A stretch of DNA of 64,000 nt from Vicinamibacteria bacterium (GTDB lineage: Bacteria; Acidobacteriota; Vicinamibacteria; Marinacidobacterales; Marinacidobacteraceae), in contig CAXXLQ010000004.1 in assembly GCA_963668695.2 (NCBI GenBank), positions 3,616,001 to 3,680,000 of the forward strand, given 5' to 3'. The position numbers and the translations under genes are program-made. How positions within the stretch are numbered: position 1 is the stretch's first letter; every line of letters starts with the position of its first letter. The notes under the pieces were generated by a model that was not told where the DNA came from, ran no database searches, and was given only the letters and a program-made list of their open reading frames with translations. This document shows positions 1 to 64,000 of this stretch, piece after piece.

Positions 1-28
1 ATGTGGTGACGGCAACAGACCTCCGCCC

Positions 29-1675
29 GTGAGAATCCTCGGCCGGAGCCCGCAAGGGTTCCTCATTCCGCTGCTCCTGCTCGCGGCCGGCGTCACCGGC
101 TGCGCGACCAGCCGTCACTTGACGGCCGGAGAGACCGCGGAACGCCTCGGCCGCTTCGACGACGCCGTGGTGCACTACGCCCGGGCGGTCGCGGATGACC
201 CCTCCGATTTGGCCGCCGCGCTGTCCCTGACGCGCGCGAAGCTGCGCGCCGCCGAGGGGCACGCGAAGGAGGCGGAGCGCCTCGCGGCGCAGAAGGACTA
301 CCCCGGGGCGGAGGACGCCCTCCGGGCGGCCATCATCCTGGCGCCGGATGAGATGTCTTACCGGGAACGGTTGGCCATCATCCAGGAGGCGGTCGAGGGA
401 CAGGCCGAGGAAACACGGGCGCTGACTCTCGCGGAGTTGAAGAAAGAGGCTCTGACCCGGCCGCTGGGGCTCGATATGCCCGAAGACGCCCGGGCGCCGG
501 CGAGCTTCGTGTTCCGCGATGCGAGCCTTCGCTATGTCCTGCTGACCATCGGCGAGATCGCCGGCGTCAACGTCGCCTTCGACGAAGACTTCGTGGATCA
601 GAGCGTCTCGATCGAGGCGGAGGATTCCTCTTTCGAGGACGTGATCCGCAGCCTGACCGAAACCACCGGCCACTTCTTCCGCGTCGAGTCACCCCACCTG
701 ATCACCATCGTTCCGGACACCCAGAACAAGCGGCTCCAGTACGAGCGGCAGGTGGCGCAGACCTTCTACCTGTCGTCGGCGGATCTCGTCGAGACGGCGG
801 ACACGCTCCGCATCGTCCTGGGAATCCGCCAGATCGCTCAGCACGCCGGGACCAACTCCATCACGATGGTGGACACCTGGGAGCAGGTCCGTTCCGCGCA
901 GCGCATCATCAAGGCGCTCGACCGGAGTCCCGGCGAGGTGGTCGTGGACGTGGAACTCATGGAGGTGAATCGGACCCACCTGGAGCAATACGGCATTCCC
1001 CTGCTGTCCGCCGGCTCCGAGGCCATTTCGGTAGCTCTCACCCCCCGGCTGGACACCGTGCTCCAAAACCCCTACGAGCGCGGCAACCTCCAGATCGCGG
1101 GACTCCCCGGCGCGATCCTGAACCTGGTCCGCTCGGATAGCGACACCCACGTGCTCGCCAACCCGCAGCTCCGGGCTTCCGACGGCAAGACCGCGACCGC
1201 CGATTTCGGCGAACGGGTTCCGGTTCCGGTGACCACCTTCGCTCCGTTCGCGGCCGGAGGACTCGCCCAGCAGCCGACCACGACGTTCGAGTACGAAAAC
1301 GTCGGGGTAAGCATCGAGGTGCGTCCCCGGATCCACCACGACGACAGCGTGACGCTGGAGATCAAGGTCCGCCTCGACAACGTGTCGGGCACCGGGTATT
1401 CCGGGCTGCCGACCTTCGGGAACCGGAACGTGGAGACGACGCTTCGCCTCAGGAACGGCGAGACCAGCATGATCGCCGGACTCATCCGTCAGGAGGAGCG
1501 GAGCAGCCTGAGCGGGCTTCCCGGAATCGCCGATATCCCCGTGATCGGGCGGCTGTTCGGCCAGAACTCCAACAACTCATCGGAGTCCGACATCATCCTG
1601 ACCATCACCCCGAGGATCGCGCGGCGTGCGGATCTCGACCGGGAGACCCTGCTGCCGCACATCGTCCGGCGCTGA
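29..1675 (+). CDS. Secretin (GspD/PilQ family) with N-terminal lipobox and TPR region
   Basis: Lipobox VTGC; helical TPR-like N-terminus; secretin C-domain motifs (NPQLRASDGKTA, VGVSIEVRPRIH, GLPGIADIPVIGRLFG). Confidence 0.9.
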   Translation: MRILGRSPQGFLIPLLLLAAGVTGCATSRHLTAGETAERLGRFDDAVVHYARAVADDPSDLAAALSLTRAKLRAAEGHAKEAERLAAQKDYPGAEDALRAAIILAPDEMSYRERLAIIQEAVEGQAEETRALTLAELKKEALTRPLGLDMPEDARAPASFVFRDASLRYVLLTIGEIAGVNVAFDEDFVDQSVSIEAEDSSFEDVIRSLTETTGHFFRVESPHLITIVPDTQNKRLQYERQVAQTFYLSSADLVETADTLRIVLGIRQIAQHAGTNSITMVDTWEQVRSAQRIIKALDRSPGEVVVDVELMEVNRTHLEQYGIPLLSAGSEAISVALTPRLDTVLQNPYERGNLQIAGLPGAILNLVRSDSDTHVLANPQLRASDGKTATADFGERVPVPVTTFAPFAAGGLAQQPTTTFEYENVGVSIEVRPRIHHDDSVTLEIKVRLDNVSGTGYSGLPTFGNRNVETTLRLRNGETSMIAGLIRQEERSSLSGLPGIADIPVIGRLFGQNSNNSSESDIILTITPRIARRADLDRETLLPHIVRR

Positions 1676-1789
1676 CCCCGTCGGGCGGTTCGGGGACGGG
1701 GCGCCGTCGCCATTCCGGATTGGAATCTCCCCATGAGTGCGCTCAGGCGGGCGCCCCGTCCCCGAACCGCCCGGCGCTTCGCGCCGCGC

Positions 1790-1976
1790 TTCCGAAGTGC
1801 GGCAAGAGCCGCACGGAGACCCCGGAGCAGGAGGGGTTGGGGGAGGTCGGGGAACCCGACTCCCCTCCGTCCGCAGCTCGGGCTTCCGGAGTGCGGCGAG
1901 AGCCGCGCGGAGACCCCGGAGCAGGAGCGGCTGGGGTCGGGGGACCCGACTCCCAGCCGCTCCTGGCTCGGGAATC
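1790..1976. repeat. Two tandem copies of a GC-rich hairpin module (CGGAGACCCCGGAGCAGGAG...GGTCGGGGxACCCGAC...CTCGGG)
   Basis: Direct repeat seen by eye; the same module occurs inside the elements at ~24470-24560 and, inverted, ~48420-48510. Confidence 0.7.
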
Positions 1977-2264
1977 GCAACTCCCTTGCGCGCCCGAAAG
2001 CGCGCGGCGGCGAGTTCCGATTCGTCGTTGTCGTCTTGTGAAAGGGGGAGTTCCCCCTTTCACACTTTCCCCCTGATCTCGCCGGCGGCGCACCCTCCGG
2101 GTCCGCCGCCATTTCTTTTCCTGCTCATCCGGCTCCACTCCATATTTCTCACACCCACAGCCTTTCCTCGTGCCGGAGTCGGCACCACAAGAGTGCCGAG
2201 CTGCCACAGCGGTGAATGGCACGGGCTGGGCCGTGAGGGTGGATGGCGGTGCTTTCGCTCCCCC

Positions 2265-2399
2265 GCGGGGGTGGCCAGGGGTGCGTTTCGCCGTCCCCGA
2301 CCAGGTCGGTGCGATAGGAGTGATTGGGACGGGAGTTTCGCGGCCTTCGGCCGCGATGCCGGTCTGAAGGCCCCCACCGGGAGAACTGGCCGGCGCTCC
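2265..2399. repeat. REP/REPIN-like repeat ending in GATGCCGGTCTGAAG[20-mer]CCGGCGCTCC
   Basis: Reverse-complement homologue of 20032-20140; lies between convergent genes. Confidence 0.7.
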
Positions 2400-2423
2400 T
2401 GGGCGGCGCTCCTGGGCGGGTGC

Positions 2424-3875
2424 CTACCGGGTGAGCCCGGCCGCGGCGGCTTCCGGGACGCCGCCGAAATGACCGTTCGAGAGGAACAGGAAGACGGTCT
2501 GGTCGTCTCCACCGGCAAGTTCGCCCACCCGCCGGAGAAGCGCGGGGTGATCGCTCAGCACCTCCGCCGGCACGCCTCCCGACTCGAGGTCGAGGGCCAG
2601 ACGGTCGAGATCGAGGGACGCGGTTCCCGGCAGTCGGCGGCCGCGGCTCTCGCCGGCCGAGGAGGCCAGCAGGACCCGGTTCGCCGGCCGGAACGCCTCC
2701 GCGAACCGGTCCTGGAACACCGCGCTGCGAGCGGTGAAGGAGCGCGGTTCGAAGACCGGCACGAGACGCGCCTCCGGCCAGCGACCCGACGCCGCCTCGA
2801 TGACCGCCTCGACGGCGGTCGGGTGATGGGCAAAGTCCCGGACCACCAGCACCCGTCCATCCGGACTCGCACCAAGACGCTCGAGCCGCCGCTCCACCCC
2901 TGAAAACCGGCGGACGGCGTCGCGGATCGCTTCCCATTCGACACCGAGCCACTCGGCCGCGGCAGCCGCCGCCAGGACGTTCCGCGCCGAAGCCCGACCC
3001 CAGAACCGGCCCTCGAGGGGCGGCCGCGCCACCCCTCGAAACGACGGCAGGAGGCGGCTTCCGGAAGCGCCGCTCGCCTCGATGACCGCGGTCCAGTCGG
3101 CCCGAGCGTCGCCCCCGGGGGGTACGGAGAACGTCTGCACCGTGGTGTGGGCCGCCGAGGCGAGTTCGGCAGCGGCTGCCGAATCGGCGCCCAGCAGCAG
3201 GAGGCCGCGGCGCGGAGGCAGCCGGGCCAGAAAGGAAAACTGCCGCCGGACTGCCGCGAAATCGGCGTAGATGTCCGCGTGGTCGAACTCGACGTTGCCG
3301 ACGATGGCCACCTCCGGCAGGTAGTGGAGGAATTTGGGCCCCTTGTCCCAGTACGCCGTGTCGTATTCGTCGCCCTCGACAACGAAGGGCTCACCGGGCG
3401 CCCCCAACTCGAAACTCCCTCCGAGATCGCTCGCCACGCCTCCGACGAGGAAGCCCACATCCCGTCCCGCGGCCCGCAGAATCCAGGCGAGCAGCGAGGT
3501 CGTGGTCGTCTTCCCGTGGGTCCCGGCAACGACCACCGGCAACCGCGGACGGAGGACAAGTTCCCGGAGCGTTTCCGGGAAGGACACGAGCGGCAGGCGG
3601 CGATCGAGCGCCGCCTCCAGCTCGGGATTCCCGCGCGAGATCGCGTTTCCCACGATCACCGCACGACAAGCGTCGGGGAGATTCTCCGGCCCAAACGGCG
3701 TTCGAACCGCAATCCCCTCCTTTTCGAGGACCGTGGACATCGGGGGATAGGCCCCCTGGTCCGATCCGGTCACCAGATAGCCGAGCCGGGTGAGGAGTCC
3801 CGCGAGGGAGGCCATCGCGGTTCCCGCCACTCCGAGGACGTGGAGGGGATCGCCCGCCCGCAGCCCCTGGATCAC
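2424..3875 (-). CDS. mpl: UDP-N-acetylmuramate:L-alanyl-gamma-D-glutamyl-meso-DAP ligase (murein peptide ligase)
   Basis: GVAGTAMASLA, GNAISRGNPELE, AGTHGKTTT, EGDEYDTAYWDKGPKF, DFAHHPTAV; GTG start overlaps the upstream stop (GTGA). Confidence 0.9.
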   Translation of the reverse strand: MIQGLRAGDPLHVLGVAGTAMASLAGLLTRLGYLVTGSDQGAYPPMSTVLEKEGIAVRTPFGPENLPDACRAVIVGNAISRGNPELEAALDRRLPLVSFPETLRELVLRPRLPVVVAGTHGKTTTTSLLAWILRAAGRDVGFLVGGVASDLGGSFELGAPGEPFVVEGDEYDTAYWDKGPKFLHYLPEVAIVGNVEFDHADIYADFAAVRRQFSFLARLPPRRGLLLLGADSAAAAELASAAHTTVQTFSVPPGGDARADWTAVIEASGASGSRLLPSFRGVARPPLEGRFWGRASARNVLAAAAAAEWLGVEWEAIRDAVRRFSGVERRLERLGASPDGRVLVVRDFAHHPTAVEAVIEAASGRWPEARLVPVFEPRSFTARSAVFQDRFAEAFRPANRVLLASSAGESRGRRLPGTASLDLDRLALDLESGGVPAEVLSDHPALLRRVGELAGGDDQTVFLFLSNGHFGGVPEAAAAGLTR

Positions 3876-4789
3876 GCCACGGCGCCTTCCAGGAGGGTCA
3901 GTCCGTCGGCGTCCATGCGGGCGCGCACCTCGAACGGGACCGTGCGGCACGGATCCCCGTCCGTGTGTCCGGTGGCGAAACCGAAGACGGTGGGAACCCC
4001 GAAAGGCTCGCTGAGGCGAGCCAGGAGTTCCGCCGTCGTGTACCCCTGGTCCGGGTGCTGGGTGCAGCCGGGCATCTGGCCGAAGACGATGCCGCGCACC
4101 CCGTCCAGCAGTCCGGCGAACGACAACTGGGTCAGCATCCGCTCGATCTGGTACGGCTTGACGGAAACGTCCTCGACAACGGCGATGGCGCCGCGGAAGG
4201 AAGTCGCGAAACGGGTGCCCGCCAGCGCCGCGAGCATCGAGAGACAGCCTCCCCGGAGAACGCCCTCCGCACGGCCTGGATGGAGGCTTTCCGCGCCCCG
4301 CCAGGGCAAGTGGAAACCGGGTTCCCGGGCGCGCAGGAGGCCGAGCGTCTCCTCCGGGTCCCAGCGGGAGGGGCCGCGGGCGATCTGCTGCGCCACCATG
4401 GGGCCGTGAAACGACGCGACTTCCGCCCCCGAGGCAAGCGCCAGCAGCGCCGTCAGATCGCTCCCCCCGAGAATCGCCTTCGGATTCCGCCGCAGCCGAT
4501 CCACCGGGATGCGGGGAAGCAGATCGAGGCTGCCGTATCCCCCACGAGCGCCGAACAGCGCGGTGACTCCGTCATCTTCCAGAAGCTCAAGGAAGTCCTC
4601 GGTGCGCTCGGCAGCGGACCCGGCGGTGTATCCCCGCCGGTTGAGCAGATGTCTTGCCCGGCGCGGGACGAGTCCGACGCGCCGGAGTTCCGCTTCGCCC
4701 GCTTCGAGCCAGGGGAGCTGCACCGGACTGGCCGGCGCCAGGATCCCCACCGTCGCACCGGGATGGACCGCGGGGGGCCGGAATGCCAT
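3872..4789 (-). CDS. ldcA: LD-carboxypeptidase (peptidase S66)
   Basis: GILAPAS, ARGGYGS, GGSDLTAL (catalytic Ser), HGPM, GGCLS, ED, FATGH. Confidence 0.88.
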   Translation of the reverse strand: MAFRPPAVHPGATVGILAPASPVQLPWLEAGEAELRRVGLVPRRARHLLNRRGYTAGSAAERTEDFLELLEDDGVTALFGARGGYGSLDLLPRIPVDRLRRNPKAILGGSDLTALLALASGAEVASFHGPMVAQQIARGPSRWDPEETLGLLRAREPGFHLPWRGAESLHPGRAEGVLRGGCLSMLAALAGTRFATSFRGAIAVVEDVSVKPYQIERMLTQLSFAGLLDGVRGIVFGQMPGCTQHPDQGYTTAELLARLSEPFGVPTVFGFATGHTDGDPCRTVPFEVRARMDADGLTLLEGAVA

Positions 4790-5400
4790 CAGCGAAGGAG
4801 CCAGGAGGCGGCGGCCAGGACGGCCAGTGAAACGAGGACCACGAAAAGAACCCGCAACCGCGTGCGCCGCGGCTCTCCCGGAAGCGGTCCGGCGACATAG
4901 AGCCTCGGCGTCCTGGCGGGGGGCCACGGCTCGGTCTCGTGGCCGGCCGGTTCCTCCCCCTCGGCCGCCTCGGGAGCCATCGCCTCCGCCAGGGCGTCCG
5001 CGGTTGGCTCCGCTCCGGAGCGCGCGTCGGTCCCCTCCGTCGCACCAGCCTCGCCGAACGATTCGATGCGGCAGCGGGCGCCGCCAAAGAACAGGACGTC
5101 ACCGGGATGGATGCGCACCCGGGTGGGTACCGGGGCGCCGTTGACGCGGCTCTGGTTGGTGCTCTCCAGATCTTCGAGATGCAGTTCGAGGTCTCGGAGT
5201 ACGAGCCGCGCGTGTCTTCGGCTCACGAACATGTCGTCGAGCCGGACGGTGCACCCGGGAGATCGGCCGATGGTGGTTTCCCGGTTCTGAATCTCGTAGC
5301 GGGCCGGCGGCGGCTGGCGGTCTCCGGGGGAGTCGCCGGACCGGACGTTCTCCACCACGAGTTCGTAGAGCGCGGGGGTCGAGCCCGAGTCAGGGGTCAC
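4789..5400 (-). CDS. FHA-domain protein with C-terminal membrane anchor
   Basis: TIGRS...VSRRHA...DLESTNQSRVNG FHA motifs; hydrophobic C-terminus. Confidence 0.85.
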   Translation of the reverse strand: MTPDSGSTPALYELVVENVRSGDSPGDRQPPPARYEIQNRETTIGRSPGCTVRLDDMFVSRRHARLVLRDLELHLEDLESTNQSRVNGAPVPTRVRIHPGDVLFFGGARCRIESFGEAGATEGTDARSGAEPTADALAEAMAPEAAEGEEPAGHETEPWPPARTPRLYVAGPLPGEPRRTRLRVLFVVLVSLAVLAAASWLLR

Positions 5401-7466
5401 CGCGCCATTCCGAGCCGCCGGAGAGCCAGGGGCGCGAGCAGCGGTCCGTCGTGGGTCACGAGCGTGGCCCCGGTCACCTCGGCGGCGGCCTCGAACAGCT
5501 GTGCGGCCCGCGCGCGTTCCCCGAGCGCCTCAAGGGCGAGCGCCCGGTAGTAGAGGACCGTTCCGTCGCCGATACCCGGGCCGGTGGGGGCCCGCACTTC
5601 GTTCAGATACCGGACCAGCGCCCTCTCGGGATCCCCAAGCCGGATCCAGCAGATGCCGGCTTCGAGCTGCCGGGTCGCATCGCCCCGGCCTCGCGCGAAG
5701 TCGGCCTCGAGTTCCACCAGGCGCCGATTGCACTGTCCCGCGGAAAGCGAGGGCAGAACCGGCGTCTCGGAGAGCACCAGGCGCAGTTGCCGCTCGGCTC
5801 CCTCGCGCCGCACGACGAGGTCGATCGTGGTGTCCGGCGGCTCCATGGCGACGAGCTCCGCGAGCGCGAGCTCGTCGGACAGAAGGCGGCCCTCGATTTC
5901 GCGAAGCTCGTCTCCCGGTTCCATCCCGGCGAGCACGGCGGGGCCCGCCGGATGCACGCTCGCAACCTGGAGCCCCCTGGCCCCTCCCTCTTCGCCGGAA
6001 CTCGCGAGCGCCACCGCGGTCAGCCCGAGCCAGGACCGCCGCCGCCTGGGTGGTGTCAGGAGCCGCTCCGTGGCGGCGCCCGCGCTCGCGGGGGAGAAGC
6101 GATCGAACGGGACCACATCCGGCACCCGGGAACCCGCGGCGAGGAACTCGACCCGGGCTGGCCCGCTGCCGGATTCGGGGAGCCGGATCCGGACCCGCGC
6201 CTGGACCTCGTGTTCATCCAGCTCGTCCACGACGAAGTAGCCCTCCCTCGCCCGCAGGACGCGGTCGACCTCCCGGTCCGCTTCCGACGCTCCGTCCGGC
6301 CCGCTCGGGGTCAGCGCGAGAACCGGAAGCACCTCGCACGATATTGCCGTCCGGGAACCGCGCGAGACGGTGAAGGAGCGAACGCAGCGGCCGGCGCGAT
6401 GGTAGATCTCGACCTCGTGCTCTCCGGAGCACATCGCCGAAAATGAGACCGGCGTCACCCCTTGTTCCTCGCCGTCGAGCACGACCGTTCCGCCACTCGG
6501 TTCGCTCTCGATCCTGAGCCCGCCCGTGGAAGGCCGGAGCCTCAGGAAGCGGGGCAGATAGTCGCGGGCTTCGTCGGCGTGAAACGTGAACCGCGAAGGA
6601 GTCCGGCAAGGCGCCTCCAGGGTGATTTCGTTGGCCCCCGTTTCCAGGTTCCCGAGCTGAAGCGGCGCGGAGAATTCGTCGCGGGCGAAGCGCGGCGGGA
6701 CCAGCGGACGGAGATCCTCCGGAAGACTGCCGCCAGTCACTCCCGCCACGCGGCCTCCGACGCGCACGGTGACGCCCGCCGGCGAGGTGACCACGGAAAG
6801 CACCGGACGGCTGCGCTCCATCTCGTGCTCGATCGAGATCATTTCGCCCGCCAGCACTTCGCGGCGCGGTTCGGTGTACACGGCGTATCCCGGCCGCTGC
6901 AGCCGAATCGTGACGAGTCCGGCGAATAGCGGCCGGCCGGTGAGGGGCGTGACGCCGACCGCTTCATCTTCGACGAACACGGTTACGCCGGCCGGCTCGG
7001 TAAGGACGCTCAGATGGGCGAGCAGCTCACCCCGCTGCTGTTCGAACAGATCCACCGCCGCCGGAGAAAGTCCGGGCAGGTCGAGGCGCCAGGTCGGATC
7101 GGCCAGGATGAGCAGACGCAGGTCGTCCGCGGCCTGCTCCCGGGATTCCCGAGTCAGGTGGACTCGGGCCCGGTACTCGAGCGCCCTCAGGAAGAGCTCG
7201 GTCTCGACCTCCGGAAGCCTCCCCTGCGCGTCCCGGGCCGCATCGAGTTCGTCGAGGATCGCGGTCAGAGCGAGCACCGCCTCCACGGCCAGGTCGGGAT
7301 CTCCGGTCTGCGGACGCAGGGCCCGCAGTTCGGCGGCGATGGCGACCGGATCCTGAGAGGCCATCGTCTGCGGCGCGGCGCCCGCCGGGATCCCGAAGCC
7401 GTCCAGCGCCCCCGCCAGCAGGACCAGGATGATCCCCGCCGACACGGGGTTCTTGAAAGATCTCAC
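5397..7466 (-). CDS. Exported multi-PEGA + PDZ + TPR protein
   Basis: Signal peptide; PEGA repeats (VLTEPAGVTVFVED..GVTP; IESEPSGGTVVLDG..GVTP); PDZ-like VASVHPAGPA..AGMEPGDEL; start chosen at GTG 7466. Confidence 0.75.
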   Translation of the reverse strand: MRSFKNPVSAGIILVLLAGALDGFGIPAGAAPQTMASQDPVAIAAELRALRPQTGDPDLAVEAVLALTAILDELDAARDAQGRLPEVETELFLRALEYRARVHLTRESREQAADDLRLLILADPTWRLDLPGLSPAAVDLFEQQRGELLAHLSVLTEPAGVTVFVEDEAVGVTPLTGRPLFAGLVTIRLQRPGYAVYTEPRREVLAGEMISIEHEMERSRPVLSVVTSPAGVTVRVGGRVAGVTGGSLPEDLRPLVPPRFARDEFSAPLQLGNLETGANEITLEAPCRTPSRFTFHADEARDYLPRFLRLRPSTGGLRIESEPSGGTVVLDGEEQGVTPVSFSAMCSGEHEVEIYHRAGRCVRSFTVSRGSRTAISCEVLPVLALTPSGPDGASEADREVDRVLRAREGYFVVDELDEHEVQARVRIRLPESGSGPARVEFLAAGSRVPDVVPFDRFSPASAGAATERLLTPPRRRRSWLGLTAVALASSGEEGGARGLQVASVHPAGPAVLAGMEPGDELREIEGRLLSDELALAELVAMEPPDTTIDLVVRREGAERQLRLVLSETPVLPSLSAGQCNRRLVELEADFARGRGDATRQLEAGICWIRLGDPERALVRYLNEVRAPTGPGIGDGTVLYYRALALEALGERARAAQLFEAAAEVTGATLVTHDGPLLAPLALRRLGMAR

Positions 7467-7473
7467 CGTGCGT

Positions 7474-9045
7474 TCACCGGAGCACCGCCACCGCGTGCGT
7501 GGATTCGTCCAGCACGTAGAGCCCTCCATCGGGCCCCACGTCGAGGGATACCGGTCGGCGGACCGCACCGCCCGACCACTCTCCTCCCCTGAGCGTGACA
7601 AGCGGAGCGAAGTTCCGGTCGAAGACGGCGAGCGTCGGACCATCCCGGTCCAGAACGAAGAGGTTCCCCAACCCATCGAAGACCACGTCCACGGGCTCCG
7701 GGAAACCGGACTCCCGGGTGAGGTGGAAGATCCGCCGACCCTCCGCATCGAAAGCGAGAACTCCCTGACGCTCCTCGACGACGACCAGGTGTCCGGCGGG
7801 GTGCCGCTCGATCCGATGCACCTCGTCAAGACGGGGATGCTGCACCCGTCCGAGATGGAGGCCGGAACGGGCGAACCGGAACACCGTCTTCTCCCGGTCA
7901 TCCCAGATCCAGTACCCCTCGGGGGTGACCGTGATCGCGCGAATCCGCCGGAGCCGCTCGGGGCCGTTCGTGATCCGCAGGGTCAGAAGATTTCCGCCCA
8001 CCACCAGGGCTTCTTCGGTTGCCACCACCGGAATCGGCAAACCGCCGTTCCCCACCCCGGCATCCAAGTAGGCCAGATCCCAGGGGTTTTCAACCCCGAT
8101 CGCACCTTCGAACTCCCCGGCGCGCGAAAACGTCTGCAACTCGTCGGTGTCCCGGTCGAGAACGTGGATCCGGCCCCCTGCGATCCGCACCCGGCGCGGC
8201 CGGTCGAGCGGCTGCGGCGGCTGGATCGCACCGGTGAAACGCCAGGAAGGGCCGCCCGGCGACCGGTAGCGGGAGATGAGCGTCGCGAGTGCGCGGGCGT
8301 CTTCGGCAAGCCGGCGGGGGGAGAAGTCCCCAACGGCCTCGCCCGACGGATCGTCCCGGATCTCGTCCCGGATCGCGCGCAGGAGGTCCACGCGGAGCTC
8401 CGCCACCTCGCTGAAGGCCGCATCCGTTTCGCCGAGCCGCGCGAGGGTGCGGGCAAGCAGCAAGCGAGCGCGGAACCGCTCGGCTTCGGATGCCGGAGCG
8501 GCGCGGGTCTCGTGGAGTGCGGAGAGCAGGGCCCCCGCCACCGTCCGGTCGTCCATGAAATCGGACGCGATCCCGGCGATCCCGGTGAGCGCCGCGAAGG
8601 ACCAGGGAGAGCCCGAAGATCCGGCCGCGGTCAAGACCCGCTCGAACTCGGCCAGCGCGTCCTCGAGACGCGGCGGCAGGCTCGTGATCGCAATCCGTCC
8701 GAGCAGCAGGTGGGCTCCGGGGATCGAGTCGCCCGCCGGATACGCGCGAAAGAGACGGTCCACCATCTCCTCCGCGGCGACCGGGTCCCCCTCGACTTCG
8801 AAACGGTGCCGGGCAATTCGCAGGGCCGCGTCATCGGCGAGCCGACTCCCGGGCATGGTGTCCAGGATGGCTTCGAAATCGCGGAGCGCCTGACCGTAGC
8901 GCCCTCCCGCATAGAACTGCTCCGCACTCCGAAACCGTCGTTCGGCGGCACGTTCGAGCTGGGCATCGGTTTCCGTCTGGGCGGAAAGCGGAGACGCAAC
9001 CGCAAGCCCGATCAGAGCCGAAAGCCATGCCACGCGAGTGGTCAT
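7474..9045 (-). CDS. Exported TPR (BamD/YfiO-like) + NHL beta-propeller protein
   Basis: Signal peptide; YPAGDSIPGAHLLLG TPR-like segment; NHL-like repeats (PVDVVFDGLGNLFVLD, PVSLDVGPDGGLYVLD). Confidence 0.75.
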   Translation of the reverse strand: MTTRVAWLSALIGLAVASPLSAQTETDAQLERAAERRFRSAEQFYAGGRYGQALRDFEAILDTMPGSRLADDAALRIARHRFEVEGDPVAAEEMVDRLFRAYPAGDSIPGAHLLLGRIAITSLPPRLEDALAEFERVLTAAGSSGSPWSFAALTGIAGIASDFMDDRTVAGALLSALHETRAAPASEAERFRARLLLARTLARLGETDAAFSEVAELRVDLLRAIRDEIRDDPSGEAVGDFSPRRLAEDARALATLISRYRSPGGPSWRFTGAIQPPQPLDRPRRVRIAGGRIHVLDRDTDELQTFSRAGEFEGAIGVENPWDLAYLDAGVGNGGLPIPVVATEEALVVGGNLLTLRITNGPERLRRIRAITVTPEGYWIWDDREKTVFRFARSGLHLGRVQHPRLDEVHRIERHPAGHLVVVEERQGVLAFDAEGRRIFHLTRESGFPEPVDVVFDGLGNLFVLDRDGPTLAVFDRNFAPLVTLRGGEWSGGAVRRPVSLDVGPDGGLYVLDESTHAVAVLR

Positions 9046-9057
9046 GAAGGGGAACTG

Positions 9058-9666
9058 TCAGTTTACTCGGCGCGAACCCGCGGCAACGAACGAGGTTGCC
9101 TGTCGCGTGTCACGGAAGGAGCGGATCGCCGCCAACCCGGAGGCGCCGACGCCGCGGAGCCGATCGATGCTCTCCGGCGTCAGCCCCCCGACGACCCAGA
9201 CGGGAATCCGGAGCCGGCGGCAGGTCTCCCGGAAGACTTCCAGCGGCAAGGGGCGTTTCCCGCCGGTGGGCGCGAGCGGCCCCAGAATCACGTAGTCGGC
9301 CCCGTCCCGTTCCGCGGCAACCGCCGTGTCAAGTGCGTGAACCGAACGGCCAACCAGCAGCCGGCCGCGCGGAAAGCGGGAACGGACGACGGCAACGGGA
9401 AGGCCGGCCTCCGGCAGGTGGACACCGGCTACCGGGAACGTGGCCGCGAGCGCCAGCCGATCGTTCACGATGACCCGCGAGAGGACTTCCGGCGCCTGCG
9501 ACGCGAGGTTTTCGAGAAATCTCTCGAACTCGCGATCGGAGATCTCCCGGTCGCGCAACTGAAAAAAATCCACCCCGAGTCGCTGAAGCTCCCCGAGGTG
9601 TTCCACGGCGAGGCCGCGAACCGCGGAGATCGCGCAGTAGACGGGGCGTTCGGCCGATCCGAGCAT
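9058..9666 (-). CDS. thiE: Thiamine phosphate synthase / TenI family
   Basis: FQLRDR, VIVNDR, GVHL, VGRSVH, GADYVILGP, VGG motifs. Confidence 0.75.
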   Translation of the reverse strand: MLGSAERPVYCAISAVRGLAVEHLGELQRLGVDFFQLRDREISDREFERFLENLASQAPEVLSRVIVNDRLALAATFPVAGVHLPEAGLPVAVVRSRFPRGRLLVGRSVHALDTAVAAERDGADYVILGPLAPTGGKRPLPLEVFRETCRRLRIPVWVVGGLTPESIDRLRGVGASGLAAIRSFRDTRQATSFVAAGSRRVN

Positions 9667-9699
9667 CGCGCCGACGATGGAGCGCCCCAAGAAAGCCGC

Positions 9700-9936
9700 C
9701 TAACAGCCTGTGGCAAAACCCACGCGGCCCAGTTCTCCCGGTGGGGGCTCGACCGGCGATCCATCCCGGCTGAACCACTCCGCTTCGCTGCGTTCTGCAT
9801 TGCGGTCGAAATACACCCGGGCCAGTTCTCCCGGTGGGGGCTCCTCCCTCACGCGCCTTGTCAGCCGGGCGCCTCGCCCCCACCGGGAGAACTGGCCGGC
9901 CTCGGCGCTCACGTGGGTTCCACCACCGGCTGCTAA
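9700..9936. mobile_element. YTAR-flanked hairpin MITE-like element, copy A
   Basis: CTAA-CAGCCTGTGG...CCACCGGCTG-CTAA; conserved core; three copies of the 20-mer. Confidence 0.8.
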
Positions 9937-10161
9937 CAGCCCGTGGTGAAAGCACCCCGCACGAGCCCCAGGAGGTCGCGCGCGGCGAATCCGTCGGTTT
10001 GTGTGCGTGCGGGGCGCTTTCCCCACGGGTTGGTGGTGCGAATCGCTGCGCGATTCGCACCACCGTCTTTCGTGGGGAGGGGAAACCCCTCCCCACACCC
10101 CACCCCCGCGGCGCTGCGCGCCGCGAATGGATGCCTTCCGGGTTTCACCACAGGCTGCTAA
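9933..10161. mobile_element. Second element with the same termini but unrelated interior (copy B)
   Basis: CTAA-CAGCCCGTGGTGAAA...TTTCACCACAGGCTG-CTAA; internal palindromes GGTGGTGCGAATCGC..GCGATTCGCACCACC and GGGGAGGGGAAACCCCTCCCC. Confidence 0.7.
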
Positions 10162-10595
10162 CGCCGTTTCTCCCGCAGCCGGGCTGCCTTTCCCTTGCGC
10201 TCGCGCAGGAAATAGAGCTTGGCGCGCCGCACATGGTGTGAACGGATGACCTCCACCTTCGCCACCAGGGGCGAATGGAGCGGGAAGATCCGCTCGACGG
10301 CGACCCCGAAGGAGGTCTTGCGGACCGTGATCGTGCGGCGGTTTCCACCGTGCTTCATCGCGATCAGGATTCCCTCGAAAATCTGGATCCGCTCCCGGTC
10401 CCCTTCACGGATCGTCGCATGGACCCGAACCGCATCTCCCGGATGGAGGTCCGGTCGGTCCGCCTTCAGATCGGCGGCCTCCAGTTCCCGGATGACTTCG
10501 GCTGCCGGTTTGACCCGGGAGGGCTGATCTTCCGCGGAGACCGCCAGGGCGCTCTCTTCGGGTCCGTCCGCGGTCGGTTGCTCGCTCACACTCAT
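10158..10595 (-). CDS. rplS: 50S ribosomal protein L19
   Basis: PGDAVRVHATIREGDRERIQIFEG...VRKTSFGVAVERIFPLHSP...VRRAKLYFLR. Confidence 0.97.
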   Translation of the reverse strand: MSVSEQPTADGPEESALAVSAEDQPSRVKPAAEVIRELEAADLKADRPDLHPGDAVRVHATIREGDRERIQIFEGILIAMKHGGNRRTITVRKTSFGVAVERIFPLHSPLVAKVEVIRSHHVRRAKLYFLRERKGKAARLREKRR

Positions 10596-11332
10596 GATGG
10601 TTTCTCCTTCGTATCTGGATTCGACTTCCGGGCCGCGTCTCTTTCTCCGGCAAACGCCCGGAACAAGTCGGGGCGGCGGCTTCTGGTCAGCTCTACGGAC
10701 TGTTCCCGGCGGAACTGGCGAACCGCCTCGTGGTTCCCCGAAAGGAGCACCGGAGGCACTTCCTGGCCCCGGAAGACCGGGGGACGGGTGTAATGGGCGT
10801 GTTCCAGCAAACCCGTGACGAACGACTCGTCGACAACGGATTCGGAGTCGCCCACGGCCCCGGGGATCAGGCGGGCCACGGCGTCCACGACGACCATTGC
10901 CGGAATCTCCCCGCCCGAGAGGACGTAGTCTCCAACCGAGACCTCCTCCGCTTCGGTCAGCGCGGCAAAGCGTTCGTCCACACCTTCGTACCGCCCGGCG
11001 ACCAGCAGTAGCCGCGGCTCCCGCGCGAGGTCGGCCACCAGGTCCTGGTCGAGCCGTCGGCCGCGCGGCGAGAACAGGATGACCCGGGGCTCTTCCGAGG
11101 CGAGCGCGCCGATCGCCTCCACCGCCTCGACGAGCGGTTCGACGCGCATCACCATTCCCGGCCCGCCACCGTAGGGGGCATCGTCGGCCCGCTGGAAGCG
11201 GCCCTCGGTCCAGTTCGTCAGCGCGTGCGTTTCGATGTGCAGGAGACCGGCCTGCCGCGCCCGCCGCACGATCCCGTGGTCGAAGACCTCCCGGAACATG
11301 CCGGGCAGCAGGCTCAGGATGTCAACGCGCAT
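10592..11332 (-). CDS. trmD: tRNA (guanine-N1)-methyltransferase
   Basis: DDAPYGGGPGMVM, GRYEGVDER, SVGDYVLSGGE, YTRP; ATG at 11332. Confidence 0.97.
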   Translation of the reverse strand: MRVDILSLLPGMFREVFDHGIVRRARQAGLLHIETHALTNWTEGRFQRADDAPYGGGPGMVMRVEPLVEAVEAIGALASEEPRVILFSPRGRRLDQDLVADLAREPRLLLVAGRYEGVDERFAALTEAEEVSVGDYVLSGGEIPAMVVVDAVARLIPGAVGDSESVVDESFVTGLLEHAHYTRPPVFRGQEVPPVLLSGNHEAVRQFRREQSVELTRSRRPDLFRAFAGERDAARKSNPDTKEKPS

Positions 11333-11972
11333 TGCTGTCGGTCGGGTTGTTGAGCCCCAAAAGTCCCTGAGGGATGTTGAGAACCACCCGCCCGGTTGTT
11401 TTTCCGGTGGGCGGTTCGACCAGGACGCAGAGGGCTTCGACGAAGGGGATGAGGTCTTCCGAACCGTCGGGGCCGCGCAGGACGAGGAGAGTGGGGCCGG
11501 CGGTGTCGAGGGTGTCCACGATCTCGCCGAGGTGGACTCCTTCCTCGCTTTCGGCCTTGCAGCCGACGAGCTGGTCGGAGTAGTAGCGGCCCTCCGGGAG
11601 GGGCGCCCGCTCGGCATCAGGGATGCGGACTTCCATCCCCCGGAGAGTTTCGGCGGAGGTGATGTCGCTCATCCCTTCGAACAGGATCACCGGACGTCCC
11701 TTGTGGATGCGCACCGAATCGAGGGAACGCCGGGTTCCCGGCCGTCCCGAGGGACCGACTTCGGCGTTTTCGATTTCGAGGAAACGGCCGGGATCGTCGG
11801 TCAGCGGCTGGACGAAGACTTCCCCGCGCCGGCCGAACGGCCGGACGACCTGACCGACTACAACGTCGACGGTGGCGTCATCTCCTGCATCCCGGATTCC
11901 GCCCTCCCGGGAATCCGGGATAGCGGTCCGCGCCTCGGGCACGAGCCCGGATGACGATGTGCCGGAAGCCAT
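11322..11972 (-). CDS. rimM: 16S rRNA processing protein RimM
   Basis: VGQVVRPFGRRGEV..TDDPGRF; LPEGRYYSDQLVG; LIPFV; operon position. Confidence 0.92.
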   Translation of the reverse strand: MASGTSSSGLVPEARTAIPDSREGGIRDAGDDATVDVVVGQVVRPFGRRGEVFVQPLTDDPGRFLEIENAEVGPSGRPGTRRSLDSVRIHKGRPVILFEGMSDITSAETLRGMEVRIPDAERAPLPEGRYYSDQLVGCKAESEEGVHLGEIVDTLDTAGPTLLVLRGPDGSEDLIPFVEALCVLVEPPTGKTTGRVVLNIPQGLLGLNNPTDSNAR

Positions 11973-11977
11973 GATCG

Positions 11978-12180
11978 CTAGCGGCCGGTGGACAAAGTCA
12001 CGTCAGCACCGAGACCGGCCAGTTCTCCCGGTGGGGGCGAGGCGCCCGGCTGACAAGGCGCGCGAGGGAGGAATACCGAGTGTATTTCGACCGAAGCGCA
12101 ACGATGAGCGCCTCGCAGAGGCGCGGTTCAGCCGGGATGGATCGCCGGTCGAATGCAGCGTGACTTTGTGCACCGGTGGC
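11978..12180. mobile_element. Hairpin MITE-like element, copy C (degenerate right end)
   Basis: CTAG-CGGCCGGTGGACAAAGTCACG...CGTGACTTTGTGCACCGG; conserved CAAGGCGCG core. Confidence 0.75.
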
Positions 12181-12364
12181 TTGGTCTCCTGGTCACGCTC
12201 GCCTTGGGGGAGTGGATTGTGTCGGCTGCCTGTGATTCGTGTGCTCGTGATCTGCGGGCGGCGAAGGGCCCCGCAGGGGGAACGGCCCCGCAGGAGCCGT
12301 CAGTCTGAATCCCCGGAGGATTCAGCGCTGCCGGCCGCAGGCGCCGCTTCCGGCCGCGAAACGC

Positions 12365-12697
12365 TTATGCGGATTCGTTGGATCCGGACTTCCCGGACCC
12401 GTTTCCTTCAGTTTGGTCTTCTTCGGCTGGGTTTTCTTCGGATTGGGCGGGCTCGGCGAGCACTTTCTTCAGAAAGCTCTTGACCGTGAGACTCGGCTGC
12501 GCCCCGTGCCCGAGCCAGTAGCGGGCGCGGTCGGCCTTGATGTGCAGCCGGTCTTCCGCATCGTTGGGCATGCGCGGGTGGTAGTAGCCAAGCGTCTCAA
12601 CAATGCGACCGACCCGTCCATGCACCGAATCCGACACGACCACCCGGAAATGGGCGTCGCGCTTCCGACCGGTGCGGGCAAGCCTGATGTTCAACAC
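12365..12697 (-). CDS. rpsP: 30S ribosomal protein S16
   Basis: LNIRLARTGRKRDAHFRVVVSDS..GRIVETLGYYHP..YWLGHGAQPS; GTG start inferred. Confidence 0.93.
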   Translation of the reverse strand: MLNIRLARTGRKRDAHFRVVVSDSVHGRVGRIVETLGYYHPRMPNDAEDRLHIKADRARYWLGHGAQPSLTVKSFLKKVLAEPAQSEENPAEEDQTEGNGSGKSGSNESA

Positions 12698-12789
12698 GGA
12701 GAAGAGCCTCGATTCTGGAAAAAGCCGCCGCCGACGGCTGCTCCGAAGGTCGGAAGGGTAGGCCGAACCCACCTTCCAGTCAAGGTCAT

Positions 12790-13743
12790 TCAGATACCCA
12801 GGTCACGCAGAATTCCAGGATTGTCCCGCCATTTCGCCCGGACTTTCACCTGCAGATCGAGAAAAACCTGACGGCCGATCCGTTTTTCGATACGCCCGCG
12901 CGCCTCGGTGCCGATTCGCTTCAGCATCTGGCCTCCCCGGCCGATCACGATCCCCTTCTGGGAGTCCCGATCCAGGAGCAGCGAGGCCGCGATGCGGACC
13001 AGGGGGCCGGAATCGTCGTACTCCTCGATCCGGACCGCGGCGGCGTGCGGGACCTCCTGATGGAGGTTCTCGAGCATCCGCTCGCGGACGATCTCCGACG
13101 CGAAGAAGGCTTCCGGAAGATCGGTGATCTGGCCGTCGGGATAGAGGGGAGGACTGAAGGGAAGACGCGCCGTGAGCGTTCCGACCAGCGAGTCGGCCGC
13201 GCTGTCCCCCTGCCCCCGGTCTTCGGGGTCTTCCATATTCGTTCCGGTGCGCGCCGAGAACGCCACCACCGGACCCAGCTGCTGCTCCCGGTAGAACGCT
13301 TCGAGTTCCCCGCGCCGGAGACGGGGCGCCGCGTCGATCTTGTTGATGCCGATCACCCGGGGACCGGGAAAACCCTCCAGCCGGCGAAGGAGATCCCGGT
13401 CGGCGTCGGAGAGAGCCCGGGTTCCGTCCACGACCGCGAGCGCCACGTCCGCTCCCCCGAGACTCTGGGTCACCGTCCGCATCATCGCCCGGCCGAGGCC
13501 GGTCCGGGGCCGGTGGATTCCCGGGGTGTCCAGCAGGATCAGCTCCAACCCCGGGCGGCGGGCGACGCCGAGGATGCGGCGCCGGGTGGTCTGGGGCTTC
13601 TTGTGGACCGCCGCCAGCCGTTCCCCGACCAGGCGGTTCAGAAGGGTGGATTTCCCGGCGCCCGGCAGCCCGACCACCGCCACGAAGCCGGCGCGGTGTT
13701 CGGGGTTTTCCAGCGGGCCCGGTTCAGACGGTAAGGAGGTCAA
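12790..13743 (-). CDS. era: GTPase Era
   Basis: GFVAVVGLPGAGKSTLLN, KPQTTR, DTPG, NKID, SQKGIVIGRGG KH domain. Confidence 0.95.
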   Translation of the reverse strand: MTSLPSEPGPLENPEHRAGFVAVVGLPGAGKSTLLNRLVGERLAAVHKKPQTTRRRILGVARRPGLELILLDTPGIHRPRTGLGRAMMRTVTQSLGGADVALAVVDGTRALSDADRDLLRRLEGFPGPRVIGINKIDAAPRLRRGELEAFYREQQLGPVVAFSARTGTNMEDPEDRGQGDSAADSLVGTLTARLPFSPPLYPDGQITDLPEAFFASEIVRERMLENLHQEVPHAAAVRIEEYDDSGPLVRIAASLLLDRDSQKGIVIGRGGQMLKRIGTEARGRIEKRIGRQVFLDLQVKVRAKWRDNPGILRDLGI

Positions 13744-14440
13744 TTAACAGCCTGTAGTGGAACCCGGGTGAGCGCCGAGAGCGGGGAGGCCCAGTTCTCC
13801 CGGTGGGGGTCCGGCTGACAAGGCGCGTGAGGGAGGAGCCCCCACCGGGAGAACTGGCCCGAGTGTATTTCGACCGAAACGCAACGCAGAGCGCCGCGCA
13901 GCGGCGCGGGTAACAGCCTGTGGTGGAACCCGGGTGAGCGCCGAGGTTGGCCAGTCCTCCCGGTGGGGGCGAGACGCCCGGCTGACAAGGCGCGTGAGAG
14001 AGGAGCCCCCACCGGGAGAACTGGCCCGGGTGTATTTCGACCGAAACGCAACGATGAGCGGCGCGCAGCGACGCGGGTAACAGCCGGTGGTGGAACCCGG
14101 GTGAGCGCCGAGGTTGGCCAGTCCTCCCGGTGGGGGCGAGACGCCCGGCTGACAAGGCGCGTGAGAGAGGAGCCCCACCGGGAGAACTGGCCCGGGTGTA
14201 TTTCGACCGAAACGCAACGATGAGCGGCGCGCAGCGACGCGGTCAGCCGGGATGGATCGCCGGCCGAACGCCGCGTGGGTTTCGTCACCGGCTGTTTGCC
14301 CGGGATGGATCGCCGGCCGAGCCCCCACCGGGAGAACTGGGCCGCGTGGGTTCCACCACCGGCTGTTTGGCCGGGATGCATCGCCGCTCGAGCCCCCACC
14401 GGGAGAACTGGGCCGCCTGGGTCTCACCACAGGCTGTTAG
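13744..14440. mobile_element. Triple-nested hairpin MITE-like locus (L-L-L-R-R-R)
   Basis: Left arms start at 13748, 13914, 14081; right arms end at 14294, 14365, 14436; outer flanks TTAA/TTAG. Confidence 0.8.
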
Positions 14441-15660
14441 CCTCTCCCAACTCGCGCCAGGCGGACGCGGTGGATCCGCCGCTCGTCGGCCTCGAGGATC
14501 TCGATGCGGAGGCCGTCGTGCTCGATCGCTTCGCCGGGCGCCGGAATCTTCCGGAAGGCCGCGAGCGCGAAACCGGAGATGGTGTCGAAGGCGGCGCCAT
14601 TCAGGGAGTCGGGGAGCAGCAGCCCCGTCACCCGTGAAATCTCATCGAGTTCCGCCCCGCCGCGAACCCGGAAGACGCCATCCGCCTCGCGCACCAGGTC
14701 CTCTTCCAGAGGCTCGTCCTCCTCGTGGACCTCACCCACGATTTCCTCCGAGATGTCACGAAGCGTCACGATGCCCGAAACACTGGCGTGTTCGTCCACA
14801 ACCACCGCGAATGTCTGCTTGGAGAGCTTGAACTCGCGCAGCATTTCGTCCACCCGTTTGGTCTCCGGCACCACGGGCACGTCCCGGAGCAGCGGAGCGA
14901 GTCCCTGGCGGTCTCCGGGTACGGCGATCAGGTCCACGGCATCCACCACCCCCACCACCTGGTCGGCGGCGCCGAAGACCGGAATCCGGTGGTGCCGGCT
15001 GTCGGCGATGAGACGCTCGACCTCCTGCCGCGAGGCCTCGGCGGACACCGAGACGACGTTCGGCCGCGGCGTCATCACCTCGCGCACCAGCATTTCGTCC
15101 AGCTCCAGAACGCCGCGCACCATCGCCGCCTCTTCTTCTTCGAGGATCCCCTCTTCCTCGCCGGTTTCGAGAAAGGCCTCCACCTCCTCGTCCGAAGCTT
15201 CGTCGTCCGGCTCCGAGGGGAGCGGGAAACCGCGCCGCAAGAGGTTGCGGAACGGCTCGGCGAAGGGGCGGACGAGCCGTTCCCAGCGGCCGAACCAGGG
15301 CAGGAGCGGAAGCAGCACGTCTTCCGGGTCGCGCAGCAGGATGGCGGCAGGAACCAGTTCCCGGAGGATGAACCACGCCGGGACGAAGACGCCGAAGGTC
15401 CACAGGAGGCCCGTAGCGCCGAAACCCATCCGATCGAGCACGAAGCCGAGGAGCGCGCCGGCCATCAGGAGACCGAAACGAGCCGGGATGAGCACCACGA
15501 GCGGGTCCGCCAGGCGTTCCCGCAGCGTGCGCGCTTCCTCGACGCTTTCGCCGAGAGCCCGGACCGCGATGGGGCTGGACGCGAAGAACGCGATCTCGAA
15601 GAGGGCGAAGAGAACGACGAGGAGGCCGGCGACCAGCAGGAGCGCGAACCAGAGGACCAT
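14437..15660 (-). CDS. Hemolysin/CNNM family protein (DUF21 + CBS pair + CorC_HlyC)
   Basis: N-terminal TM segments; VREVMTPR, VPETKRVDEMLREF, AVVVDE..GIVTL.D..EEIVGE, DTISGF. Confidence 0.9.
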   Translation of the reverse strand: MVLWFALLLVAGLLVVLFALFEIAFFASSPIAVRALGESVEEARTLRERLADPLVVLIPARFGLLMAGALLGFVLDRMGFGATGLLWTFGVFVPAWFILRELVPAAILLRDPEDVLLPLLPWFGRWERLVRPFAEPFRNLLRRGFPLPSEPDDEASDEEVEAFLETGEEEGILEEEEAAMVRGVLELDEMLVREVMTPRPNVVSVSAEASRQEVERLIADSRHHRIPVFGAADQVVGVVDAVDLIAVPGDRQGLAPLLRDVPVVPETKRVDEMLREFKLSKQTFAVVVDEHASVSGIVTLRDISEEIVGEVHEEDEPLEEDLVREADGVFRVRGGAELDEISRVTGLLLPDSLNGAAFDTISGFALAAFRKIPAPGEAIEHDGLRIEILEADERRIHRVRLARVGRG

Positions 15661-15663
15661 GGG

Positions 15664-15904
15664 TTAGCAGCCTGTGGACAAGGTGGCGTGAGCGCCGAGA
15701 GCGGTGAGGCCCAGTTCTCCCGGTGGGGGTCCGGCTGACAAGGCGCGCGAGGGAGGAGCCCCCACCGGGAGAACTGGCCCGAGTGTATTTCGACTGAAGC
15801 GCAACGATGAGCGAAGCGATGCGAAGCGTTTCAGCCGGGATGCATCGGCGCTCGAGCCCCCACCGGGAGAACTGGGCCGCGTCACTTTGTTCACAGGCTG
15901 TTAA
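15664..15904. mobile_element. Hairpin MITE-like element, copy E
   Basis: TTAG-CAGCCTGTGGACAAGGTGGCG...CGTCACTTTGTTCACAGGCTG-TTAA; right flank is the ybeY stop. Confidence 0.8.
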
Positions 15905-16362
15905 TTCCGGAGCAGTCCGTGCCGTAATCGGAGCACGCGCTCGAGTCTCTCCATCTCGCCGCGGTCCTGCTCGTGGTCGTATCCGAGGAGGTGCAGGTAG
16001 CCGTGAACCGCCAGGACGCGGAGTTCGTCGTCGAGTCCGACGCCCGCTTCCTGCGCCTGACGCGCAGCGGTGTCCGCGGAAACCACCAGATCCCCGAGGT
16101 ACTCCGCCTCGTCCTCGCCCAGGAACTCCGAAGGCACGGGATCCGCCGGAAAGGCGAGCACGTCCGTCGGGCGATCCTTGTCGCGGAAGCGGCGATTCAG
16201 TTCCCGGATCTTCCGGTCCGAGACGATCCGGAGGGTGGCGGCGCGATGATCCCCCGGCGCCACGTCCGCGGCGATTCGTTCGAGGAAGGCGGAAAGCTCC
16301 CGCGGGTCCACTGCGAAACGGCGCTGGCGGTTTTGCACTGCGAACCGCGCGGGAGGGCTCAC
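15901..16362 (-). CDS. ybeY: rRNA maturation RNase YbeY
   Basis: LNRRFRDKDRPTDVLAF, LGDLVVS, HGYLHLLGYDH. Confidence 0.93.
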   Translation of the reverse strand: MSPPARFAVQNRQRRFAVDPRELSAFLERIAADVAPGDHRAATLRIVSDRKIRELNRRFRDKDRPTDVLAFPADPVPSEFLGEDEAEYLGDLVVSADTAARQAQEAGVGLDDELRVLAVHGYLHLLGYDHEQDRGEMERLERVLRLRHGLLRN

Positions 16363-16417
16363 GGGTTCCGTACGGTGGTGGGCGACGAAGCTGGAAACGC
16401 GGCGGCCGGGCGGGGCG

Positions 16418-18730
16418 TCATGAGAGCGATGGGCCGAACCCGGGCCCTCCGCCGGCAGCGGGCAGTGCCGGACCGGGGGCCGGAGTTCCCGCACGCTGCC
16501 GTCTCCCGAAGTCGAATCCCGGGTAGGGCACCCGCTCGTGATGGATCCCCTGCAGGCTCGAAAGGAAGCTCTCGCGGATGCGGACCATATCGCCGAGCGT
16601 CAGATCGCATTCGACCAGTTGATCGTCATCGACGATGGCGCCCATGATGCGATCGATCACCTCCTCGAACTCGGCGCCGGTCGGGTTCTTCAGGCTGCGG
16701 GCGGCGGCCTCGATGCTGTCGGCCATCATGATGATGGCTGTCTCGCGGGTCTGCGGGCGGGGGCCGGCGTAGCGGAACAGGCTCTCGTCGGCTTCGGAAC
16801 CGTTCTGGGCAGCCAGGGTCCGGGCTTTCTCGTAGAAGACACGAATGAGGCGGGTCCCGTGGTGTTGCGGGATCACGTCCACGATGTCCTTCGGGAGGTT
16901 CAGGCGCTCGGCGGCCTCGATTCCCTCGCTCACGTGCCTGCGGATGATGTCCGCGCTCTTTTCCGGGGGAAGGAGATCGTGGGGGGATTCACCGCGTATG
17001 TTCTCGATGAAGTACCCCGCCCGGTTCAGCTTGCCGATGTCGTGGTAGAGGGCGGCCGTCGCGCAGAAGGTCGAGTTGGCCCCGATGGCGTCGGCGGCGG
17101 ACTCGGAGAGCACCCCCACGGTCACGCTGTGCTGGTAGGTGCCGGGCGCGGTGAGCGCCAACTGGCGGAGGAGCGGGCTGTCGCGCTGCGACAACTCCAC
17201 GAGCCGCATCTCGCTGGTGCGCTCGAAGACGGTCTCCAGCACGGGCAGCAGCAGGATCACGAGAGGCCCGCAGAGGAGGCCGCCGGCAAAGGCGCTGACC
17301 GCTTCGAGGGACAACCGGGTCAGGCCGCCGAAGTCGCCGGTCACGAGTTCCATCGCGACGACCGGTCCGACTCCGAGGAGCCCGACCAGGGTCCCAACGC
17401 GCAGCAGTTGCGAGCGGCGTTCCGCAACCTGATAGATGAAGATCGCCCCAAATCCGGTCAGCAGGGCGAAGAGCCCCAGCTTCAGGTTGCCCGTCATGAG
17501 GGCCAGCGTCGCGGCAAAGAGCCCCTGGGTGATCACCGCCGACTGCTGCGTCTCCAGAATCACCACCAGCAGCGCCAGCGCGGCGAACGGAACGCCCCAC
17601 AGGTACACCAAGGGGTCGGAGAAGGGTTCACTCGCCAACTGGGCCGCGGCTCCGCGCCCGACGAAAGCGAGAACGCGCGTCAGGGTCAGGTGCAAGACGA
17701 TGAGAAAACCGCACATGGCGAATGCCTGACGTCCCCAGATCTCGTCCCGGCGGGCCGGAACCAGCAGCATCCCAAGCAGCACGACGACTGTGAGCGCGAA
17801 GACGATGGCGCCGACGCCGGCCCATCCGAAAGCTCCCACCCGCGGCGGGCGCATCCGCTCCATCTGGTAGCGGGCGAGTTCCGTTACCTCGTCGCCGGCG
17901 CGTACCAAGGTCCGACCGCGGCGCACCTGGATGAACACCGGATTCACCGACTGCTCGGCCTCCGTTCGGAGGTGGGTGGTCTCCACCGTATTCTGCTCCA
18001 GCGTGGGACGCATGAGTCTCGCCGCCAGCTCGCCGAGCGTCCGGCGGCGCGTCCGATTCAGTTCCGAGAGCGCGAGGATCTGCAGTTCGACCGCTCGCTG
18101 GGCTTCCTCCACCGAGAGCACGTTCGTGAAGTCGGCCAGCGGCTCGGTTTCGCCGCCTTGCGGATCGCGGCGCAGGATGGACCGGCCGAGCGCGGCGACC
18201 GCTCCCTTCTCCGCGAGGATGTCCCGCGCCAGCACGCTCGCCACCGTGTCGGCGAGGTTCTGCTCCATCTCCTCGGCGAACTCCAACTCCACCAGGAGCT
18301 GGAGCTGGGCCGCCGCGACTTCGATGCCGAGCATGCGGGCGAAGGTTTCGGGGAAGTCGGGTTCTCCCGCGATGTCGGATTCGACGGCCGCCCGCCCGAA
18401 TCCGAAACCGCGCGCGATCCGGGCGCGCGCCTCATCCCGGGCCTGGGAATCGAAGTCATAGACCTCGCGTACCTGCTCGACCGCTTCGCGCCGGCGTTCC
18501 TCCGTGGTGGCGGCGTCCTCGTAGGTGAAGTCCTCGGTGGCTCGCACGGTGCGCGGCGCGATCTCCCCCACCTCATAGAGGGGGGTCCGCAGCTCAAGTC
18601 CGGGCCAGATGAGAAGCCCGAGGGCCACCGCCAGGATGGCGGACACCACGCGGGTACGGGCGAACAGCCGATCCCGCTGCCGGAGCAGGAAGCTGCGCAG
18701 CGAGAAGTTCGCGAAGCGCCCCGTTTCCAT
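16418..18730 (-). CDS. 7TM-HD phosphohydrolase (PgpH-like, HDIG)
   Basis: Extracellular domain, TM block, APGTYQHS, YHDIGK, FIEN, QHHGT, FRYAGPRP, MMADSIEAA. Confidence 0.9.
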   Translation of the reverse strand: METGRFANFSLRSFLLRQRDRLFARTRVVSAILAVALGLLIWPGLELRTPLYEVGEIAPRTVRATEDFTYEDAATTEERRREAVEQVREVYDFDSQARDEARARIARGFGFGRAAVESDIAGEPDFPETFARMLGIEVAAAQLQLLVELEFAEEMEQNLADTVASVLARDILAEKGAVAALGRSILRRDPQGGETEPLADFTNVLSVEEAQRAVELQILALSELNRTRRRTLGELAARLMRPTLEQNTVETTHLRTEAEQSVNPVFIQVRRGRTLVRAGDEVTELARYQMERMRPPRVGAFGWAGVGAIVFALTVVVLLGMLLVPARRDEIWGRQAFAMCGFLIVLHLTLTRVLAFVGRGAAAQLASEPFSDPLVYLWGVPFAALALLVVILETQQSAVITQGLFAATLALMTGNLKLGLFALLTGFGAIFIYQVAERRSQLLRVGTLVGLLGVGPVVAMELVTGDFGGLTRLSLEAVSAFAGGLLCGPLVILLLPVLETVFERTSEMRLVELSQRDSPLLRQLALTAPGTYQHSVTVGVLSESAADAIGANSTFCATAALYHDIGKLNRAGYFIENIRGESPHDLLPPEKSADIIRRHVSEGIEAAERLNLPKDIVDVIPQHHGTRLIRVFYEKARTLAAQNGSEADESLFRYAGPRPQTRETAIIMMADSIEAAARSLKNPTGAEFEEVIDRIMGAIVDDDQLVECDLTLGDMVRIRESFLSSLQGIHHERVPYPGFDFGRRQRAGTPAPGPALPAAGGGPGFGPSLS

Positions 18731-18767
18731 CGTCGTCTTCCTGCTCAAAAGTCCAATCCTTCCAGAT

Positions 18768-19790
18768 TCAACGCGGTTCGGCGAATACCGGCGCGGGCTC
18801 GAATTCCTCGCTGCGCCGCGACCGCTTCCGGGCCTGGTCGCTCCGGGCCTGCTCGCTCCGGGCGTAGGCGCGGACGATCGCCTGCACGAGCCGGTGGCGC
18901 ACCACGTCGCTGTCTTCGAGCCGGACCAGACCCACTCCGTCGACGTTTCCGATCACCCCGAGGGACTCGACGAGCCCGCTCACCCGGCCCGGCGGGAGGT
19001 CGTTCTGGGTGATGTCTCCGGTCACCACGGCGCGCGTCCCGCTGCCCATGCGGGTCAGGAACATCTTCATCTGTTCCGAGGTGGTGTTTTGGGCCTCGTC
19101 GAGAATGATGAAAGCGTCGTTGAGCGTCCGCCCCCGCATGAAGGCGATCGGGGCGATCTCGATCACCCCCCGCTCCCGGAGCCGCTGCACCTTCTCGGCG
19201 TCCATCATGTCGTGGAGCGCGTCGTAGAGAGGGCGAAGATACGGGTCCACCTTGTCGATGACGTCGCCGGGAAGGAAGCCCAGCTTCTCGCCGGCCTCCA
19301 CCGCCGGCCGGGTGAGCACAATGCGCCGCACCTGCTGATTCCGGAGGGCCTCCACCGCCACCGCCATCGCGAGCCAGGTCTTGCCCGTTCCGGCCGGTCC
19401 GACCCCGAGGACAAGTTCCTTGGCGCGAAGAGCCCGGATGTACTCCAACTGGCGAAGGCTCCGAGGCCGCACGATCTTGCCCAGCGTGGGCGTGACGACG
19501 GTTTCCACGAAGTACTCGCGAAGTGAAGCGCCCGGATCCTGGCCCAGGATGCGGATGGCCGCGCGCAAGTCCCCGAACCGGTAGCGCTGGCCGAGATCGC
19601 GGTGGAGCGTCCCGAGCCCCTCGAGGGCGGTGCCGAGCAGGGCGATCCGGTCCTCCGGTCCTTCCGCGAGCAGGATGTCTCCCCGGCTCGCGAGCGTGAG
19701 GCCGAGGTCGTACTCGAGGGTGCGAAGGTTCCGGTCGCGGATACCGAAGAAGGAGAGTCCTCCTTCGCCGGGGATGGGAATTCGGGTCAT
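18768..19790 (-). CDS. phoH: PhoH-like ATPase
   Basis: GPAGTGKT, LTRPAVEAGEKLGFLPG, MRGRTL, DEAQN, VVRHRLV. Confidence 0.95.
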   Translation of the reverse strand: MTRIPIPGEGGLSFFGIRDRNLRTLEYDLGLTLASRGDILLAEGPEDRIALLGTALEGLGTLHRDLGQRYRFGDLRAAIRILGQDPGASLREYFVETVVTPTLGKIVRPRSLRQLEYIRALRAKELVLGVGPAGTGKTWLAMAVAVEALRNQQVRRIVLTRPAVEAGEKLGFLPGDVIDKVDPYLRPLYDALHDMMDAEKVQRLRERGVIEIAPIAFMRGRTLNDAFIILDEAQNTTSEQMKMFLTRMGSGTRAVVTGDITQNDLPPGRVSGLVESLGVIGNVDGVGLVRLEDSDVVRHRLVQAIVRAYARSEQARSDQARKRSRRSEEFEPAPVFAEPR

Positions 19791-20031
19791 GGAATCGTTT
19801 CTGGCGGGAACGGCGGACAGCGCTACGTCTCCCGCTTTCACCTGGGGGGCAGAGGAATCCGTGGGGCCGGCGGCACTCGCGGGGGCAGATCCGGCGGTGA
19901 GCGGACCGCGTGGTCGGCTCAGCACGGAATACAGCGAAGGCAGGGGCGAGAAACGTGGTCCGCCACGCGCTTCATAGACGTAATGGACGCTAACACAGCC
20001 TCCGTGCGACGGCAAATCACGCCGCGTGGGA

Positions 20032-20252
20032 AGGAGCGCCGGTCTTCAGACCGGCATCGCGGCCGCAGGCCGCGAAACTCCCGCTGCTGCCCTCGCCGAT
20101 TCACCGGGCCTAACCGGGGACGGCGAGACGCCGTGGGGACGCGTTGGTGGCGTTGCGCCATCCTCTATTGCGCGCAGCGCCATGCAGGGAATAGCGAGGG
20201 GAGTTTCGCCCCGCTATGCGGCCGCGATGCCGGTGTGAACACCGGCGCTCCT
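20032..20252. repeat. REPIN-like inverted doublet of the GGAGCGCCGGTCTTCAGACCGGCATC palindrome
   Basis: Palindrome at both ends in opposite orientation, with extended complementary flanks (GCGAAACTCCC/GGGAGTTTCGC). Confidence 0.75.
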
Positions 20253-20296
20253 GGAAGTTTCGCGGCCCTGCGCGGCTTCCCGGGCAGGCTCAACGG

Positions 20297-22093
20297 TCAG
20301 TCGTCGCTCGCCCGTTTCGCCGCCAGCGCCATCCCCACCTCGTCCAGCTGCGAGGGATCCACCCCCGCGGGCGAACCGGTCATGAGATCCGTCGCCGAGG
20401 TGGTCTTCGGGAAGGCGATCACGTCCCGCAGACTCGTGCTGCCGGAAGCCAGCATGGCGATGCGGTCGAATCCGAGGGCGATGCCACCGTGGGGCGGCGT
20501 TCCGTATTCCAGAGCCTCGAGGAAGAAACCGAAGCGCTCGGCGGCTTCGGCGGGCGGGATCGCCAGCGCGTCGAAGATGCGCTGCTGCATGGCGCGGTTG
20601 TGGATCCGGATGCTGCCCCCGCCGAGTTCGTGGCCGTTCGCGATGACGTCGTAGGCGAGCGAACGAACGCTGAGCGGATCGGTCGCGAGACGGTCCACGT
20701 CCTCCGGATGGGGACTCGTGAAGGGATGGTGGACCGAGGTGAGGCGTCCCTCCGCCTCCGAATAGTCGAAGAGGGGAAACTCGGTGACCCAGGCCATCGC
20801 GAACTGTCCGGGGGAAGTCCAGCCCTCGCTTGCCGCGAGCGAGCGCCGCAGCGCGCCGAGCGCCTGACACGCGGCCTTCGCCTCGCCGGCGACCATCAGG
20901 AGGAGGTCCGCAGGGCCTCCGCCCGCCGCTTCCAGCAGCGTCCGGAGACGATCGGCCCCGAGGGTCTTCAGGAGCGGCGAGCGGACCTCGCCGTCGCGGA
21001 AGGCCGCCCAGAGGAGGCCGCCGGCGCCCGCCGCGACCGCCGCCGCCTGCAGGTCGTCTAGCCGTTTCCTCGAAAACCCGGCGCATCCGGGCGCGGCGAT
21101 CCCGCGGACCGAGCCGCCGGCGCCGATCACCCGGTCCAGCAGGGGATGGCCCGAGCCGCGGGCCAGCTCGGTGAGATCCGTGATCTCGGCGCCGTAGCGG
21201 AGGTCGGGGCGATCCACCCCGTAGCGGTCCATCGCCTGCTGGTAGGTGAAACGGGGGAAAGGGGGCTTGACCTCGATCTCCACCGCGCCGAGCGCCCGCT
21301 CGAAGAGGCCTTCGGTGATCTCGATGACCTGTTCCGGATCGGCGAAGGACATCTCCATGTCCACCTGGGTGAACTCCGGCTGGCGGTCGGCGCGCAGATC
21401 CTCGTCCCGGAAGCAGCGGACGATCTGGTAGTAGCGATCCGTCCCCCCGATCATCAGCAGTTGCTTGAAGAGCTGCGGCGACTGCGGGAGCGCGTAGAAG
21501 CGGCTGCGATGGACCCGGGACGGCACCAGGTAGTCCCGGGCCCCTTCCGGGGTGGACCGGGTCAGAAACGGAGTCTCGACTTCGAGGAACCCGTGTTCGT
21601 CGAGGTGGCCGCGGACCTCGGTGGCCAGCCGGCCGCGGATCCGCAGGTTGCGTTGCAGCCTCGGGTTCCTGAGGTCCAGATAGCGGTAGCGGAGACGGAG
21701 TTCCTCCGCGACCCCCTCGGAATCGGTCGGCGCGAACGGCGGAGTCCGGGCCTCGCTGAGCACGTGGATGCGCTCGGCCTCGACCTCGATCTTCCCGGTC
21801 TGAATGCCCGGGTTGACCGTCTCCGCTTCACGGGCGAGCACCACCCCCTCGACGGCGATAACCCACCAGGCTCCGAGACGCTTCGCCTCCGCCGCTGGCC
21901 CGGACTCGGGGCGGACCACGATCTGGGTCACGCCGCGATAGTCGCGGAGGTCGAGGAAGAGCAGCCCTCCGAGATCCCGGATGCGCTCCACCCAGCCCAT
22001 CAGGACCACGCGGTTGCCCGCCTGCTCGAGATCGAGCGCCGCGCAGTGGTGGGTGGGACGGGTGGGAACGCTCACGGTACGGGACTCCGGCAT
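20297..22093 (-). CDS. aspS: Aspartate--tRNA ligase
   Basis: RDLGGLLFLDLRD, TPEGARDYLVPSR, FYALPQSPQLFKQ, FRDEDLRADRQPEFTQ, PPHGGIALGFDR. Confidence 0.98.
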   Translation of the reverse strand: MPESRTVSVPTRPTHHCAALDLEQAGNRVVLMGWVERIRDLGGLLFLDLRDYRGVTQIVVRPESGPAAEAKRLGAWWVIAVEGVVLAREAETVNPGIQTGKIEVEAERIHVLSEARTPPFAPTDSEGVAEELRLRYRYLDLRNPRLQRNLRIRGRLATEVRGHLDEHGFLEVETPFLTRSTPEGARDYLVPSRVHRSRFYALPQSPQLFKQLLMIGGTDRYYQIVRCFRDEDLRADRQPEFTQVDMEMSFADPEQVIEITEGLFERALGAVEIEVKPPFPRFTYQQAMDRYGVDRPDLRYGAEITDLTELARGSGHPLLDRVIGAGGSVRGIAAPGCAGFSRKRLDDLQAAAVAAGAGGLLWAAFRDGEVRSPLLKTLGADRLRTLLEAAGGGPADLLLMVAGEAKAACQALGALRRSLAASEGWTSPGQFAMAWVTEFPLFDYSEAEGRLTSVHHPFTSPHPEDVDRLATDPLSVRSLAYDVIANGHELGGGSIRIHNRAMQQRIFDALAIPPAEAAERFGFFLEALEYGTPPHGGIALGFDRIAMLASGSTSLRDVIAFPKTTSATDLMTGSPAGVDPSQLDEVGMALAAKRASDD

Positions 22094-22097
22094 CAAC

Positions 22098-22628
22098 TCA
22101 GGCGGGGTTCGCCTCTCTCAGCCCACTGAGATAGCGGTCCTTCAGTTCGACGTAATGCGCCGCGGAGTCGGCGAGATGGGCGATTTCGGCGTCCGTGAGC
22201 GGTCGCACGACCCTTCCCGGGACGCCGCGGACCAGAACCCGCGGCGGAACCTGGAGACCGGGCGGCACGACCGCGCCGGCCGCCACCATGGCTTCTTCGC
22301 CCACCGAGACGCCGTCGAGAACCACCGACCCCATGCCGATCAGGCTGCGCCGTCCCAGGTGACACCCGTGCAGGATCGCCTGATGGCCGACGGTCACCTC
22401 TTCTTCGACAGTGGTGGCCTCGGCTCCCGCGTTCACGTGCACCACCACCCCGTCCTGCAGATTGGAACGCGCTCCGACCCGGATGAAGTTCACGTCACCG
22501 CGGAGGACGGCGGAAAACCAGATGGAGACGTCCTCGCCAAGCACCACGTCCCCGATGAGCGAGGCGCCGGGAGCCACAAAGGCGCTGGCGGGAACGAGGG
22601 GGGTGTGACCGCCAAACGGATAGATCAT
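22098..22628 (-). CDS. Gamma carbonic anhydrase family protein
   Basis: Hexapeptide repeats; VLRGD, SNLQDGVVVH, VTVGH..LHGC. Confidence 0.9.
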   Translation of the reverse strand: MIYPFGGHTPLVPASAFVAPGASLIGDVVLGEDVSIWFSAVLRGDVNFIRVGARSNLQDGVVVHVNAGAEATTVEEEVTVGHQAILHGCHLGRRSLIGMGSVVLDGVSVGEEAMVAAGAVVPPGLQVPPRVLVRGVPGRVVRPLTDAEIAHLADSAAHYVELKDRYLSGLREANPA

Positions 22629-22933
22629 GGGAGTCGGGGGCTAATGACGGCCTCTTTGAGGATTGGTTCACCGCGAAGCCGGGCCGTCACCGTCACCTGC
22701 GATCTTCATCCAGGCCCGACCCGTTCGGGGACACCGCGAACGCCCGCGGGATGAGGACAAGGACCCGAGGAAACCGCGCGCTCCGGGCCGGTCCGAAAGG
22801 CCGGGCCCGGACGCCGGATCCGACATGGAAGGTGGCGCCGCGCAGGCGCTCCAAGCGGCGCGGAGGGTACCACGCCCTGAACGGCCGTTGGCTACAATGC
22901 GGGCGCGACAATCTGTAGCCGTAACCCCTTCGC

Positions 22934-23833
22934 GTGGCATCCCAAGATCCCCCTCACCGATCGGCCGCGGGTCGTCTGCTGGACGCCGTCCGGGCGTTCA
23001 TGGAGCCGCCCGAGCCGGAGGTCAGCCCCATCACCGGACGCCCGCTGGTCCACCTCGACGCGCGGGCCGGACGTCGCGGATTCGCCTCCGCGATAACCGC
23101 CCACAGCGCCATCGTGGCCCTGATCGTGTTCGGCGTGTTCGCGGCGGAAGAGATCGACGAATCCGGATTCGATCTCCCGGGCCTCGTGTTCCTCGTTCAG
23201 GAGGGACCCGGCGGCGGTGGCGGTGGGGGCGGCGACGAGTCCCCGGAAGAACCGGCCGAAAGCCTGGAACTGGCCGTCCAGAACGCTCCCGAACCCGACG
23301 AACTCTTCCTGCAGGATCCTGAGGCCATCGCAGAAGAGCTTCTGGAGGACGCGGTCAACGCGCCCTTCGCTTCCAACCTGCCGGACCCCGATGCGCTCGC
23401 CAGTTTGATCCGCGACACCTCGAATCTCCTGCGCTACTCCGGCCCCGGTCGTGACCGCGGCGCCGGCACCGGCCAGGGGGGCGGACGGGGCGAAGGAGAT
23501 GGCGACGGAATCGGCGAGGGAACGGGCGGCGGATTCGGCGGGGGCGCCTACCGGATCGGAAGCGGTGTCGAACCGCCCCAACTCCGCCGCCAGGTCACCC
23601 CCGAATACACCGACAACGCCCTGGCGCGGAAGATCGAGGGCATCGTCATCCTCGAAGTCGTCATCCTGAAGAGCGGGCGCGTCGGCCCCGCTCGGATCAT
23701 CCGCAGCCTCGACGCCGGACTCGACGCCAAGGCCGTCGCCGCGGTGCTGCAGTGGACCTTCCTGCCCGGGCGCTACCGCGGCGAGGCGGTGGACGTGCTG
23801 GCGGAGATCGAAGTCGAATTCCGCCTCCTCTGA
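22934..23833 (+). CDS. Energy transducer TonB family protein
   Basis: S-x3-H TM anchor; Gly-rich linker; PEYTDNALARKIEG..LDAKAVAAVLQWTFLPG C-domain. Confidence 0.88.
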   Translation: MASQDPPHRSAAGRLLDAVRAFMEPPEPEVSPITGRPLVHLDARAGRRGFASAITAHSAIVALIVFGVFAAEEIDESGFDLPGLVFLVQEGPGGGGGGGGDESPEEPAESLELAVQNAPEPDELFLQDPEAIAEELLEDAVNAPFASNLPDPDALASLIRDTSNLLRYSGPGRDRGAGTGQGGGRGEGDGDGIGEGTGGGFGGGAYRIGSGVEPPQLRRQVTPEYTDNALARKIEGIVILEVVILKSGRVGPARIIRSLDAGLDAKAVAAVLQWTFLPGRYRGEAVDVLAEIEVEFRLL

Positions 23834-23837
23834 CACC

Positions 23838-24323
23838 ATGACCGACCGGCCGCGTCACTTCTGGCTCATGAAGAGCGAGCCCGAGGTCTACGGCATCGAC
23901 GATCTCGAACGGGACGGCTGGACCCACTGGGACGGGGTCCGGAACTTCAAGGCTCGGAACTACATGAAGGAGATGGAAATCGGGGACGGCGTCCTCTTCT
24001 ACCACTCGAACGCGAAGCCGCCCGGCATCGCCGGGGTGGCCCGGGTCTGCCGCACCGCATACCCGGACTTCACCCAGTTCGATCCGGATTCCCACTACCA
24101 CGACCCCCGCGCCACCAAGGAAAAGCCGTGGTGGTACATGGTGGACATCGAGTTCGTCTCGCGCTTTCCCGAAGAGATTCCCCTGCCCGTCCTTCGCACC
24201 CTCCCGGAGATCGCGGGCATGTCGCTCCTGAAGCGCGGCCAGCGCCTCTCCGTCCAGCGGGTGACCCCCGAGGAGTGGGCGTTCCTCCTCGAGTTCGGCG
24301 GCGCGACCGACGCTTCGGACTAG
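23838..24323 (+). CDS. EVE domain protein
   Basis: WLMKSEP, WDGVRNFKARN, FYHSN, RLSVQRVT. Confidence 0.93.
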   Translation: MTDRPRHFWLMKSEPEVYGIDDLERDGWTHWDGVRNFKARNYMKEMEIGDGVLFYHSNAKPPGIAGVARVCRTAYPDFTQFDPDSHYHDPRATKEKPWWYMVDIEFVSRFPEEIPLPVLRTLPEIAGMSLLKRGQRLSVQRVTPEEWAFLLEFGGATDASD

Positions 24324-24587
24324 CAGTCCGTAGATGAAGTGGGGCGAGGACCGAGAGCGGTGAGGCACCCGGCTGGCAAGGCGCGATTCGGGAGGAATAC
24401 CGAGCGTATTCCGACTGAATCGGAACGCCGAGCAGAGCGGTTCAGCCGGGATGGATCGCCGCTCGTTTCCGAAGCGGGGCGACAGCCGCGCGGAGACCCC
24501 GGAGCGGGAGCGGCTGGGGTCGGGGAACTCGACCTCCAACCGCTTCTGGCTCGGGAATGCCGGTCCACTTCATCCACGGGCTGCTAA
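24320..24587. mobile_element. Hairpin MITE-like element, copy F, carrying the 1790-type module
   Basis: CTAG-CAGTCCGTAGATGAAGTGG...CCACTTCATCCACGGGCTG-CTAA; left flank is the EVE gene stop. Confidence 0.75.
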
Positions 24588-24644
24588 CGACTGCGACCGG
24601 GCTCGCCCCGGTACACTCGCCGCCGTTTCAAACGGAGGTCTTCC

Positions 24645-25946
24645 ATGTTCCACCGCATCTTCACCCTCGCCCTGCTTTTCGGCCTGGCCGCGCCAGCCGC
24701 CGCCCAGGAACTCGGGGTCTGGGACGACCGCATCCAGGAAGCGGTGTCCGGCCTCGAAGGGGAGACCGTCGCCTTCCGCGAGCACCTCCATGAGAACCCG
24801 GAACTCGGGAACCGTGAGTTCGAGACCGCCCGCATGGTGGCCGAACACCTCCGCCAGCTCGGATTCGACGAGGTGCGCGAAGGGATCGCCCACACCGGCG
24901 TCGTCGGCGTCCTGAAGGGCGGAAAGCCCGGAGCGGTGGTGGCGGTGCGCGCCGACATGGACGCGCTGCCGGTGACCGAGGACACCGATCTCCCGTTCGC
25001 CTCCAAGGTGCGCGCCACCTACAACGCCCAGGAAGTCGGGGTAATGCACGCCTGCGGGCACGACGTCCACACCGCCGTCCAGTACGGCGTCGCCTCCGTG
25101 CTCGCCGGAATGCGCGAGGACATTCCGGGCACCATCCTCTTCATCTTCCAGCCCGCCGAGGAGGGGCCTCCCCCGGGTGAGGAGGGCGGCGCGGACCTCA
25201 TGGTGCGCGAGGGCGTCTTCGACGATCCCCGGCCCCAGGCGATCTTCGGCCTCCACACGCTGTCCGGACTCCCGCTGGGCGTGATCGGTTTCACGCCCGG
25301 GCCCGCGCTCGCCGCGGTGGATCACTTCAAGGCCACCATCACCGGGGTCCAGACCCACGGCGCCCAGCCGCAGGCCGGGGTGGACCCGGTGGTCATGGCG
25401 TCCCAGGTCATCCTTGCGCTCCAAACCATCGCCTCGCGCAACGTGCATCCTCTCCAGCCGGTGGTGGTGACGGTCGGCATGGTCCACGGCGGCCAGCGCT
25501 TCAACATCATTCCGGAGACGGTGGACATCGAGGGCACGGTCCGGACCTACGACCCCGAGGTGCGGGATCTGGTCGAAGCCCGGATGAACGAGGTCCTCGG
25601 GGGAATCACCGCGTCCGGCGGCGGTTCCTACTCGCTCGCCTACGACCGTGGCACTCCGGCGACGATCAACGACCGGGAACTGACCGCCGAGAGCATCCTC
25701 ACGGTGATGCAAATCGTGGGCGGTGAGAACACCCAGGAACTCGACCCGACGATGGGCGGCGAGGACTTTGCCTACTTCGCAAACGAGGTCCCCGGGTTCT
25801 TCTACCGGCTCGGGATTCACAAGGAAGACACCCAGACGGGTCCCCACCACTCCCCGTTCTTCCGCGCCGACAACGCCTCGGTGGCGATCGGAATGCGGGT
25901 GATGTCGAACCTCCTGATGGACTACCTCCTCCGCAACGCGTCTTAG
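24645..25946 (+). CDS. M20D family amidohydrolase, exported
   Basis: HLHENPELG, RADMDALP, MHACGHD, FQPAEE, EDF; signal peptide. Confidence 0.92.
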   Translation: MFHRIFTLALLFGLAAPAAAQELGVWDDRIQEAVSGLEGETVAFREHLHENPELGNREFETARMVAEHLRQLGFDEVREGIAHTGVVGVLKGGKPGAVVAVRADMDALPVTEDTDLPFASKVRATYNAQEVGVMHACGHDVHTAVQYGVASVLAGMREDIPGTILFIFQPAEEGPPPGEEGGADLMVREGVFDDPRPQAIFGLHTLSGLPLGVIGFTPGPALAAVDHFKATITGVQTHGAQPQAGVDPVVMASQVILALQTIASRNVHPLQPVVVTVGMVHGGQRFNIIPETVDIEGTVRTYDPEVRDLVEARMNEVLGGITASGGGSYSLAYDRGTPATINDRELTAESILTVMQIVGGENTQELDPTMGGEDFAYFANEVPGFFYRLGIHKEDTQTGPHHSPFFRADNASVAIGMRVMSNLLMDYLLRNAS

Positions 25947-26082
25947 GGTCCGGAACCGTCAGGGACCGCCGGCCAGTTCTCCCGGTGGGGGCCTTCAAGA
26001 CCGGCAACGCCCGCCGCAGGCGGGCAGCACTGCGTACAGCCGTCTCGCGCTGATGGCGCGCGACAGCGGGAACGTCGCCCCC

Positions 26083-27630
26083 CTACCGCGCCTCGCCCAC
26101 CACCCGGACCCGCACCCGCCGCGCATCGCCAGGAAGGTAAGCCAGCGGCAGATCCTCGCGTTCGACCGTCTCCAGCCCTTTCGGATCGGCTCCCGCGGAG
26201 ACGGCGCGGGCCTCAGCCTCTTCCGCCGCCAGGCGGAACGCTTCGTCCCGCCCCACGTTGTGGAACACCTTGTCCACCTCGCCACCGATCCGCGCGATGG
26301 CCGCACCCACTGCGTTCGCGACTCCGGCGTGGGGCACGGTAACCGTCTCTGAAATCCCCTCAAGCCGCGCGGGAACCAGAAAGGCCCCACCCCCCACGGC
26401 GAGCAGCGGACAGTCCCGGGCGTCGGGCTTCATCCGGTCGACCGCTTCGGCGACGGCGTCCCCGACGACTTCCCCAAATCGGTCCACGCTCCGCCGGGAG
26501 AGCCCCCTGACCCGGGCGGAATCGCCGATCGCAGCCCAGCCGGCCGCCACGCCGAAATCCGTGGCCGTCGGCGTGCGCCCCCCGAAGACGAGCCCTTCCT
26601 CGGCAAGGCGGAATCCGACGCTCGCCGGACCCACCGCCGCGCCGTCCTCCGAGACCACGCTCCCGCCTCCGAGCGCGATCGAAAGCAGGTCGGGCATCCG
26701 GAACAGGGTGCGGACGCCTCCAACCTCCACCTCCCGCGGGGCTTCGCGGGGGAACCCGGCGCGCAGATAGCCCACGTCGGTGGTCGTGCCTCCGACATCC
26801 ACCACCACGCCCTCCGAGGCGCCGGAAAGAAACGCCGCGCCCGTCATGCTGTTGGTGGGCCCCGAAGAGAGGCTCAGCACCGGGAACTCGGCGGCCGCCG
26901 CCGCACTGGCGATCGTGCCGTCGTTCCGGGCGATGAACAGCGGCGCGTCCGTTCCGATGGCGGCGACGGCATCGGCGAACGCCTTCGTGACGTGCGCGGC
27001 GAGCGGCCGCAGCGAGGCGTTCAGCAGTCCGGCGTTCTCGCGTCCCAGTAGTCCGATCCTCCCGAGCCGCCGGGACTGGGTGACCGAGGCGTCCGGATGG
27101 ACATCCTGGAGGATCTCGGCGGCCCGGGCCTCGGCGCTGCCATCGAGAGGTGCGAACACCGCGCTGAGCGCGATCTCGAGGAACCCGGCCTTCCGGATCT
27201 CCCTTCCCGCGGCAGCCACGGCCTGCTCGTCGAGCGGCACGATGGGGCGCCCGTCGCACTCGTGGCCTCCCTCGACCATGAAGACCGGGCCCCGCACGAT
27301 GCCGGCGAGCCGGTCGGGCCAGTCGCAAAACGGCGGCAGGGAAGCGCTGGCCGGCAGGCCTACCCGGACCGCGGCCACTCGCGCCAGGCCCGTCCCGGTG
27401 AGGACGGCATTCGTGAAATGGGTAGTCCCGATAACCACCCGGGAAACACCCGAAACCTCGGCCCCACCGCCGAGCACGCCTCGGAGCGCCGTCAGCACCC
27501 CGGAGGTCACGTCTTCTGTGGTCCGGGCCTTGATCTCGGCGAGAACCTTCCCGCCGCGCATCAGCGCGGCGTCGGTGTGGGTGCCGCCGACATCCACGCC
27601 GACGCGCGCCCGGTCAGGGAAAAACGGCAT
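26083..27630 (-). CDS. Hydantoinase A / 5-oxoprolinase N-terminal family protein
   Basis: GVDVGGTHTDA, GTTHFTNA, SGPTNS, DVGGTTTD, SIALGGGS, VANAVGAA. Confidence 0.88.
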   Translation of the reverse strand: MPFFPDRARVGVDVGGTHTDAALMRGGKVLAEIKARTTEDVTSGVLTALRGVLGGGAEVSGVSRVVIGTTHFTNAVLTGTGLARVAAVRVGLPASASLPPFCDWPDRLAGIVRGPVFMVEGGHECDGRPIVPLDEQAVAAAGREIRKAGFLEIALSAVFAPLDGSAEARAAEILQDVHPDASVTQSRRLGRIGLLGRENAGLLNASLRPLAAHVTKAFADAVAAIGTDAPLFIARNDGTIASAAAAAEFPVLSLSSGPTNSMTGAAFLSGASEGVVVDVGGTTTDVGYLRAGFPREAPREVEVGGVRTLFRMPDLLSIALGGGSVVSEDGAAVGPASVGFRLAEEGLVFGGRTPTATDFGVAAGWAAIGDSARVRGLSRRSVDRFGEVVGDAVAEAVDRMKPDARDCPLLAVGGGAFLVPARLEGISETVTVPHAGVANAVGAAIARIGGEVDKVFHNVGRDEAFRLAAEEAEARAVSAGADPKGLETVEREDLPLAYLPGDARRVRVRVVGEAR

Positions 27631-27852
27631 TTCGGCTCAGCATAGAGTGCGGCAACCGGAAGCGACCGCCAGGAGGGCAACCATGACGCCGACAGCGTCT
27701 CAGATCCGCCTGCCGGCAAACAACGGGCGGCGCCGGGGGATCCTGAAATCGCGCCATAACGCAGGCTGAATCTTCATGGGGACACGCCGCCAAGGCTGCG
27801 GGTTATCTTGTGCCGGCGTGATCCTGAGAGCGTTGTTCCCAGGAGACCAATC

Positions 27853-29517
27853 GTGAGCTACGAATTCGATCTTGGACCCTGGTCGCGCAAGGTTTCAACG
27901 AGTTCGGACACTGCCCAGCAGTGGTTTGATCGCGGCCTGAATTGGACCTACGCCTTCAACCACGGGGAGGCGGTTGCCTGCTTCCGGCGAGCGGCGCGCG
28001 AAGACCCGACCTGCGCCATGGCCTGGTGGGGAATAGCGTATGCGACGGGACCCTTCTACAACCGGCCGTGGACCAGCTACTCGGATGCCGAGATTGCGGA
28101 CGCGCTGCCGATTTGTCATGACGCCGTGAGGACTGCGGGTTCGCTTGCCGTCAATGCGAGACCGGCCGAGCAAGCCCTCATTCGATCTCTGGCCAGACGC
28201 TACCAGAATGGCCACGAAAGCGATCCGGAAATCCTGGACGCCTGGCACTCGGCTTATGCCGACGCGATGCGTGACGCTTGCAGGACGCATGAGGATGACG
28301 GCGACATCGCCGCCCTCTATGTCGAGGCCGCGATTACCTGCACTCCGCGTCAGCTCTGGAATCTGAAATCCGGGGAGCCCAACCCGCATGCCCGTACGAA
28401 GGAGGTCATGCGGGTATTGGAACGCTGGATGGACAGGATTGAGCGTGGTCATCCTGTTCATCCAGGAATTCTCCACATGGTTCTCCATACGCTGGAATTG
28501 TCGTCGACGCCGCAGCGCGCCCTAAGGGCTGCTGACATGTTGTGCGGGCTTGCTCCCGACGCCGGTCACCTGCAGCACATGCCGGCGCACATCTATGTGC
28601 TTTGCGGCGACTACGCGCGGTCGCTGTCGCAAAGCGAACACGCCGTCTGCACGGACGACAAGTATCTTGCGTATGCCGGCGACCAGAACTTCTATACCAC
28701 TTCGCGATGTCATGACCTTCACATGTTCATGTATGCCGCCATGTTCCTCGGCCAATATGGCAAAGCCACCTATGCCGCCGAGCGAATCCGCGCGATGGCA
28801 ACGCCGGCACTGATTTCGAAGAGTGCGCCCTTCATGGCCTCCATCCTGGACGGTTACTCCGCCATGTGCACGCACGTCCAGGTTCGCTTTGGCCGCTGGC
28901 ACGAGCTCATCGGATTACCTGCCCCGGTCAAGGATTCGCGCCAGCCGATCGCCGTTGCAATGCATGCCTACGGGCAAGCCGTGGCACACGCCGCGCTCGG
29001 TCATATCGAAGAGGCGGGGGCGGCTCAGTGCGCTTTCGCTGAGGCCACGGCCGCCATTCCCGAGGACGCGATTTTTCTCAGCAATACTGTTCGGGACATG
29101 CTCGGCGTCGGTGCGGCCATGCTGGACGGCGAGTTGCAGTATCGGAAGAGAAACTACGATCGCGCATTCGCCAGTCTGCGCCTGGCAGTCTCCTGTGATG
29201 ACGCGCTGAACTACACCGAACCGTGGGCGTGGATGCACCCACCGCGCCACGCGCTAGGCGCGCTGCTGGCTGAACAGGGCATGTTTCGGGAGGCCGAAGC
29301 GGCATATCGCGCCGACCTCGGCTACGACCAGAGTCTTCCGCGCTGCTGTCAGCACCCCGACAACGTCTGGGCACTGCAAGGGCTTGTTGAATGCCTGGAA
29401 CAGGCGGGGGATGCCAATGACCTTCGGTTTCTCCGCCAGAGGCTGGAGTTCGCGAAAGCCCGCACCGACGTTCCCATCGAGAGCGCCTGTTTTTGTCGGA
29501 GGGGGGCTACTTCCTGA
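27853..29517 (+). CDS. TPR-containing protein of unknown function
   Basis: AQQWFDRGL..YAFNHGEA, GHLQHMPAHIY, YTEPWAWMHPPRHALGALL, HPDNVWAL; RBS AGGAG; visibly lower GC3 than flanks. Confidence 0.8.
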   Translation: MSYEFDLGPWSRKVSTSSDTAQQWFDRGLNWTYAFNHGEAVACFRRAAREDPTCAMAWWGIAYATGPFYNRPWTSYSDAEIADALPICHDAVRTAGSLAVNARPAEQALIRSLARRYQNGHESDPEILDAWHSAYADAMRDACRTHEDDGDIAALYVEAAITCTPRQLWNLKSGEPNPHARTKEVMRVLERWMDRIERGHPVHPGILHMVLHTLELSSTPQRALRAADMLCGLAPDAGHLQHMPAHIYVLCGDYARSLSQSEHAVCTDDKYLAYAGDQNFYTTSRCHDLHMFMYAAMFLGQYGKATYAAERIRAMATPALISKSAPFMASILDGYSAMCTHVQVRFGRWHELIGLPAPVKDSRQPIAVAMHAYGQAVAHAALGHIEEAGAAQCAFAEATAAIPEDAIFLSNTVRDMLGVGAAMLDGELQYRKRNYDRAFASLRLAVSCDDALNYTEPWAWMHPPRHALGALLAEQGMFREAEAAYRADLGYDQSLPRCCQHPDNVWALQGLVECLEQAGDANDLRFLRQRLEFAKARTDVPIESACFCRRGATS

Positions 29518-29642
29518 TTACGCGTGATTCTCAGCCAGGTTGAGCACTCGGCGTGGCGTGAGCGAAGTCTGTAAAGCCGCGCCGTCCAGATAACAGTTGA
29601 GTCGGAGGGCGACCTGCATCCTGGACCGGGACCGCGACTCGC

Positions 29643-30728
29643 TCACGCGAAGAGCGGCTTGAAATCGAGGTCGAACCCGAAGGCGCGCGGTCCCACCAGT
29701 TCGAGCGCGGCTTCGGTCTGGAGCGCAGCCGGCGACGCGAGCGCGATGACCCGAACCCGCTGCCCGTAGGCGATCACCTCGGTCCCGAGGGCCTCACCGG
29801 TCGATGAATCCACCACGGTGAGGATGTCCGGAGTCATTCCGACAGGCTCGCCGTCCCGGAAGGCGACGGCAAACTCGTTTTGGAAGTGGAGTTCCATGGT
29901 GGAGCCGCGGTCTTCGCCGAGTCCCGCGACCGTCGCCACGCCGCGCAGGAACCCGCGCGTCGTGCGGCGTTCCATGTCGGACACCTTGCCCGTGAAGAGC
30001 ACGATCCCCCCTTCCGAGGCCAGGACGGCATCTACCGGGTCTTCACCGCGCTCCCGCGCGTGACGAAGCGCGGCGCCAATCCGCATCGCCCGGGTGACCG
30101 AACCCAGGATTGCGTGGTCCTTGATCTCGCGCCCCGTCCGCGGCGCCTTGGCGGTGGCGGCGATCGAGCCGACCTCGGTCACCACCACCCGACCCAGCCG
30201 CTCCTGCCACTGCCAACTCGCGGCGCGCTCGACGATCACGACGTTGTCGCGGATGTCGGCGAGGCAAAAGGGATAGTTCCGGAGTCCGGCGATGGCGAAG
30301 GTGGTCATCTGGGCCTCGGGGAACGCCCGACCCATGCAGTCGGCGTCCACCACCGGAAGCCCGGTCCGCGCCGCAACCATGAAGCTCTGCAGCGAGTTCG
30401 CGCCCCCGATCTCGAGCGACATCACGGCGACGAAGGGCCGGCCCAGGCGCTCGGCAAGCACCTGGACGGGCCGCGCCGCGACATCGGGATCGGGGAGACG
30501 CTCCTCGCCGACGAGCGGAGCTCCCATCGTGGAGACCACCGCTACCAGGTCGTCGTCGGCAAGGGTGCTCGCCGGGATCACCACCGGGCGGAATCCGCGC
30601 GCCGCCTCCGCCCGCAGGGTCAGCAGCGAGTGGTACGGATTCCCGCCGCCCCCTGCCCCGAGGATCCAGGCGCCGGCGGCGAGATCCTCGATCTCGGTGG
30701 GGGTGAGTTCTCGTGCGCCCGGGGTCAT
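29643..30728 (-). CDS. DUF917 family protein
   Basis: ILGAGGGG, MGAP, EIGGANS, DADCMGRAFPEAQ, GFLRG, FQNE, PDILTVVD. Confidence 0.88.
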   Translation of the reverse strand: MTPGARELTPTEIEDLAAGAWILGAGGGGNPYHSLLTLRAEAARGFRPVVIPASTLADDDLVAVVSTMGAPLVGEERLPDPDVAARPVQVLAERLGRPFVAVMSLEIGGANSLQSFMVAARTGLPVVDADCMGRAFPEAQMTTFAIAGLRNYPFCLADIRDNVVIVERAASWQWQERLGRVVVTEVGSIAATAKAPRTGREIKDHAILGSVTRAMRIGAALRHARERGEDPVDAVLASEGGIVLFTGKVSDMERRTTRGFLRGVATVAGLGEDRGSTMELHFQNEFAVAFRDGEPVGMTPDILTVVDSSTGEALGTEVIAYGQRVRVIALASPAALQTEAALELVGPRAFGFDLDFKPLFA

Positions 30729-30856
30729 GCGGGCAGCGATGCTACGGCATTCGGATACCCTCCGATATCGGGTTGGGCGCCCCCGCTGCCCCGGTTCTTG
30801 CGCTCGCCTCATCGTTCCCGGGAGCTGACCGTCACCGTCTCTGTGCTCCAAACCCC

Positions 30857-31111
30857 ATGACCCCGCGACGTGCGCTGGTCTCCCGGATTCTGGAAGGCCG
30901 CTCGGGTGCGAACATTCGCTTCTCCGAACTGCTGCAACTTCTCCGGAACCTGAGATTCATCGAGCGAGTTCGGGGGAGTCACCACATATTCCGAAGAGCC
31001 AGGATCCGGGAACTTCTGACCCTTCAACGGGACAATGGTCTGGCGAAGCCCTATCAGGTCCGGCAGGTGCGCCAACTCCTCCTGAAGTACGATCTGGAGA
31101 CAGGCCAATGA
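30857..31111 (+). CDS. hicA: HicA family toxin
   Basis: NIRFSEL, RGSHHIF, AKPYQVRQV; ATGA-coupled to hicB. Confidence 0.85.
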   Translation: MTPRRALVSRILEGRSGANIRFSELLQLLRNLRFIERVRGSHHIFRRARIRELLTLQRDNGLAKPYQVRQVRQLLLKYDLETGQ

Positions 31112-31323
31112 CCTACAAATACGAGATCATCCTCTATTGGAGCCAGGTGGACGGCGCGTTCGTGGCTGAAGTCCCGGAGCTTCCCGGATGCATGGCCCAC
31201 GGCGACACGCAGGAAGGTGCCATCCGCAACATCAACGAGGCGATTGCTCTCTGGATCGCTACGGCCGAGGAGTTCGGCGACCCCGTCCCGGAGCCGAAAG
31301 GCGAACGCCTGATGCTGGCCTGA
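31108..31323 (+). CDS. hicB: HicB family antitoxin
   Basis: YEIILYWS..FVAEVPELPGCMAHGDT..PVPEPKG. Confidence 0.9.
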   Translation: MTYKYEIILYWSQVDGAFVAEVPELPGCMAHGDTQEGAIRNINEAIALWIATAEEFGDPVPEPKGERLMLA

Positions 31324-31414
31324 GGGAGCAGATCCCGAGACCATGGGTGACCAACGTCCCAAGCGCTCCGCCTGCGCTGGCACGATTCGAATTGGCGCCT
31401 GAATCTCGCCCTCC

Positions 31415-32086
31415 ATGCGCACCGTCCATTTCCTGACCATCGGACAGTCGCCGCGGCCGGACGTGGTGCCGGAGATTCTCGGCATGCTGGGGGATGCCGC
31501 AGCGACGATCACGGCCGTCGAAGCCGGGGCGCTCGACGGGCTCTCGCGAGAGGACGTGCGGGCGGGCGCACCGCGCGACGGCGAGATGCCGCTGGTTTCC
31601 CGGCTTCGGAGCGGCGAAGAGGTGGTGATCGGGGAGGACTTCGTCGAAGAGCGGATGGCGGCGCTCCTCACCGATATCCCGGCGGGCGATGTCGCGGCCA
31701 TCCTCTGCACCGGCCCCTTTCGCGGGATCCCGGAGCGGCCGGGACTCGTGAAGGCGGGCCCGATCTTCGACGCGACGCTCCGGGGCGCCACGCCTCCGGG
31801 GGCCACCGTGGGGATGCTGATCCCCGAACCGCGGCAGGAAGAAGATGCCCGCCGGCGGGTGCCGGATGGGTCCCGGTGCGTGATCGGCGTGGCGTCGCCC
31901 TATTCGGACGACGGGGTAGAGGAACGGCTGGCCGCGTGCTTTCGCGAGGCGGACGTCATCGGGTTGAACTGCCTGGGCTACAACGGGCCGCTGGAGGACG
32001 CCGTGCGACGCGCCACCGGGAAACCGGTGATCCTCGCCCGGCGGGCGCTGGCGGAGGCGGTGGGCCGGCTGGCGGCGGGCAGCTGA
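31415..32086 (+). CDS. AroM family protein
   Basis: LTIGQSPRPDVV, GALDGLS, LVSRLRSG, LCTG.F, ASPY, C.GY. Confidence 0.85.
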   Translation: MRTVHFLTIGQSPRPDVVPEILGMLGDAAATITAVEAGALDGLSREDVRAGAPRDGEMPLVSRLRSGEEVVIGEDFVEERMAALLTDIPAGDVAAILCTGPFRGIPERPGLVKAGPIFDATLRGATPPGATVGMLIPEPRQEEDARRRVPDGSRCVIGVASPYSDDGVEERLAACFREADVIGLNCLGYNGPLEDAVRRATGKPVILARRALAEAVGRLAAGS

Positions 32087-32110
32087 CGAATTCGCGCCTC
32101 GGCCTCCCGG

Positions 32111-32310
32111 ATGGCTACTAGTAGCAGTAACACCATCGGACCCGGTGAACTAGTAGCAGTAACACCGTCGGACCCAGTGAACTAGTAGCAGTAACGCCCT
32201 CTGCTGGACTGCTACTAGTAGCAGCAGCGCTGTCAGACCCGATGAACTAGTAGCAGTAGCACGGTCTGGCGGACTGCTACTAGTAGCAACGACACGGTCA
32301 GCCCGGGAAC
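32111..32310. repeat. Six-unit 32/33-bp tandem array built on ACTAGTAGCA
   Basis: CTAG at 32118, 32150, 32182, 32215, 32247, 32280. Confidence 0.9.
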
Positions 32311-32618
32311 CCTGAAGTCATCAACTTCGCGGAAAGAAGGCTCATCAGCGGGACGCAGGGTTCGCCAACGCGCGGGCGATGCCGGCCCCCCACCGGAGAG
32401 GACTGGCCGGATGGTGGCGTTCCCTTGCCTGCGGCACCATCATGCCGGCCGGAGGTCGGAGTTCCGCAAGAACACAATCGGATGTCAGCCGACCTTGTGT
32501 CTGTCCGGGCTTGCGTCCGTCCAAGCTCCGGATGGCCCAACTGGCCGACGGGCCGGCCCAGCAACCGGATGGCTTGCGGAAAGGCCATCATGCCTTACTT
32601 CCGTACGGAGATCCCGCC

Positions 32619-32870
32619 GTGGCCATCACGTTGACACTTACCCCCAACGGGCAGATCACCCTGCGCAAGGAAGTGCGCGAACACCTGGGAACGAGGCAGG
32701 GCGACAAGGTGGACGTGGACCTGCTGCCGGACGGGCAGGTCCTGCTCCGGGCGAAGCCCCGAAAGCCGATCTCGAGCGTTTTCGGCATGTTGGCGGAACC
32801 GGGAACGCGCCGGCGCTCCATTGAGGAACTGAACGAGGCTGCGGCCGCGGGATGGGCGCGTGAGGAGTGA
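32619..32870 (+). CDS. AbrB/MazE-type antitoxin
   Basis: TLTPNGQITLRKEVREHLG..GDKV; GGAG RBS. Confidence 0.85.
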   Translation: MAITLTLTPNGQITLRKEVREHLGTRQGDKVDVDLLPDGQVLLRAKPRKPISSVFGMLAEPGTRRRSIEELNEAAAAGWAREE

Positions 32871-32956
32871 AGATCACTGCCGATACCAACCTCCTGCTGC
32901 GCGCGACCGTGCAGGACGACCCGGCGCAGGCCCGCCTCGCAGAGGCTCTGGCGTGA
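32867..32956 (+). pseudogene. Truncated VapC/PIN toxin (29 aa)
   Basis: GTGA-coupled MKITADTNLLLRATVQDDPAQARLAEALA*; PIN N-terminal DTN motif only, then repeat DNA. Confidence 0.8.
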
Positions 32957-33029
32957 ACTGCCCGGTGGGGTAGATGCCGAGAGGTGCACTATCCCGGCAC
33001 TGGGAAGTACGCCGCCTCGCCCCGCTGCG

Positions 33030-33252
33030 CGGGGCGGTGCCGGGCCCCACCGGGAGAACTGCCCAGAGGTCGGCGTTCCAAGCCGTCCCCGCGATTCTCC
33101 TCAAACAGCGATGCGCGGTTTCGCTGGGCTTCGCCCAGCGGTGCCGGTCTGAAGACCGGCGTTCCCGTACCTGCGTCCCGTGCACCCGGTCGGCGATGGG
33201 CCCGCCCGCTGCGCTGCGCGCCGCGGTGCCGGTGTGAACACTGGTGTTCCCT
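33030..33252. repeat. Cluster of REP-like palindromes
   Basis: GCCGGTCTGAAGACCGGCGTTCCC, GCCGGTGTGAACACTGGTGTTCCC and a 20-mer-bearing variant. Confidence 0.65.
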
Positions 33253-33309
33253 TCACGGATACGATGGGAAGACCCAACCACCACCCCGCCACTCACGAGG
33301 AAAGAAGTC

Positions 33310-35316
33310 ATGCGTCTCGCTCGCCGCCACCCGTTCACCTCCGCGCTGGCCGCCGCGCTGCTCACCGGGGTCGCGGCCGCCCCCGCCGCGGGACAGCCCG
33401 CCGTACTGGAGTCCTTCCGTGCCCAGATCGCGCTGAAGTCGGCAGGCAGCCCCCGAATCTCGCCCGAGGGCAGGTTGATCGCGTATTCGGTGACCACGAC
33501 GGAATGGGAGGCCAACCGGTTCGACCGGGAGATCTGGCTGGCTCCACCGGACGGCGAGCCCTTCCAGCTCACCCGCACCGAAGCCGGGAGCAGCACCGGG
33601 CACCGCTGGTCTCCGGACGGGTCCCGCCTCGGCTTCCTCGCGGACCGCGGTGACGGCGAGCAGATCTACCTCATCCCCCCGGAGGGCGGCGAGGCCGAGC
33701 GGCTCACTTCGCACGACGGCGGCATCAGGTCGTTCCGCTTTTCGCCCGACGGTGGCCAGATCGCGTTCGCGGCCACCGACCCCGCTCCCGACGACTTCGA
33801 GGGGCGCGAGGAAAGCTACGGCGACTACGCCGTCGAAGACGCGGACTTCCGCATGTCCCACCTCTGGGTGACCGAGGTGCGAGCGGGAGCCGAGCCCCGC
33901 CGCCTGACCGGGGGAGACGGCTTCACGGTCGGATCGTTCGATTGGTCGCCGGACGGTCGCGAGATCGCGTTCGACCACACGCCCACGCCCCAGGTCAACT
34001 CGTCTCGACAGGCGGACATCTCGGTCGTCGAGGTGGCCACGGGAACGGTTCGGACGCTGGTCGCGGATCCCGCCCGCGAGCGCGGACCCATGTGGTCGCC
34101 GGACGGTGCGCGCATCCTCTTCACCACCTCGGCGGACGCGAACCCTTACTACGGAAACACCGAACTCGCGGTCATCCCGGCAGCAGGCGGCGAATCCCGC
34201 GTTCTGACCGCCGGTTTCGACGAAAACCCGTCCCCGCTGGCGTGGAACGACGCCGGCGTCTTCTTCGTCGCTTCGCAGCGCACCGCGCGCCACCTGTTCG
34301 TGCTGGACCCCGAATCGGGCGAAGTGACCCTCGAGTTGGACACCCCCGAGATGATCATGGCGGCGGACGTCTCGAGCGACGGCTCCACGCTGGCGATCCA
34401 GGGCGAGGACCGCACCACCGTCGCCGAGATCTACCGCAAGCCGCGCGGCGCCGGCGCGCCGGAGCGGGTCACCGACATGACCGCCCAGGTCGCCGGCTGG
34501 GGTGATCTGGGCAGCCGTGAAGTGGTGCGGTGGGAGAGCGAGGACGGCGCCGAGATCGAGGGGGTGCTCATGAAACCTCCCGGCTACGACCCCGGCCGCA
34601 CCTACCCGCTGATGGTGGTCATCCACGGAGGGCCGACCGGCACCTCCAGGCCGCAACTGGTCGGCGGCTACGTCTACCCCGTCCTCGAATGGCTGAAGAA
34701 GGGGGCCGTCGTGATGATGCCCAACTACCGCGGCTCGGCGGGCTACGGCGCCGAGTTCCGCGCGCTCAACGTGCGCAACCTCGGCGTCGGCGACGCGTGG
34801 GACGTTCTCTCCGGGGTCGAGGCCCTGGTGGAGCGGGGCGTCGCGGATCCGACCCGCGTCGCGGCGATGGGCTGGAGCCAGGGCGGCTACATCTCCGCCT
34901 TCCTCACCACCAGCAGCGACCGCTTCCGCGCGATCTCGGTGGGCGCCGGCATCTCCAACTGGATGACCTACTACGTGAACACCGACATCCACGCCTTCAC
35001 CCGCGAGTACCTGAAGGCGACCCCCTGGGACGACCCCGAGATCTACGCCAAGACCTCACCCATGACCTACATCAAGCAGGCCAGCACCCCGACGCTGATC
35101 CAGCATGGCGAGTTCGACGCCCGCGTCCCGACACCCAACGCCTACGAGCTGTACCAGGGACTCCAGGATGTCGGGGCCGAAACCCAGCTCATCATCTACA
35201 AGGGCTTCGGCCACGGGATCACGAAGCCGCGCGAGCGGCTCGCCGCGATGGTGCACAACTGGGAGTGGTTCGCCCGCCACATCTGGGGGGAAGCGGTCGA
35301 TCCCACCAGCGAGTGA
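33310..35316 (+). CDS. S9 family peptidase with PD40 beta-propeller
   Basis: WSPDG repeats; IHGGP, PNYRGSAGYG, GWSQGG, HGEFDARV, GHG. Confidence 0.93.
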   Translation: MRLARRHPFTSALAAALLTGVAAAPAAGQPAVLESFRAQIALKSAGSPRISPEGRLIAYSVTTTEWEANRFDREIWLAPPDGEPFQLTRTEAGSSTGHRWSPDGSRLGFLADRGDGEQIYLIPPEGGEAERLTSHDGGIRSFRFSPDGGQIAFAATDPAPDDFEGREESYGDYAVEDADFRMSHLWVTEVRAGAEPRRLTGGDGFTVGSFDWSPDGREIAFDHTPTPQVNSSRQADISVVEVATGTVRTLVADPARERGPMWSPDGARILFTTSADANPYYGNTELAVIPAAGGESRVLTAGFDENPSPLAWNDAGVFFVASQRTARHLFVLDPESGEVTLELDTPEMIMAADVSSDGSTLAIQGEDRTTVAEIYRKPRGAGAPERVTDMTAQVAGWGDLGSREVVRWESEDGAEIEGVLMKPPGYDPGRTYPLMVVIHGGPTGTSRPQLVGGYVYPVLEWLKKGAVVMMPNYRGSAGYGAEFRALNVRNLGVGDAWDVLSGVEALVERGVADPTRVAAMGWSQGGYISAFLTTSSDRFRAISVGAGISNWMTYYVNTDIHAFTREYLKATPWDDPEIYAKTSPMTYIKQASTPTLIQHGEFDARVPTPNAYELYQGLQDVGAETQLIIYKGFGHGITKPRERLAAMVHNWEWFARHIWGEAVDPTSE

Positions 35317-35451
35317 GCGCGGCGCACTTCTAGCCGTCCCCGCGCTTTCTTCCGGTCGCGGTGGGCGTTTCGCCCCCTGTGGGGGCGATGCCGGTCTGAA
35401 GGCCCGCACCGGGAGAACTGGCCGGCGCTCCGGGCCCATACTTGGCGACGC

Positions 35452-37032
35452 ATGGCTGAGGTGAGCGGGAAGCGGCATCCGAGCCTGTTCGAGCCGGCGA
35501 CGCTGTTGTTCGGCGCGGCCCTCGCGCTGCTCGGCGCGGTGATCGGCATGGAGCTGCTGACCCGGGTCGGGATCACCCCGAACAGCTCGATCATCGCCGC
35601 CGTCATCGCCATCGCGGTGGGGCGGCTGCCGCTCGCGGTCACCCGCCGGTTCCGCAGCACCGCCCGGCAGAACCTGCTGCAGACGGTCATTTCGGCCGCC
35701 ACCTTCGGAGGCGCGAACGCCGTCCTCCTCCCGGCCGGGATGGTGTGGCTCTTCGGACGGCCGGATCTGGTCCCCGCGATGATCTTCGGGGCGGTACTGG
35801 GCGCGCTCCTCGACATCGCCATGCTCTACCGGCTCTTCGGCAGCCAGGCGTTTCCCGCGGAGGGCCTCTGGCCGTCGGGAATCGCCACCGCGGAATGCCT
35901 CCGGGCGGGAGACGAAGGCGGCAAGCGAGCGGCGCTCCTCGTCACCGGGGGGGCGCTCGGAGCGCTCGGCCGCCTCGCCGGGATACCGACCGACATCGTG
36001 GGGGTCTGCTGGATCGGAAACCAGGTGGCGCTCCTGATGTTCGGGCTCGGGCTCCTCGCCCGCGGCTACGCCCCCGAATTCCTCAGCGTGGACCTTGCCG
36101 CGATCCACGCGCCCCACGGGGTGATGATCGGCGCCGGCGCGGTCGCGCTCTGGCAGATGGGGCGTGCGGTGCGGGGAGCCAAAGCCTCCGACCCGGCGGC
36201 GCCAAACCAACCGCCCCGGGCCGGTCTCTCGACCTTCGCAACCGGCTACGCGGCCTTCGCGGGCGCCGCCGCGATCGTGGCCCTGCTCGCCGGGCTCGCC
36301 ACCGGGATGGGCGCCGCCGGAATCCTCGCCTTCAGCGCCTTCGCGGCGGCCGCGGCCCTCATTTCGGAACTGCTGGTGGGCGTCGCCGCGATGCATTCGG
36401 GCTGGTTCCCGGCGTTCGCCACTTCGCTCATCTTCCTGCTGCTCGGAATGCTGCTCGGGTTTCCGCCGCTCGCGCTGGTCGTTCTCGCCGGGTTCGCTTC
36501 GGCGACCGGACCCGCGTTCGCCGACATGGGCTACGACCTGAAGGCCGGCTGGATCCTGCGGGGCGAAGGCAAGGATCCGGACTACGAGCGGGCCGGGCGG
36601 CGAGCCCAGCGAAGCGCCGAGGTGTTCGGGCTGCTCGTCGCTTCCGGACTCGTCCTGATGACCTACACCGCCTACTTCGAGGCGGACCTCTTCCCGCCCT
36701 ACGACCGGGTGGCGGTCGCGACCATCGCCGCCGGCCAGAACCCCGACCTCGCAGGGCAGCTTGCGCTCTGGATGGTTCCCGGCGCGATCCTGCAGTTCCT
36801 CGGCGGACCGAAGCGGCAGATGGGGGTCCTCTTCGCGACCGGCCTCCTGATCGTGAACCCGGTGGCCGGCTGGACCGCCCTCGCCGCGCTCTTCGTCCGG
36901 CGCCTCGTGAGCTGGCGTACCGGAGACCGGTTCGACTCCCAGCGCTACATGCTGGCCGGAGGGCTCATCGCCGGCAGCGCCCTGATGAGCTTTTCGTCCG
37001 GGGTCGCCTCCGGGATGTTCAGCCGCCGGTGA
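35452..37032 (+). CDS. OPT/YSL family oligopeptide transporter
   Basis: GITPNSSIIAA, QNLLQTVISAATFG, AMHSGWFP, GPAFADMGYDLK; many TM segments. Confidence 0.82.
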   Translation: MAEVSGKRHPSLFEPATLLFGAALALLGAVIGMELLTRVGITPNSSIIAAVIAIAVGRLPLAVTRRFRSTARQNLLQTVISAATFGGANAVLLPAGMVWLFGRPDLVPAMIFGAVLGALLDIAMLYRLFGSQAFPAEGLWPSGIATAECLRAGDEGGKRAALLVTGGALGALGRLAGIPTDIVGVCWIGNQVALLMFGLGLLARGYAPEFLSVDLAAIHAPHGVMIGAGAVALWQMGRAVRGAKASDPAAPNQPPRAGLSTFATGYAAFAGAAAIVALLAGLATGMGAAGILAFSAFAAAAALISELLVGVAAMHSGWFPAFATSLIFLLLGMLLGFPPLALVVLAGFASATGPAFADMGYDLKAGWILRGEGKDPDYERAGRRAQRSAEVFGLLVASGLVLMTYTAYFEADLFPPYDRVAVATIAAGQNPDLAGQLALWMVPGAILQFLGGPKRQMGVLFATGLLIVNPVAGWTALAALFVRRLVSWRTGDRFDSQRYMLAGGLIAGSALMSFSSGVASGMFSRR

Positions 37033-37077
37033 CGGGGCGGTTAACAGGGCGGTTAACAGGGCGGTACCATCCTCGGG

Positions 37078-37944
37078 ATGTCCCGAGGCGGCCTGCGCGC
37101 GGGCGCCGGACTGGCCGCGCTCGCTTTCCTGAACCTTTCAGGGTGCGGCGAGGGCCAGCAGAACGAAGGTCCGCGCCCCCTGGTGGTGGCAGCCGACGTG
37201 GGCTTCGCCCCGCACGCGATGATGGCGCCGAACGGCGAGCTGGAAGGCTTCAACGTGGATCTCGCGCGGGAGATCGCGGCCCGGCTCGGCCGGCCGGGCT
37301 TCGAGATCGTCGACTCCGAGTGGTCGTCCATCTTCTCGGGGCTCTACGCGAAGAAGTTCGAGTTCGTGATCGCCCCCACCACGATCACCGAGGGGCGGGC
37401 CCGGCGCGTGCTGCTCACCGAGGGCTATCTGGACACCGACCCGGTCTTTCTCCGCCGCAACGATGACCCCGAGCTGACCGACCTCGCCCAGCTCCAGGGA
37501 CAGTCGATCGCGGTGAACAACGGCTCGGCCTACGACCTCTGGGCGACCGACAACTACGAAGCGCTCGGCTTCGAGGTGCTGCGCTACGGAAAGAACGCGG
37601 ACGCGGTGCAGGCGGTGCTTTCGGGGCGGGCGTTCGCCAACCTGGTGGGCGAGTCGGTCGCCATGTGGGCCATCCGCCAGAACGCCGGGGTGCGGGCCGA
37701 CTACCGCATCCGGGCCGAAACCGCCTTCGCCGCAGCGTTCCGGAACGACGACGTCGCGTTCCGCAACGAGGTCGAGACCATTCTCGAGTGCATGAAGGCG
37801 GACGGGACGATCGCGCGGATCCACCGCGAATGGCTGGGTACCGATCCGGCGCCCGGCTCGGCCGCGGTGACTCCCTATCCCGGATTCGGGCCGCCGGGGC
37901 TCCCCGGATTCATGGCGACCCCGGACCGGAAGCCCTGCGAGTAG
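37078..37944 (+). CDS. Polar amino-acid ABC transporter substrate-binding lipoprotein
   Basis: Lipobox LSGC; GFNVDL, TITEGR, DGTIARIHREW. Confidence 0.88.
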   Translation: MSRGGLRAGAGLAALAFLNLSGCGEGQQNEGPRPLVVAADVGFAPHAMMAPNGELEGFNVDLAREIAARLGRPGFEIVDSEWSSIFSGLYAKKFEFVIAPTTITEGRARRVLLTEGYLDTDPVFLRRNDDPELTDLAQLQGQSIAVNNGSAYDLWATDNYEALGFEVLRYGKNADAVQAVLSGRAFANLVGESVAMWAIRQNAGVRADYRIRAETAFAAAFRNDDVAFRNEVETILECMKADGTIARIHREWLGTDPAPGSAAVTPYPGFGPPGLPGFMATPDRKPCE

Positions 37945-37950
37945 CACCTC

Positions 37951-38724
37951 GTGGGCGAAGTCGCGCGAGCGCCGGGCGACTTCGCCCACGGGGTGCTCAA
38001 TCCGGTTCTCGAGCTCCGGGGGGTCGGGAAGACCTTCGCCGGCATCCCTGCCCTCCGGGACATCCACCTCGCGGTCGGCGACTCGGAACTCGTGGCGCTC
38101 ATCGGGCCCTCGGGTTCGGGGAAGAGCACCCTGCTCCGCTGCTGCAACCGGCTCGCCGAGCCCGACGCCGGCGAGGTCTTCTTCGAAGGCCGTCCGGTCC
38201 CGGCGGCGGGCAGCGAACTCGCGTCCGTGCGAAGGCGCATGGGCATGGTCTTCCAGGCGTTCAACCTCTACCCGCACCTGACCGCGCTCCAAAACGCCGC
38301 GCTCGCTCCGCGCCGCGCGGCAGGGCTCACCCAGAGCGACGCCGAGGCGGCCGCCCGGGAGGCGCTCGAACGCGTGGGGCTCGGGGACCGGACCGGCGCC
38401 ATGCCCGACGAACTCTCGGGCGGCCAGCAGCAGCGGGTCGCTATCGCGCGGGCGCTGGCGCTCCGTCCCCACATCCTGCTGCTCGACGAGCCCACGAGCG
38501 CCCTCGACCCCGAACTCGTGGGCAGCGTGCTCCGGGTGATCCGGTCGCTCAAGGAGGACGGGGTCGCGATGCTGATCGCCACCCACGAGATCAGCTTCGC
38601 CCGGGAGGCCGCCGACCGGATCGCCTTCCTCGCCGACGGGCGGATCCTCGAGATCGGCCCGCCGGAGGAAATCCTCGACCAGCCGAAGAGCGAACGGCTC
38701 CAGAGCTTCCTGAGCCGGCTTTAA
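37951..38724 (+). CDS. Polar amino-acid ABC transporter ATPase
   Basis: GPSGSGKST, LSGGQQQRVAIARAL, DEPTSALDPE. Confidence 0.93.
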   Translation: MGEVARAPGDFAHGVLNPVLELRGVGKTFAGIPALRDIHLAVGDSELVALIGPSGSGKSTLLRCCNRLAEPDAGEVFFEGRPVPAAGSELASVRRRMGMVFQAFNLYPHLTALQNAALAPRRAAGLTQSDAEAAAREALERVGLGDRTGAMPDELSGGQQQRVAIARALALRPHILLLDEPTSALDPELVGSVLRVIRSLKEDGVAMLIATHEISFAREAADRIAFLADGRILEIGPPEEILDQPKSERLQSFLSRL

Positions 38725-38943
38725 CAACCTGTGATGAAACCCGAGCGGCCCAGTTCTCCCGGTGGGGGCTCGGCCGGCGATCCATCCCGGCTGAACCACT
38801 GCGCTTCGCTCCGTTCTGCGTTGCGTTTCGGTCGCAATACACCCGGGCCAGTTCTCCCGGTGGGGGCTCCTCCCTCACGCGCCTTGTCAGCCGGGCGCCT
38901 CGCCGGCCTCGGCGCTCACCCGGGTTCCACCACAGGCTGTTGA
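38721..38943. mobile_element. Hairpin MITE-like element, copy G, inside the ABC operon
   Basis: TTAA-CAACCTGTGATGAAACCCG...CGGGTTCCACCACAGGCTG-TTGA; left flank is the ATPase stop. Confidence 0.8.
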
Positions 38944-38956
38944 GGCGCTTCCAGCG

Positions 38957-39625
38957 ATGCGGATCTTCTTCGACCCGGAGGTCCTCGCCGCCGCCTGGCC
39001 GGGCATCCGTTCGGGGCTCGGGGTAACGCTCGGGCTGGCGCTCTCCTCGATCACCGCCGGAGTCGCGCTCGGGCTGCTGCTCGCGACGATGCGGGCCCTC
39101 CTCCGGGGGGCGCCGCTCCGCCCCATCAGCGGCCTGATCGCCGCCTACGCCGACATCTTCCGGGCCATGCCGCCGCTCGTCCTGCTGGTGGTCCTCTACT
39201 TCGCCGCGCCGTTCGCCGGGATCGAGCTGAGTGGGTTCATGGCGTCCTTCGTGGCGCTCGGGCTCGTGCTCGGCGCTTCCGCCGAAGAGATCTTCTGGGC
39301 CGGGATCACCTCGGTGAACCGGGGCCAGTGGGAGGCCGCGCTCTCCACCGGCCTGAGCCGCGGCACCGTGCTCCGCCAGGTGGTCCTGCCGCAGGCGCTT
39401 CGGCTCACGATCCCCCCGCTCACCAACCGGGCGATCGCCACCGGCAAGAACACCGCGCTCGCTTCGGTGGTGGCGGTGCCCGAGGTACTGAACCAGGCCG
39501 CGAGCATCCAGGCGCAGACCGCGAGTCCGGCGCCGCTCCTGCTCGCCGCGGGGGTCTATGTGGCCCTCTTCCTGCCCCTGGTCCGCGTGGGGCGCTGGCT
39601 GGAGACCCGCTTCCCCACCCGCTGA
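38957..39625 (+). CDS. Amino-acid ABC transporter permease
   Basis: GQWEAALSTGL EAA loop; VVLPQA; KNTALASVV. Confidence 0.9.
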   Translation: MRIFFDPEVLAAAWPGIRSGLGVTLGLALSSITAGVALGLLLATMRALLRGAPLRPISGLIAAYADIFRAMPPLVLLVVLYFAAPFAGIELSGFMASFVALGLVLGASAEEIFWAGITSVNRGQWEAALSTGLSRGTVLRQVVLPQALRLTIPPLTNRAIATGKNTALASVVAVPEVLNQAASIQAQTASPAPLLLAAGVYVALFLPLVRVGRWLETRFPTR

Positions 39626-39631
39626 GCCGCC

Positions 39632-40303
39632 GTGTCCGAGTTCTTCCAGACCTTCCTGAACCTCGAGGTCATGGCGGAGAGCTCCGGGCTCTTGCTGCGC
39701 GGACTGGTCGTGACCCTGGAGGCGTGTCTCATCGTGGTCCCCGGGGGGCTCTTCTTCGGGGCGGCGCTCGCCCTCTCCCACACGCTCGCCCCCGCGTCAG
39801 CGACCCGGATCCTCTCTTGGGGAGTCGATCTCGTGCGCGCCTTCCCGCCGCTGGTGCTGCTGGTGCTGGTCGTCCACGGCCTCCCCTTCCTGGGGTTCGA
39901 ACCGCCGCCGCTCCTCGGCGTCGGGATCGCGCTCACTATCAACACCTCGACCTACTACGGAGAGATCCTGCGGGCCGGCATCGAGAGCATCGAGCCGACC
40001 CAGTGGGAGGCGGCGCGCTCCACCGGCCTCGGAACCGCCGCCACCCTCCGCTACGTGGTGCTTCCCCAGGGAATCCGGAACGTGCTCCCCGACCTCGCGG
40101 GAAACACCCTGGAAGCCGTGAAGCTGACCTCGCTGGCCAGCGTAGTGGCGCTCCCCGACCTGCTGCGGATGGCGCGGGTGGCGCAGGGGGTCCACTTCAA
40201 CCCGTCGCCGCTGATCCTCGCCGCGCTCCTGTATCTCGCGATCCTCTGGCCGCTCGTCCGGCTGGTGCGGCGCCTTGGGGGCCGGGCGGTGCTGCCGGCC
40301 TAG
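39632..40303 (+). CDS. Amino-acid ABC transporter permease
   Basis: EILRAGIESI..QWEAARSTGL; KLTSLASVV. Confidence 0.9.
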   Translation: MSEFFQTFLNLEVMAESSGLLLRGLVVTLEACLIVVPGGLFFGAALALSHTLAPASATRILSWGVDLVRAFPPLVLLVLVVHGLPFLGFEPPPLLGVGIALTINTSTYYGEILRAGIESIEPTQWEAARSTGLGTAATLRYVVLPQGIRNVLPDLAGNTLEAVKLTSLASVVALPDLLRMARVAQGVHFNPSPLILAALLYLAILWPLVRLVRRLGGRAVLPA

Positions 40304-40402
40304 CGGATCAGTCCGGGCAGGTCGCCGAAGCGCACCAAGGGGAAATTACGACGGAATTCCGTCCCCGGGCGGCGGCGCCTGGGCCATGGGAGGCGTGCTA
40401 AG

Positions 40403-40666
40403 GTGAAAGTCATGGATGTCGACCCCCGCGAGGAACTTCAGCGCCTCGTCGCCCGGTTGCCGGAGCCCATCGTCCCCGCAGCGCTCCGTGCCGTCACGGA
40501 ATTGGCCGTCCAGCGCGATCCCTTCCTGGCCCACGTCCTGGCGGCCGAAGAGGACGATGAGGAGTTGAACGAAGTCGGACGGCGAATGCTGGCAGAGGCC
40601 CAGGACGATTCCCAGGCCGGAAAAACGCATTCCCTGGAGGAAGTGGAGCGGGAGCTGGGCCTTTGA
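40403..40666 (+). CDS. Putative antitoxin of a RelE-type TA pair
   Basis: Small acidic protein ending AGKTHSLEEVERELGL; TTGA overlap with the toxin start. Confidence 0.75.
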   Translation: MKVMDVDPREELQRLVARLPEPIVPAALRAVTELAVQRDPFLAHVLAAEEDDEELNEVGRRMLAEAQDDSQAGKTHSLEEVERELGL

Positions 40667-41100
40667 GGCCCACGCTCCGATTCACGAATCGCGCCCTCCG
40701 CGATCTCAAGCGTCTCGACGCACCAACCCACGCGCGGATCCTGGCGGGGATCAAGCAATACGTGGACTCTCCTCCTGCTAACAGCCTGTGGTGAAACCCA
40801 AGCGGCGTTCGAGCGGCGATCCATCCCGTCTGAACCACGCCGCTTTGCGGCGCTCTGCGTTGCGTTTCGGTCGAAATACACCCGGTATTCCTCCCTCACG
40901 CGCCTTGTCAGCCGGGCGCCTCGCCGCTCTCGGCGCTCACCCGGGTTCCACCACAGGCTGCTAAGGCAGTTCGGCTCAAGGGCGCCGGCGACACCTTACG
41001 TATCCGGATCGGCGACTGGCGAGTGTTGTTCGTTTTTCAGACGGTGGAGAACGTCGTCGAGATCCAACGGGTAGTGCATCGCTCTCAGGCGTATCGGTGA
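40663..41100 (+). pseudogene. RelE/ParE family toxin interrupted by a MITE-like element
   Basis: Removing 40782-40964 restores MRPTLRFTNRALRDLKRLD...AKAVRLKGAGDTLRIRIGDWRVLF...IQRVVHRSQAYR*. Confidence 0.88.
40778..40964. mobile_element. Hairpin MITE-like element, copy H (179 bp plus CTAA duplication)
   Basis: CTAA-CAGCCTGTGGTG...CACCACAGGCTG-CTAA inside a CDS; lacks the 20-mer. Confidence 0.9.
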
Positions 41101-41109
41101 GCCGTGTGA

Positions 41110-41314
41110 CCGGAGCTCGAGTTCCCAGGAGTCCGCGCTGTGACGGAACCCGCAGTCCAACCCGATCCCTTCCTGGCGATGCTGCTCAGCTGCTCCGGCC
41201 GACAACGAAGAGTTGAGCGACCGAGCGCGGCAAGCCATCCGGGAGGGAGACGCAGAGATTGACGCCGGCGGGGTTCACAGCACAGAAGACCTGGAACGGG
41301 AATTCGGACTCTGA
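41110..41314 (+). pseudogene. Frameshifted paralog of the 40403 antitoxin
   Basis: RAVTEPAVQPDPFLAML / AAPADNEELSDRARQAIREG...HSTEDLEREFGL*; frameshift near 41188. Confidence 0.7.
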
Positions 41315-41441
41315 CGCGTTCCGTCGCCTGGTCCACCCGCGCCCGCCGTATGTCCCGACGGTTCTCCACGGGAGCGAGGCGTATCGCTGATCCGCGCGCG
41401 GCAACGACGCCATCCCGCCCGCGTGATGGGCGGCCCAGGTC

Positions 41442-42371
41442 TCAGTCCGGGAGGACCGGCGCGGTGCGCTCGGTGATCAGCCCGTAGTGCTCGGTCCGCC
41501 GGTGGCGGGCGAAGTCGAACACATGGCGCTTGAGATCCGCCCCGAGATCGAGGTCGCAGTCGGCAACGATCAGTTCGTCGCCCTCGCCCACCGATTCCGC
41601 GACGATCTCCCCATTCGGCGAAACGATCGCCGACCCCGCGATCAGGCGGTTGCCGTCCTCGACGCCGCACTTCGCCGCCGCCACCACCCAGGTGGCGTTC
41701 TGGTAAGCGCCGGCCTGGAGCGAGAGACGGTGGTGGAACATCCGGAGGTGCGCCGGCTCCCGGTGGTGGATGTTCACCTCCGGGGTGTTGTAGCCGAGCA
41801 GGATCATCTCGACGCCCTGAAGGCCCAACACGCGGTAGGTCTCCGGCCAGCGGCGGTCGTTGCAGATGCACATCCCGAACACCCCGCCGAAGGCGCGCCA
41901 CACCGGGAAACCCAGGTCCCCGACCTCGAAGTAACGCTTTTCGAGGTGCTGGAAAGGAGCCTCGGGCAGGTGTTCCGAGTGCCCGGGGAGATGGATCTTC
42001 CGGTACTTCGCGAGGATCTCGCCGCGGTCCACCAGGATCGCGGTATTGAAATGCCGGACCTGGTCCGCTTCGCGCACGAGTTCGGCGTACCCGAGATGGA
42101 ACCCCACGCCGAGCCGCCGCGAGGCATCGAACAGGGCCTGGGTTTCCGGCCCGGGCATCGCGGTCTCGAAGTAGATGTCCGCGGCCGACGCGTCCTCGAA
42201 GAAGGTGCGGGGAAAGAAGGTGGTCAGGGTGAGTTCCGGGAAGATGACAAGGCGGCAGCCTCCGGCGGTAGCCCGCTCGAGGAGGACCAGTAGCCGCTCG
42301 ACGACCTGCGCCCGCGTCTCGTCGGGTTGGATGCCGCCGACTTGGGCGGCGGCGACCTGGAGTGCGCGCAC
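41442..42371 (-). CDS. N-carbamoyl-D-amino acid hydrolase (nitrilase superfamily)
   Basis: FPELTLTTFFPR, YRKIHLPGH, QHLEKRYF, ICNDRRWPETYR. Confidence 0.9.
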   Translation of the reverse strand: MRALQVAAAQVGGIQPDETRAQVVERLLVLLERATAGGCRLVIFPELTLTTFFPRTFFEDASAADIYFETAMPGPETQALFDASRRLGVGFHLGYAELVREADQVRHFNTAILVDRGEILAKYRKIHLPGHSEHLPEAPFQHLEKRYFEVGDLGFPVWRAFGGVFGMCICNDRRWPETYRVLGLQGVEMILLGYNTPEVNIHHREPAHLRMFHHRLSLQAGAYQNATWVVAAAKCGVEDGNRLIAGSAIVSPNGEIVAESVGEGDELIVADCDLDLGADLKRHVFDFARHRRTEHYGLITERTAPVLPD

Positions 42372-42456
42372 GGAGCCCGGATTGTAGGAGCCGCCAACGA
42401 GGACGGAGCCGCCGGACCGGATCGCAGAGCAGATCGAGCGAGGGCGCCCGCCCTCT

Positions 42457-42864
42457 TCAGTGCTCGCTCGGCGATATCAGACGGACGGAGGGAAAGTAGG
42501 TGCGGAACCGGGAGCCATCGCGAGTGAGCAGGGTGATATCCGCCACTTCAGCATGGGCGCCGATGAAAAAATCAGGGAGCGGAGAGGATCGAACTCCGCC
42601 GGCTCGCCGGTAGCGGCGAAAGGCGCGTCCGGCCACGAACGCCGCCTCGTAGGGGAGGTTCAACCGCTCCAGCATGAGTTCTTCCAAGCCGGCGTCCAGG
42701 GAAGCGCGGTCCTCGAATCTGACGGAAATCTCCGCGTAAATGAGTGGATTGATTCCCACGGCACCGATGGCGAGTGCATCGCCAAGGGCCTGTTTCGACC
42801 AGCTACTCCACGCAGGGTCTTCGCCAAAGATGTCGAGCAGAACATTCGAGTCAGCGAGAACCAC
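42457..42864 (-). CDS. VapC/PIN toxin
   Basis: LADSNVLLD, IYAEIS, PLPDFFIGAHA, LLTRD. Confidence 0.9.
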   Translation of the reverse strand: MVLADSNVLLDIFGEDPAWSSWSKQALGDALAIGAVGINPLIYAEISVRFEDRASLDAGLEELMLERLNLPYEAAFVAGRAFRRYRRAGGVRSSPLPDFFIGAHAEVADITLLTRDGSRFRTYFPSVRLISPSEH

Positions 42865-43095
42865 TCAGTCTTCCCCTCGGGTAAGCCGCATCACCTCGTC
42901 AGTAGAAAGCCCCCGGCCCGCTATCCCGGTGGCTCTCCGAATGCGTTCCTCGATGAGTTCGCGCTTGCTCAGCAACGGACGGATTACGGCCGCTCCGTCA
43001 GTCTCCTCGAAGCGGACCTCCGTCCCCGGAAGCAGCCCCAGCCGGCGTCGCAGACGCTGGGGAATGGTCACCTGGCCCTTGGTCGTGATCTTCAT
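42865..43095 (-). CDS. AbrB/MazE-type (VapB) antitoxin
   Basis: MKITTKGQVTIP..LGLLPGTEVRF..STDEVMRLTRG. Confidence 0.9.
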   Translation of the reverse strand: MKITTKGQVTIPQRLRRRLGLLPGTEVRFEETDGAAVIRPLLSKRELIEERIRRATGIAGRGLSTDEVMRLTRGED

Positions 43096-43101
43096 GTCGA
43101 T

Positions 43102-43130
43102 AGTATGACTTTACAAAGTCTTACTGGCAA
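43102..43130 (-). promoter_or_regulatory. Putative sigma70 promoter with overlapping palindromic operator for the vapBC pair (probably leaderless)
   Basis: TTGCCA-17 nt-CATACT, 6 nt before the ATG; palindrome GTATGACTTT-AC-AAAGTCTTAC at 43103-43124. Confidence 0.65.
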
Positions 43131-43270
43131 TATTCTTACATCCAAACTCGGAGGAGACTGGGGGGAGAACGTCCGCCCGCCCCCGGACTGCACCTTGCTT
43201 GGGTCGTCTTTTCACCCCTGGCGACCGCCGTCCAACGAGGCCGCGCCGGATCGCGTTCCATAATCGCGTG

Positions 43271-44932
43271 ATGCGTGCCTCGCCCTCCGCCCCGTTTCTG
43301 TTGGCAGTCCTGATCGCGGGCTGCAGTCCCACCGAGCCGCCGCCCGCCCGCCCCAACATCCTCGTCCTCATGGCCGACGATCTCGGCTACACCGACATCG
43401 GGGCCTTCGGCGGCGAGATCCGGACTCCGAACCTGGACGCGCTGGCCGCGTCGGGATTGCGGTTCACAAGCTTCTACACCGCCGCCACCTGCTCCCCGAC
43501 CCGCGCGATGCTGCTCTCCGGAGTGGATCATCACCGGGCCGGGCTCGGGGGCATGGCGAGCCTGATGGGGGACGACCTCGAGGGCCGGATCGGCTACGAG
43601 GGGTACCTGAACGAGCACGTCCTCCACCTGCCGGCGGTGCTGCGCAGCGCGGGGTACCACACTTCGATCGCCGGGAAGTGGCACCTCGGCCAGGCGGCGG
43701 ACCAGAGCCCCCCGACCCGCGGATTCGACCGCTCCTTCGTCCTCCTCACGGGGGCGGCCAGCCATTTCGAGGACGCCGCGCCCGTGGACACCCTCGACGA
43801 CATCCACTACCGGCGCGACGGAGAGATCGTTCCCGCGCTTCCGGAGGGCTTCTACTCGACCCGGGCCTATACCGACGAACTGATCGGCTACATCCGGGAG
43901 GCGGGCGAAGCGGGCCAGCCGTTCTTCGCCCTCGGGACGTACACCGCGCCGCACTGGCCGCTCCAGGTCCCCGACGAGTTCCTCGACCTCTACGCCGGCG
44001 CCTACGACGACGGCTGGGAGGAACTGGCCGGACGGCGCGTCGCCGGAGCGAAGCGGGCCGGCGTGATTCCGGAAGACGCGGTCCTCCCGCCGCTGCCCAA
44101 CTATTCCCGGCGCTGGGACGAACTGAGCGACGAAGAGCGCCGGGTCGAGGCCCGGAAGATGGAGCTCTACGCCGCCATGGTCGAACGGCTCGACCACCAC
44201 GTGGGCCGGCTGATCGCGGCGCTCCGCGAACTCGGGGAGTTCGACAACACCCTGATCGTCTTCTTCTCCGATAACGGCGCGGCCGGCGAGGACGTGAGCC
44301 GACTCGCCGACAACCAGACCTTCCTGCCCGAGCGCTTCGATCTCTCCTACGAGACCATGGGCCGCCTGAACTCGTTCGTGTACTACGGCCCCGAGTGGGC
44401 CAGCGCGGCGAGCGGCCCCTACCGCTACTTCAAGCAGTTCGTCCACGAGGGCGGCATTCGGGTGCCCGGCTTCGCGGTCGTTCCCCCAACCCTCGCCGAG
44501 CGGCTTCCGGGTGCCACGACCGGCGCCTTCGTTCACGTGACCGACCTGTTTCCCACCTTCCTCGAGCTCGCGGGGGCGGAAATGCCGGCCCCGGAGGACA
44601 AGATCCTGCCGGTCGGGCAGTCCATCGTTCCCCTGCTGCGCGGCGAAGTGGAGACGGTCCACCTCGAACCCACGGGCGGCTGGGAGATCTTCGGCCGCCG
44701 CGCGATCCGCAAGGGTCCGTGGAAGGCCGCCTGGCTGGCCCCGCCGCTCGGGAAGGGCGACTGGGCGCTCTACAACCTGGACGATGACCCGGGCGAGTTG
44801 ACAGACCTCGCCGGCGAGCGCCCGGAGGTGCTCACGGAACTCCTCGCCGCGTGGGACGACTATGTGGAGGAGAACGGAGTCATCGTGGTGGAGGAGGACC
44901 GGGCCTTCGGCCCGCCGCGACTCCAGCGTTGA
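43271..44932 (+). CDS. Arylsulfatase, Cys-type, lipoprotein
   Basis: PNILVLMADDLG, CSPTRAMLLSG, GKWHLG, APHWP, SDNG. Confidence 0.93.
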   Translation: MRASPSAPFLLAVLIAGCSPTEPPPARPNILVLMADDLGYTDIGAFGGEIRTPNLDALAASGLRFTSFYTAATCSPTRAMLLSGVDHHRAGLGGMASLMGDDLEGRIGYEGYLNEHVLHLPAVLRSAGYHTSIAGKWHLGQAADQSPPTRGFDRSFVLLTGAASHFEDAAPVDTLDDIHYRRDGEIVPALPEGFYSTRAYTDELIGYIREAGEAGQPFFALGTYTAPHWPLQVPDEFLDLYAGAYDDGWEELAGRRVAGAKRAGVIPEDAVLPPLPNYSRRWDELSDEERRVEARKMELYAAMVERLDHHVGRLIAALRELGEFDNTLIVFFSDNGAAGEDVSRLADNQTFLPERFDLSYETMGRLNSFVYYGPEWASAASGPYRYFKQFVHEGGIRVPGFAVVPPTLAERLPGATTGAFVHVTDLFPTFLELAGAEMPAPEDKILPVGQSIVPLLRGEVETVHLEPTGGWEIFGRRAIRKGPWKAAWLAPPLGKGDWALYNLDDDPGELTDLAGERPEVLTELLAAWDDYVEENGVIVVEEDRAFGPPRLQR

Positions 44933-44965
44933 CGCATTCCGGCCAGGGGCCGGTCCGCCGGGTTC

Positions 44966-46435
44966 CTACTTCAGGAAGTCCTTCGCGCCGAACCGGCGGG
45001 CGAGCGCCACGGACCAGGAAGGACGCCCCAGCGGAGCGGCGGCGGCCGGCCGGTCCCGAACGATGAACCGGCCGCTTCCCGGCAGAGCGCGCGGCTGACC
45101 GTCCCGGACCACAACCTCGCCGCGCCGGAGCACGGTCTCCGGAAACCCCTTGATCTGGCGGCCCTCGTAGGGCGAATACCCGACGTGGTCGTGGAGATCC
45201 TCCCAGCGAATGTCCACCACCTGGTCGGGATTCCAGATCGCGAGGTCGGCGTCGCTTCCGGGCTGGATCGTTCCTTTTCTGGGATAGAGGCCGAAAAGCC
45301 GCGCGGGCGCTTCGCAACAGACGGCAACGAAGCGCTGGAGGCTGATCCGCGCCTTGCCGACGCCTTCCGAGAAGAGCAGCGGCATCCGTAGTTCGACCCC
45401 TGGCACCCCGTTGCAGATCTTCGGGAAGGGCGGCTCGGGACCGGCCGCCAGCTTCCCCTTGTCGTCGAATCTGTAGGGGGCGTGGTCCGAACTCACCACG
45501 TCGAAGGTTCCGTTCGCGATTCCCTCCCAGAGCGCCTCCTGGCACTCCTCGTCGCGGGGCGCCGGGCTACAGCAGAACTTGGCGCCCTCCATGCCTGGCT
45601 TGTCGAGGTCCTCCGCAGTGAGCAGGAGGTACTGGGGACAGGTCTCGGCGAACACCTTGAGCCCGCGCCGCCGGGCGGCCGCGATCTCTTCCGCGGCTTC
45701 TTTCGAGGAGACGTGGACGACGTAGAGGGGCGCGTCCACGAGTTCGGAGAGCTCGATGGCGCGTCCGGTGGCTTCGCTCTCGGCGAGCTTCGGGTGGCCG
45801 GCGGCGTGGAACTTCGGGGCCTTATGGCCTTGTCCGACGAGGCGCTCCGAGAGCCAGCCGATCATGTCGTGGTTCTCGGCGTGGACCATGGTGAGCGCGC
45901 CCATGCGCCGCGCCGCTTCCAGCACGTCGAGGAACTGGCGGTCATCCAGACGCACCAGGTCGTAGGTCATGTAGATCTTGAAGGAAACGACTCCTTCGTC
46001 CACGAGCTGCGGAATCTCCGTCTCGAGCGCCTGCGGCGTGGGGTCGGAGACGATCAGGTGGAACCCGTAGTCGGAAACCGCCTTCGGTCCCGCAGCCTCG
46101 TGGTAGGCGGCCACCACTTCCCGCGGCGACGCTCCCCGTCCCTGCACCGCGAAGGAGAGCACCGTCGTCGTCCCCCCGCACACCGCCGAGACCGTCCCCG
46201 AGTGGTAGTCGTCGGCGCACATCAATCCCATCGAGGACTTCTGCTCGATGTGGGTGTGCGCGTCCACCCCGCCGGGAATGACCAGCCGGCCCTTCGCGGA
46301 GATCTCTTCCTCTCCCGCGCCGAGTCCCGGCGCGACGGCCTGCACCACACCCCCCGAAATCCCGACGTCCGTGGACCGGACGCCGTCGGCGGTCACCACG
46401 GTCCCGCCGCGCACCACCGTTTCGAAATCAGGCAT
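44966..46435 (-). CDS. hydA: Dihydropyrimidinase / D-hydantoinase
   Basis: PGGVDAHTH, GGTTT, SFKIYMTY, VHAEN, ETCPQYL, SSDHAP, GSDAD. Confidence 0.92.
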   Translation of the reverse strand: MPDFETVVRGGTVVTADGVRSTDVGISGGVVQAVAPGLGAGEEEISAKGRLVIPGGVDAHTHIEQKSSMGLMCADDYHSGTVSAVCGGTTTVLSFAVQGRGASPREVVAAYHEAAGPKAVSDYGFHLIVSDPTPQALETEIPQLVDEGVVSFKIYMTYDLVRLDDRQFLDVLEAARRMGALTMVHAENHDMIGWLSERLVGQGHKAPKFHAAGHPKLAESEATGRAIELSELVDAPLYVVHVSSKEAAEEIAAARRRGLKVFAETCPQYLLLTAEDLDKPGMEGAKFCCSPAPRDEECQEALWEGIANGTFDVVSSDHAPYRFDDKGKLAAGPEPPFPKICNGVPGVELRMPLLFSEGVGKARISLQRFVAVCCEAPARLFGLYPRKGTIQPGSDADLAIWNPDQVVDIRWEDLHDHVGYSPYEGRQIKGFPETVLRRGEVVVRDGQPRALPGSGRFIVRDRPAAAAPLGRPSWSVALARRFGAKDFLK

Positions 46436-46528
46436 CGGAAGCGCGCAATTCTAAAGGGGACCCGTCCGTTACCGTTGCCCGCTTCCCGGAACCGGCCAAG
46501 CGTGCGCCCGGGGAGGGAGTCTTGAGCG

Positions 46529-46833
46529 ATGAGCCCGCGGGAACTGGTGGAAGCCTTCTACTTCGAGGTCTGGAACCGGGCTGACGAGGACCGGGCCCGG
46601 GAGATCCTGCACGACTCCTTCCGCTTCCGGGGATCGCTGGGCGCCGAACGGATCGGACCCGACGGATTCATCGCCTACCTGCGGGACGTCCATCGCGCGC
46701 TCGGCGACTACCGCTGCATCATCGACGACCTCGTCGTGGAGGAGGATCGAGCCGCGGCGCGCATGCGCTTCACAGGCCGCCACCGGGACGTGTTCCAGGG
46801 CGTACCCGCCACCGGCCGGCAGATCACCTGGGG
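46529..46833 (+). pseudogene. SnoaL-like ester cyclase, 3'-truncated
   Basis: LVEAFYFEVWN..AARMRFTGRH..FQGVPATGRQITW, then runs into the antisense of the permease remnant. Confidence 0.7.
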
Positions 46834-47811
46834 CCGCCACGATCAACGGGTCCCTGAGCGCCTGCAGCAACAAGCGCTGCGGCGTGGCGCCCACCGCCAC
46901 CCGCACGGCGAGTTCCTGCCGTTTGGTGAGCTCCAACGCCAGAAACAGGGCGCCGACGTTGACGATCGCCACGAGCATCACGAGAGCGCTCGCCGCCAGC
47001 AGCAGAAGAATGATGGGACGCACGTCGCCAAGCAGGTCGTCGTCGAAGGTCTCGGCCGACGCGGTCATGCCGCGCAGCGTCACGGGAAGCACCGCGAGGT
47101 CGCTCTGGAGGTAGTTCGTGAGTTCGGACGCGGACTGGTCGACCGTCGCGCCAGGCGCTAGACGGCCGACCAGGTACACATAGAAGTCTGGCGGGCCGGT
47201 TTCCGCGACGGGGCGGAACGGACGCGCCGTCGCCCACACCTCGGTCTGGGCTGGAAATCCGAAGCCACGAGGCATGACCGCGACAATCGCCGCCGCCTGC
47301 TCTCGAATTGTGAGCACGCGGCCGGCGCCGCGGCCACACTGTCATCTTCCGCCCGGATGGTGCGGCCAAGCAGGGGCGTGACGCCGAGCACGTTGAATAG
47401 ATTCCCGGTGACGAACGCGACCTTGAGGTTCACGCCCTCCCCTTGCTCGCGCACGGGGTGGGTGGCCGCACCGTGATAATCGACCCCGGCGACGGCGGAG
47501 AGCGTCTCCGGCGAGGCGTCCACGAATCCCTTGAACGCGGCGTAAGGGACCGGCACGCGCTGCGCTCCGACGGCCCGATCGACGCCCCACAGCACCGACA
47601 ATTGCCGTTGCTCATGCACGGGCAAAGGCCGCATGAGCACAGCATCGGCGATGCTGAACGTCGCGGCAGAGGCGCCAATACCGATCGCGAGGGTCGCCAC
47701 CGCGACGAGACTGAGGGTCGGCCGCTTCGCGGCCGTGCGTAGCGCACGCGCCAACTGGCGCCCAAGCTCACGCAGGTGATCGACCGATGTCGGGCCTGGA
47801 CTGGACGGCAT
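46834..47811 (-). pseudogene. ADOP/MacB-like ABC permease remnant, frameshifted and truncated
   Basis: TLAIGIGASAATFS..VLMRPLP; frame change near 47320; IVAVMP..GRLAPG..ELAVRVAVGA; second half absent. Confidence 0.8.
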
Positions 47812-47874
47812 CGTCAGATCCTCCGGTCGCTCCCGGGCATCTCCTCTGATCGCTGTGGATCGTGAGTTTCCCGC

Positions 47875-48363
47875 CTACTCCTTCACCACCCGTCCGAACA
47901 TGAACCCCCCGACCTCGCCGTGGTCCCAGGTGCCGGCGTAGCGGTCGCCGTCGAAGACGACGGTCGCGCCAAACTCGCTGCCCAGACCGGGGATCTCGAC
48001 GTCCACCAGCCGGATCATCGGCACGTTCCCGGCCCAGAGGATCGGAACCACCACCGGCAGGGTGACGTCCACGTCCCCGTAGGTGATCCGGGCATCGAAC
48101 CGCCACCGGGCGCCGTCCAGTTTCGTCACCCCCGCGATCTCGTAGCGGTCGCGGTAGACACCCTCCCGAGGTTCCGGCCAGGCCACGGTGAAGCTGCCGT
48201 CGAGGACAACATCGCGCATGCTTTCCTCGAAGACGCGCTCGCGCTCTTCGAGCGTCGCCTCCGGGGCGACCCGTCCCACTCCGATCCCCGAAGCGAGCCA
48301 GCCGGCGCCCCAGGCGAGAGCGAGCAGCGACACGAGCGCTGCAACCTTCAGGATGTTTCGCAT
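47875..48363 (-). CDS. Hypothetical exported/membrane protein
   Basis: GGAGG RBS; hydrophobic N-terminus; normal codon usage; YAGTWDHGEVGGFMFG. Confidence 0.7.
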   Translation of the reverse strand: MRNILKVAALVSLLALAWGAGWLASGIGVGRVAPEATLEERERVFEESMRDVVLDGSFTVAWPEPREGVYRDRYEIAGVTKLDGARWRFDARITYGDVDVTLPVVVPILWAGNVPMIRLVDVEIPGLGSEFGATVVFDGDRYAGTWDHGEVGGFMFGRVVKE

Positions 48364-48390
48364 GGACGAGCCTCCAGAACGGGGATGACG

Positions 48391-48685
48391 TTAGCAGCCG
48401 GTGGACAAAGTCACGCGGCATTCCCGAGCCAGAAGAGATGGGGGTCGGGTGCCCCCGTCCCCCGTCTCTTCCGCTCCGGGGTCTCCGCGGTGCTGGCGCC
48501 CCGCTCCGGAAGCGGCCGGCGATACATCCCGGCTGAAACGCGCCGCTTCGCGGCACTCGTCGTTGCGCTTCGGTCGAAATACACCCGGGCCAGTTCTCCC
48601 GGTGGGGGCTCCTCCCTCGCGCGCCTTGTCAGCCGGGCGCCTCGCCAGCCTCGGTGCTCACGCGACTTTGCCCACCGGCTGCTAG
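48391..48685. mobile_element. Hairpin MITE-like element, copy I, carrying the 1790-type module
   Basis: TTAG-CAGCCGGTGGACAAAGTCACG...CGCGACTTTGCCCACCGGCTG-CTAG. Confidence 0.8.
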
Positions 48686-48722
48686 CAGCAGCCCGGTGGG
48701 CGGCCGCTATCCTGTTTACGCG

Positions 48723-50069
48723 ATGAATTCCTCGGCTCCGGTGGCGGAAAACCTCGACCGGGCGCCTACTCCGGAAGACCAGGCTGCGGCCACTGCGCAT
48801 CTCCGTCGGGCGGAGAAAGAGGCGGCGCGATCGCGGCGAATCCCCGAGGGCGTGAGCGGCCGGGCGGTCGAATCAGCCGGGTTGGTGGGTTTCGGCACCA
48901 TGGGACGCGGGATCGCGCGCTCCTTCGCGGCGGCGGGGATCCCGGTGACGGTCTTCGAAGCGTCGGACGGAGCGTGGGCGCGGGGCGAAGCGGCCGTCGC
49001 GGGCAGCCTCTCACGAGCGGTGGGCAGAGGGAAGATCGAAACCGCAGAGGCGGAACGCCGGATGGCGCGGATCCGCCGGGCCGACAGGTTTGAGGACCTG
49101 GGCGGTGCCGACTTCTTCGTGGAGGCGGTGTTCGAGGAGATCGGCGTGAAACGCGACGTCTTCACGCGCCTCGACAAGGTCGCGAAACCGGAAGCGGTGC
49201 TCGCGACGAACACCTCCTCGCTCGACGTGAACGAAATCGCCGCCGCCACCCGGAGGCCCGAAGCCGTCGTTGGGACCCACTTCTTCAGCCCGGCGCACGT
49301 CATGCGTCTCCTGGAAGTGGTGGTGGGCGACGCGACCTCCGCCGCGACCCTCGCTACGGCAATGGAGCTCGGGGTGCGGCTCGGTAAGGCGCCGGTGCCG
49401 GTCGGGGTCTGCGACGGCTTCGTCGGGAACCGGATGCTCTACGCGTACCGCCGGCAGGCTGATCGGCTGCTGCTCGAGGGGGCACTCCCCGAGCAGGTGG
49501 ATCGCGCGCTCTGCGATTTCGGGTTCCGGATGGGGCCCTTCGCGGTCGCCGATCTGGCCGGCCTCGACATCGGCCGCGCAGTGCGCCTCCGGCTGGCTCG
49601 CGAGGCCGAATCCCGGGGCGAGCCGCCTCCCCCGCCGAACGTGGCGGACCGGCTCTGCGAGCGCGGCTGGTTGGGCCAGAAGACCGGCCGGGGGTTCTAC
49701 TCCTACCAACCCGGCGACCGGACTCCCCGCCCCGATCCGGAGGTGGCCGAGATCACGCGCCGGGAGTCCGCGGCACAGGGCTTCGAGCGCCGGGAGGTGG
49801 AGGCCCGCGAGATCCTCGAGCGCTGTCTCTTCGCGCTCGTGAACGAGGGCGCCCGGATCCTCGCCGAAGGGATCGCCGAGCGGGAGGGTGACGTGGACGT
49901 GGTCTGGACCCTCGGCTACGGGTTTCCACGGGACCGCGGCGGCCCCATGCACTGGGCGCGACGCCAGGTCGGATTGGACCGGGTCATCGGGTCGCTCGGG
50001 CGCCTCGCCGATGAGACGCGCGATCCGCAGCTCGCGCCGTCGGCGGGCTTGGCAGCGCTCGCCAGCTGA
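48723..50069 (+). CDS. 3-hydroxyacyl-CoA dehydrogenase
   Basis: GFGTMGRGIA, EAVFE, LATNTSSL, GTHFFSPA, GFVGNRML, MGPF..DLAGLD. Confidence 0.92.
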   Translation: MNSSAPVAENLDRAPTPEDQAAATAHLRRAEKEAARSRRIPEGVSGRAVESAGLVGFGTMGRGIARSFAAAGIPVTVFEASDGAWARGEAAVAGSLSRAVGRGKIETAEAERRMARIRRADRFEDLGGADFFVEAVFEEIGVKRDVFTRLDKVAKPEAVLATNTSSLDVNEIAAATRRPEAVVGTHFFSPAHVMRLLEVVVGDATSAATLATAMELGVRLGKAPVPVGVCDGFVGNRMLYAYRRQADRLLLEGALPEQVDRALCDFGFRMGPFAVADLAGLDIGRAVRLRLAREAESRGEPPPPPNVADRLCERGWLGQKTGRGFYSYQPGDRTPRPDPEVAEITRRESAAQGFERREVEAREILERCLFALVNEGARILAEGIAEREGDVDVVWTLGYGFPRDRGGPMHWARRQVGLDRVIGSLGRLADETRDPQLAPSAGLAALAS

Positions 50070-50087
50070 TCCGGTGAGGCCGCTCGT

Positions 50088-50435
50088 TTATCCGATCTCT
50101 TCCCCGCCATCCGGGCCGTAGAAGATGACCCAGGCCTTGAACGAGTCCCCCAAGTCGAGGAATCGGTGCGGAACTCCGGCGGGGACGAAGAGGAAGTCCC
50201 CGGGCCGGAAGGGAACCGTCTCGTCTCCCATCCGAAACCGGCCCTCGCCCTCGAGGATCACGTAGCACTCGTCCCGCTCGTGGGGCTGCTGGGTGTCGGT
50301 GCCGACCGGGGCGTAGAGCCCCACTTCAAGCTGACCGCGCTCCAGCGCCACAAAGTAGCGGTCTTCGGGAAGTTGGGCGGTGCATTCCGCCGCGGAGAGC
50401 TTTCGGCATTCCGTTTGTCTCAAAATGGCGGTCAC
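50088..50435 (-). CDS. Cupin domain protein
   Basis: QQPHERDECYVI, GDFLFVPAGVPHRF, WVIFYGP. Confidence 0.85.
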   Translation of the reverse strand: MTAILRQTECRKLSAAECTAQLPEDRYFVALERGQLEVGLYAPVGTDTQQPHERDECYVILEGEGRFRMGDETVPFRPGDFLFVPAGVPHRFLDLGDSFKAWVIFYGPDGGEEIG

Positions 50436-52051
50436 GTCCCCAAGATCCTGCCGTTGATTTTTCCGCCGGCCCCTACCGCGAAGAGATTTCCATGGCTGAT
50501 CCCCTCTGCAGCGTCCGGAAAGAGCCGACCCAGAGCGGCCGATGGCACGTTACCCAGCTCCCTGGGTTCGAGCTTGTGCAGCCCGCCGCCGTAGACACGT
50601 CCTTCTCCGAGCAATGCATCGGGATCGATGTCGTTCAATGTCTGCCAAACCTTCCCCTGGAGGGTGACGTCGCATTCCATCGCCTTCGCGACGGCGGCAG
50701 TCGGGTAGAGCATCAAATACACATTCGCGGCCGTTGCCCGGGACCGATTCATGATGAAGCGAAACACCCGCCGGTCCCTCTTTCGTGCCCTCCCCAGGTA
50801 TGTGCATACGAACGGCGCGGCGGGGCGCGATTCCTGCGCATACCAGGGTGTCCGGTGACGGCAGATGTACCGGTCAGCCACACCGCGCTCCCGTCCCTCC
50901 TCCAGATACGTCCAGAGCGCGGGATGCCGCCGGCTGACCTCCTCGTAGGGAAGCCGACAGTCCAGAAGGAACAGCCGACGCGGAAGTCTCGGGTTTCCGT
51001 CGGAGTCGCACTGGACTTCGTCCTCCGCGAGATGACGCGGCCCTGGCAGTATCGGCAGAAACACCTGCCAGGGCAGCCCGCGGCGAGCGATCTCCTCCTC
51101 CGGCAGAATGAAGAAGCGGTTGTTCCCGGTCGCAAGTCCTCGCTTGACAGTGAAGAACCTGCGCAGAGTCGGCGCATCTTCGCACCCGTCCGCGCTCCAA
51201 GTCGGATATCTCGTCCACTTTCGCGCACCACGAAGCTCACTCGCCGGCACGGCTCGTTCAACGCCTGGCTCCAACAGGCTCCCGCCGTACGTCATCCGGA
51301 CGCCGTAGTCGTTCGACGGCGTCTCATTTCGAAACCACACCACTGACGACGACACCAACGCATCGCCGAACTGCACGTCGTTCGGATCGAACCTGTGTAT
51401 GTGCAGCAACGTCACCCGGTCAAGCAAATGCCGCTTCACCGCAGCGCCGTAGTTCACATCCATGAACTCGCTCGGAATGAGCCAGCCCGCCAGAGCCCCC
51501 GGCGCCATCCACCGATTGCTCAGCCCGAGGAAATAACAGTACAGGCCCGCAAGTCCACTGACGTCCATACCGCTCGCCTCCATCACCCGGGCCCTTAGAC
51601 GTCGCTTCTCTTCGATGTGCAGGTGGTGGTGCCGGACGTACGGCGGATTGCAGATCACCAGATCGAACGCGGCCGTTTTGGCCGGCGGCTGCGCCCGCGT
51701 GAAGTCCTCAAGTCGCAAGTCGAGCCCACTACGCCCCCAAAGCTCCACGGCGGGTACGCCGTAGTGCGGGTCAATCTCGTACCCGGCTGCTGCTCCGACG
51801 CGGCTCTCCGGAAAGACACTCCGAAAGGCCGAGTAGAAAGCTCCGGTGCCGACCGCAGGATCCAAGAACCGGACCTTCTCACCTCTGCCCCAGTTCGCCG
51901 CCGCGTACCTCAGGATGTCGCGCGCCAGCGCCGAGGGCGTCGCAAATTGCCCCATGGCGTTGCGTTCCGCCTGGGATTTCCTGCCGTCGAGAGTCTCTTG
52001 GAGTCCAAGACGCCGGGCTTCCAGCGCGGCCACGTTCGCTTCCGGAGCCAT
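50432..52051 (-). CDS. N6-adenine DNA methyltransferase (gamma class, Eco57I/XamI-like)
   Basis: GQFATP, FLDPAVGTGAF, ICNPPY, YGGGLHKLEPREL. Confidence 0.9.
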   Translation of the reverse strand: MAPEANVAALEARRLGLQETLDGRKSQAERNAMGQFATPSALARDILRYAAANWGRGEKVRFLDPAVGTGAFYSAFRSVFPESRVGAAAGYEIDPHYGVPAVELWGRSGLDLRLEDFTRAQPPAKTAAFDLVICNPPYVRHHHLHIEEKRRLRARVMEASGMDVSGLAGLYCYFLGLSNRWMAPGALAGWLIPSEFMDVNYGAAVKRHLLDRVTLLHIHRFDPNDVQFGDALVSSSVVWFRNETPSNDYGVRMTYGGSLLEPGVERAVPASELRGARKWTRYPTWSADGCEDAPTLRRFFTVKRGLATGNNRFFILPEEEIARRGLPWQVFLPILPGPRHLAEDEVQCDSDGNPRLPRRLFLLDCRLPYEEVSRRHPALWTYLEEGRERGVADRYICRHRTPWYAQESRPAAPFVCTYLGRARKRDRRVFRFIMNRSRATAANVYLMLYPTAAVAKAMECDVTLQGKVWQTLNDIDPDALLGEGRVYGGGLHKLEPRELGNVPSAALGRLFPDAAEGISHGNLFAVGAGGKINGRILGT

Positions 52052-52052
52052 C

Positions 52053-52274
52053 CTACAACCCGAACTCCGCAAAGTCGGCGATGCGATGCTCCCAGACCCA
52101 GTCGATGCCTTCAGCCGCCTCGTAGCCGAGATATCCAGAGTCGAAGTATCCACAAAGGAATAGTACGAACCGCACATCTTTGCCGTAGGTCTTCCGTAGC
52201 TGGCCCACCTTCGTCGCCTCCTCCTTCCGCCGCTTGTTGACATTGGTGTAGTCGCCCGCCGATTTCGCAGCCAC
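52053..52274 (-). pseudogene. C-terminal fragment of a XamI-family restriction endonuclease
   Basis: KSAGDYTNVNKRRKEEATK..LFLCGYFDSGYLGYEAAEGIDWVWEHR, directly upstream of the MTase; N-terminal part missing. Confidence 0.75.
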
Positions 52275-52652
52275 TCACGTAGGATCCCAAAGTCTGGATA
52301 TCACAGGGAGTATCACTCACCCGGTTCGCTGCCGAGAGCACCCCGAAGGAGAAAACCCGCCGCGCTCGAACGACTATGGACGAATGTGTCCGAACGCAAC
52401 GGCTCGCTGTCGAGCCGCGCTTTTCGCCTCCCTTGCCGGGACCGGGCTTCTGATCTCGGCCTCGGGAGGCGGAGGTGCGCCGACCACCGCAGGGCCGCCC
52501 CCGGTCGCCCCGTCTCCGCCGGTCCGGCCTCCGCTGCCAGCCCCGCCAGCTGTCTTCGCGTAGCCGGTGGGCGGTAAGGAAGGCGTCGACTGGGCGATCA
52601 ACAACTATGTGGACCGTAACCCGGACGCGGGCTGCGAACGCGGCCCAGTGCC

Positions 52653-52973
52653 TCAGGCGCCAGGCAACCGGTACGGGACAGCCTTCCTTACTGCTGCGTC
52701 CACGGTCTCCGGGGTGAGCAGAACGGTTACCGATACCGTGAGCGCACCCGCAGCGGCGATGTTCAGGGAGAGCGCCGTCGCCGCCGTTTCGTCGGGACGG
52801 TCGGCGATCAGATAGAGGTCACAGTCGCCAAGGGCGTAGTAGAAACCTTCCAGGCTACCCCCGACGCCCTCGATGGTTTGACGCAGGGCCGCCTCCCGGC
52901 CGCTGCCGCCCTCGGCGAGCAGCCCCTTCAGGCCGGACTGCGTGTAGTTGGTTCGGAACATGTACTTGGCCAT
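52653..52973 (-). CDS. GYD domain protein
   Basis: YTQSGLKGLLAEGGSGR..GGSLEGFYYALGDCD..YRLPG. Confidence 0.85.
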   Translation of the reverse strand: MAKYMFRTNYTQSGLKGLLAEGGSGREAALRQTIEGVGGSLEGFYYALGDCDLYLIADRPDETAATALSLNIAAAGALTVSVTVLLTPETVDAAVRKAVPYRLPGA

Positions 52974-53169
52974 GCTGTCCCCTTTGCCAAAGGTGACGTG
53001 GTGTTGCGGTGGTGCAACGTAGCTATCTGGTGGCCGACTGCCGCAGGTCCTTTGCCCGAAAGGGCGGCGCGACCCAATTCCCTGATGGACGCTACCGCTA
53101 GTCTCGCGCACTGATCAAATTCCGCGCCCGGGAATACTGGTCAAGTGTGGGTCATGGCCCGGCGGGGCC

Positions 53170-54015
53170 CTACGGCGGTTCGGCCAGGAAGTCGCCAAGG
53201 GTCCACCAGTTCGCGGTGACCACCTGGCCGCCGGGCGCGCCGCCGGGCCCGTAGGCGAGCACCAGGTCGTAGATCTCACCCCGGTGTTCGAGCACCGCCG
53301 CCGAGAGGAAGATGGCGGGCGCCCCTTCGTTGAGCGTGGCGCAGCGCCCGGTCTGCCACGCCACTTGAAACAAGCTCGCCGCGCCGGGGAGGTTCCCCTC
53401 GAGAACGGCTTCGACCAGCGGGACGACGTCGTCGGTGGAGGCGCAGCCTACGGCTCCGGCAAGGCCGAGCGAGTCAACGGGGAACCGGTCCAGAACGGTG
53501 TCGAACACCAGGGATTCACCGGGGGAGTGACGCGCGAACACCCGGTGGTCACCGTCCGCCGGCAATTCGGGAACGCTCGCGTCGAGATCCGCGCCGCCAA
53601 TCTGGAGGGTGGCGCCCGCCGAGAACATCAACTCGCCCGCCGGCACGCTCACTCCGTCCCCGTCGTAGTCGCCCCGCCGAACCGCGTAGCGGAACTCCAG
53701 CCGGCCGGCTTCGCTGGCGGCAAGCGCAGCCGGTTCGCTGGCGAGCCCGAGATCGAAGATCAGGAAGACCTCGCCGGTCGTCTCCACCTCCTCGCCGCTT
53801 GTGACCAGGACGACGAAGACCAGTTCCTCGCCGTCGAGATACGTCCCGTTCGCCGCCGGCTCCGAGACGATCTCCACCCGGTCGATCAGCGCGCTCGCCC
53901 GATCACCCGGCTCCGGGCTCGTGGGGCTTCCATCGCCCTCCTCGCACGCGGAAAGCGCGACGAGCAGAAGAGCCGCCGCGACGGCCGCGACCGATCCGGC
54001 GACCCCGCTGCTCAC
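53170..54015 (-). CDS. Hypothetical lipoprotein with one Ig-like adhesin-type repeat
   Basis: Lipobox LSAC; GTYLDGE..LEFRYAV..GDYDGDGVS..HRV; GTGA-coupled to the symporter. Confidence 0.6.
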   Translation of the reverse strand: MSSGVAGSVAAVAAALLLVALSACEEGDGSPTSPEPGDRASALIDRVEIVSEPAANGTYLDGEELVFVVLVTSGEEVETTGEVFLIFDLGLASEPAALAASEAGRLEFRYAVRRGDYDGDGVSVPAGELMFSAGATLQIGGADLDASVPELPADGDHRVFARHSPGESLVFDTVLDRFPVDSLGLAGAVGCASTDDVVPLVEAVLEGNLPGAASLFQVAWQTGRCATLNEGAPAIFLSAAVLEHRGEIYDLVLAYGPGGAPGGQVVTANWWTLGDFLAEPP

Positions 54016-55541
54016 CGCTGCCGCGCCCAGCGCGCCGCCTCGTCGACCTGCCTCGCGCCTTCGGGATCCGGCCGGGTGAGGAGGCTCACCACGATGGCCG
54101 CGGCGAACCCCGCGGCAAACCCGACGACCATCTCGTAGAGCTCGAAGTACGCCGGCTTGCCCCAAAGGAACCACCCGACCGACGTCAGGAAGCCGACCAC
54201 CATTCCCGCGACCGCTCCCGGAAGCGTCATCCGGCGCCAGAAGACGCCGAGAATCGCGACCGGCGCAAAGGCGCAGCCGAGGCCCGACCACGAGAAGAGG
54301 ACGAAGAAGAAGATCATCCGTACCTCGGGGAGTGCGACTCCGATGGCGACCACTCCGAGCACCAGCGTGACCACCTTGCCGAAGCGGGCGAGGCGCGCCT
54401 CGTCGCGGGTCAGCCGGGCGATCGTTCCGCGAAGTCCCGGCGCCGCCGGGTCCCGATAGCGGGATCCGAGAATCTTCTCGAAGAAGTCCCGCACGACCGC
54501 CGACGAGGCGAGCAGCAGGACCGAGTCCGCGGTGGACATGATCGCCGCCAGCACCGCGGTCAGGAAGAGCCCGGTGACCACCGGGGGCATGAGGTCCGAG
54601 GCCAGGAGCGGCAGGATGCCCTCCGGATCGGCGATCTGGGGGTAGAGCACCCGCCCCGCCATTCCGGTGAGCACGGCCCCGAGATCGAACAGCACGATCA
54701 CGAAAGCGGCCATGAACCCGCCGTCCGAGAGGGTGCGCCGATCCTTCGAGGCCATGAACCGCACGAGGAGCTGCGGCGCTCCCAGGAAAGCGAGGCCGAT
54801 CCCCAGGTGGCTGACCACGTCGGCGATTCCCTGGCCGGACATTCCCGAAGCGCCGAGCGGCCGCAGGAGGCCGGGGTCGGCGCTCGCGAGCCGCTCCGCG
54901 AGGACGGAGAGGCCGCCGATCTCGTTGATCGCGACGATCGGCAGCGCCACCAGCGCCGCGGCCATCAACGTCGCCTGGATGAGATCGCTCCAGGCGACCG
55001 CCTTCAGACCGCCGAAGCTCGTATAGAACAGGATCACCACGGCCCCGAGAATCACTCCGATCTCGTAGGGGATTCCGAGGAACGACTCGAACGTCTTGCC
55101 GGAGCCGGTGAGCTGGGCCGCCATGTAGGTCCCGGCCATCACCATGATCACCACGGACCCGAGGATCCGCAGGATCTGCCGCCGGTCGCCGAAACGCATC
55201 TCCAGCCAGTCCGCCACCGTGATGGCGCGGTAACGGTCGGCAAGCGCCTTGAAGCGGGGGCCGATGAAGGTCCACGCGACCGCGGTGGCGAGCACCTCGC
55301 CGAAGACGATCCAGAGCGCGTTGACCCCGAGCAGGTACCCCATGCCGGTGAGACCGAGCAGGAGCCAGGCGCTCTCGCCGGTGCTCGCCGCCGAAAAGCC
55401 GACGACGGCCGCCGGGAGACGGCGCCCCGCGAGGTAATAGCCCTCGAGACTACCGGTGCTCCGGGAACTCCAGATGGCGAGCCCGAAGAGGATCGAGAGA
55501 TAACCGATGAGGACGGCCCAGAGGGGCCAGTTTTCAGCCAC
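54012..55541 (-). CDS. putP: Sodium/proline symporter (SSS family)
   Basis: YYLAGR, ESAWLLLGL.G, YTSFGGLKAVAWSD..Q, G.PQLLVRFMA, AAIMSTADS. Confidence 0.85.
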   Translation of the reverse strand: MAENWPLWAVLIGYLSILFGLAIWSSRSTGSLEGYYLAGRRLPAAVVGFSAASTGESAWLLLGLTGMGYLLGVNALWIVFGEVLATAVAWTFIGPRFKALADRYRAITVADWLEMRFGDRRQILRILGSVVIMVMAGTYMAAQLTGSGKTFESFLGIPYEIGVILGAVVILFYTSFGGLKAVAWSDLIQATLMAAALVALPIVAINEIGGLSVLAERLASADPGLLRPLGASGMSGQGIADVVSHLGIGLAFLGAPQLLVRFMASKDRRTLSDGGFMAAFVIVLFDLGAVLTGMAGRVLYPQIADPEGILPLLASDLMPPVVTGLFLTAVLAAIMSTADSVLLLASSAVVRDFFEKILGSRYRDPAAPGLRGTIARLTRDEARLARFGKVVTLVLGVVAIGVALPEVRMIFFFVLFSWSGLGCAFAPVAILGVFWRRMTLPGAVAGMVVGFLTSVGWFLWGKPAYFELYEMVVGFAAGFAAAIVVSLLTRPDPEGARQVDEAARWARQR

Positions 55542-55553
55542 GGCGCGTCTCGC

Positions 55554-55676
55554 TCAGCCCGAGTCGGACTCCCGGGAAGCGCGGCGGCCCTGGGCGGCGT
55601 TCCAGGCGGCGAGCACCATGCCGGGGAGCACCGCCGCGACAAGCAGCACCCAGGCGGTTAGCGGGAATCCCTTCAC
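55554..55676 (-). CDS. Small 40-aa membrane protein upstream of the SSS symporter
   Basis: GGAGG RBS, GTG start, MKGFPLTAWVLLVAAVLPGMVLAAW... Confidence 0.55.
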   Translation of the reverse strand: MKGFPLTAWVLLVAAVLPGMVLAAWNAAQGRRASRESDSG

Positions 55677-55689
55677 CGGGCACCTCCGA

Positions 55690-55863
55690 GACGTCCCATG
55701 GCGGAGGCGAGGCGAACACCGAGACCGCTGAGGCGCCCGGCTGACAAGGCGCGTGAGGGAAGGAATACCAGAGGTATTGCGACCGAAGCGCAACGACGAG
55801 CGTAGCGGTTCAGCCGGGATGGATCGGCGGTCGAATGTCGTCTTGCTTTCGTCATGGGGCGTC
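55690..55863. repeat. MITE-family core enclosed in different 26-bp terminal arms (copy J)
   Basis: GACGTCCCATGGCGGAGGCGAGGCGA / TCGTCTTGCTTTCGTCATGGGGCGTC around the CCGGCTGACAAGGCGCG..TTCAGCCGGGATG core. Confidence 0.75.
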
Positions 55864-58800
55864 AGTTCGGGCGGATGGGCCGGTCGTCGGTGCGGTACAT
55901 GTCCTCGTTCAGCCAGGGGTATTCCCCGTAGGGCCGGGCGTCGGGCCACATCTCGTCGAGGGTGTTCCCGTCGTAGATCCGGCCGTCCTTGATCACCAGA
56001 TGGATGCCGGTGGTGGCGCGGATGTCCTCGAGCGGGTTCTCGTCGAGCACCAGAAGATCGGCGAGCTTGCCGTCCTCCACGGTCCCCAGTTCGTGCTCGA
56101 GCCCGAGGTAGGCCGCCCCCTGCCGGGTCGCAAGATCCAGGGCGCCGAGCGGTCCCATCGCCGCCTCGGCCATCCAGATCTCCCAGTGCGAGCCGATGCC
56201 GTGGTGCTGGCCGTGGCCGCCGATGGCCCCCGAACCGCCCTCGGCGATGATGTCGGCGAGCCCCTGGGCGAGCAGCGGGAAGCTGTAGTCGGTCTCGGGG
56301 CGCAGCGGACGGCGCCGGGTGTGCGGGATCAGCATCCGCCAGGGAAGCCAGCGCTGCTGCTTGGGATCCTGCCAGTTCGCCGTCTCCTGCCAGAAGTACT
56401 CCTCGTTCCAGGCGGACGGGCCGCCCACCACGAAGGTGATCGAATAGACGGTCTTCGTGCGCCCGAAGAACTTCGCGGCGTCCTCGTAGAGCGGGACGTA
56501 GGTGAGCGGGTGTTCCCAGCCGGTCTGGCCGTCCAGGATGAGGCCCACGTTGTAGATGAGGCTGCCGCCCTCGCCGGTCACCATGAGGTTCCGCTCGCGC
56601 GAGATCTCAGCGATCCACTGGCGCTGGTCGCGCCGGGGCTGCATGTAGGACTTGATCGCGGTGGCGCCCCAGGAAGTGAGCCGCTCGACGTTGTTCTCGG
56701 CGTCCTCGTAGCTCTGGATGTCGTTCTGGCGCGAGCCGTCGCCGTTGTACATGGGATCGCCGGTGCTGAACATCCGCGGCCCGACCATCTCGCCGGCCTC
56801 GACGAGTTCGGCCGCCGAAAAGACGTTCTGGGACCACTGCGAGTTGTCGAGCGTGGTGGTCATCCCGTACGCCAGGTAGACCGCCGCTTCCCAGTTGCGG
56901 CGGGGGAGCACGCCGGTGTGATCCCGGTGGTGGTGGGCGTGCATGTCGATGAACCCCGGGATGATCGTCTTGCCCGAGACGTTCACCACCCGGTCCTGCT
57001 CGGTCCAGACGCAGTCCCCGACGCAGACGATCCGGCCGTCCGAGATCCGGACGACGCCCTCTTCGATGGTTCCCTGATCACCAAGGGTGACGATGCGGGC
57101 CCCAGTCAGGACCGCGCCTCCCTTCGCGCGCTGGCGCGGCAGTTCGAGGCTCACCTCGTGGTGGGTCGTCTCGTCGGCGTCGGGGTCGTAGGTGGTGATC
57201 CGCGGCCCGCTGCCCAGATAGAGCAGTCCGTCCGGGGTCCAGCGGGGGAACATGCCCCCGTCCCGGGTCACCGTCCGGATCGGCAGCGACGCCTTCCGGC
57301 GCTCGATGTGCGGAGCTTCCGCGCCGGCGCCCGGCCAGGGGAGCGCGGTGAGATACACGTTGTCTCCCTCGGCGAAGGCGACCCAGCGCCCGTCCGGGGA
57401 GGGAGCGGCCTCGTCGGCGAAGGGGAAGGTGAGGTGGACCCGGCGGTCGGATCCATCGGGCTTCACCGAGACCAGCCGGGTGACGTCCTGGCGGTAGCCG
57501 TCGCGTTCCCAACTGTCCTGCTCGGGGAAGAACAGGCGGCCGTCGGGGCCGAAGGACGGCGCCACGATCTGCCGGCGCGGCATCAGGGGCCGACCCGCGT
57601 TGTACGGGCGGAGCGTCTTCGTGATGACGGTGGCCGGCCCGCCGGCGGCAGGAATGCTGACGAGGTCGTAGCGGAGGTTCTGCGACCAGGATCGGCCGCG
57701 GGCGGGAGCGCCGGTGCCGCGCGCCGCGACGATCGCGCTCCCGTCCGGCGTCCAGACCGGATGGATGTACTCCGAGGAGGTGTCGGTGAGGCGGGTGGGA
57801 GCGCCGCCTCCCCGGGAACCTTCAGGAGGTGTCCCTCCGTGTCGTCCCAGGAGGTGTAGGCGACGAACGCTCCGTCGGGCGAAAACGCCGGCGACAGCTC
57901 GTAGGCCGGGTCATCGCCTTCCACCAAGCGCTCGGGAGTTCCGTCCGGAAGCGCCATCCGGTAGAGCCGGCCGGCGGCGTGGAAGACCGCTACCGAGCCG
58001 TCCGGGGAAACGGCCGGCCAGCGGATCATCCGCGCCCGGAAGGTGTCGCCGGAAATATCGAACTTCGCGCGGGCCTGTTCGGAGACCCGGCGGCGCACTT
58101 CAGCGACGAACGGCACTTCCTCGGTGTCCCCGCTGGCGGCGTCCACCCGGACGATCCGGCCGCCGCGCAGCACGTAGAGCGCCGCGCTGTCGGGGGTCCA
58201 GGAGTAGCCGGGGAGGACGCGTTCCGTTTTCATCCCCTCGGCGAGGTCCGTCTCGATGGGGTCGGCCAGCAGGCGTTCGCCGCCCGTCGCCAGATCCCGG
58301 AGAAAGAGCGCCGTGCGCGGCCCGAACCGGTGGCCCTTGAAGGAGATCGTGCCGCCGGGGATCCGGCGGGCGAAGGCGAGCCAGCGGCCGTCCGGAGAGG
58401 GCTCCGGGGCGATGGCGCCCCCGCTCGATCCCTGGTACTGCTGCTGGGATTGGCCCTCGGTTACGTCGTAGACCTTGCCGGTCTCCAGGTCGAGTTCCCG
58501 GATCTGCATCGCCCCCCGGACCAGATCGCGCTCGGAAGACGGGGCGAAGTGGAAGTAGAGGCTCCCGTTCGCCGACGGCGCGGGCCAACCGGCGCGCGGG
58601 TAGTCACTCCCGACGAGTTCGACGCCGCTCCCGCCCTCGGGGTGGAACAGGTAGAGCCCGGAACGGCGCGGCTGGCTGAGCGTGAAACTCCGGGCCACGA
58701 TCCCCTGCCCGTTCGGCAACCAGGCCGGGGTGGCGACCCTCGCGTTGGGGTCCTGGTGGACCGGGCGCGGGTTGCCGCCGTCCGCATCCATGAGCCAGAG

Positions 58801-59184
58801 GTTCGACTGTCCGCCCCGGTCGGAGACGAAGGCGATCGTCGCGCCGTCGGGCGACCAGCGCGGGTGGTAGTTCATTGCCACCCCGCTGTCCTGGGTCAGG
58901 CACTCCGCCTGCCCGCCCGCGATGGGCATCCGGTAGATGTGGCCGAGCAGGTCGAAGACGAGCGCGTTGCCGTCCGGAGACACGTCGAGGGACATGAAGG
59001 TGCCCTCCGAGGTCTCGAAGACGAGGTCGTAGGCGTCGCCACGGGCGAGCGTGGTGTCCCATCCCGAATCGTCGGTGCGGCCGCCCTTCTGGGCGGCGGC
59101 GCCGGAAGCCACTAGGCACAGGGCGGCAAGAACCGCAAGGCTTCGGGAGCGGAGTGGAAGGGGCGCGGGCGAGGCGTTTCTCAT
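55862..59184 (-). pseudogene. Exported PD40/TolB-repeat + amidohydrolase protein, split by one frameshift (real or sequencing error)
   Basis: SPDG repeats; PGFIDMHAH; GKLADLLVLDENP; frame change near 57810 restores GGAPTRLTDTSSEYIHPVWTPDG. Confidence 0.8.
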
Positions 59185-59292
59185 GAAGTCTCCTTCGGGT
59201 GAACCGGGCCGCATAATAACGGCGCTCATGGCCACCCCTTGCACGCCTAGCGATGGGGATGAAGGCGTCCGGGAGACCGGAGGAAGCCGGCG

Positions 59293-60240
59293 ATGACGAT
59301 CCAGCCGCCCCGCTGGTCGGACGCGGTGGCGGCCGCGGAGCGGCTCCGGCGGGTGTTTCCGCCGAGTCCGCTGCTCCGCGCCACCCCGGACCTGGCGGCA
59401 GAACTCCTGCTCAAGGCGGACACGCTCTTGCCCTCGGGGTCGTTCAAGGTGCGCGGGATCTGGGACGCGGTATCGCAACTGAGCCCGGAGGCGGTGGCGC
59501 CCGGACTCTCCACCGTGAGCGCCGGGAACACGGCGCTCGCACTCGCCTGGGCGGCGCGCCGGCGGGGGGTCACCGCCCGCTCGCTGCTGCCCGAGACGGT
59601 GCCCACCGCGAAAGTCGAAGCGTTCCGCGCCGCCGGGGGCGAACCGCGCCTCGTCCCGGTGCCCGAGCTCTTCCGGTTCCTGAAAGAGAGCCTGTGGGAA
59701 CGGGAGCCCTACGCCTTCGTCCACCCGTGGATCGACCCTGCGGTGCACCGGGGGCACGCGAGCCTTGCGGTCGAACTCCTGGAGGCGGCGCCCGACGTCG
59801 AATCGGTGTTCATTCCGGTCGGTGGAGGCGGGCTGCTCACCGGAGTGGCCGGCGCGCTCAAGGATCGCCGACCGGAGATCCGCATCTTCGCGGTCGAGCC
59901 CGCCGGCTGCGCCGCCCTCCATCACAGCCTGGAGGCCGGCCGCGCGGTGGCGGCCCCCTGCGAAACGGTGTGCGACGGGGCGGCGGTCCCCTACCTCACC
60001 GAGGAGCTCTACCCCGCCCTCGCGGGCCTCGTGGACCGGACCGTGCTGGTGCCGGACGAGGAGACCCTCGCCACCTCGCGGGACCTCCTTCTCAACCAGA
60101 AAATCCTCACGGAACCCTCCGGCGCGCTCGCGACCGCCGGCGCGCGGATGGTGCCGGCCGGAGAGCGCGGTCTGAGCGTGGCCATCCTCACCGGCGCCAG
60201 CGTCGGCGCGGCGGGGATCCAGCGGCTGCTGGATCTCTGA
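59293..60240 (+). CDS. PLP-dependent threonine/serine dehydratase family enzyme
   Basis: GSFKVRG, SAGN, PVGGGGL, EPSGA. Confidence 0.88.
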   Translation: MTIQPPRWSDAVAAAERLRRVFPPSPLLRATPDLAAELLLKADTLLPSGSFKVRGIWDAVSQLSPEAVAPGLSTVSAGNTALALAWAARRRGVTARSLLPETVPTAKVEAFRAAGGEPRLVPVPELFRFLKESLWEREPYAFVHPWIDPAVHRGHASLAVELLEAAPDVESVFIPVGGGGLLTGVAGALKDRRPEIRIFAVEPAGCAALHHSLEAGRAVAAPCETVCDGAAVPYLTEELYPALAGLVDRTVLVPDEETLATSRDLLLNQKILTEPSGALATAGARMVPAGERGLSVAILTGASVGAAGIQRLLDL

Positions 60241-60246
60241 ACGCCG
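59904..60246 (+). repeat. 343-bp direct repeat, left copy (3' end of the dehydratase gene)
   Basis: Matches 63326-63668 with about 8 substitutions. Confidence 0.92.
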
Positions 60247-60390
60247 TTCAGGCCCTGCGTAACTGCGACACGGAGCCGTCAGCCAGTCGCATGACACCGC
60301 CGGCCAGGGAACGCTGGCCTCTGGTCGGCACCGCCCGCCGGAGGCGGGCGAAACTGCGAATAGCCGACCCGCGTGGTGGCGCGCGACAGC

Positions 60391-60419
60391 GGGAGCGCCG
60401 GTCTCCAGACCGGCATCGC
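60391..60419. repeat. REP-like palindrome
   Basis: GGGAGCGCCGGTCTCCAGACCGGCATCGC. Confidence 0.7.
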
Positions 60420-60828
60420 TGCCCGCCAGGGCAGCGAAACGCAGATCGCCCTCCTGCACTACGTCCCGGCCGGACAGCACGCTGCCGTCACCGATTCACT
60501 TCAGTTCAGAGATTCCCGCTCGATCAAATGGTTCTCCGGTGGGCGGGCCCCTGTTAGATTCCGCAGCAGGTGACCGCACCCCACCCCACCGGCCAGGGTT
60601 CTCGGCGTGACCGTGCGAGCTAGGCCACAAGCCCCCCCGGCAGGACTGGTCGAACGAACCGGCGAGGGGAATACGCCGCCGAGGGAGGCAGTGACGGTTT
60701 CCGTCGTATCCGCGCGCCAAGCTTCGGGAACCATGCCCAAGAGCCCCGAAGCCCGCCAGCCGGATCCCTACCCCCCCTCCGTACCGCACGGATCTCTGCC
60801 CACCTCAGCCCGTTCGCACCCGGGCTCT

Positions 60829-62238
60829 ATGGTGAGTGCCTCGGTGCCGGCGACAGCGCTCAGTCCAGGGATCCGGCGACCCACCGGGGTCAGGCAGCCC
60901 GGCCAACGCACGCTGTTCGGGGAGACCCGCCTCCCCTCACAATCTCGACCCGGATCGGGGTTTCTCGATCCGGCCTTCGCGTCCAACAAGACCCAGCCGG
61001 TACATCGCTGGGTTCCGTGGATCGCGGGATTCTCGAAACAGTTTGTAGCGGATGCGTTAGACCGCTTCCTACCTACCAAAGGCCGGGTGCTCGATCCGTT
61101 TTCCGGAGTCGGGACAACCCTGCTGGAGGCCGTTTTGGCCGGTCACGACGCCGTGGGCTTCGAGATCAACCCCTACGCCGCATTCGCTTGCCGGACAAAA
61201 CTAGAGGCCTTCACAGCCGACCCGAAGTGCCTCAGAGATCTGGCCAACCAGTTTGTGAGATTCCATGAGCGGAATCAGCATCGGACTCCAAAATCCACGC
61301 CTCCTGCCGGCTTCCGAACCCGGGAAGCGTTTTACAACCCCAAGATCCTCCACAAGGTCCTGTTATCTCTGGACTTCATTGAGGAGATCGCGGATTCACA
61401 GGCCCGGGATCTTTGCCGACTCGCCTTCGCCGCCACGATGGTCTCTTACTCGAACTACTCCTACGAGCCCAGCCTCGGACGGAAGGCGGCGGTCGGCAGA
61501 GTTGCGGCCACTGAATTCCCCGTCGATCAGGCCATCGCAAGCCGGCTTGTGGAAATGTCGGCCGACATCTGCTGGTTTCGTGAACGACAGGGGAATCGGC
61601 GCCCCCGAAGGCGCGTCGTGCTGGACTCGTTCTTCAGCGCCTATCGCCGAGTGTCCGAGGAGTCGGTGGACCTCGTCGTCACATCGCCCCCCTACCTGAA
61701 CAACTACCACTACAACCGCAATACGAGACCCCAGCTCTACTGGCTAGGACTGGTGGAGTCCACTCGAGAGCTGAAGGAAATCGAGCAGCGAAACTTCGGG
61801 AAATTCTGGCAGACCGTCCGCGAGCAGCCGAACGTGGAGCTTGATCCGGACATCACCGATCCAGAGATCATCGACACCCTTGAGGAATTGCGCTCCAAGA
61901 CTCCAGAGAAGGGCACGTACGGCGGGCGGGGTTGGGCCAACTACGCTACGACCTACTTCAACGACTGCCTGCGTTTCGCCCGCGGGGCCCACTGGTGCCT
62001 GAGGCCCGGAGCCTCAGCGCTCGTGGTTATCGGGAACAGCATTCTGCAGGGGGTCCCCATCCCCACGGATCAATTCCTGGCCCGTATCGCCGCAGTAGCG
62101 GGTCTCGAAACCGTCGACATCCACATTCCGCGCAACACGCGAGTCGGCAACAGCATCATCAACTCCGAGGTGCGGGTTGGAGCGGCCAACAAACGAAACC
62201 GGCTCTACGAAGCCGTCGTGGAGCTCAGAAAGCCGTGA
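60829..62238 (+). CDS. Amino-DNA methyltransferase, probably N4-cytosine (alpha motif order)
   Basis: HRWVPWIAGFS, LDPFSGVGTT (motif I), then VTSPPY (motif IV); start uncertain. Confidence 0.85.
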   Translation: MVSASVPATALSPGIRRPTGVRQPGQRTLFGETRLPSQSRPGSGFLDPAFASNKTQPVHRWVPWIAGFSKQFVADALDRFLPTKGRVLDPFSGVGTTLLEAVLAGHDAVGFEINPYAAFACRTKLEAFTADPKCLRDLANQFVRFHERNQHRTPKSTPPAGFRTREAFYNPKILHKVLLSLDFIEEIADSQARDLCRLAFAATMVSYSNYSYEPSLGRKAAVGRVAATEFPVDQAIASRLVEMSADICWFRERQGNRRPRRRVVLDSFFSAYRRVSEESVDLVVTSPPYLNNYHYNRNTRPQLYWLGLVESTRELKEIEQRNFGKFWQTVREQPNVELDPDITDPEIIDTLEELRSKTPEKGTYGGRGWANYATTYFNDCLRFARGAHWCLRPGASALVVIGNSILQGVPIPTDQFLARIAAVAGLETVDIHIPRNTRVGNSIINSEVRVGAANKRNRLYEAVVELRKP

Positions 62239-62280
62239 CCGGCGCATTGTGTTGAGGCCCTGGAGGAGCCCATTTCCGGA

Positions 62281-63135
62281 ATGTCCAGCAAACCCAGCCC
62301 CGCCCTGGAACTAAAGGGTGCGCTTGCTAGACTGAGGAATGAAGTCTCATCCCTCGATGCCGCCAGCCGAGGGCAGATCAGCGACCCAGCTCGCCGCGCC
62401 GCGGAAAAGGAACTGGCCGGCGTCATCGCCCGCGCCGAGAAGCTTCAACGACGATTGGATCCGACTGCTCACCCAGCCTTCGTACTCGACCCGGGGAAGC
62501 CGACCGTTGTCGCCCGTCTGATCGCACTTGTTCTGCTGGCACAGCTTAGAGTCCCTCTAGCAGACACGCAGAAGTCTTACGGCTCTGGGATTTACGCGCT
62601 CTACTATCGTGGGCCCTTCGTGCATTACGCGCCGATCAGCGGATCCGAGACACCGATCTACGTCGGCAAAGCAGAACCGGAGAGGCCAACCGCTGAGACC
62701 CCGGCGAGTCAAGGCATCCGCTTGTCTCGACGCCTGCAGGACCATAAGGGAACCATTCAGGCCGTCGAGTCCGAAGGCACGCTGTTGCTCGCCGATTTCG
62801 AACAGCGATCCCTTGTAATTCAGAGCGGTTGGCAATCCGCAGCCGAGGAGTACCTCATCGGGCTCTTCGGCCCAATCTGGAACAAGGAAACCAAGATCTG
62901 TTATGGCTTCGGCAAGCACGGTGATGCCGCGGAGACGCGGGCCAACAAGCGTTCCCCGTGGGACACTCTTCATCCTGGGCGCCGTTGGGCACATCATGCC
63001 AAGCTCTCGGACGCGCACCCCCAACACGAGATCGTCGAGGGCCTCCGGCAACACTTCCACAATACTCGCGTTTATCAGAACCTAGCCGAGATCGTGGACA
63101 TCTTCATGGGCGACTTCCGACAGTTCAAGCCTTAA
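62281..63135 (+). CDS. Eco29kI-family GIY-YIG restriction endonuclease
   Basis: GSGIYALYY, PIYVGKA, PIWN, GFGKHG, RSPWDTLHPGRRWA. Confidence 0.88.
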   Translation: MSSKPSPALELKGALARLRNEVSSLDAASRGQISDPARRAAEKELAGVIARAEKLQRRLDPTAHPAFVLDPGKPTVVARLIALVLLAQLRVPLADTQKSYGSGIYALYYRGPFVHYAPISGSETPIYVGKAEPERPTAETPASQGIRLSRRLQDHKGTIQAVESEGTLLLADFEQRSLVIQSGWQSAAEEYLIGLFGPIWNKETKICYGFGKHGDAAETRANKRSPWDTLHPGRRWAHHAKLSDAHPQHEIVEGLRQHFHNTRVYQNLAEIVDIFMGDFRQFKP

Positions 63136-63318
63136 CAGCCTGTGGCAAAACCCACGCGGCGTTCGCCCGGCGATGCATCCCCGCTGAACCACTCCGCTTC
63201 GCTCCGTTCTGCGTTGCGTTTCGGTCGCAATACACTCGGTATTCCTCCCTCACGCGCCTTGTCAGCCGGGCGCCTCACCAGGCTCGGCGCTCACGTGGGT
63301 TTCACCACAGGCTGTTAA
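63132..63318. mobile_element. Hairpin MITE-like element, copy K
   Basis: TTAA-CAGCCTGTGGCAAAACCCACG...CGTGGGTTTCACCACAGGCTG-TTAA; left flank is the REase stop. Confidence 0.85.
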
Positions 63319-63325
63319 GCGCAAA

Positions 63326-63668
63326 CGGCTGCGCCGCCCTCCATCACAGCCTGGAGGCCGGCCGCGCGGTGGCGGCCCCCTGCGAAACGGTGTGCGACGG
63401 GGCGGCGGTCCCCTACCTCACCGAGGAGCTCTACCCCGCCCTCGCGGGCCTCGTGGACCGGACCGTGCTGGTGCCGGACGAAGAGACCCTCGCCACCTCA
63501 CGGGACCTCCTTCTCAGCCAGAAAATCCTCACGGAACCCTCCGGCGCGCTGGCGACCGCCGGGGCCCGGATGGTGCCGGCCGGAGAGCGCGGTCTGAGCG
63601 TGGCCATCCTCACCGGCGCCAGCGTCGGCGCGGCGGGAATCCAGCGACTGCTGGATCTCTGAACGCCG
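63326..63668 (+). pseudogene. Duplicated 3' fragment of the dehydratase gene (right copy of the 343-bp repeat)
   Basis: GCAALHHSLEAG...IQRLLDL* with no 5' part. Confidence 0.9.
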
Positions 63669-63698
63669 GCCCTCCCGGCCGAACCTCCAGACTCAAAC

Positions 63699-64000
63699 CT
63701 ACTGGGGAGACAGGACCAAAAAGCCGGCCGCGGCCGCCGCGGCGAGGAGTCGCTGGTCGTAGGCGCAAAAAGCATCGAGCCCCGCAAGCGAAAGCGCCGT
63801 CGCGAGATGAAGGGAGCCGAGGCTCCGCAATCCGACCGGCTCCGCGGTCGCCGCGGCTTCCAGGATCGGTTCGTCCATCGCGACCAGTCCGATCCGGTCC
63901 ATGAGTTCCTCGGCGTAGCGCACCGCGTCGGCGGTCGCGCCCGTCCGCCGGAGCGCCCTCAGGACTTCGACGCGCGCCAGCGCGCTCGACACCCATTCCG
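63699..64000 (-). CDS. VapC/PIN toxin (5' end outside the window)
   Basis: SSALARVEVLRA, LRSLGSLHLATAL, YDQRL. Confidence 0.8.
   Translation of the reverse strand, partial: EWVSSALARVEVLRALRRTGATADAVRYAEELMDRIGLVAMDEPILEAAATAEPVGLRSLGSLHLATALSLAGLDAFCAYDQRLLAAAAAAGFLVLSPQ

Follow-up and report, generated by a model that had tools for sequence, protein, structure and literature searches.

The usual explanations for short interspersed repeats are MITEs, REPs mobilised by RAYTs, and uptake or binding sites. REPs and REPINs are high-copy, short extragenic repeats, imperfect palindromes that form hairpins and often occur as inverted pairs; they are non-autonomous and require a RAYT (a Y1 transposase) that moves them in trans. 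The motif described here is likewise high-copy and often found in inverted hairpin pairs, but the unit itself is non-palindromic, its genome gave no PF01797 match, and it inserts into REP hairpins. The Rickettsia palindromic elements (RPE, ca. 100-150 bp) insert in frame into genes, giving short peptide loops; our unit is also a small repeat inserted in frame into genes, but it lengthens the gene by exactly six codons and is without symmetry. Pneumococcal BOX elements (with their boxB copy-number variation) and the BIMEs of E. coli are mosaics of small modules with tandem variation, and a similar modular mosaic is found here, with 142 adjacent 18-nt tandem motif pairs in the genome. We know of no solo insertion of BOX or BIME modules into unrelated repeats or genes. 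The NTS/SRM repeats with their Ssn single-strand nucleases (Neisseria dRS3/NTS), in the part of the account available to us (Chenal et al., 2025; PMC11893778), share with our motif a short fixed sequence in hundreds of copies, sharp copy-number differences between related species, clustering around genes and a supposed role as the site of a small sequence-specific enzyme. They are described there as ca. 30-nt hairpins, whereas the motif here has 18-20 nt and is non-palindromic, and the available portions of that paper report for NTS neither in-frame insertion into genes nor insertion into other repeats. The hallmark of that system is a single-domain GIY-YIG gene of ca. 90-100 aa, often flanked by the motif, and none was found here. 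Finally, the BoxC/PIT/TMECO repeats have, in PMC4666352, the three-block intrastrand-triplex consensus CCCTCNCCC N3-6 GGGNGAGGG N3 GGGNGAGGG (ca. 37 nt) and are, as here, G+C-rich, highly conserved and interspersed, with no known mobilising enzyme; compared by eye, our motif with its usual flanks does not fit this consensus, and we rejected the identification.

At the core of the motif stands the 18-mer CCCCACCGGGAGAACTGG, as a rule with GC in front of it, giving a 20-mer (GC+18). It is non-palindromic, its self-complementarity as read from the sequence being limited to CCGG. Within the window, by which we mean the whole 64-kb stretch of DNA analysed, 22 matches to the 20-mer were found at up to 3 mismatches, 14 of them exact, on both strands (Table 1); 0.02 would be expected from shuffled sequence, and none of 100 shuffles of the window reached 22. 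The first-pass annotation had listed ca. 23 copies on both strands. All 22 matches lie within 1 base of the positions that it gave, and the 23rd, near 32385, does exist as a degenerate copy with an indel, although it does not count as a match at up to 3 mismatches. A genome-wide count, as had been suggested, gave 1,646 matches to the 20-mer in the 4.1-Mb source genome (G000), ca. 1 per 2.5 kb, with both strands used equally and no replichore strand bias found along the chromosome; an apparent strand bias in a related genome, G018, was an artefact of the way in which matches are listed. The source is a sponge-type Acidobacteria genome, and its assembly is 91.7% complete with 9.3% contamination. 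Throughout this genome the boundaries of the motif are sharp, and it stands in at least 20 distinct contexts, nearly all of them of the form GC-[18]-C/G.

Table 1. Motif copies, host repeats and empty sites in the 64-kb window.
Feature	Position	Strand	Basis or detail
Motif in REP hairpin, ..GCCGGTCTGAAG[20-mer]CCGGCGCTCC	2370..2389	+	20-mer match, fold
Motif, MITE end module, site C (position 158 of MITE reference)	9729..9748	-	20-mer match
Motif, MITE centre, site A	9822..9841	-	20-mer match
Motif, MITE arm, site D, ..GGCGCCTC[20-mer]CCGGCCTCGG	9876..9895	+	20-mer match
MITE copy, second subfamily, ends approximate	11981..12178	+	one motif at 12019-12038 (-); centre site empty, GGAGGA-ATA-CCGAG
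Pile of nested/tandem MITE parts, nine motif copies	13740..14440	+	13791-, 13838+, 13951-, 14005+, 14118-, 14171+, 14321+, 14392+ and partners
Empty site C within the pile, CCGGCCGA-AC-GCCGCGTGGG	14268..14269	+	two filled copies of the same module adjoin
MITE with three motif copies	15711..15875	+	15711-, 15758+, 15856+
Motif in REP-like context	25973..25992	-	20-mer match
Motif, 2 mismatches, adjoining REP arm (..CCAGAGGTCGGCGTTCC)	33043..33062	+	20-mer match
Empty REP hairpin GCCGGTC-TGAA-GACCGGC	33142..33160	+	sequence, fold; A at 33155 is the base swapped for the 20-mer in filled copies
Motif, 1 mismatch, in REP hairpin	35402..35421	+	20-mer match
MITE with two motif copies	38750..38867	-	38750-38769 and 38848-38867
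Motif, MITE centre site	48590..48609	-	20-mer match

Rather than a fixed part of its hosts, the motif is an insertion unit, discrete and ultra-short, that has invaded new DNA on many separate occasions. The same flanks were found across the genome in three states, empty, with one copy and with two tandem copies, so that the coexistence of empty and filled alleles noticed at first in the window is borne out genome-wide with identical flanks. The site CCGGCCGA[AC]GCCGCGTG is empty 43 times and filled by the 20-mer 122 times; TCAGCCGG[GC]GCCTCGCC is empty 172 times, with one copy 62 times and with two tandem copies 73 times; and GTCTGAAG[A]CCGGCGCT is empty 27 times, the motif-filled form being also present. 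Differences of this kind are seen at orthologous repeat copies too: one REP differs by a 19-nt indel between two strain variants of the assembly, and a MITE copy common to G000 and G001 has AC or the 20-mer at one site. The insertion signature is a net gain of 18 (sometimes 19) nt, the value originally read from the window, with the replacement of 0-4 target bases, typically 2. Target sites are G+C-rich and often palindromic or hairpin-forming; target-site duplications and inverted ends were absent both at these repeat sites and at three insertions into genes.

The latter are found, in frame, in three unique housekeeping-type genes, coding for an RND transporter, Mfd and an Lhr-like helicase. 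The initial impression that all copies are intergenic and inside repeats therefore holds for the window, as far as inspected, but not genome-wide, where the RND transporter copy stands in frame. Each of the three insertions amounts to a net +18 nt, exactly six codons, with 1-4 target bases replaced, and the site is empty in orthologues from related genomes, so that the comparison of filled and empty alleles proposed in the first-pass annotation polarises all three genes. The RND transporter site carries the motif in 2 of the 25 family genomes, GAGCCCG[CG]CGGGAT becoming GAGCCCG[20-mer]CGGGAT; in G000 this is a single copy present on two allelic contigs. In Mfd the insertion is found in G012 and, as a decayed copy, in G010, 16 of the 18 aligned genomes being empty, and both hosts are low-copy (8 and 15 motif copies, respectively). 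In the Lhr-like helicase, 3 of 15 genomes are filled, in reverse orientation, with CG swapped for the 20-mer. The inserted piece does not always end at the same base, the difference being 1-3 nt: it is GCC+18+T in Mfd, and in the RND and Lhr genes there is a G on either side relative to MITE site B. Across species the filled Mfd and Lhr alleles are patchy, which requires interspecies recombination, more than one insertion at one and the same position, or loss. Nor is the motif a library adapter or primer, since it turns up in many assemblies made independently and stands in frame in genes.

About 90% of the motif copies lie within two repeat families. On a motif-free reference (the MITE copy at 11981..12178 minus its motif), on which 1,061 of the 1,528 own copies could be placed, the motif occupies ca. 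10 positions of one 186-nt MITE, and it is also found in REP hairpins and other repeats. Together with the three genes, this goes beyond the five or more positions in two unrelated families that had been claimed, and it does not fit one ancestral gain with later losses. Every MITE position has the motif in one orientation, and several positions are common to different genera, so many of these "sites" could each go back to one old event and have been passed on, by inheritance or exchange, together with the MITE. About 13-20 independent insertion events are firm, not hundreds, and most of the ca. 1,600 copies arose through the multiplication of MITEs and REPs, with the motif as a passenger.

The motif varies far less than its hosts, whether copies of one genome or different genera are compared. 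With anchors chosen outside the motif, 171 of the 177 copies of site A could be used and showed 0.36% mismatch per motif position, the flanks having 5.3%; for site C (86 of 89 usable) the figures were 0.26% and 13.4%. This agrees with the first observation that the motif is more conserved than its hosts. REP hairpins of diverged sequence still carry perfect motifs. In G018 the exact 18-mer is found in 220 of 259 copies, and each listed match to a 20-nt MITE marker has 2-3 mismatches. It is possible that the identity across genera also reflects an exchange of repeats between bacteria of one sponge host. Copy number differs widely among related genomes: G020 (one contig) has 1, G010 (two contigs) has 15, and the maximum is 1,566; four family genomes have no motif, and genomes lacking the motif lack the MITE as well. 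Per MITE marker there are 0.02 motifs in G020, 2.5 in G000 and more than 5 in G018, so that the motif is not simply a part of the MITE.

What stands of the original reading is a discrete short unit inserted repeatedly and independently into unrelated hosts. Among the three mechanisms then offered, templated micro-insertion (or capture) and a selected protein-binding site are the leading candidates; the scar of a hairpin-targeting element gained no support, and an uptake site fits poorly. We lean, with rather less than even confidence, towards the motif being the recognition site of a putative sequence-specific protein, rejoined at breaks and spread on MITEs and REPs. Through release or protection by such a DNA-binding or DNA-cutting protein, the motif would become a ca. 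20-bp piece that end joining (Ku is present in G000) would put into breaks. This would account for the sharp ends, the small target deletions, both orientations and the 18-nt tandems, and for a motif that is identical across genera while its hosts drift. A more ambitious proposal, possible although we have considerable doubts about it, is that the motif represents a hitherto undescribed class of minimal mobile DNA. The unit, non-palindromic and 18-20 bp long, would consist solely of the recognition site of a putative sequence-specific nuclease or integrase and would be cut or copied and pasted, deleting ca. 2 nt of the target without duplication, preferring G+C-rich palindromes or hairpins and able to add six codons to essential genes. 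To our knowledge, this would be the smallest self-spreading DNA element described. The unit is too short for two transposon ends, has no hairpin of its own and has entered unique genes and unrelated repeats, and its signature (ca. 2 target bases lost, no duplication) fits the transposition chemistry of none of the families tested. A dedicated enzyme, if there is one, would have a recognition site as long as 18 nt and could find practical application; without one, the motif would be a clear natural example of repeat DNA that seeds itself via break repair. It is also one route by which symbiont genomes and proteins gain small insertions.

A search for mobilising genes in G000 gave no match to the Y1/RAYT transposases (Pfam PF01797) in this 91.7% complete assembly, with matches in 6 of 14 control genomes, no reverse transcriptase candidate (PF00078, RVT_1), as a retro-element or templated reverse transcription would need, and no TnpB above the cut-off. 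No gene for a small GIY-YIG (Ssn) nuclease was found, the sole PF01541 match lying in a 664-aa frame that we take to be UvrC-like. The motif was absent from the ends of IS630, IS110 and every other IS copy inspected. The idea of a scar or site of a hairpin-targeting element is left without support by these results. A DDE-transposon (IS630/Tc1) MITE was rejected, there being no terminal inverted repeats, no TA duplication and no motif in the IS630 copies, and so was an IS200/IS605-type element (no TnpA (Y1) or TnpB above the cut-off, no strand bias). A tRNA-derived attachment core was discarded as well, no stretch of more than 7 contiguous nt being common to the motif and any of the 58 tRNA and tmRNA genes (ARAGORN). 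In the low-copy G012, the genes beside 7 motif copies are ordinary (MutL, GlyS, permease, PTS and others), and the gene counts of Uma2 nucleases do not track motif counts. A mobilising gene may be missing from an assembly with this completeness and contamination.

It is also conceivable, although we judge it unlikely, that no dedicated protein is involved and that the motif propagates itself as a hairpin stem. A single motif forms no hairpin, which needs two inverted copies, but the convergent pairs of the MITE would fold with a stem complementary over the 20-mer alone; nucleases would trim the loop and flanks, or a polymerase would switch template at the stem, and the resulting ca. 20-bp piece would be caught at breaks in other hairpins or palindromes, the boundaries of the stem being those of the unit. 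There are 270 convergent pairs in the genome, with loops of 31-38 nt, and their complementarity does end at GC+18. Those of the pile at 13740..14440 make stems of ca. 20 bp, the segment 13770-13880 folding at -33.5 kcal/mol (z -5.4, stem ca. 20-22 bp). Besides, the inserted pieces vary at their ends, the small target deletions and Ku suit end joining, and no enzyme appeared among the families searched. However, this would leave unexplained why the same 18 nt are unchanged in several genera with diverged MITE flanks and proteins. In the reference sequence the paired MITE sites lack quasi-palindromic flanks, which disfavours intramolecular template switching, and insertions occurred also in few-copy lineages, as with Mfd.

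A host-selected binding or DNA-uptake site, with rare chance insertions driven up by biased transformation and recombination, seems improbable to us. Biased uptake or retention has been proposed for DUS and USS, and the density and even strand use of our motif, without replichore bias, its conservation over the family and constraint relative to the flanks, the terminator-like hairpins formed by paired motifs, and the interspecies recombination suggested by the patchy Lhr and Mfd alleles would all be in keeping with it. Yet uptake sequences are expected in high and similar copy number in every species with a common uptake system, coding DNA included, whereas here it goes from 0-1 to 1,566 within one family; the concentration in two repeat families argues against it too, and the insertion of the 18-nt block itself would be left unexplained. 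It is very improbable that the motif is immobile, an old MITE/REP module with few ancestral gains followed by deletions and gene conversion. The single orientation at each MITE position, the occurrence of several positions in more than one genus and the absence of MITEs from motif-free genomes agree with it, and so may the indels at orthologous repeat copies, which could represent gene conversion between repeat copies. Against it stand the three unique coding insertions with empty orthologues in most relatives, the variable ratio of motifs to MITEs and the perfect motifs in diverged REP hairpins. Finally, a known repeat-plus-enzyme system (REP/REPIN-RAYT, NTS/SRM-Ssn or IS200/IS605-type) is scarcely credible in spite of the similar abundance and hairpin association, and of the small nuclease described in PMC11893778, with associated motif copies numbering in the hundreds, since the motif is not a hairpin and shows no replichore strand bias, and the genome has neither PF01797 nor TnpB above the cut-off and PF01541 only in the 664-aa frame.

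The whole MITE copy at 11981..12178 is absent from the contigs of runs X1 and X5. In G018, one MITE site carries a diverged CCCTACCGGGAGAACCGG, and the canonical motif is found at the other sites.

The window contains 22 matches to the 20-mer GCCCCCACCGGGAGAACTGG at up to three mismatches, 14 of them exact and on both strands, where 100 shuffles gave a chance expectation of 0.02. The first-pass annotation had counted 23; the remaining copy, near 32385, is decayed and carries an indel. Over the whole G000 assembly, the genome under study (4.10 Mb in 4 contigs, 67.5% G+C), there are 1,646 matches at the same threshold, 962 of them exact, a raw count slightly inflated by ca. 300 kb that are present twice at 97.6-99.7% identity. 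These duplicated stretches look like co-assembled strain variants, which fits the contamination figure of 9.3%. A genome-wide check by strand and replichore found equal strand use and no chromosomal bias in G000, and the replichore strand bias apparent in the related genome G018 was an artefact of the match listing. The motif proper is a core of 18 nt, CCCCACCGGGAGAACTGG, at either end of which the information content drops steeply; it is usually preceded by GC and usually has a C at the second position after it. Rfam recognized no family in the window at gathering score, and the matches at 13700-14460 were at chance level only.

This core behaves as a discrete unit that has been inserted many times independently, with small deletions of the target and no duplication. 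We consider first the copies found in unique genes. A 3.2-kb open frame of G000 for an RND/AcrB-like transporter, with a GC3 of 0.91, has a motif copy 1,296 nt in, which reads PHRENW in frame. The site, at the centre of the palindrome CCCGCGCGGG, is filled in 2 of 25 family genomes, G000 and its closest relative G001; it reads ..GAGCCCG-GCCCCCACCGGGAGAACTGG-CGGGAT.. in G000 and ..GAGCCCG-CG-CGGGAT.., or a variant thereof, in the remaining 23. The intergenic, repeat-borne placement described for the copies of the window does not extend to this copy elsewhere in the genome. In G000, 87 copies lie within long open frames of high GC3, 150 nt or more from the edge though mostly still close to it, and among these the RND copy is the one that was verified against orthologues. 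In the Mfd gene, G012 has GGCG-GCCCCCCACCGGGAGAACTGGT-GCGCCC vs. GGCG-AGAC-GCGCCC in its nearest relative G007; G010 carries a decayed insert at the identical place (the empty form plus 12 nt), and the 16 other aligned genomes are empty. In an Lhr-like helicase the motif is present in reverse orientation in G001, G004, and G008, the site being empty in G000 and 11 others; read in motif orientation, GGG-CG-CC has become GGG-20-mer-CC. Each of these three insertions adds a net 18 nt and replaces 2-4 target bases without duplication, and each site is empty in most orthologues. A polyketide synthase of G018 (locus L008) has, in an uninterrupted frame between its KS and AT parts, a larger repeat that includes two convergent motifs; the ketosynthase end (..SSFGYSGTNVHLVLEG) precedes this repeat and the linker follows it.

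Within the repeats of G000 the picture is similar. We took the 30 commonest 8-nt flank pairs and collected any filling of 0-45 nt between them over the whole genome. Identical flanks enclose 1-2 nt, the 20-mer, or 38 nt corresponding to two tandem 18-mers, both empty and filled states being found as the first-pass annotation had noted; its net gain of 18-19 nt was recovered as 18 or 19 nt throughout. For the pair AGGGAGGA..CCCGGGTG this survey gave no empty form, but the site is empty (GGAGGA-ATA-CCG) in other genera and, within the window, in MITEs of a second subfamily.

Fillings enclosed by identical flanks in the G000 genome
Flanks	Empty	Filled
CCGGCCGA..GCCGCGTG	AC, 43x	20-mer, 122x
TCAGCCGG..GCCTCGCC	GC, 172x	one copy 62x, two copies 73x
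GGCGCCTC..CCGCTCTC	A/G/C, 63x	motif, 37x
GTCTGAAG..CCGGCGCT	A, 27x	motif
AGGGAGGA..CCCGGGTG	none	nearly all of 165

Two further indels were found at orthologous repeat copies: two strain variants in the G000 assembly differ by a 19-nt motif indel in a REP, and a MITE copy common to G000 and G001 has AC in one and the 20-mer in the other. These two could be due to gene conversion between repeat copies, an explanation that is not possible for the RND, Mfd, and Lhr gene insertions. Among the strain-variant indels listed, one was a clean motif-only difference and one came from a 50-bp tandem unit that varies in copy number; all others concerned entire MITEs. Contigs from four of 17 sequencing runs (X1, X5, X9, and X11) break at repeats and are thus informative on the presence or absence of whole MITEs, not on motif polymorphism. 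Contigs of X1 and X5, which are sponge metagenome runs, join across MITE stretches of the window, indicating that populations differ in whether they have a given MITE or MITE pile as a whole.

The motif has multiplied as a passenger of MITEs and REPs. When 1,525 copies on the main contig (3.78 Mb after exclusion of duplicated stretches) were classified by their flanks, 1,204 belonged to a single MITE family (522 in the arm, 314 in the end module, 306 in the centre, and 62 at another site), 157 to REP hairpins and 164 to other contexts. Adjacent tandem pairs number 142. A further 270 pairs are inverted and convergent around a loop of 31-38 nt, and one pair of this second kind folds into a stem of ca. 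20-22 bp (z -5.4). On a 186-nt motif-free MITE reference, where 1,061 of 1,528 G000 copies could be placed, there are about ten insertion positions (37, 40-42, 47, 58, 78, 114, 124, 130, 142, and 158), each used in one motif orientation only and several common to other genera; position 58 was found only in G018, and 78 was not seen among the copies sampled from G018 and G019. Much of the internal variability of these MITEs is accounted for by the motif. We also looked for a master copy, in genes and in structural RNAs, and rejected the idea: where the flanks are unique the host is mostly a diverged REP hairpin, and stretches in common with tRNA or tmRNA genes do not exceed 7 nt.

The motif, found in both orientations and in tandem, is also strongly constrained in sequence. 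With anchors placed outside it, mismatches per motif position were 0.36% vs. 5.3% in the flanks at a first site (171 of 177 copies) and 0.26% vs. 13.4% at a second (86 of 89), much of the flank variation being subfamily polymorphism (an estimated 1.7% or so for the first-site flanks minus their two most variable positions). The motif is indeed more conserved than its hosts at both sites tested. In G018, 220 of 259 copies have the exact 18-mer, all the listed matches to a 20-nt MITE marker have 2-3 mismatches, and the RND protein segment has 77% identity with its G000 counterpart. A diverged copy, CCCTACCGGGAGAACCGG, occupies one MITE site in G018 and canonical copies occupy other sites.

We searched 41 genomes for the 18-mer with at most one mismatch (the reversed sequence, used as control, gave a single match over the 41 together). 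Each of the 15 other genomes in the genus has it, at 8 to 776 copies vs. 1,566 in G000; it was also found in 5 of 9 genomes from other genera of the family, and in none of 16 from two sister families. Among the matches listed from public genome contigs, exact copies came almost only from Candidatus Marinacidobacterium, Vicinamibacteria or Acidobacteria MAGs, together with single exact copies in at least four unrelated records; viral contigs gave one match. Genomes free of the MITE marker are also without the motif. The number of motifs per marker goes from 0.02 (G020, with 49 markers and 1 motif) and 0.15 (G010) to 2.5 in G000 and above 5 in G018. By these measures G000, G001, G004, G008, and G018 rank high, G010 and G020 have many MITEs and few motifs, and G017, G021, G022, and G024 have no motif.

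The motif is not the end of an IS at the loci inspected. Three IS630 loci have their own, different ends, the single IS110 locus is flanked by REP copies and does not end in the motif, and a 2.2-kb IS has its own inverted ends (ACCCGACTTCGCCA..) around a 640-aa open frame. Both copies of the latter are inserted in REP hairpin loops, one of them directly adjoining a motif copy. As to a mobilizing factor, G000 gave no match to the Y1/RAYT transposase (Y1_Tnp), no reverse transcriptase candidate (RVT_1), and no TnpB above cut-off; its sole GIY-YIG match lies in a 664-aa frame, hence there is no small nuclease of the Ssn type. The assembly is 91.7% complete, so a missing gene is not proof of absence. 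Ku is present. Uma2 nucleases were rejected as the mover, as their counts do not follow those of the motif, and a partner gene was sought beside seven motif copies in the low-copy G012, where the neighbors are ordinary genes. Among the families tested, no mover suits the motif.

Our first choice, which we put forward tentatively, is that the motif may be the site of a putative sequence-specific protein that would release or protect a piece of ca. 20 bp; the piece would then be joined into G+C-rich palindromes or hairpins where these are broken. Our second choice, held with less confidence, is a protein-free process in which the 20-bp stem of convergent pairs would itself set the fragment. A site selected in the host for uptake or binding is less likely than either, as is a purely ancestral module (the unique-gene sites are empty in most orthologues). 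Membership in a known repeat-enzyme system is also less likely: the motif works most like NTS/SRM-Ssn and REP-RAYT and has some likeness to BoxC, but lacks the defining features of each. Rickettsia palindromic elements (RPE) have in-frame copies in genes. The motif is like them in this respect and lacks their defining features. Literature searches with the motif or its complement, whole or in part, and with the genus name on related records retrieved no paper, and nothing relevant appeared among the matches listed for repeats of sponge Acidobacteria. There is a real chance that the system is new in kind.

Several other repeat arrangements were observed along the way and are collected below with the remaining coordinates. 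The three MITE left parts and three right-end modules in the window are arranged as if MITEs had repeatedly inserted into one another at the same internal place, and the 23-kb tandem array could represent a satellite or a giant repetitive gene.

Coordinates of duplicated stretches, elements, and repeat arrangements (G, genome; C, contig; L, locus)
Feature	Location	Remarks
Duplicated stretch	G000:C1 vs C4:310-421 kb	
Duplicated stretch	G000:C3 vs C4:3505-3538 kb	
Duplicated stretch	G000:C4:13.6-148 kb vs C4:3783-3914 kb	
2.2-kb IS, two copies	G000:C4:1786003-1788216 and C4:3128216-3130428	99.7% alike
IS630-type element (L123)	G000:C4:667 kb	intact-looking, 465-aa frame, ends CTAGTGTGGTGTCCC..; inserted at CTAG exactly between two motif-carrying MITE copies
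Stretch skipped in metagenomes	window 11976-12176	X1, joined directly (MITE skipped); X5, 7 other letters between
Stretch skipped in metagenome	window 13743-14445	X5
MITE pile	window 13740-14440	three left parts, then three right-end modules
Other small repeat	window ~32170-32290	palindrome CTGCTACTAGTAGCAG core, several consecutive copies, directly upstream of the degenerate motif copy
Polyketide synthase repeat (L008)	G018:C1:417200-417650	
Tandem units of another repeat (L003)	G016:C50:15747-18764	three motif copies at heads of 165-218-bp units; part of one unit is N in the stored record
23-kb tandem array	G000:C4:2803874-2826790 (outside window)	period ~351 bp, copies 85-94% alike; G/C skew 0.164 in its 50-kb bin
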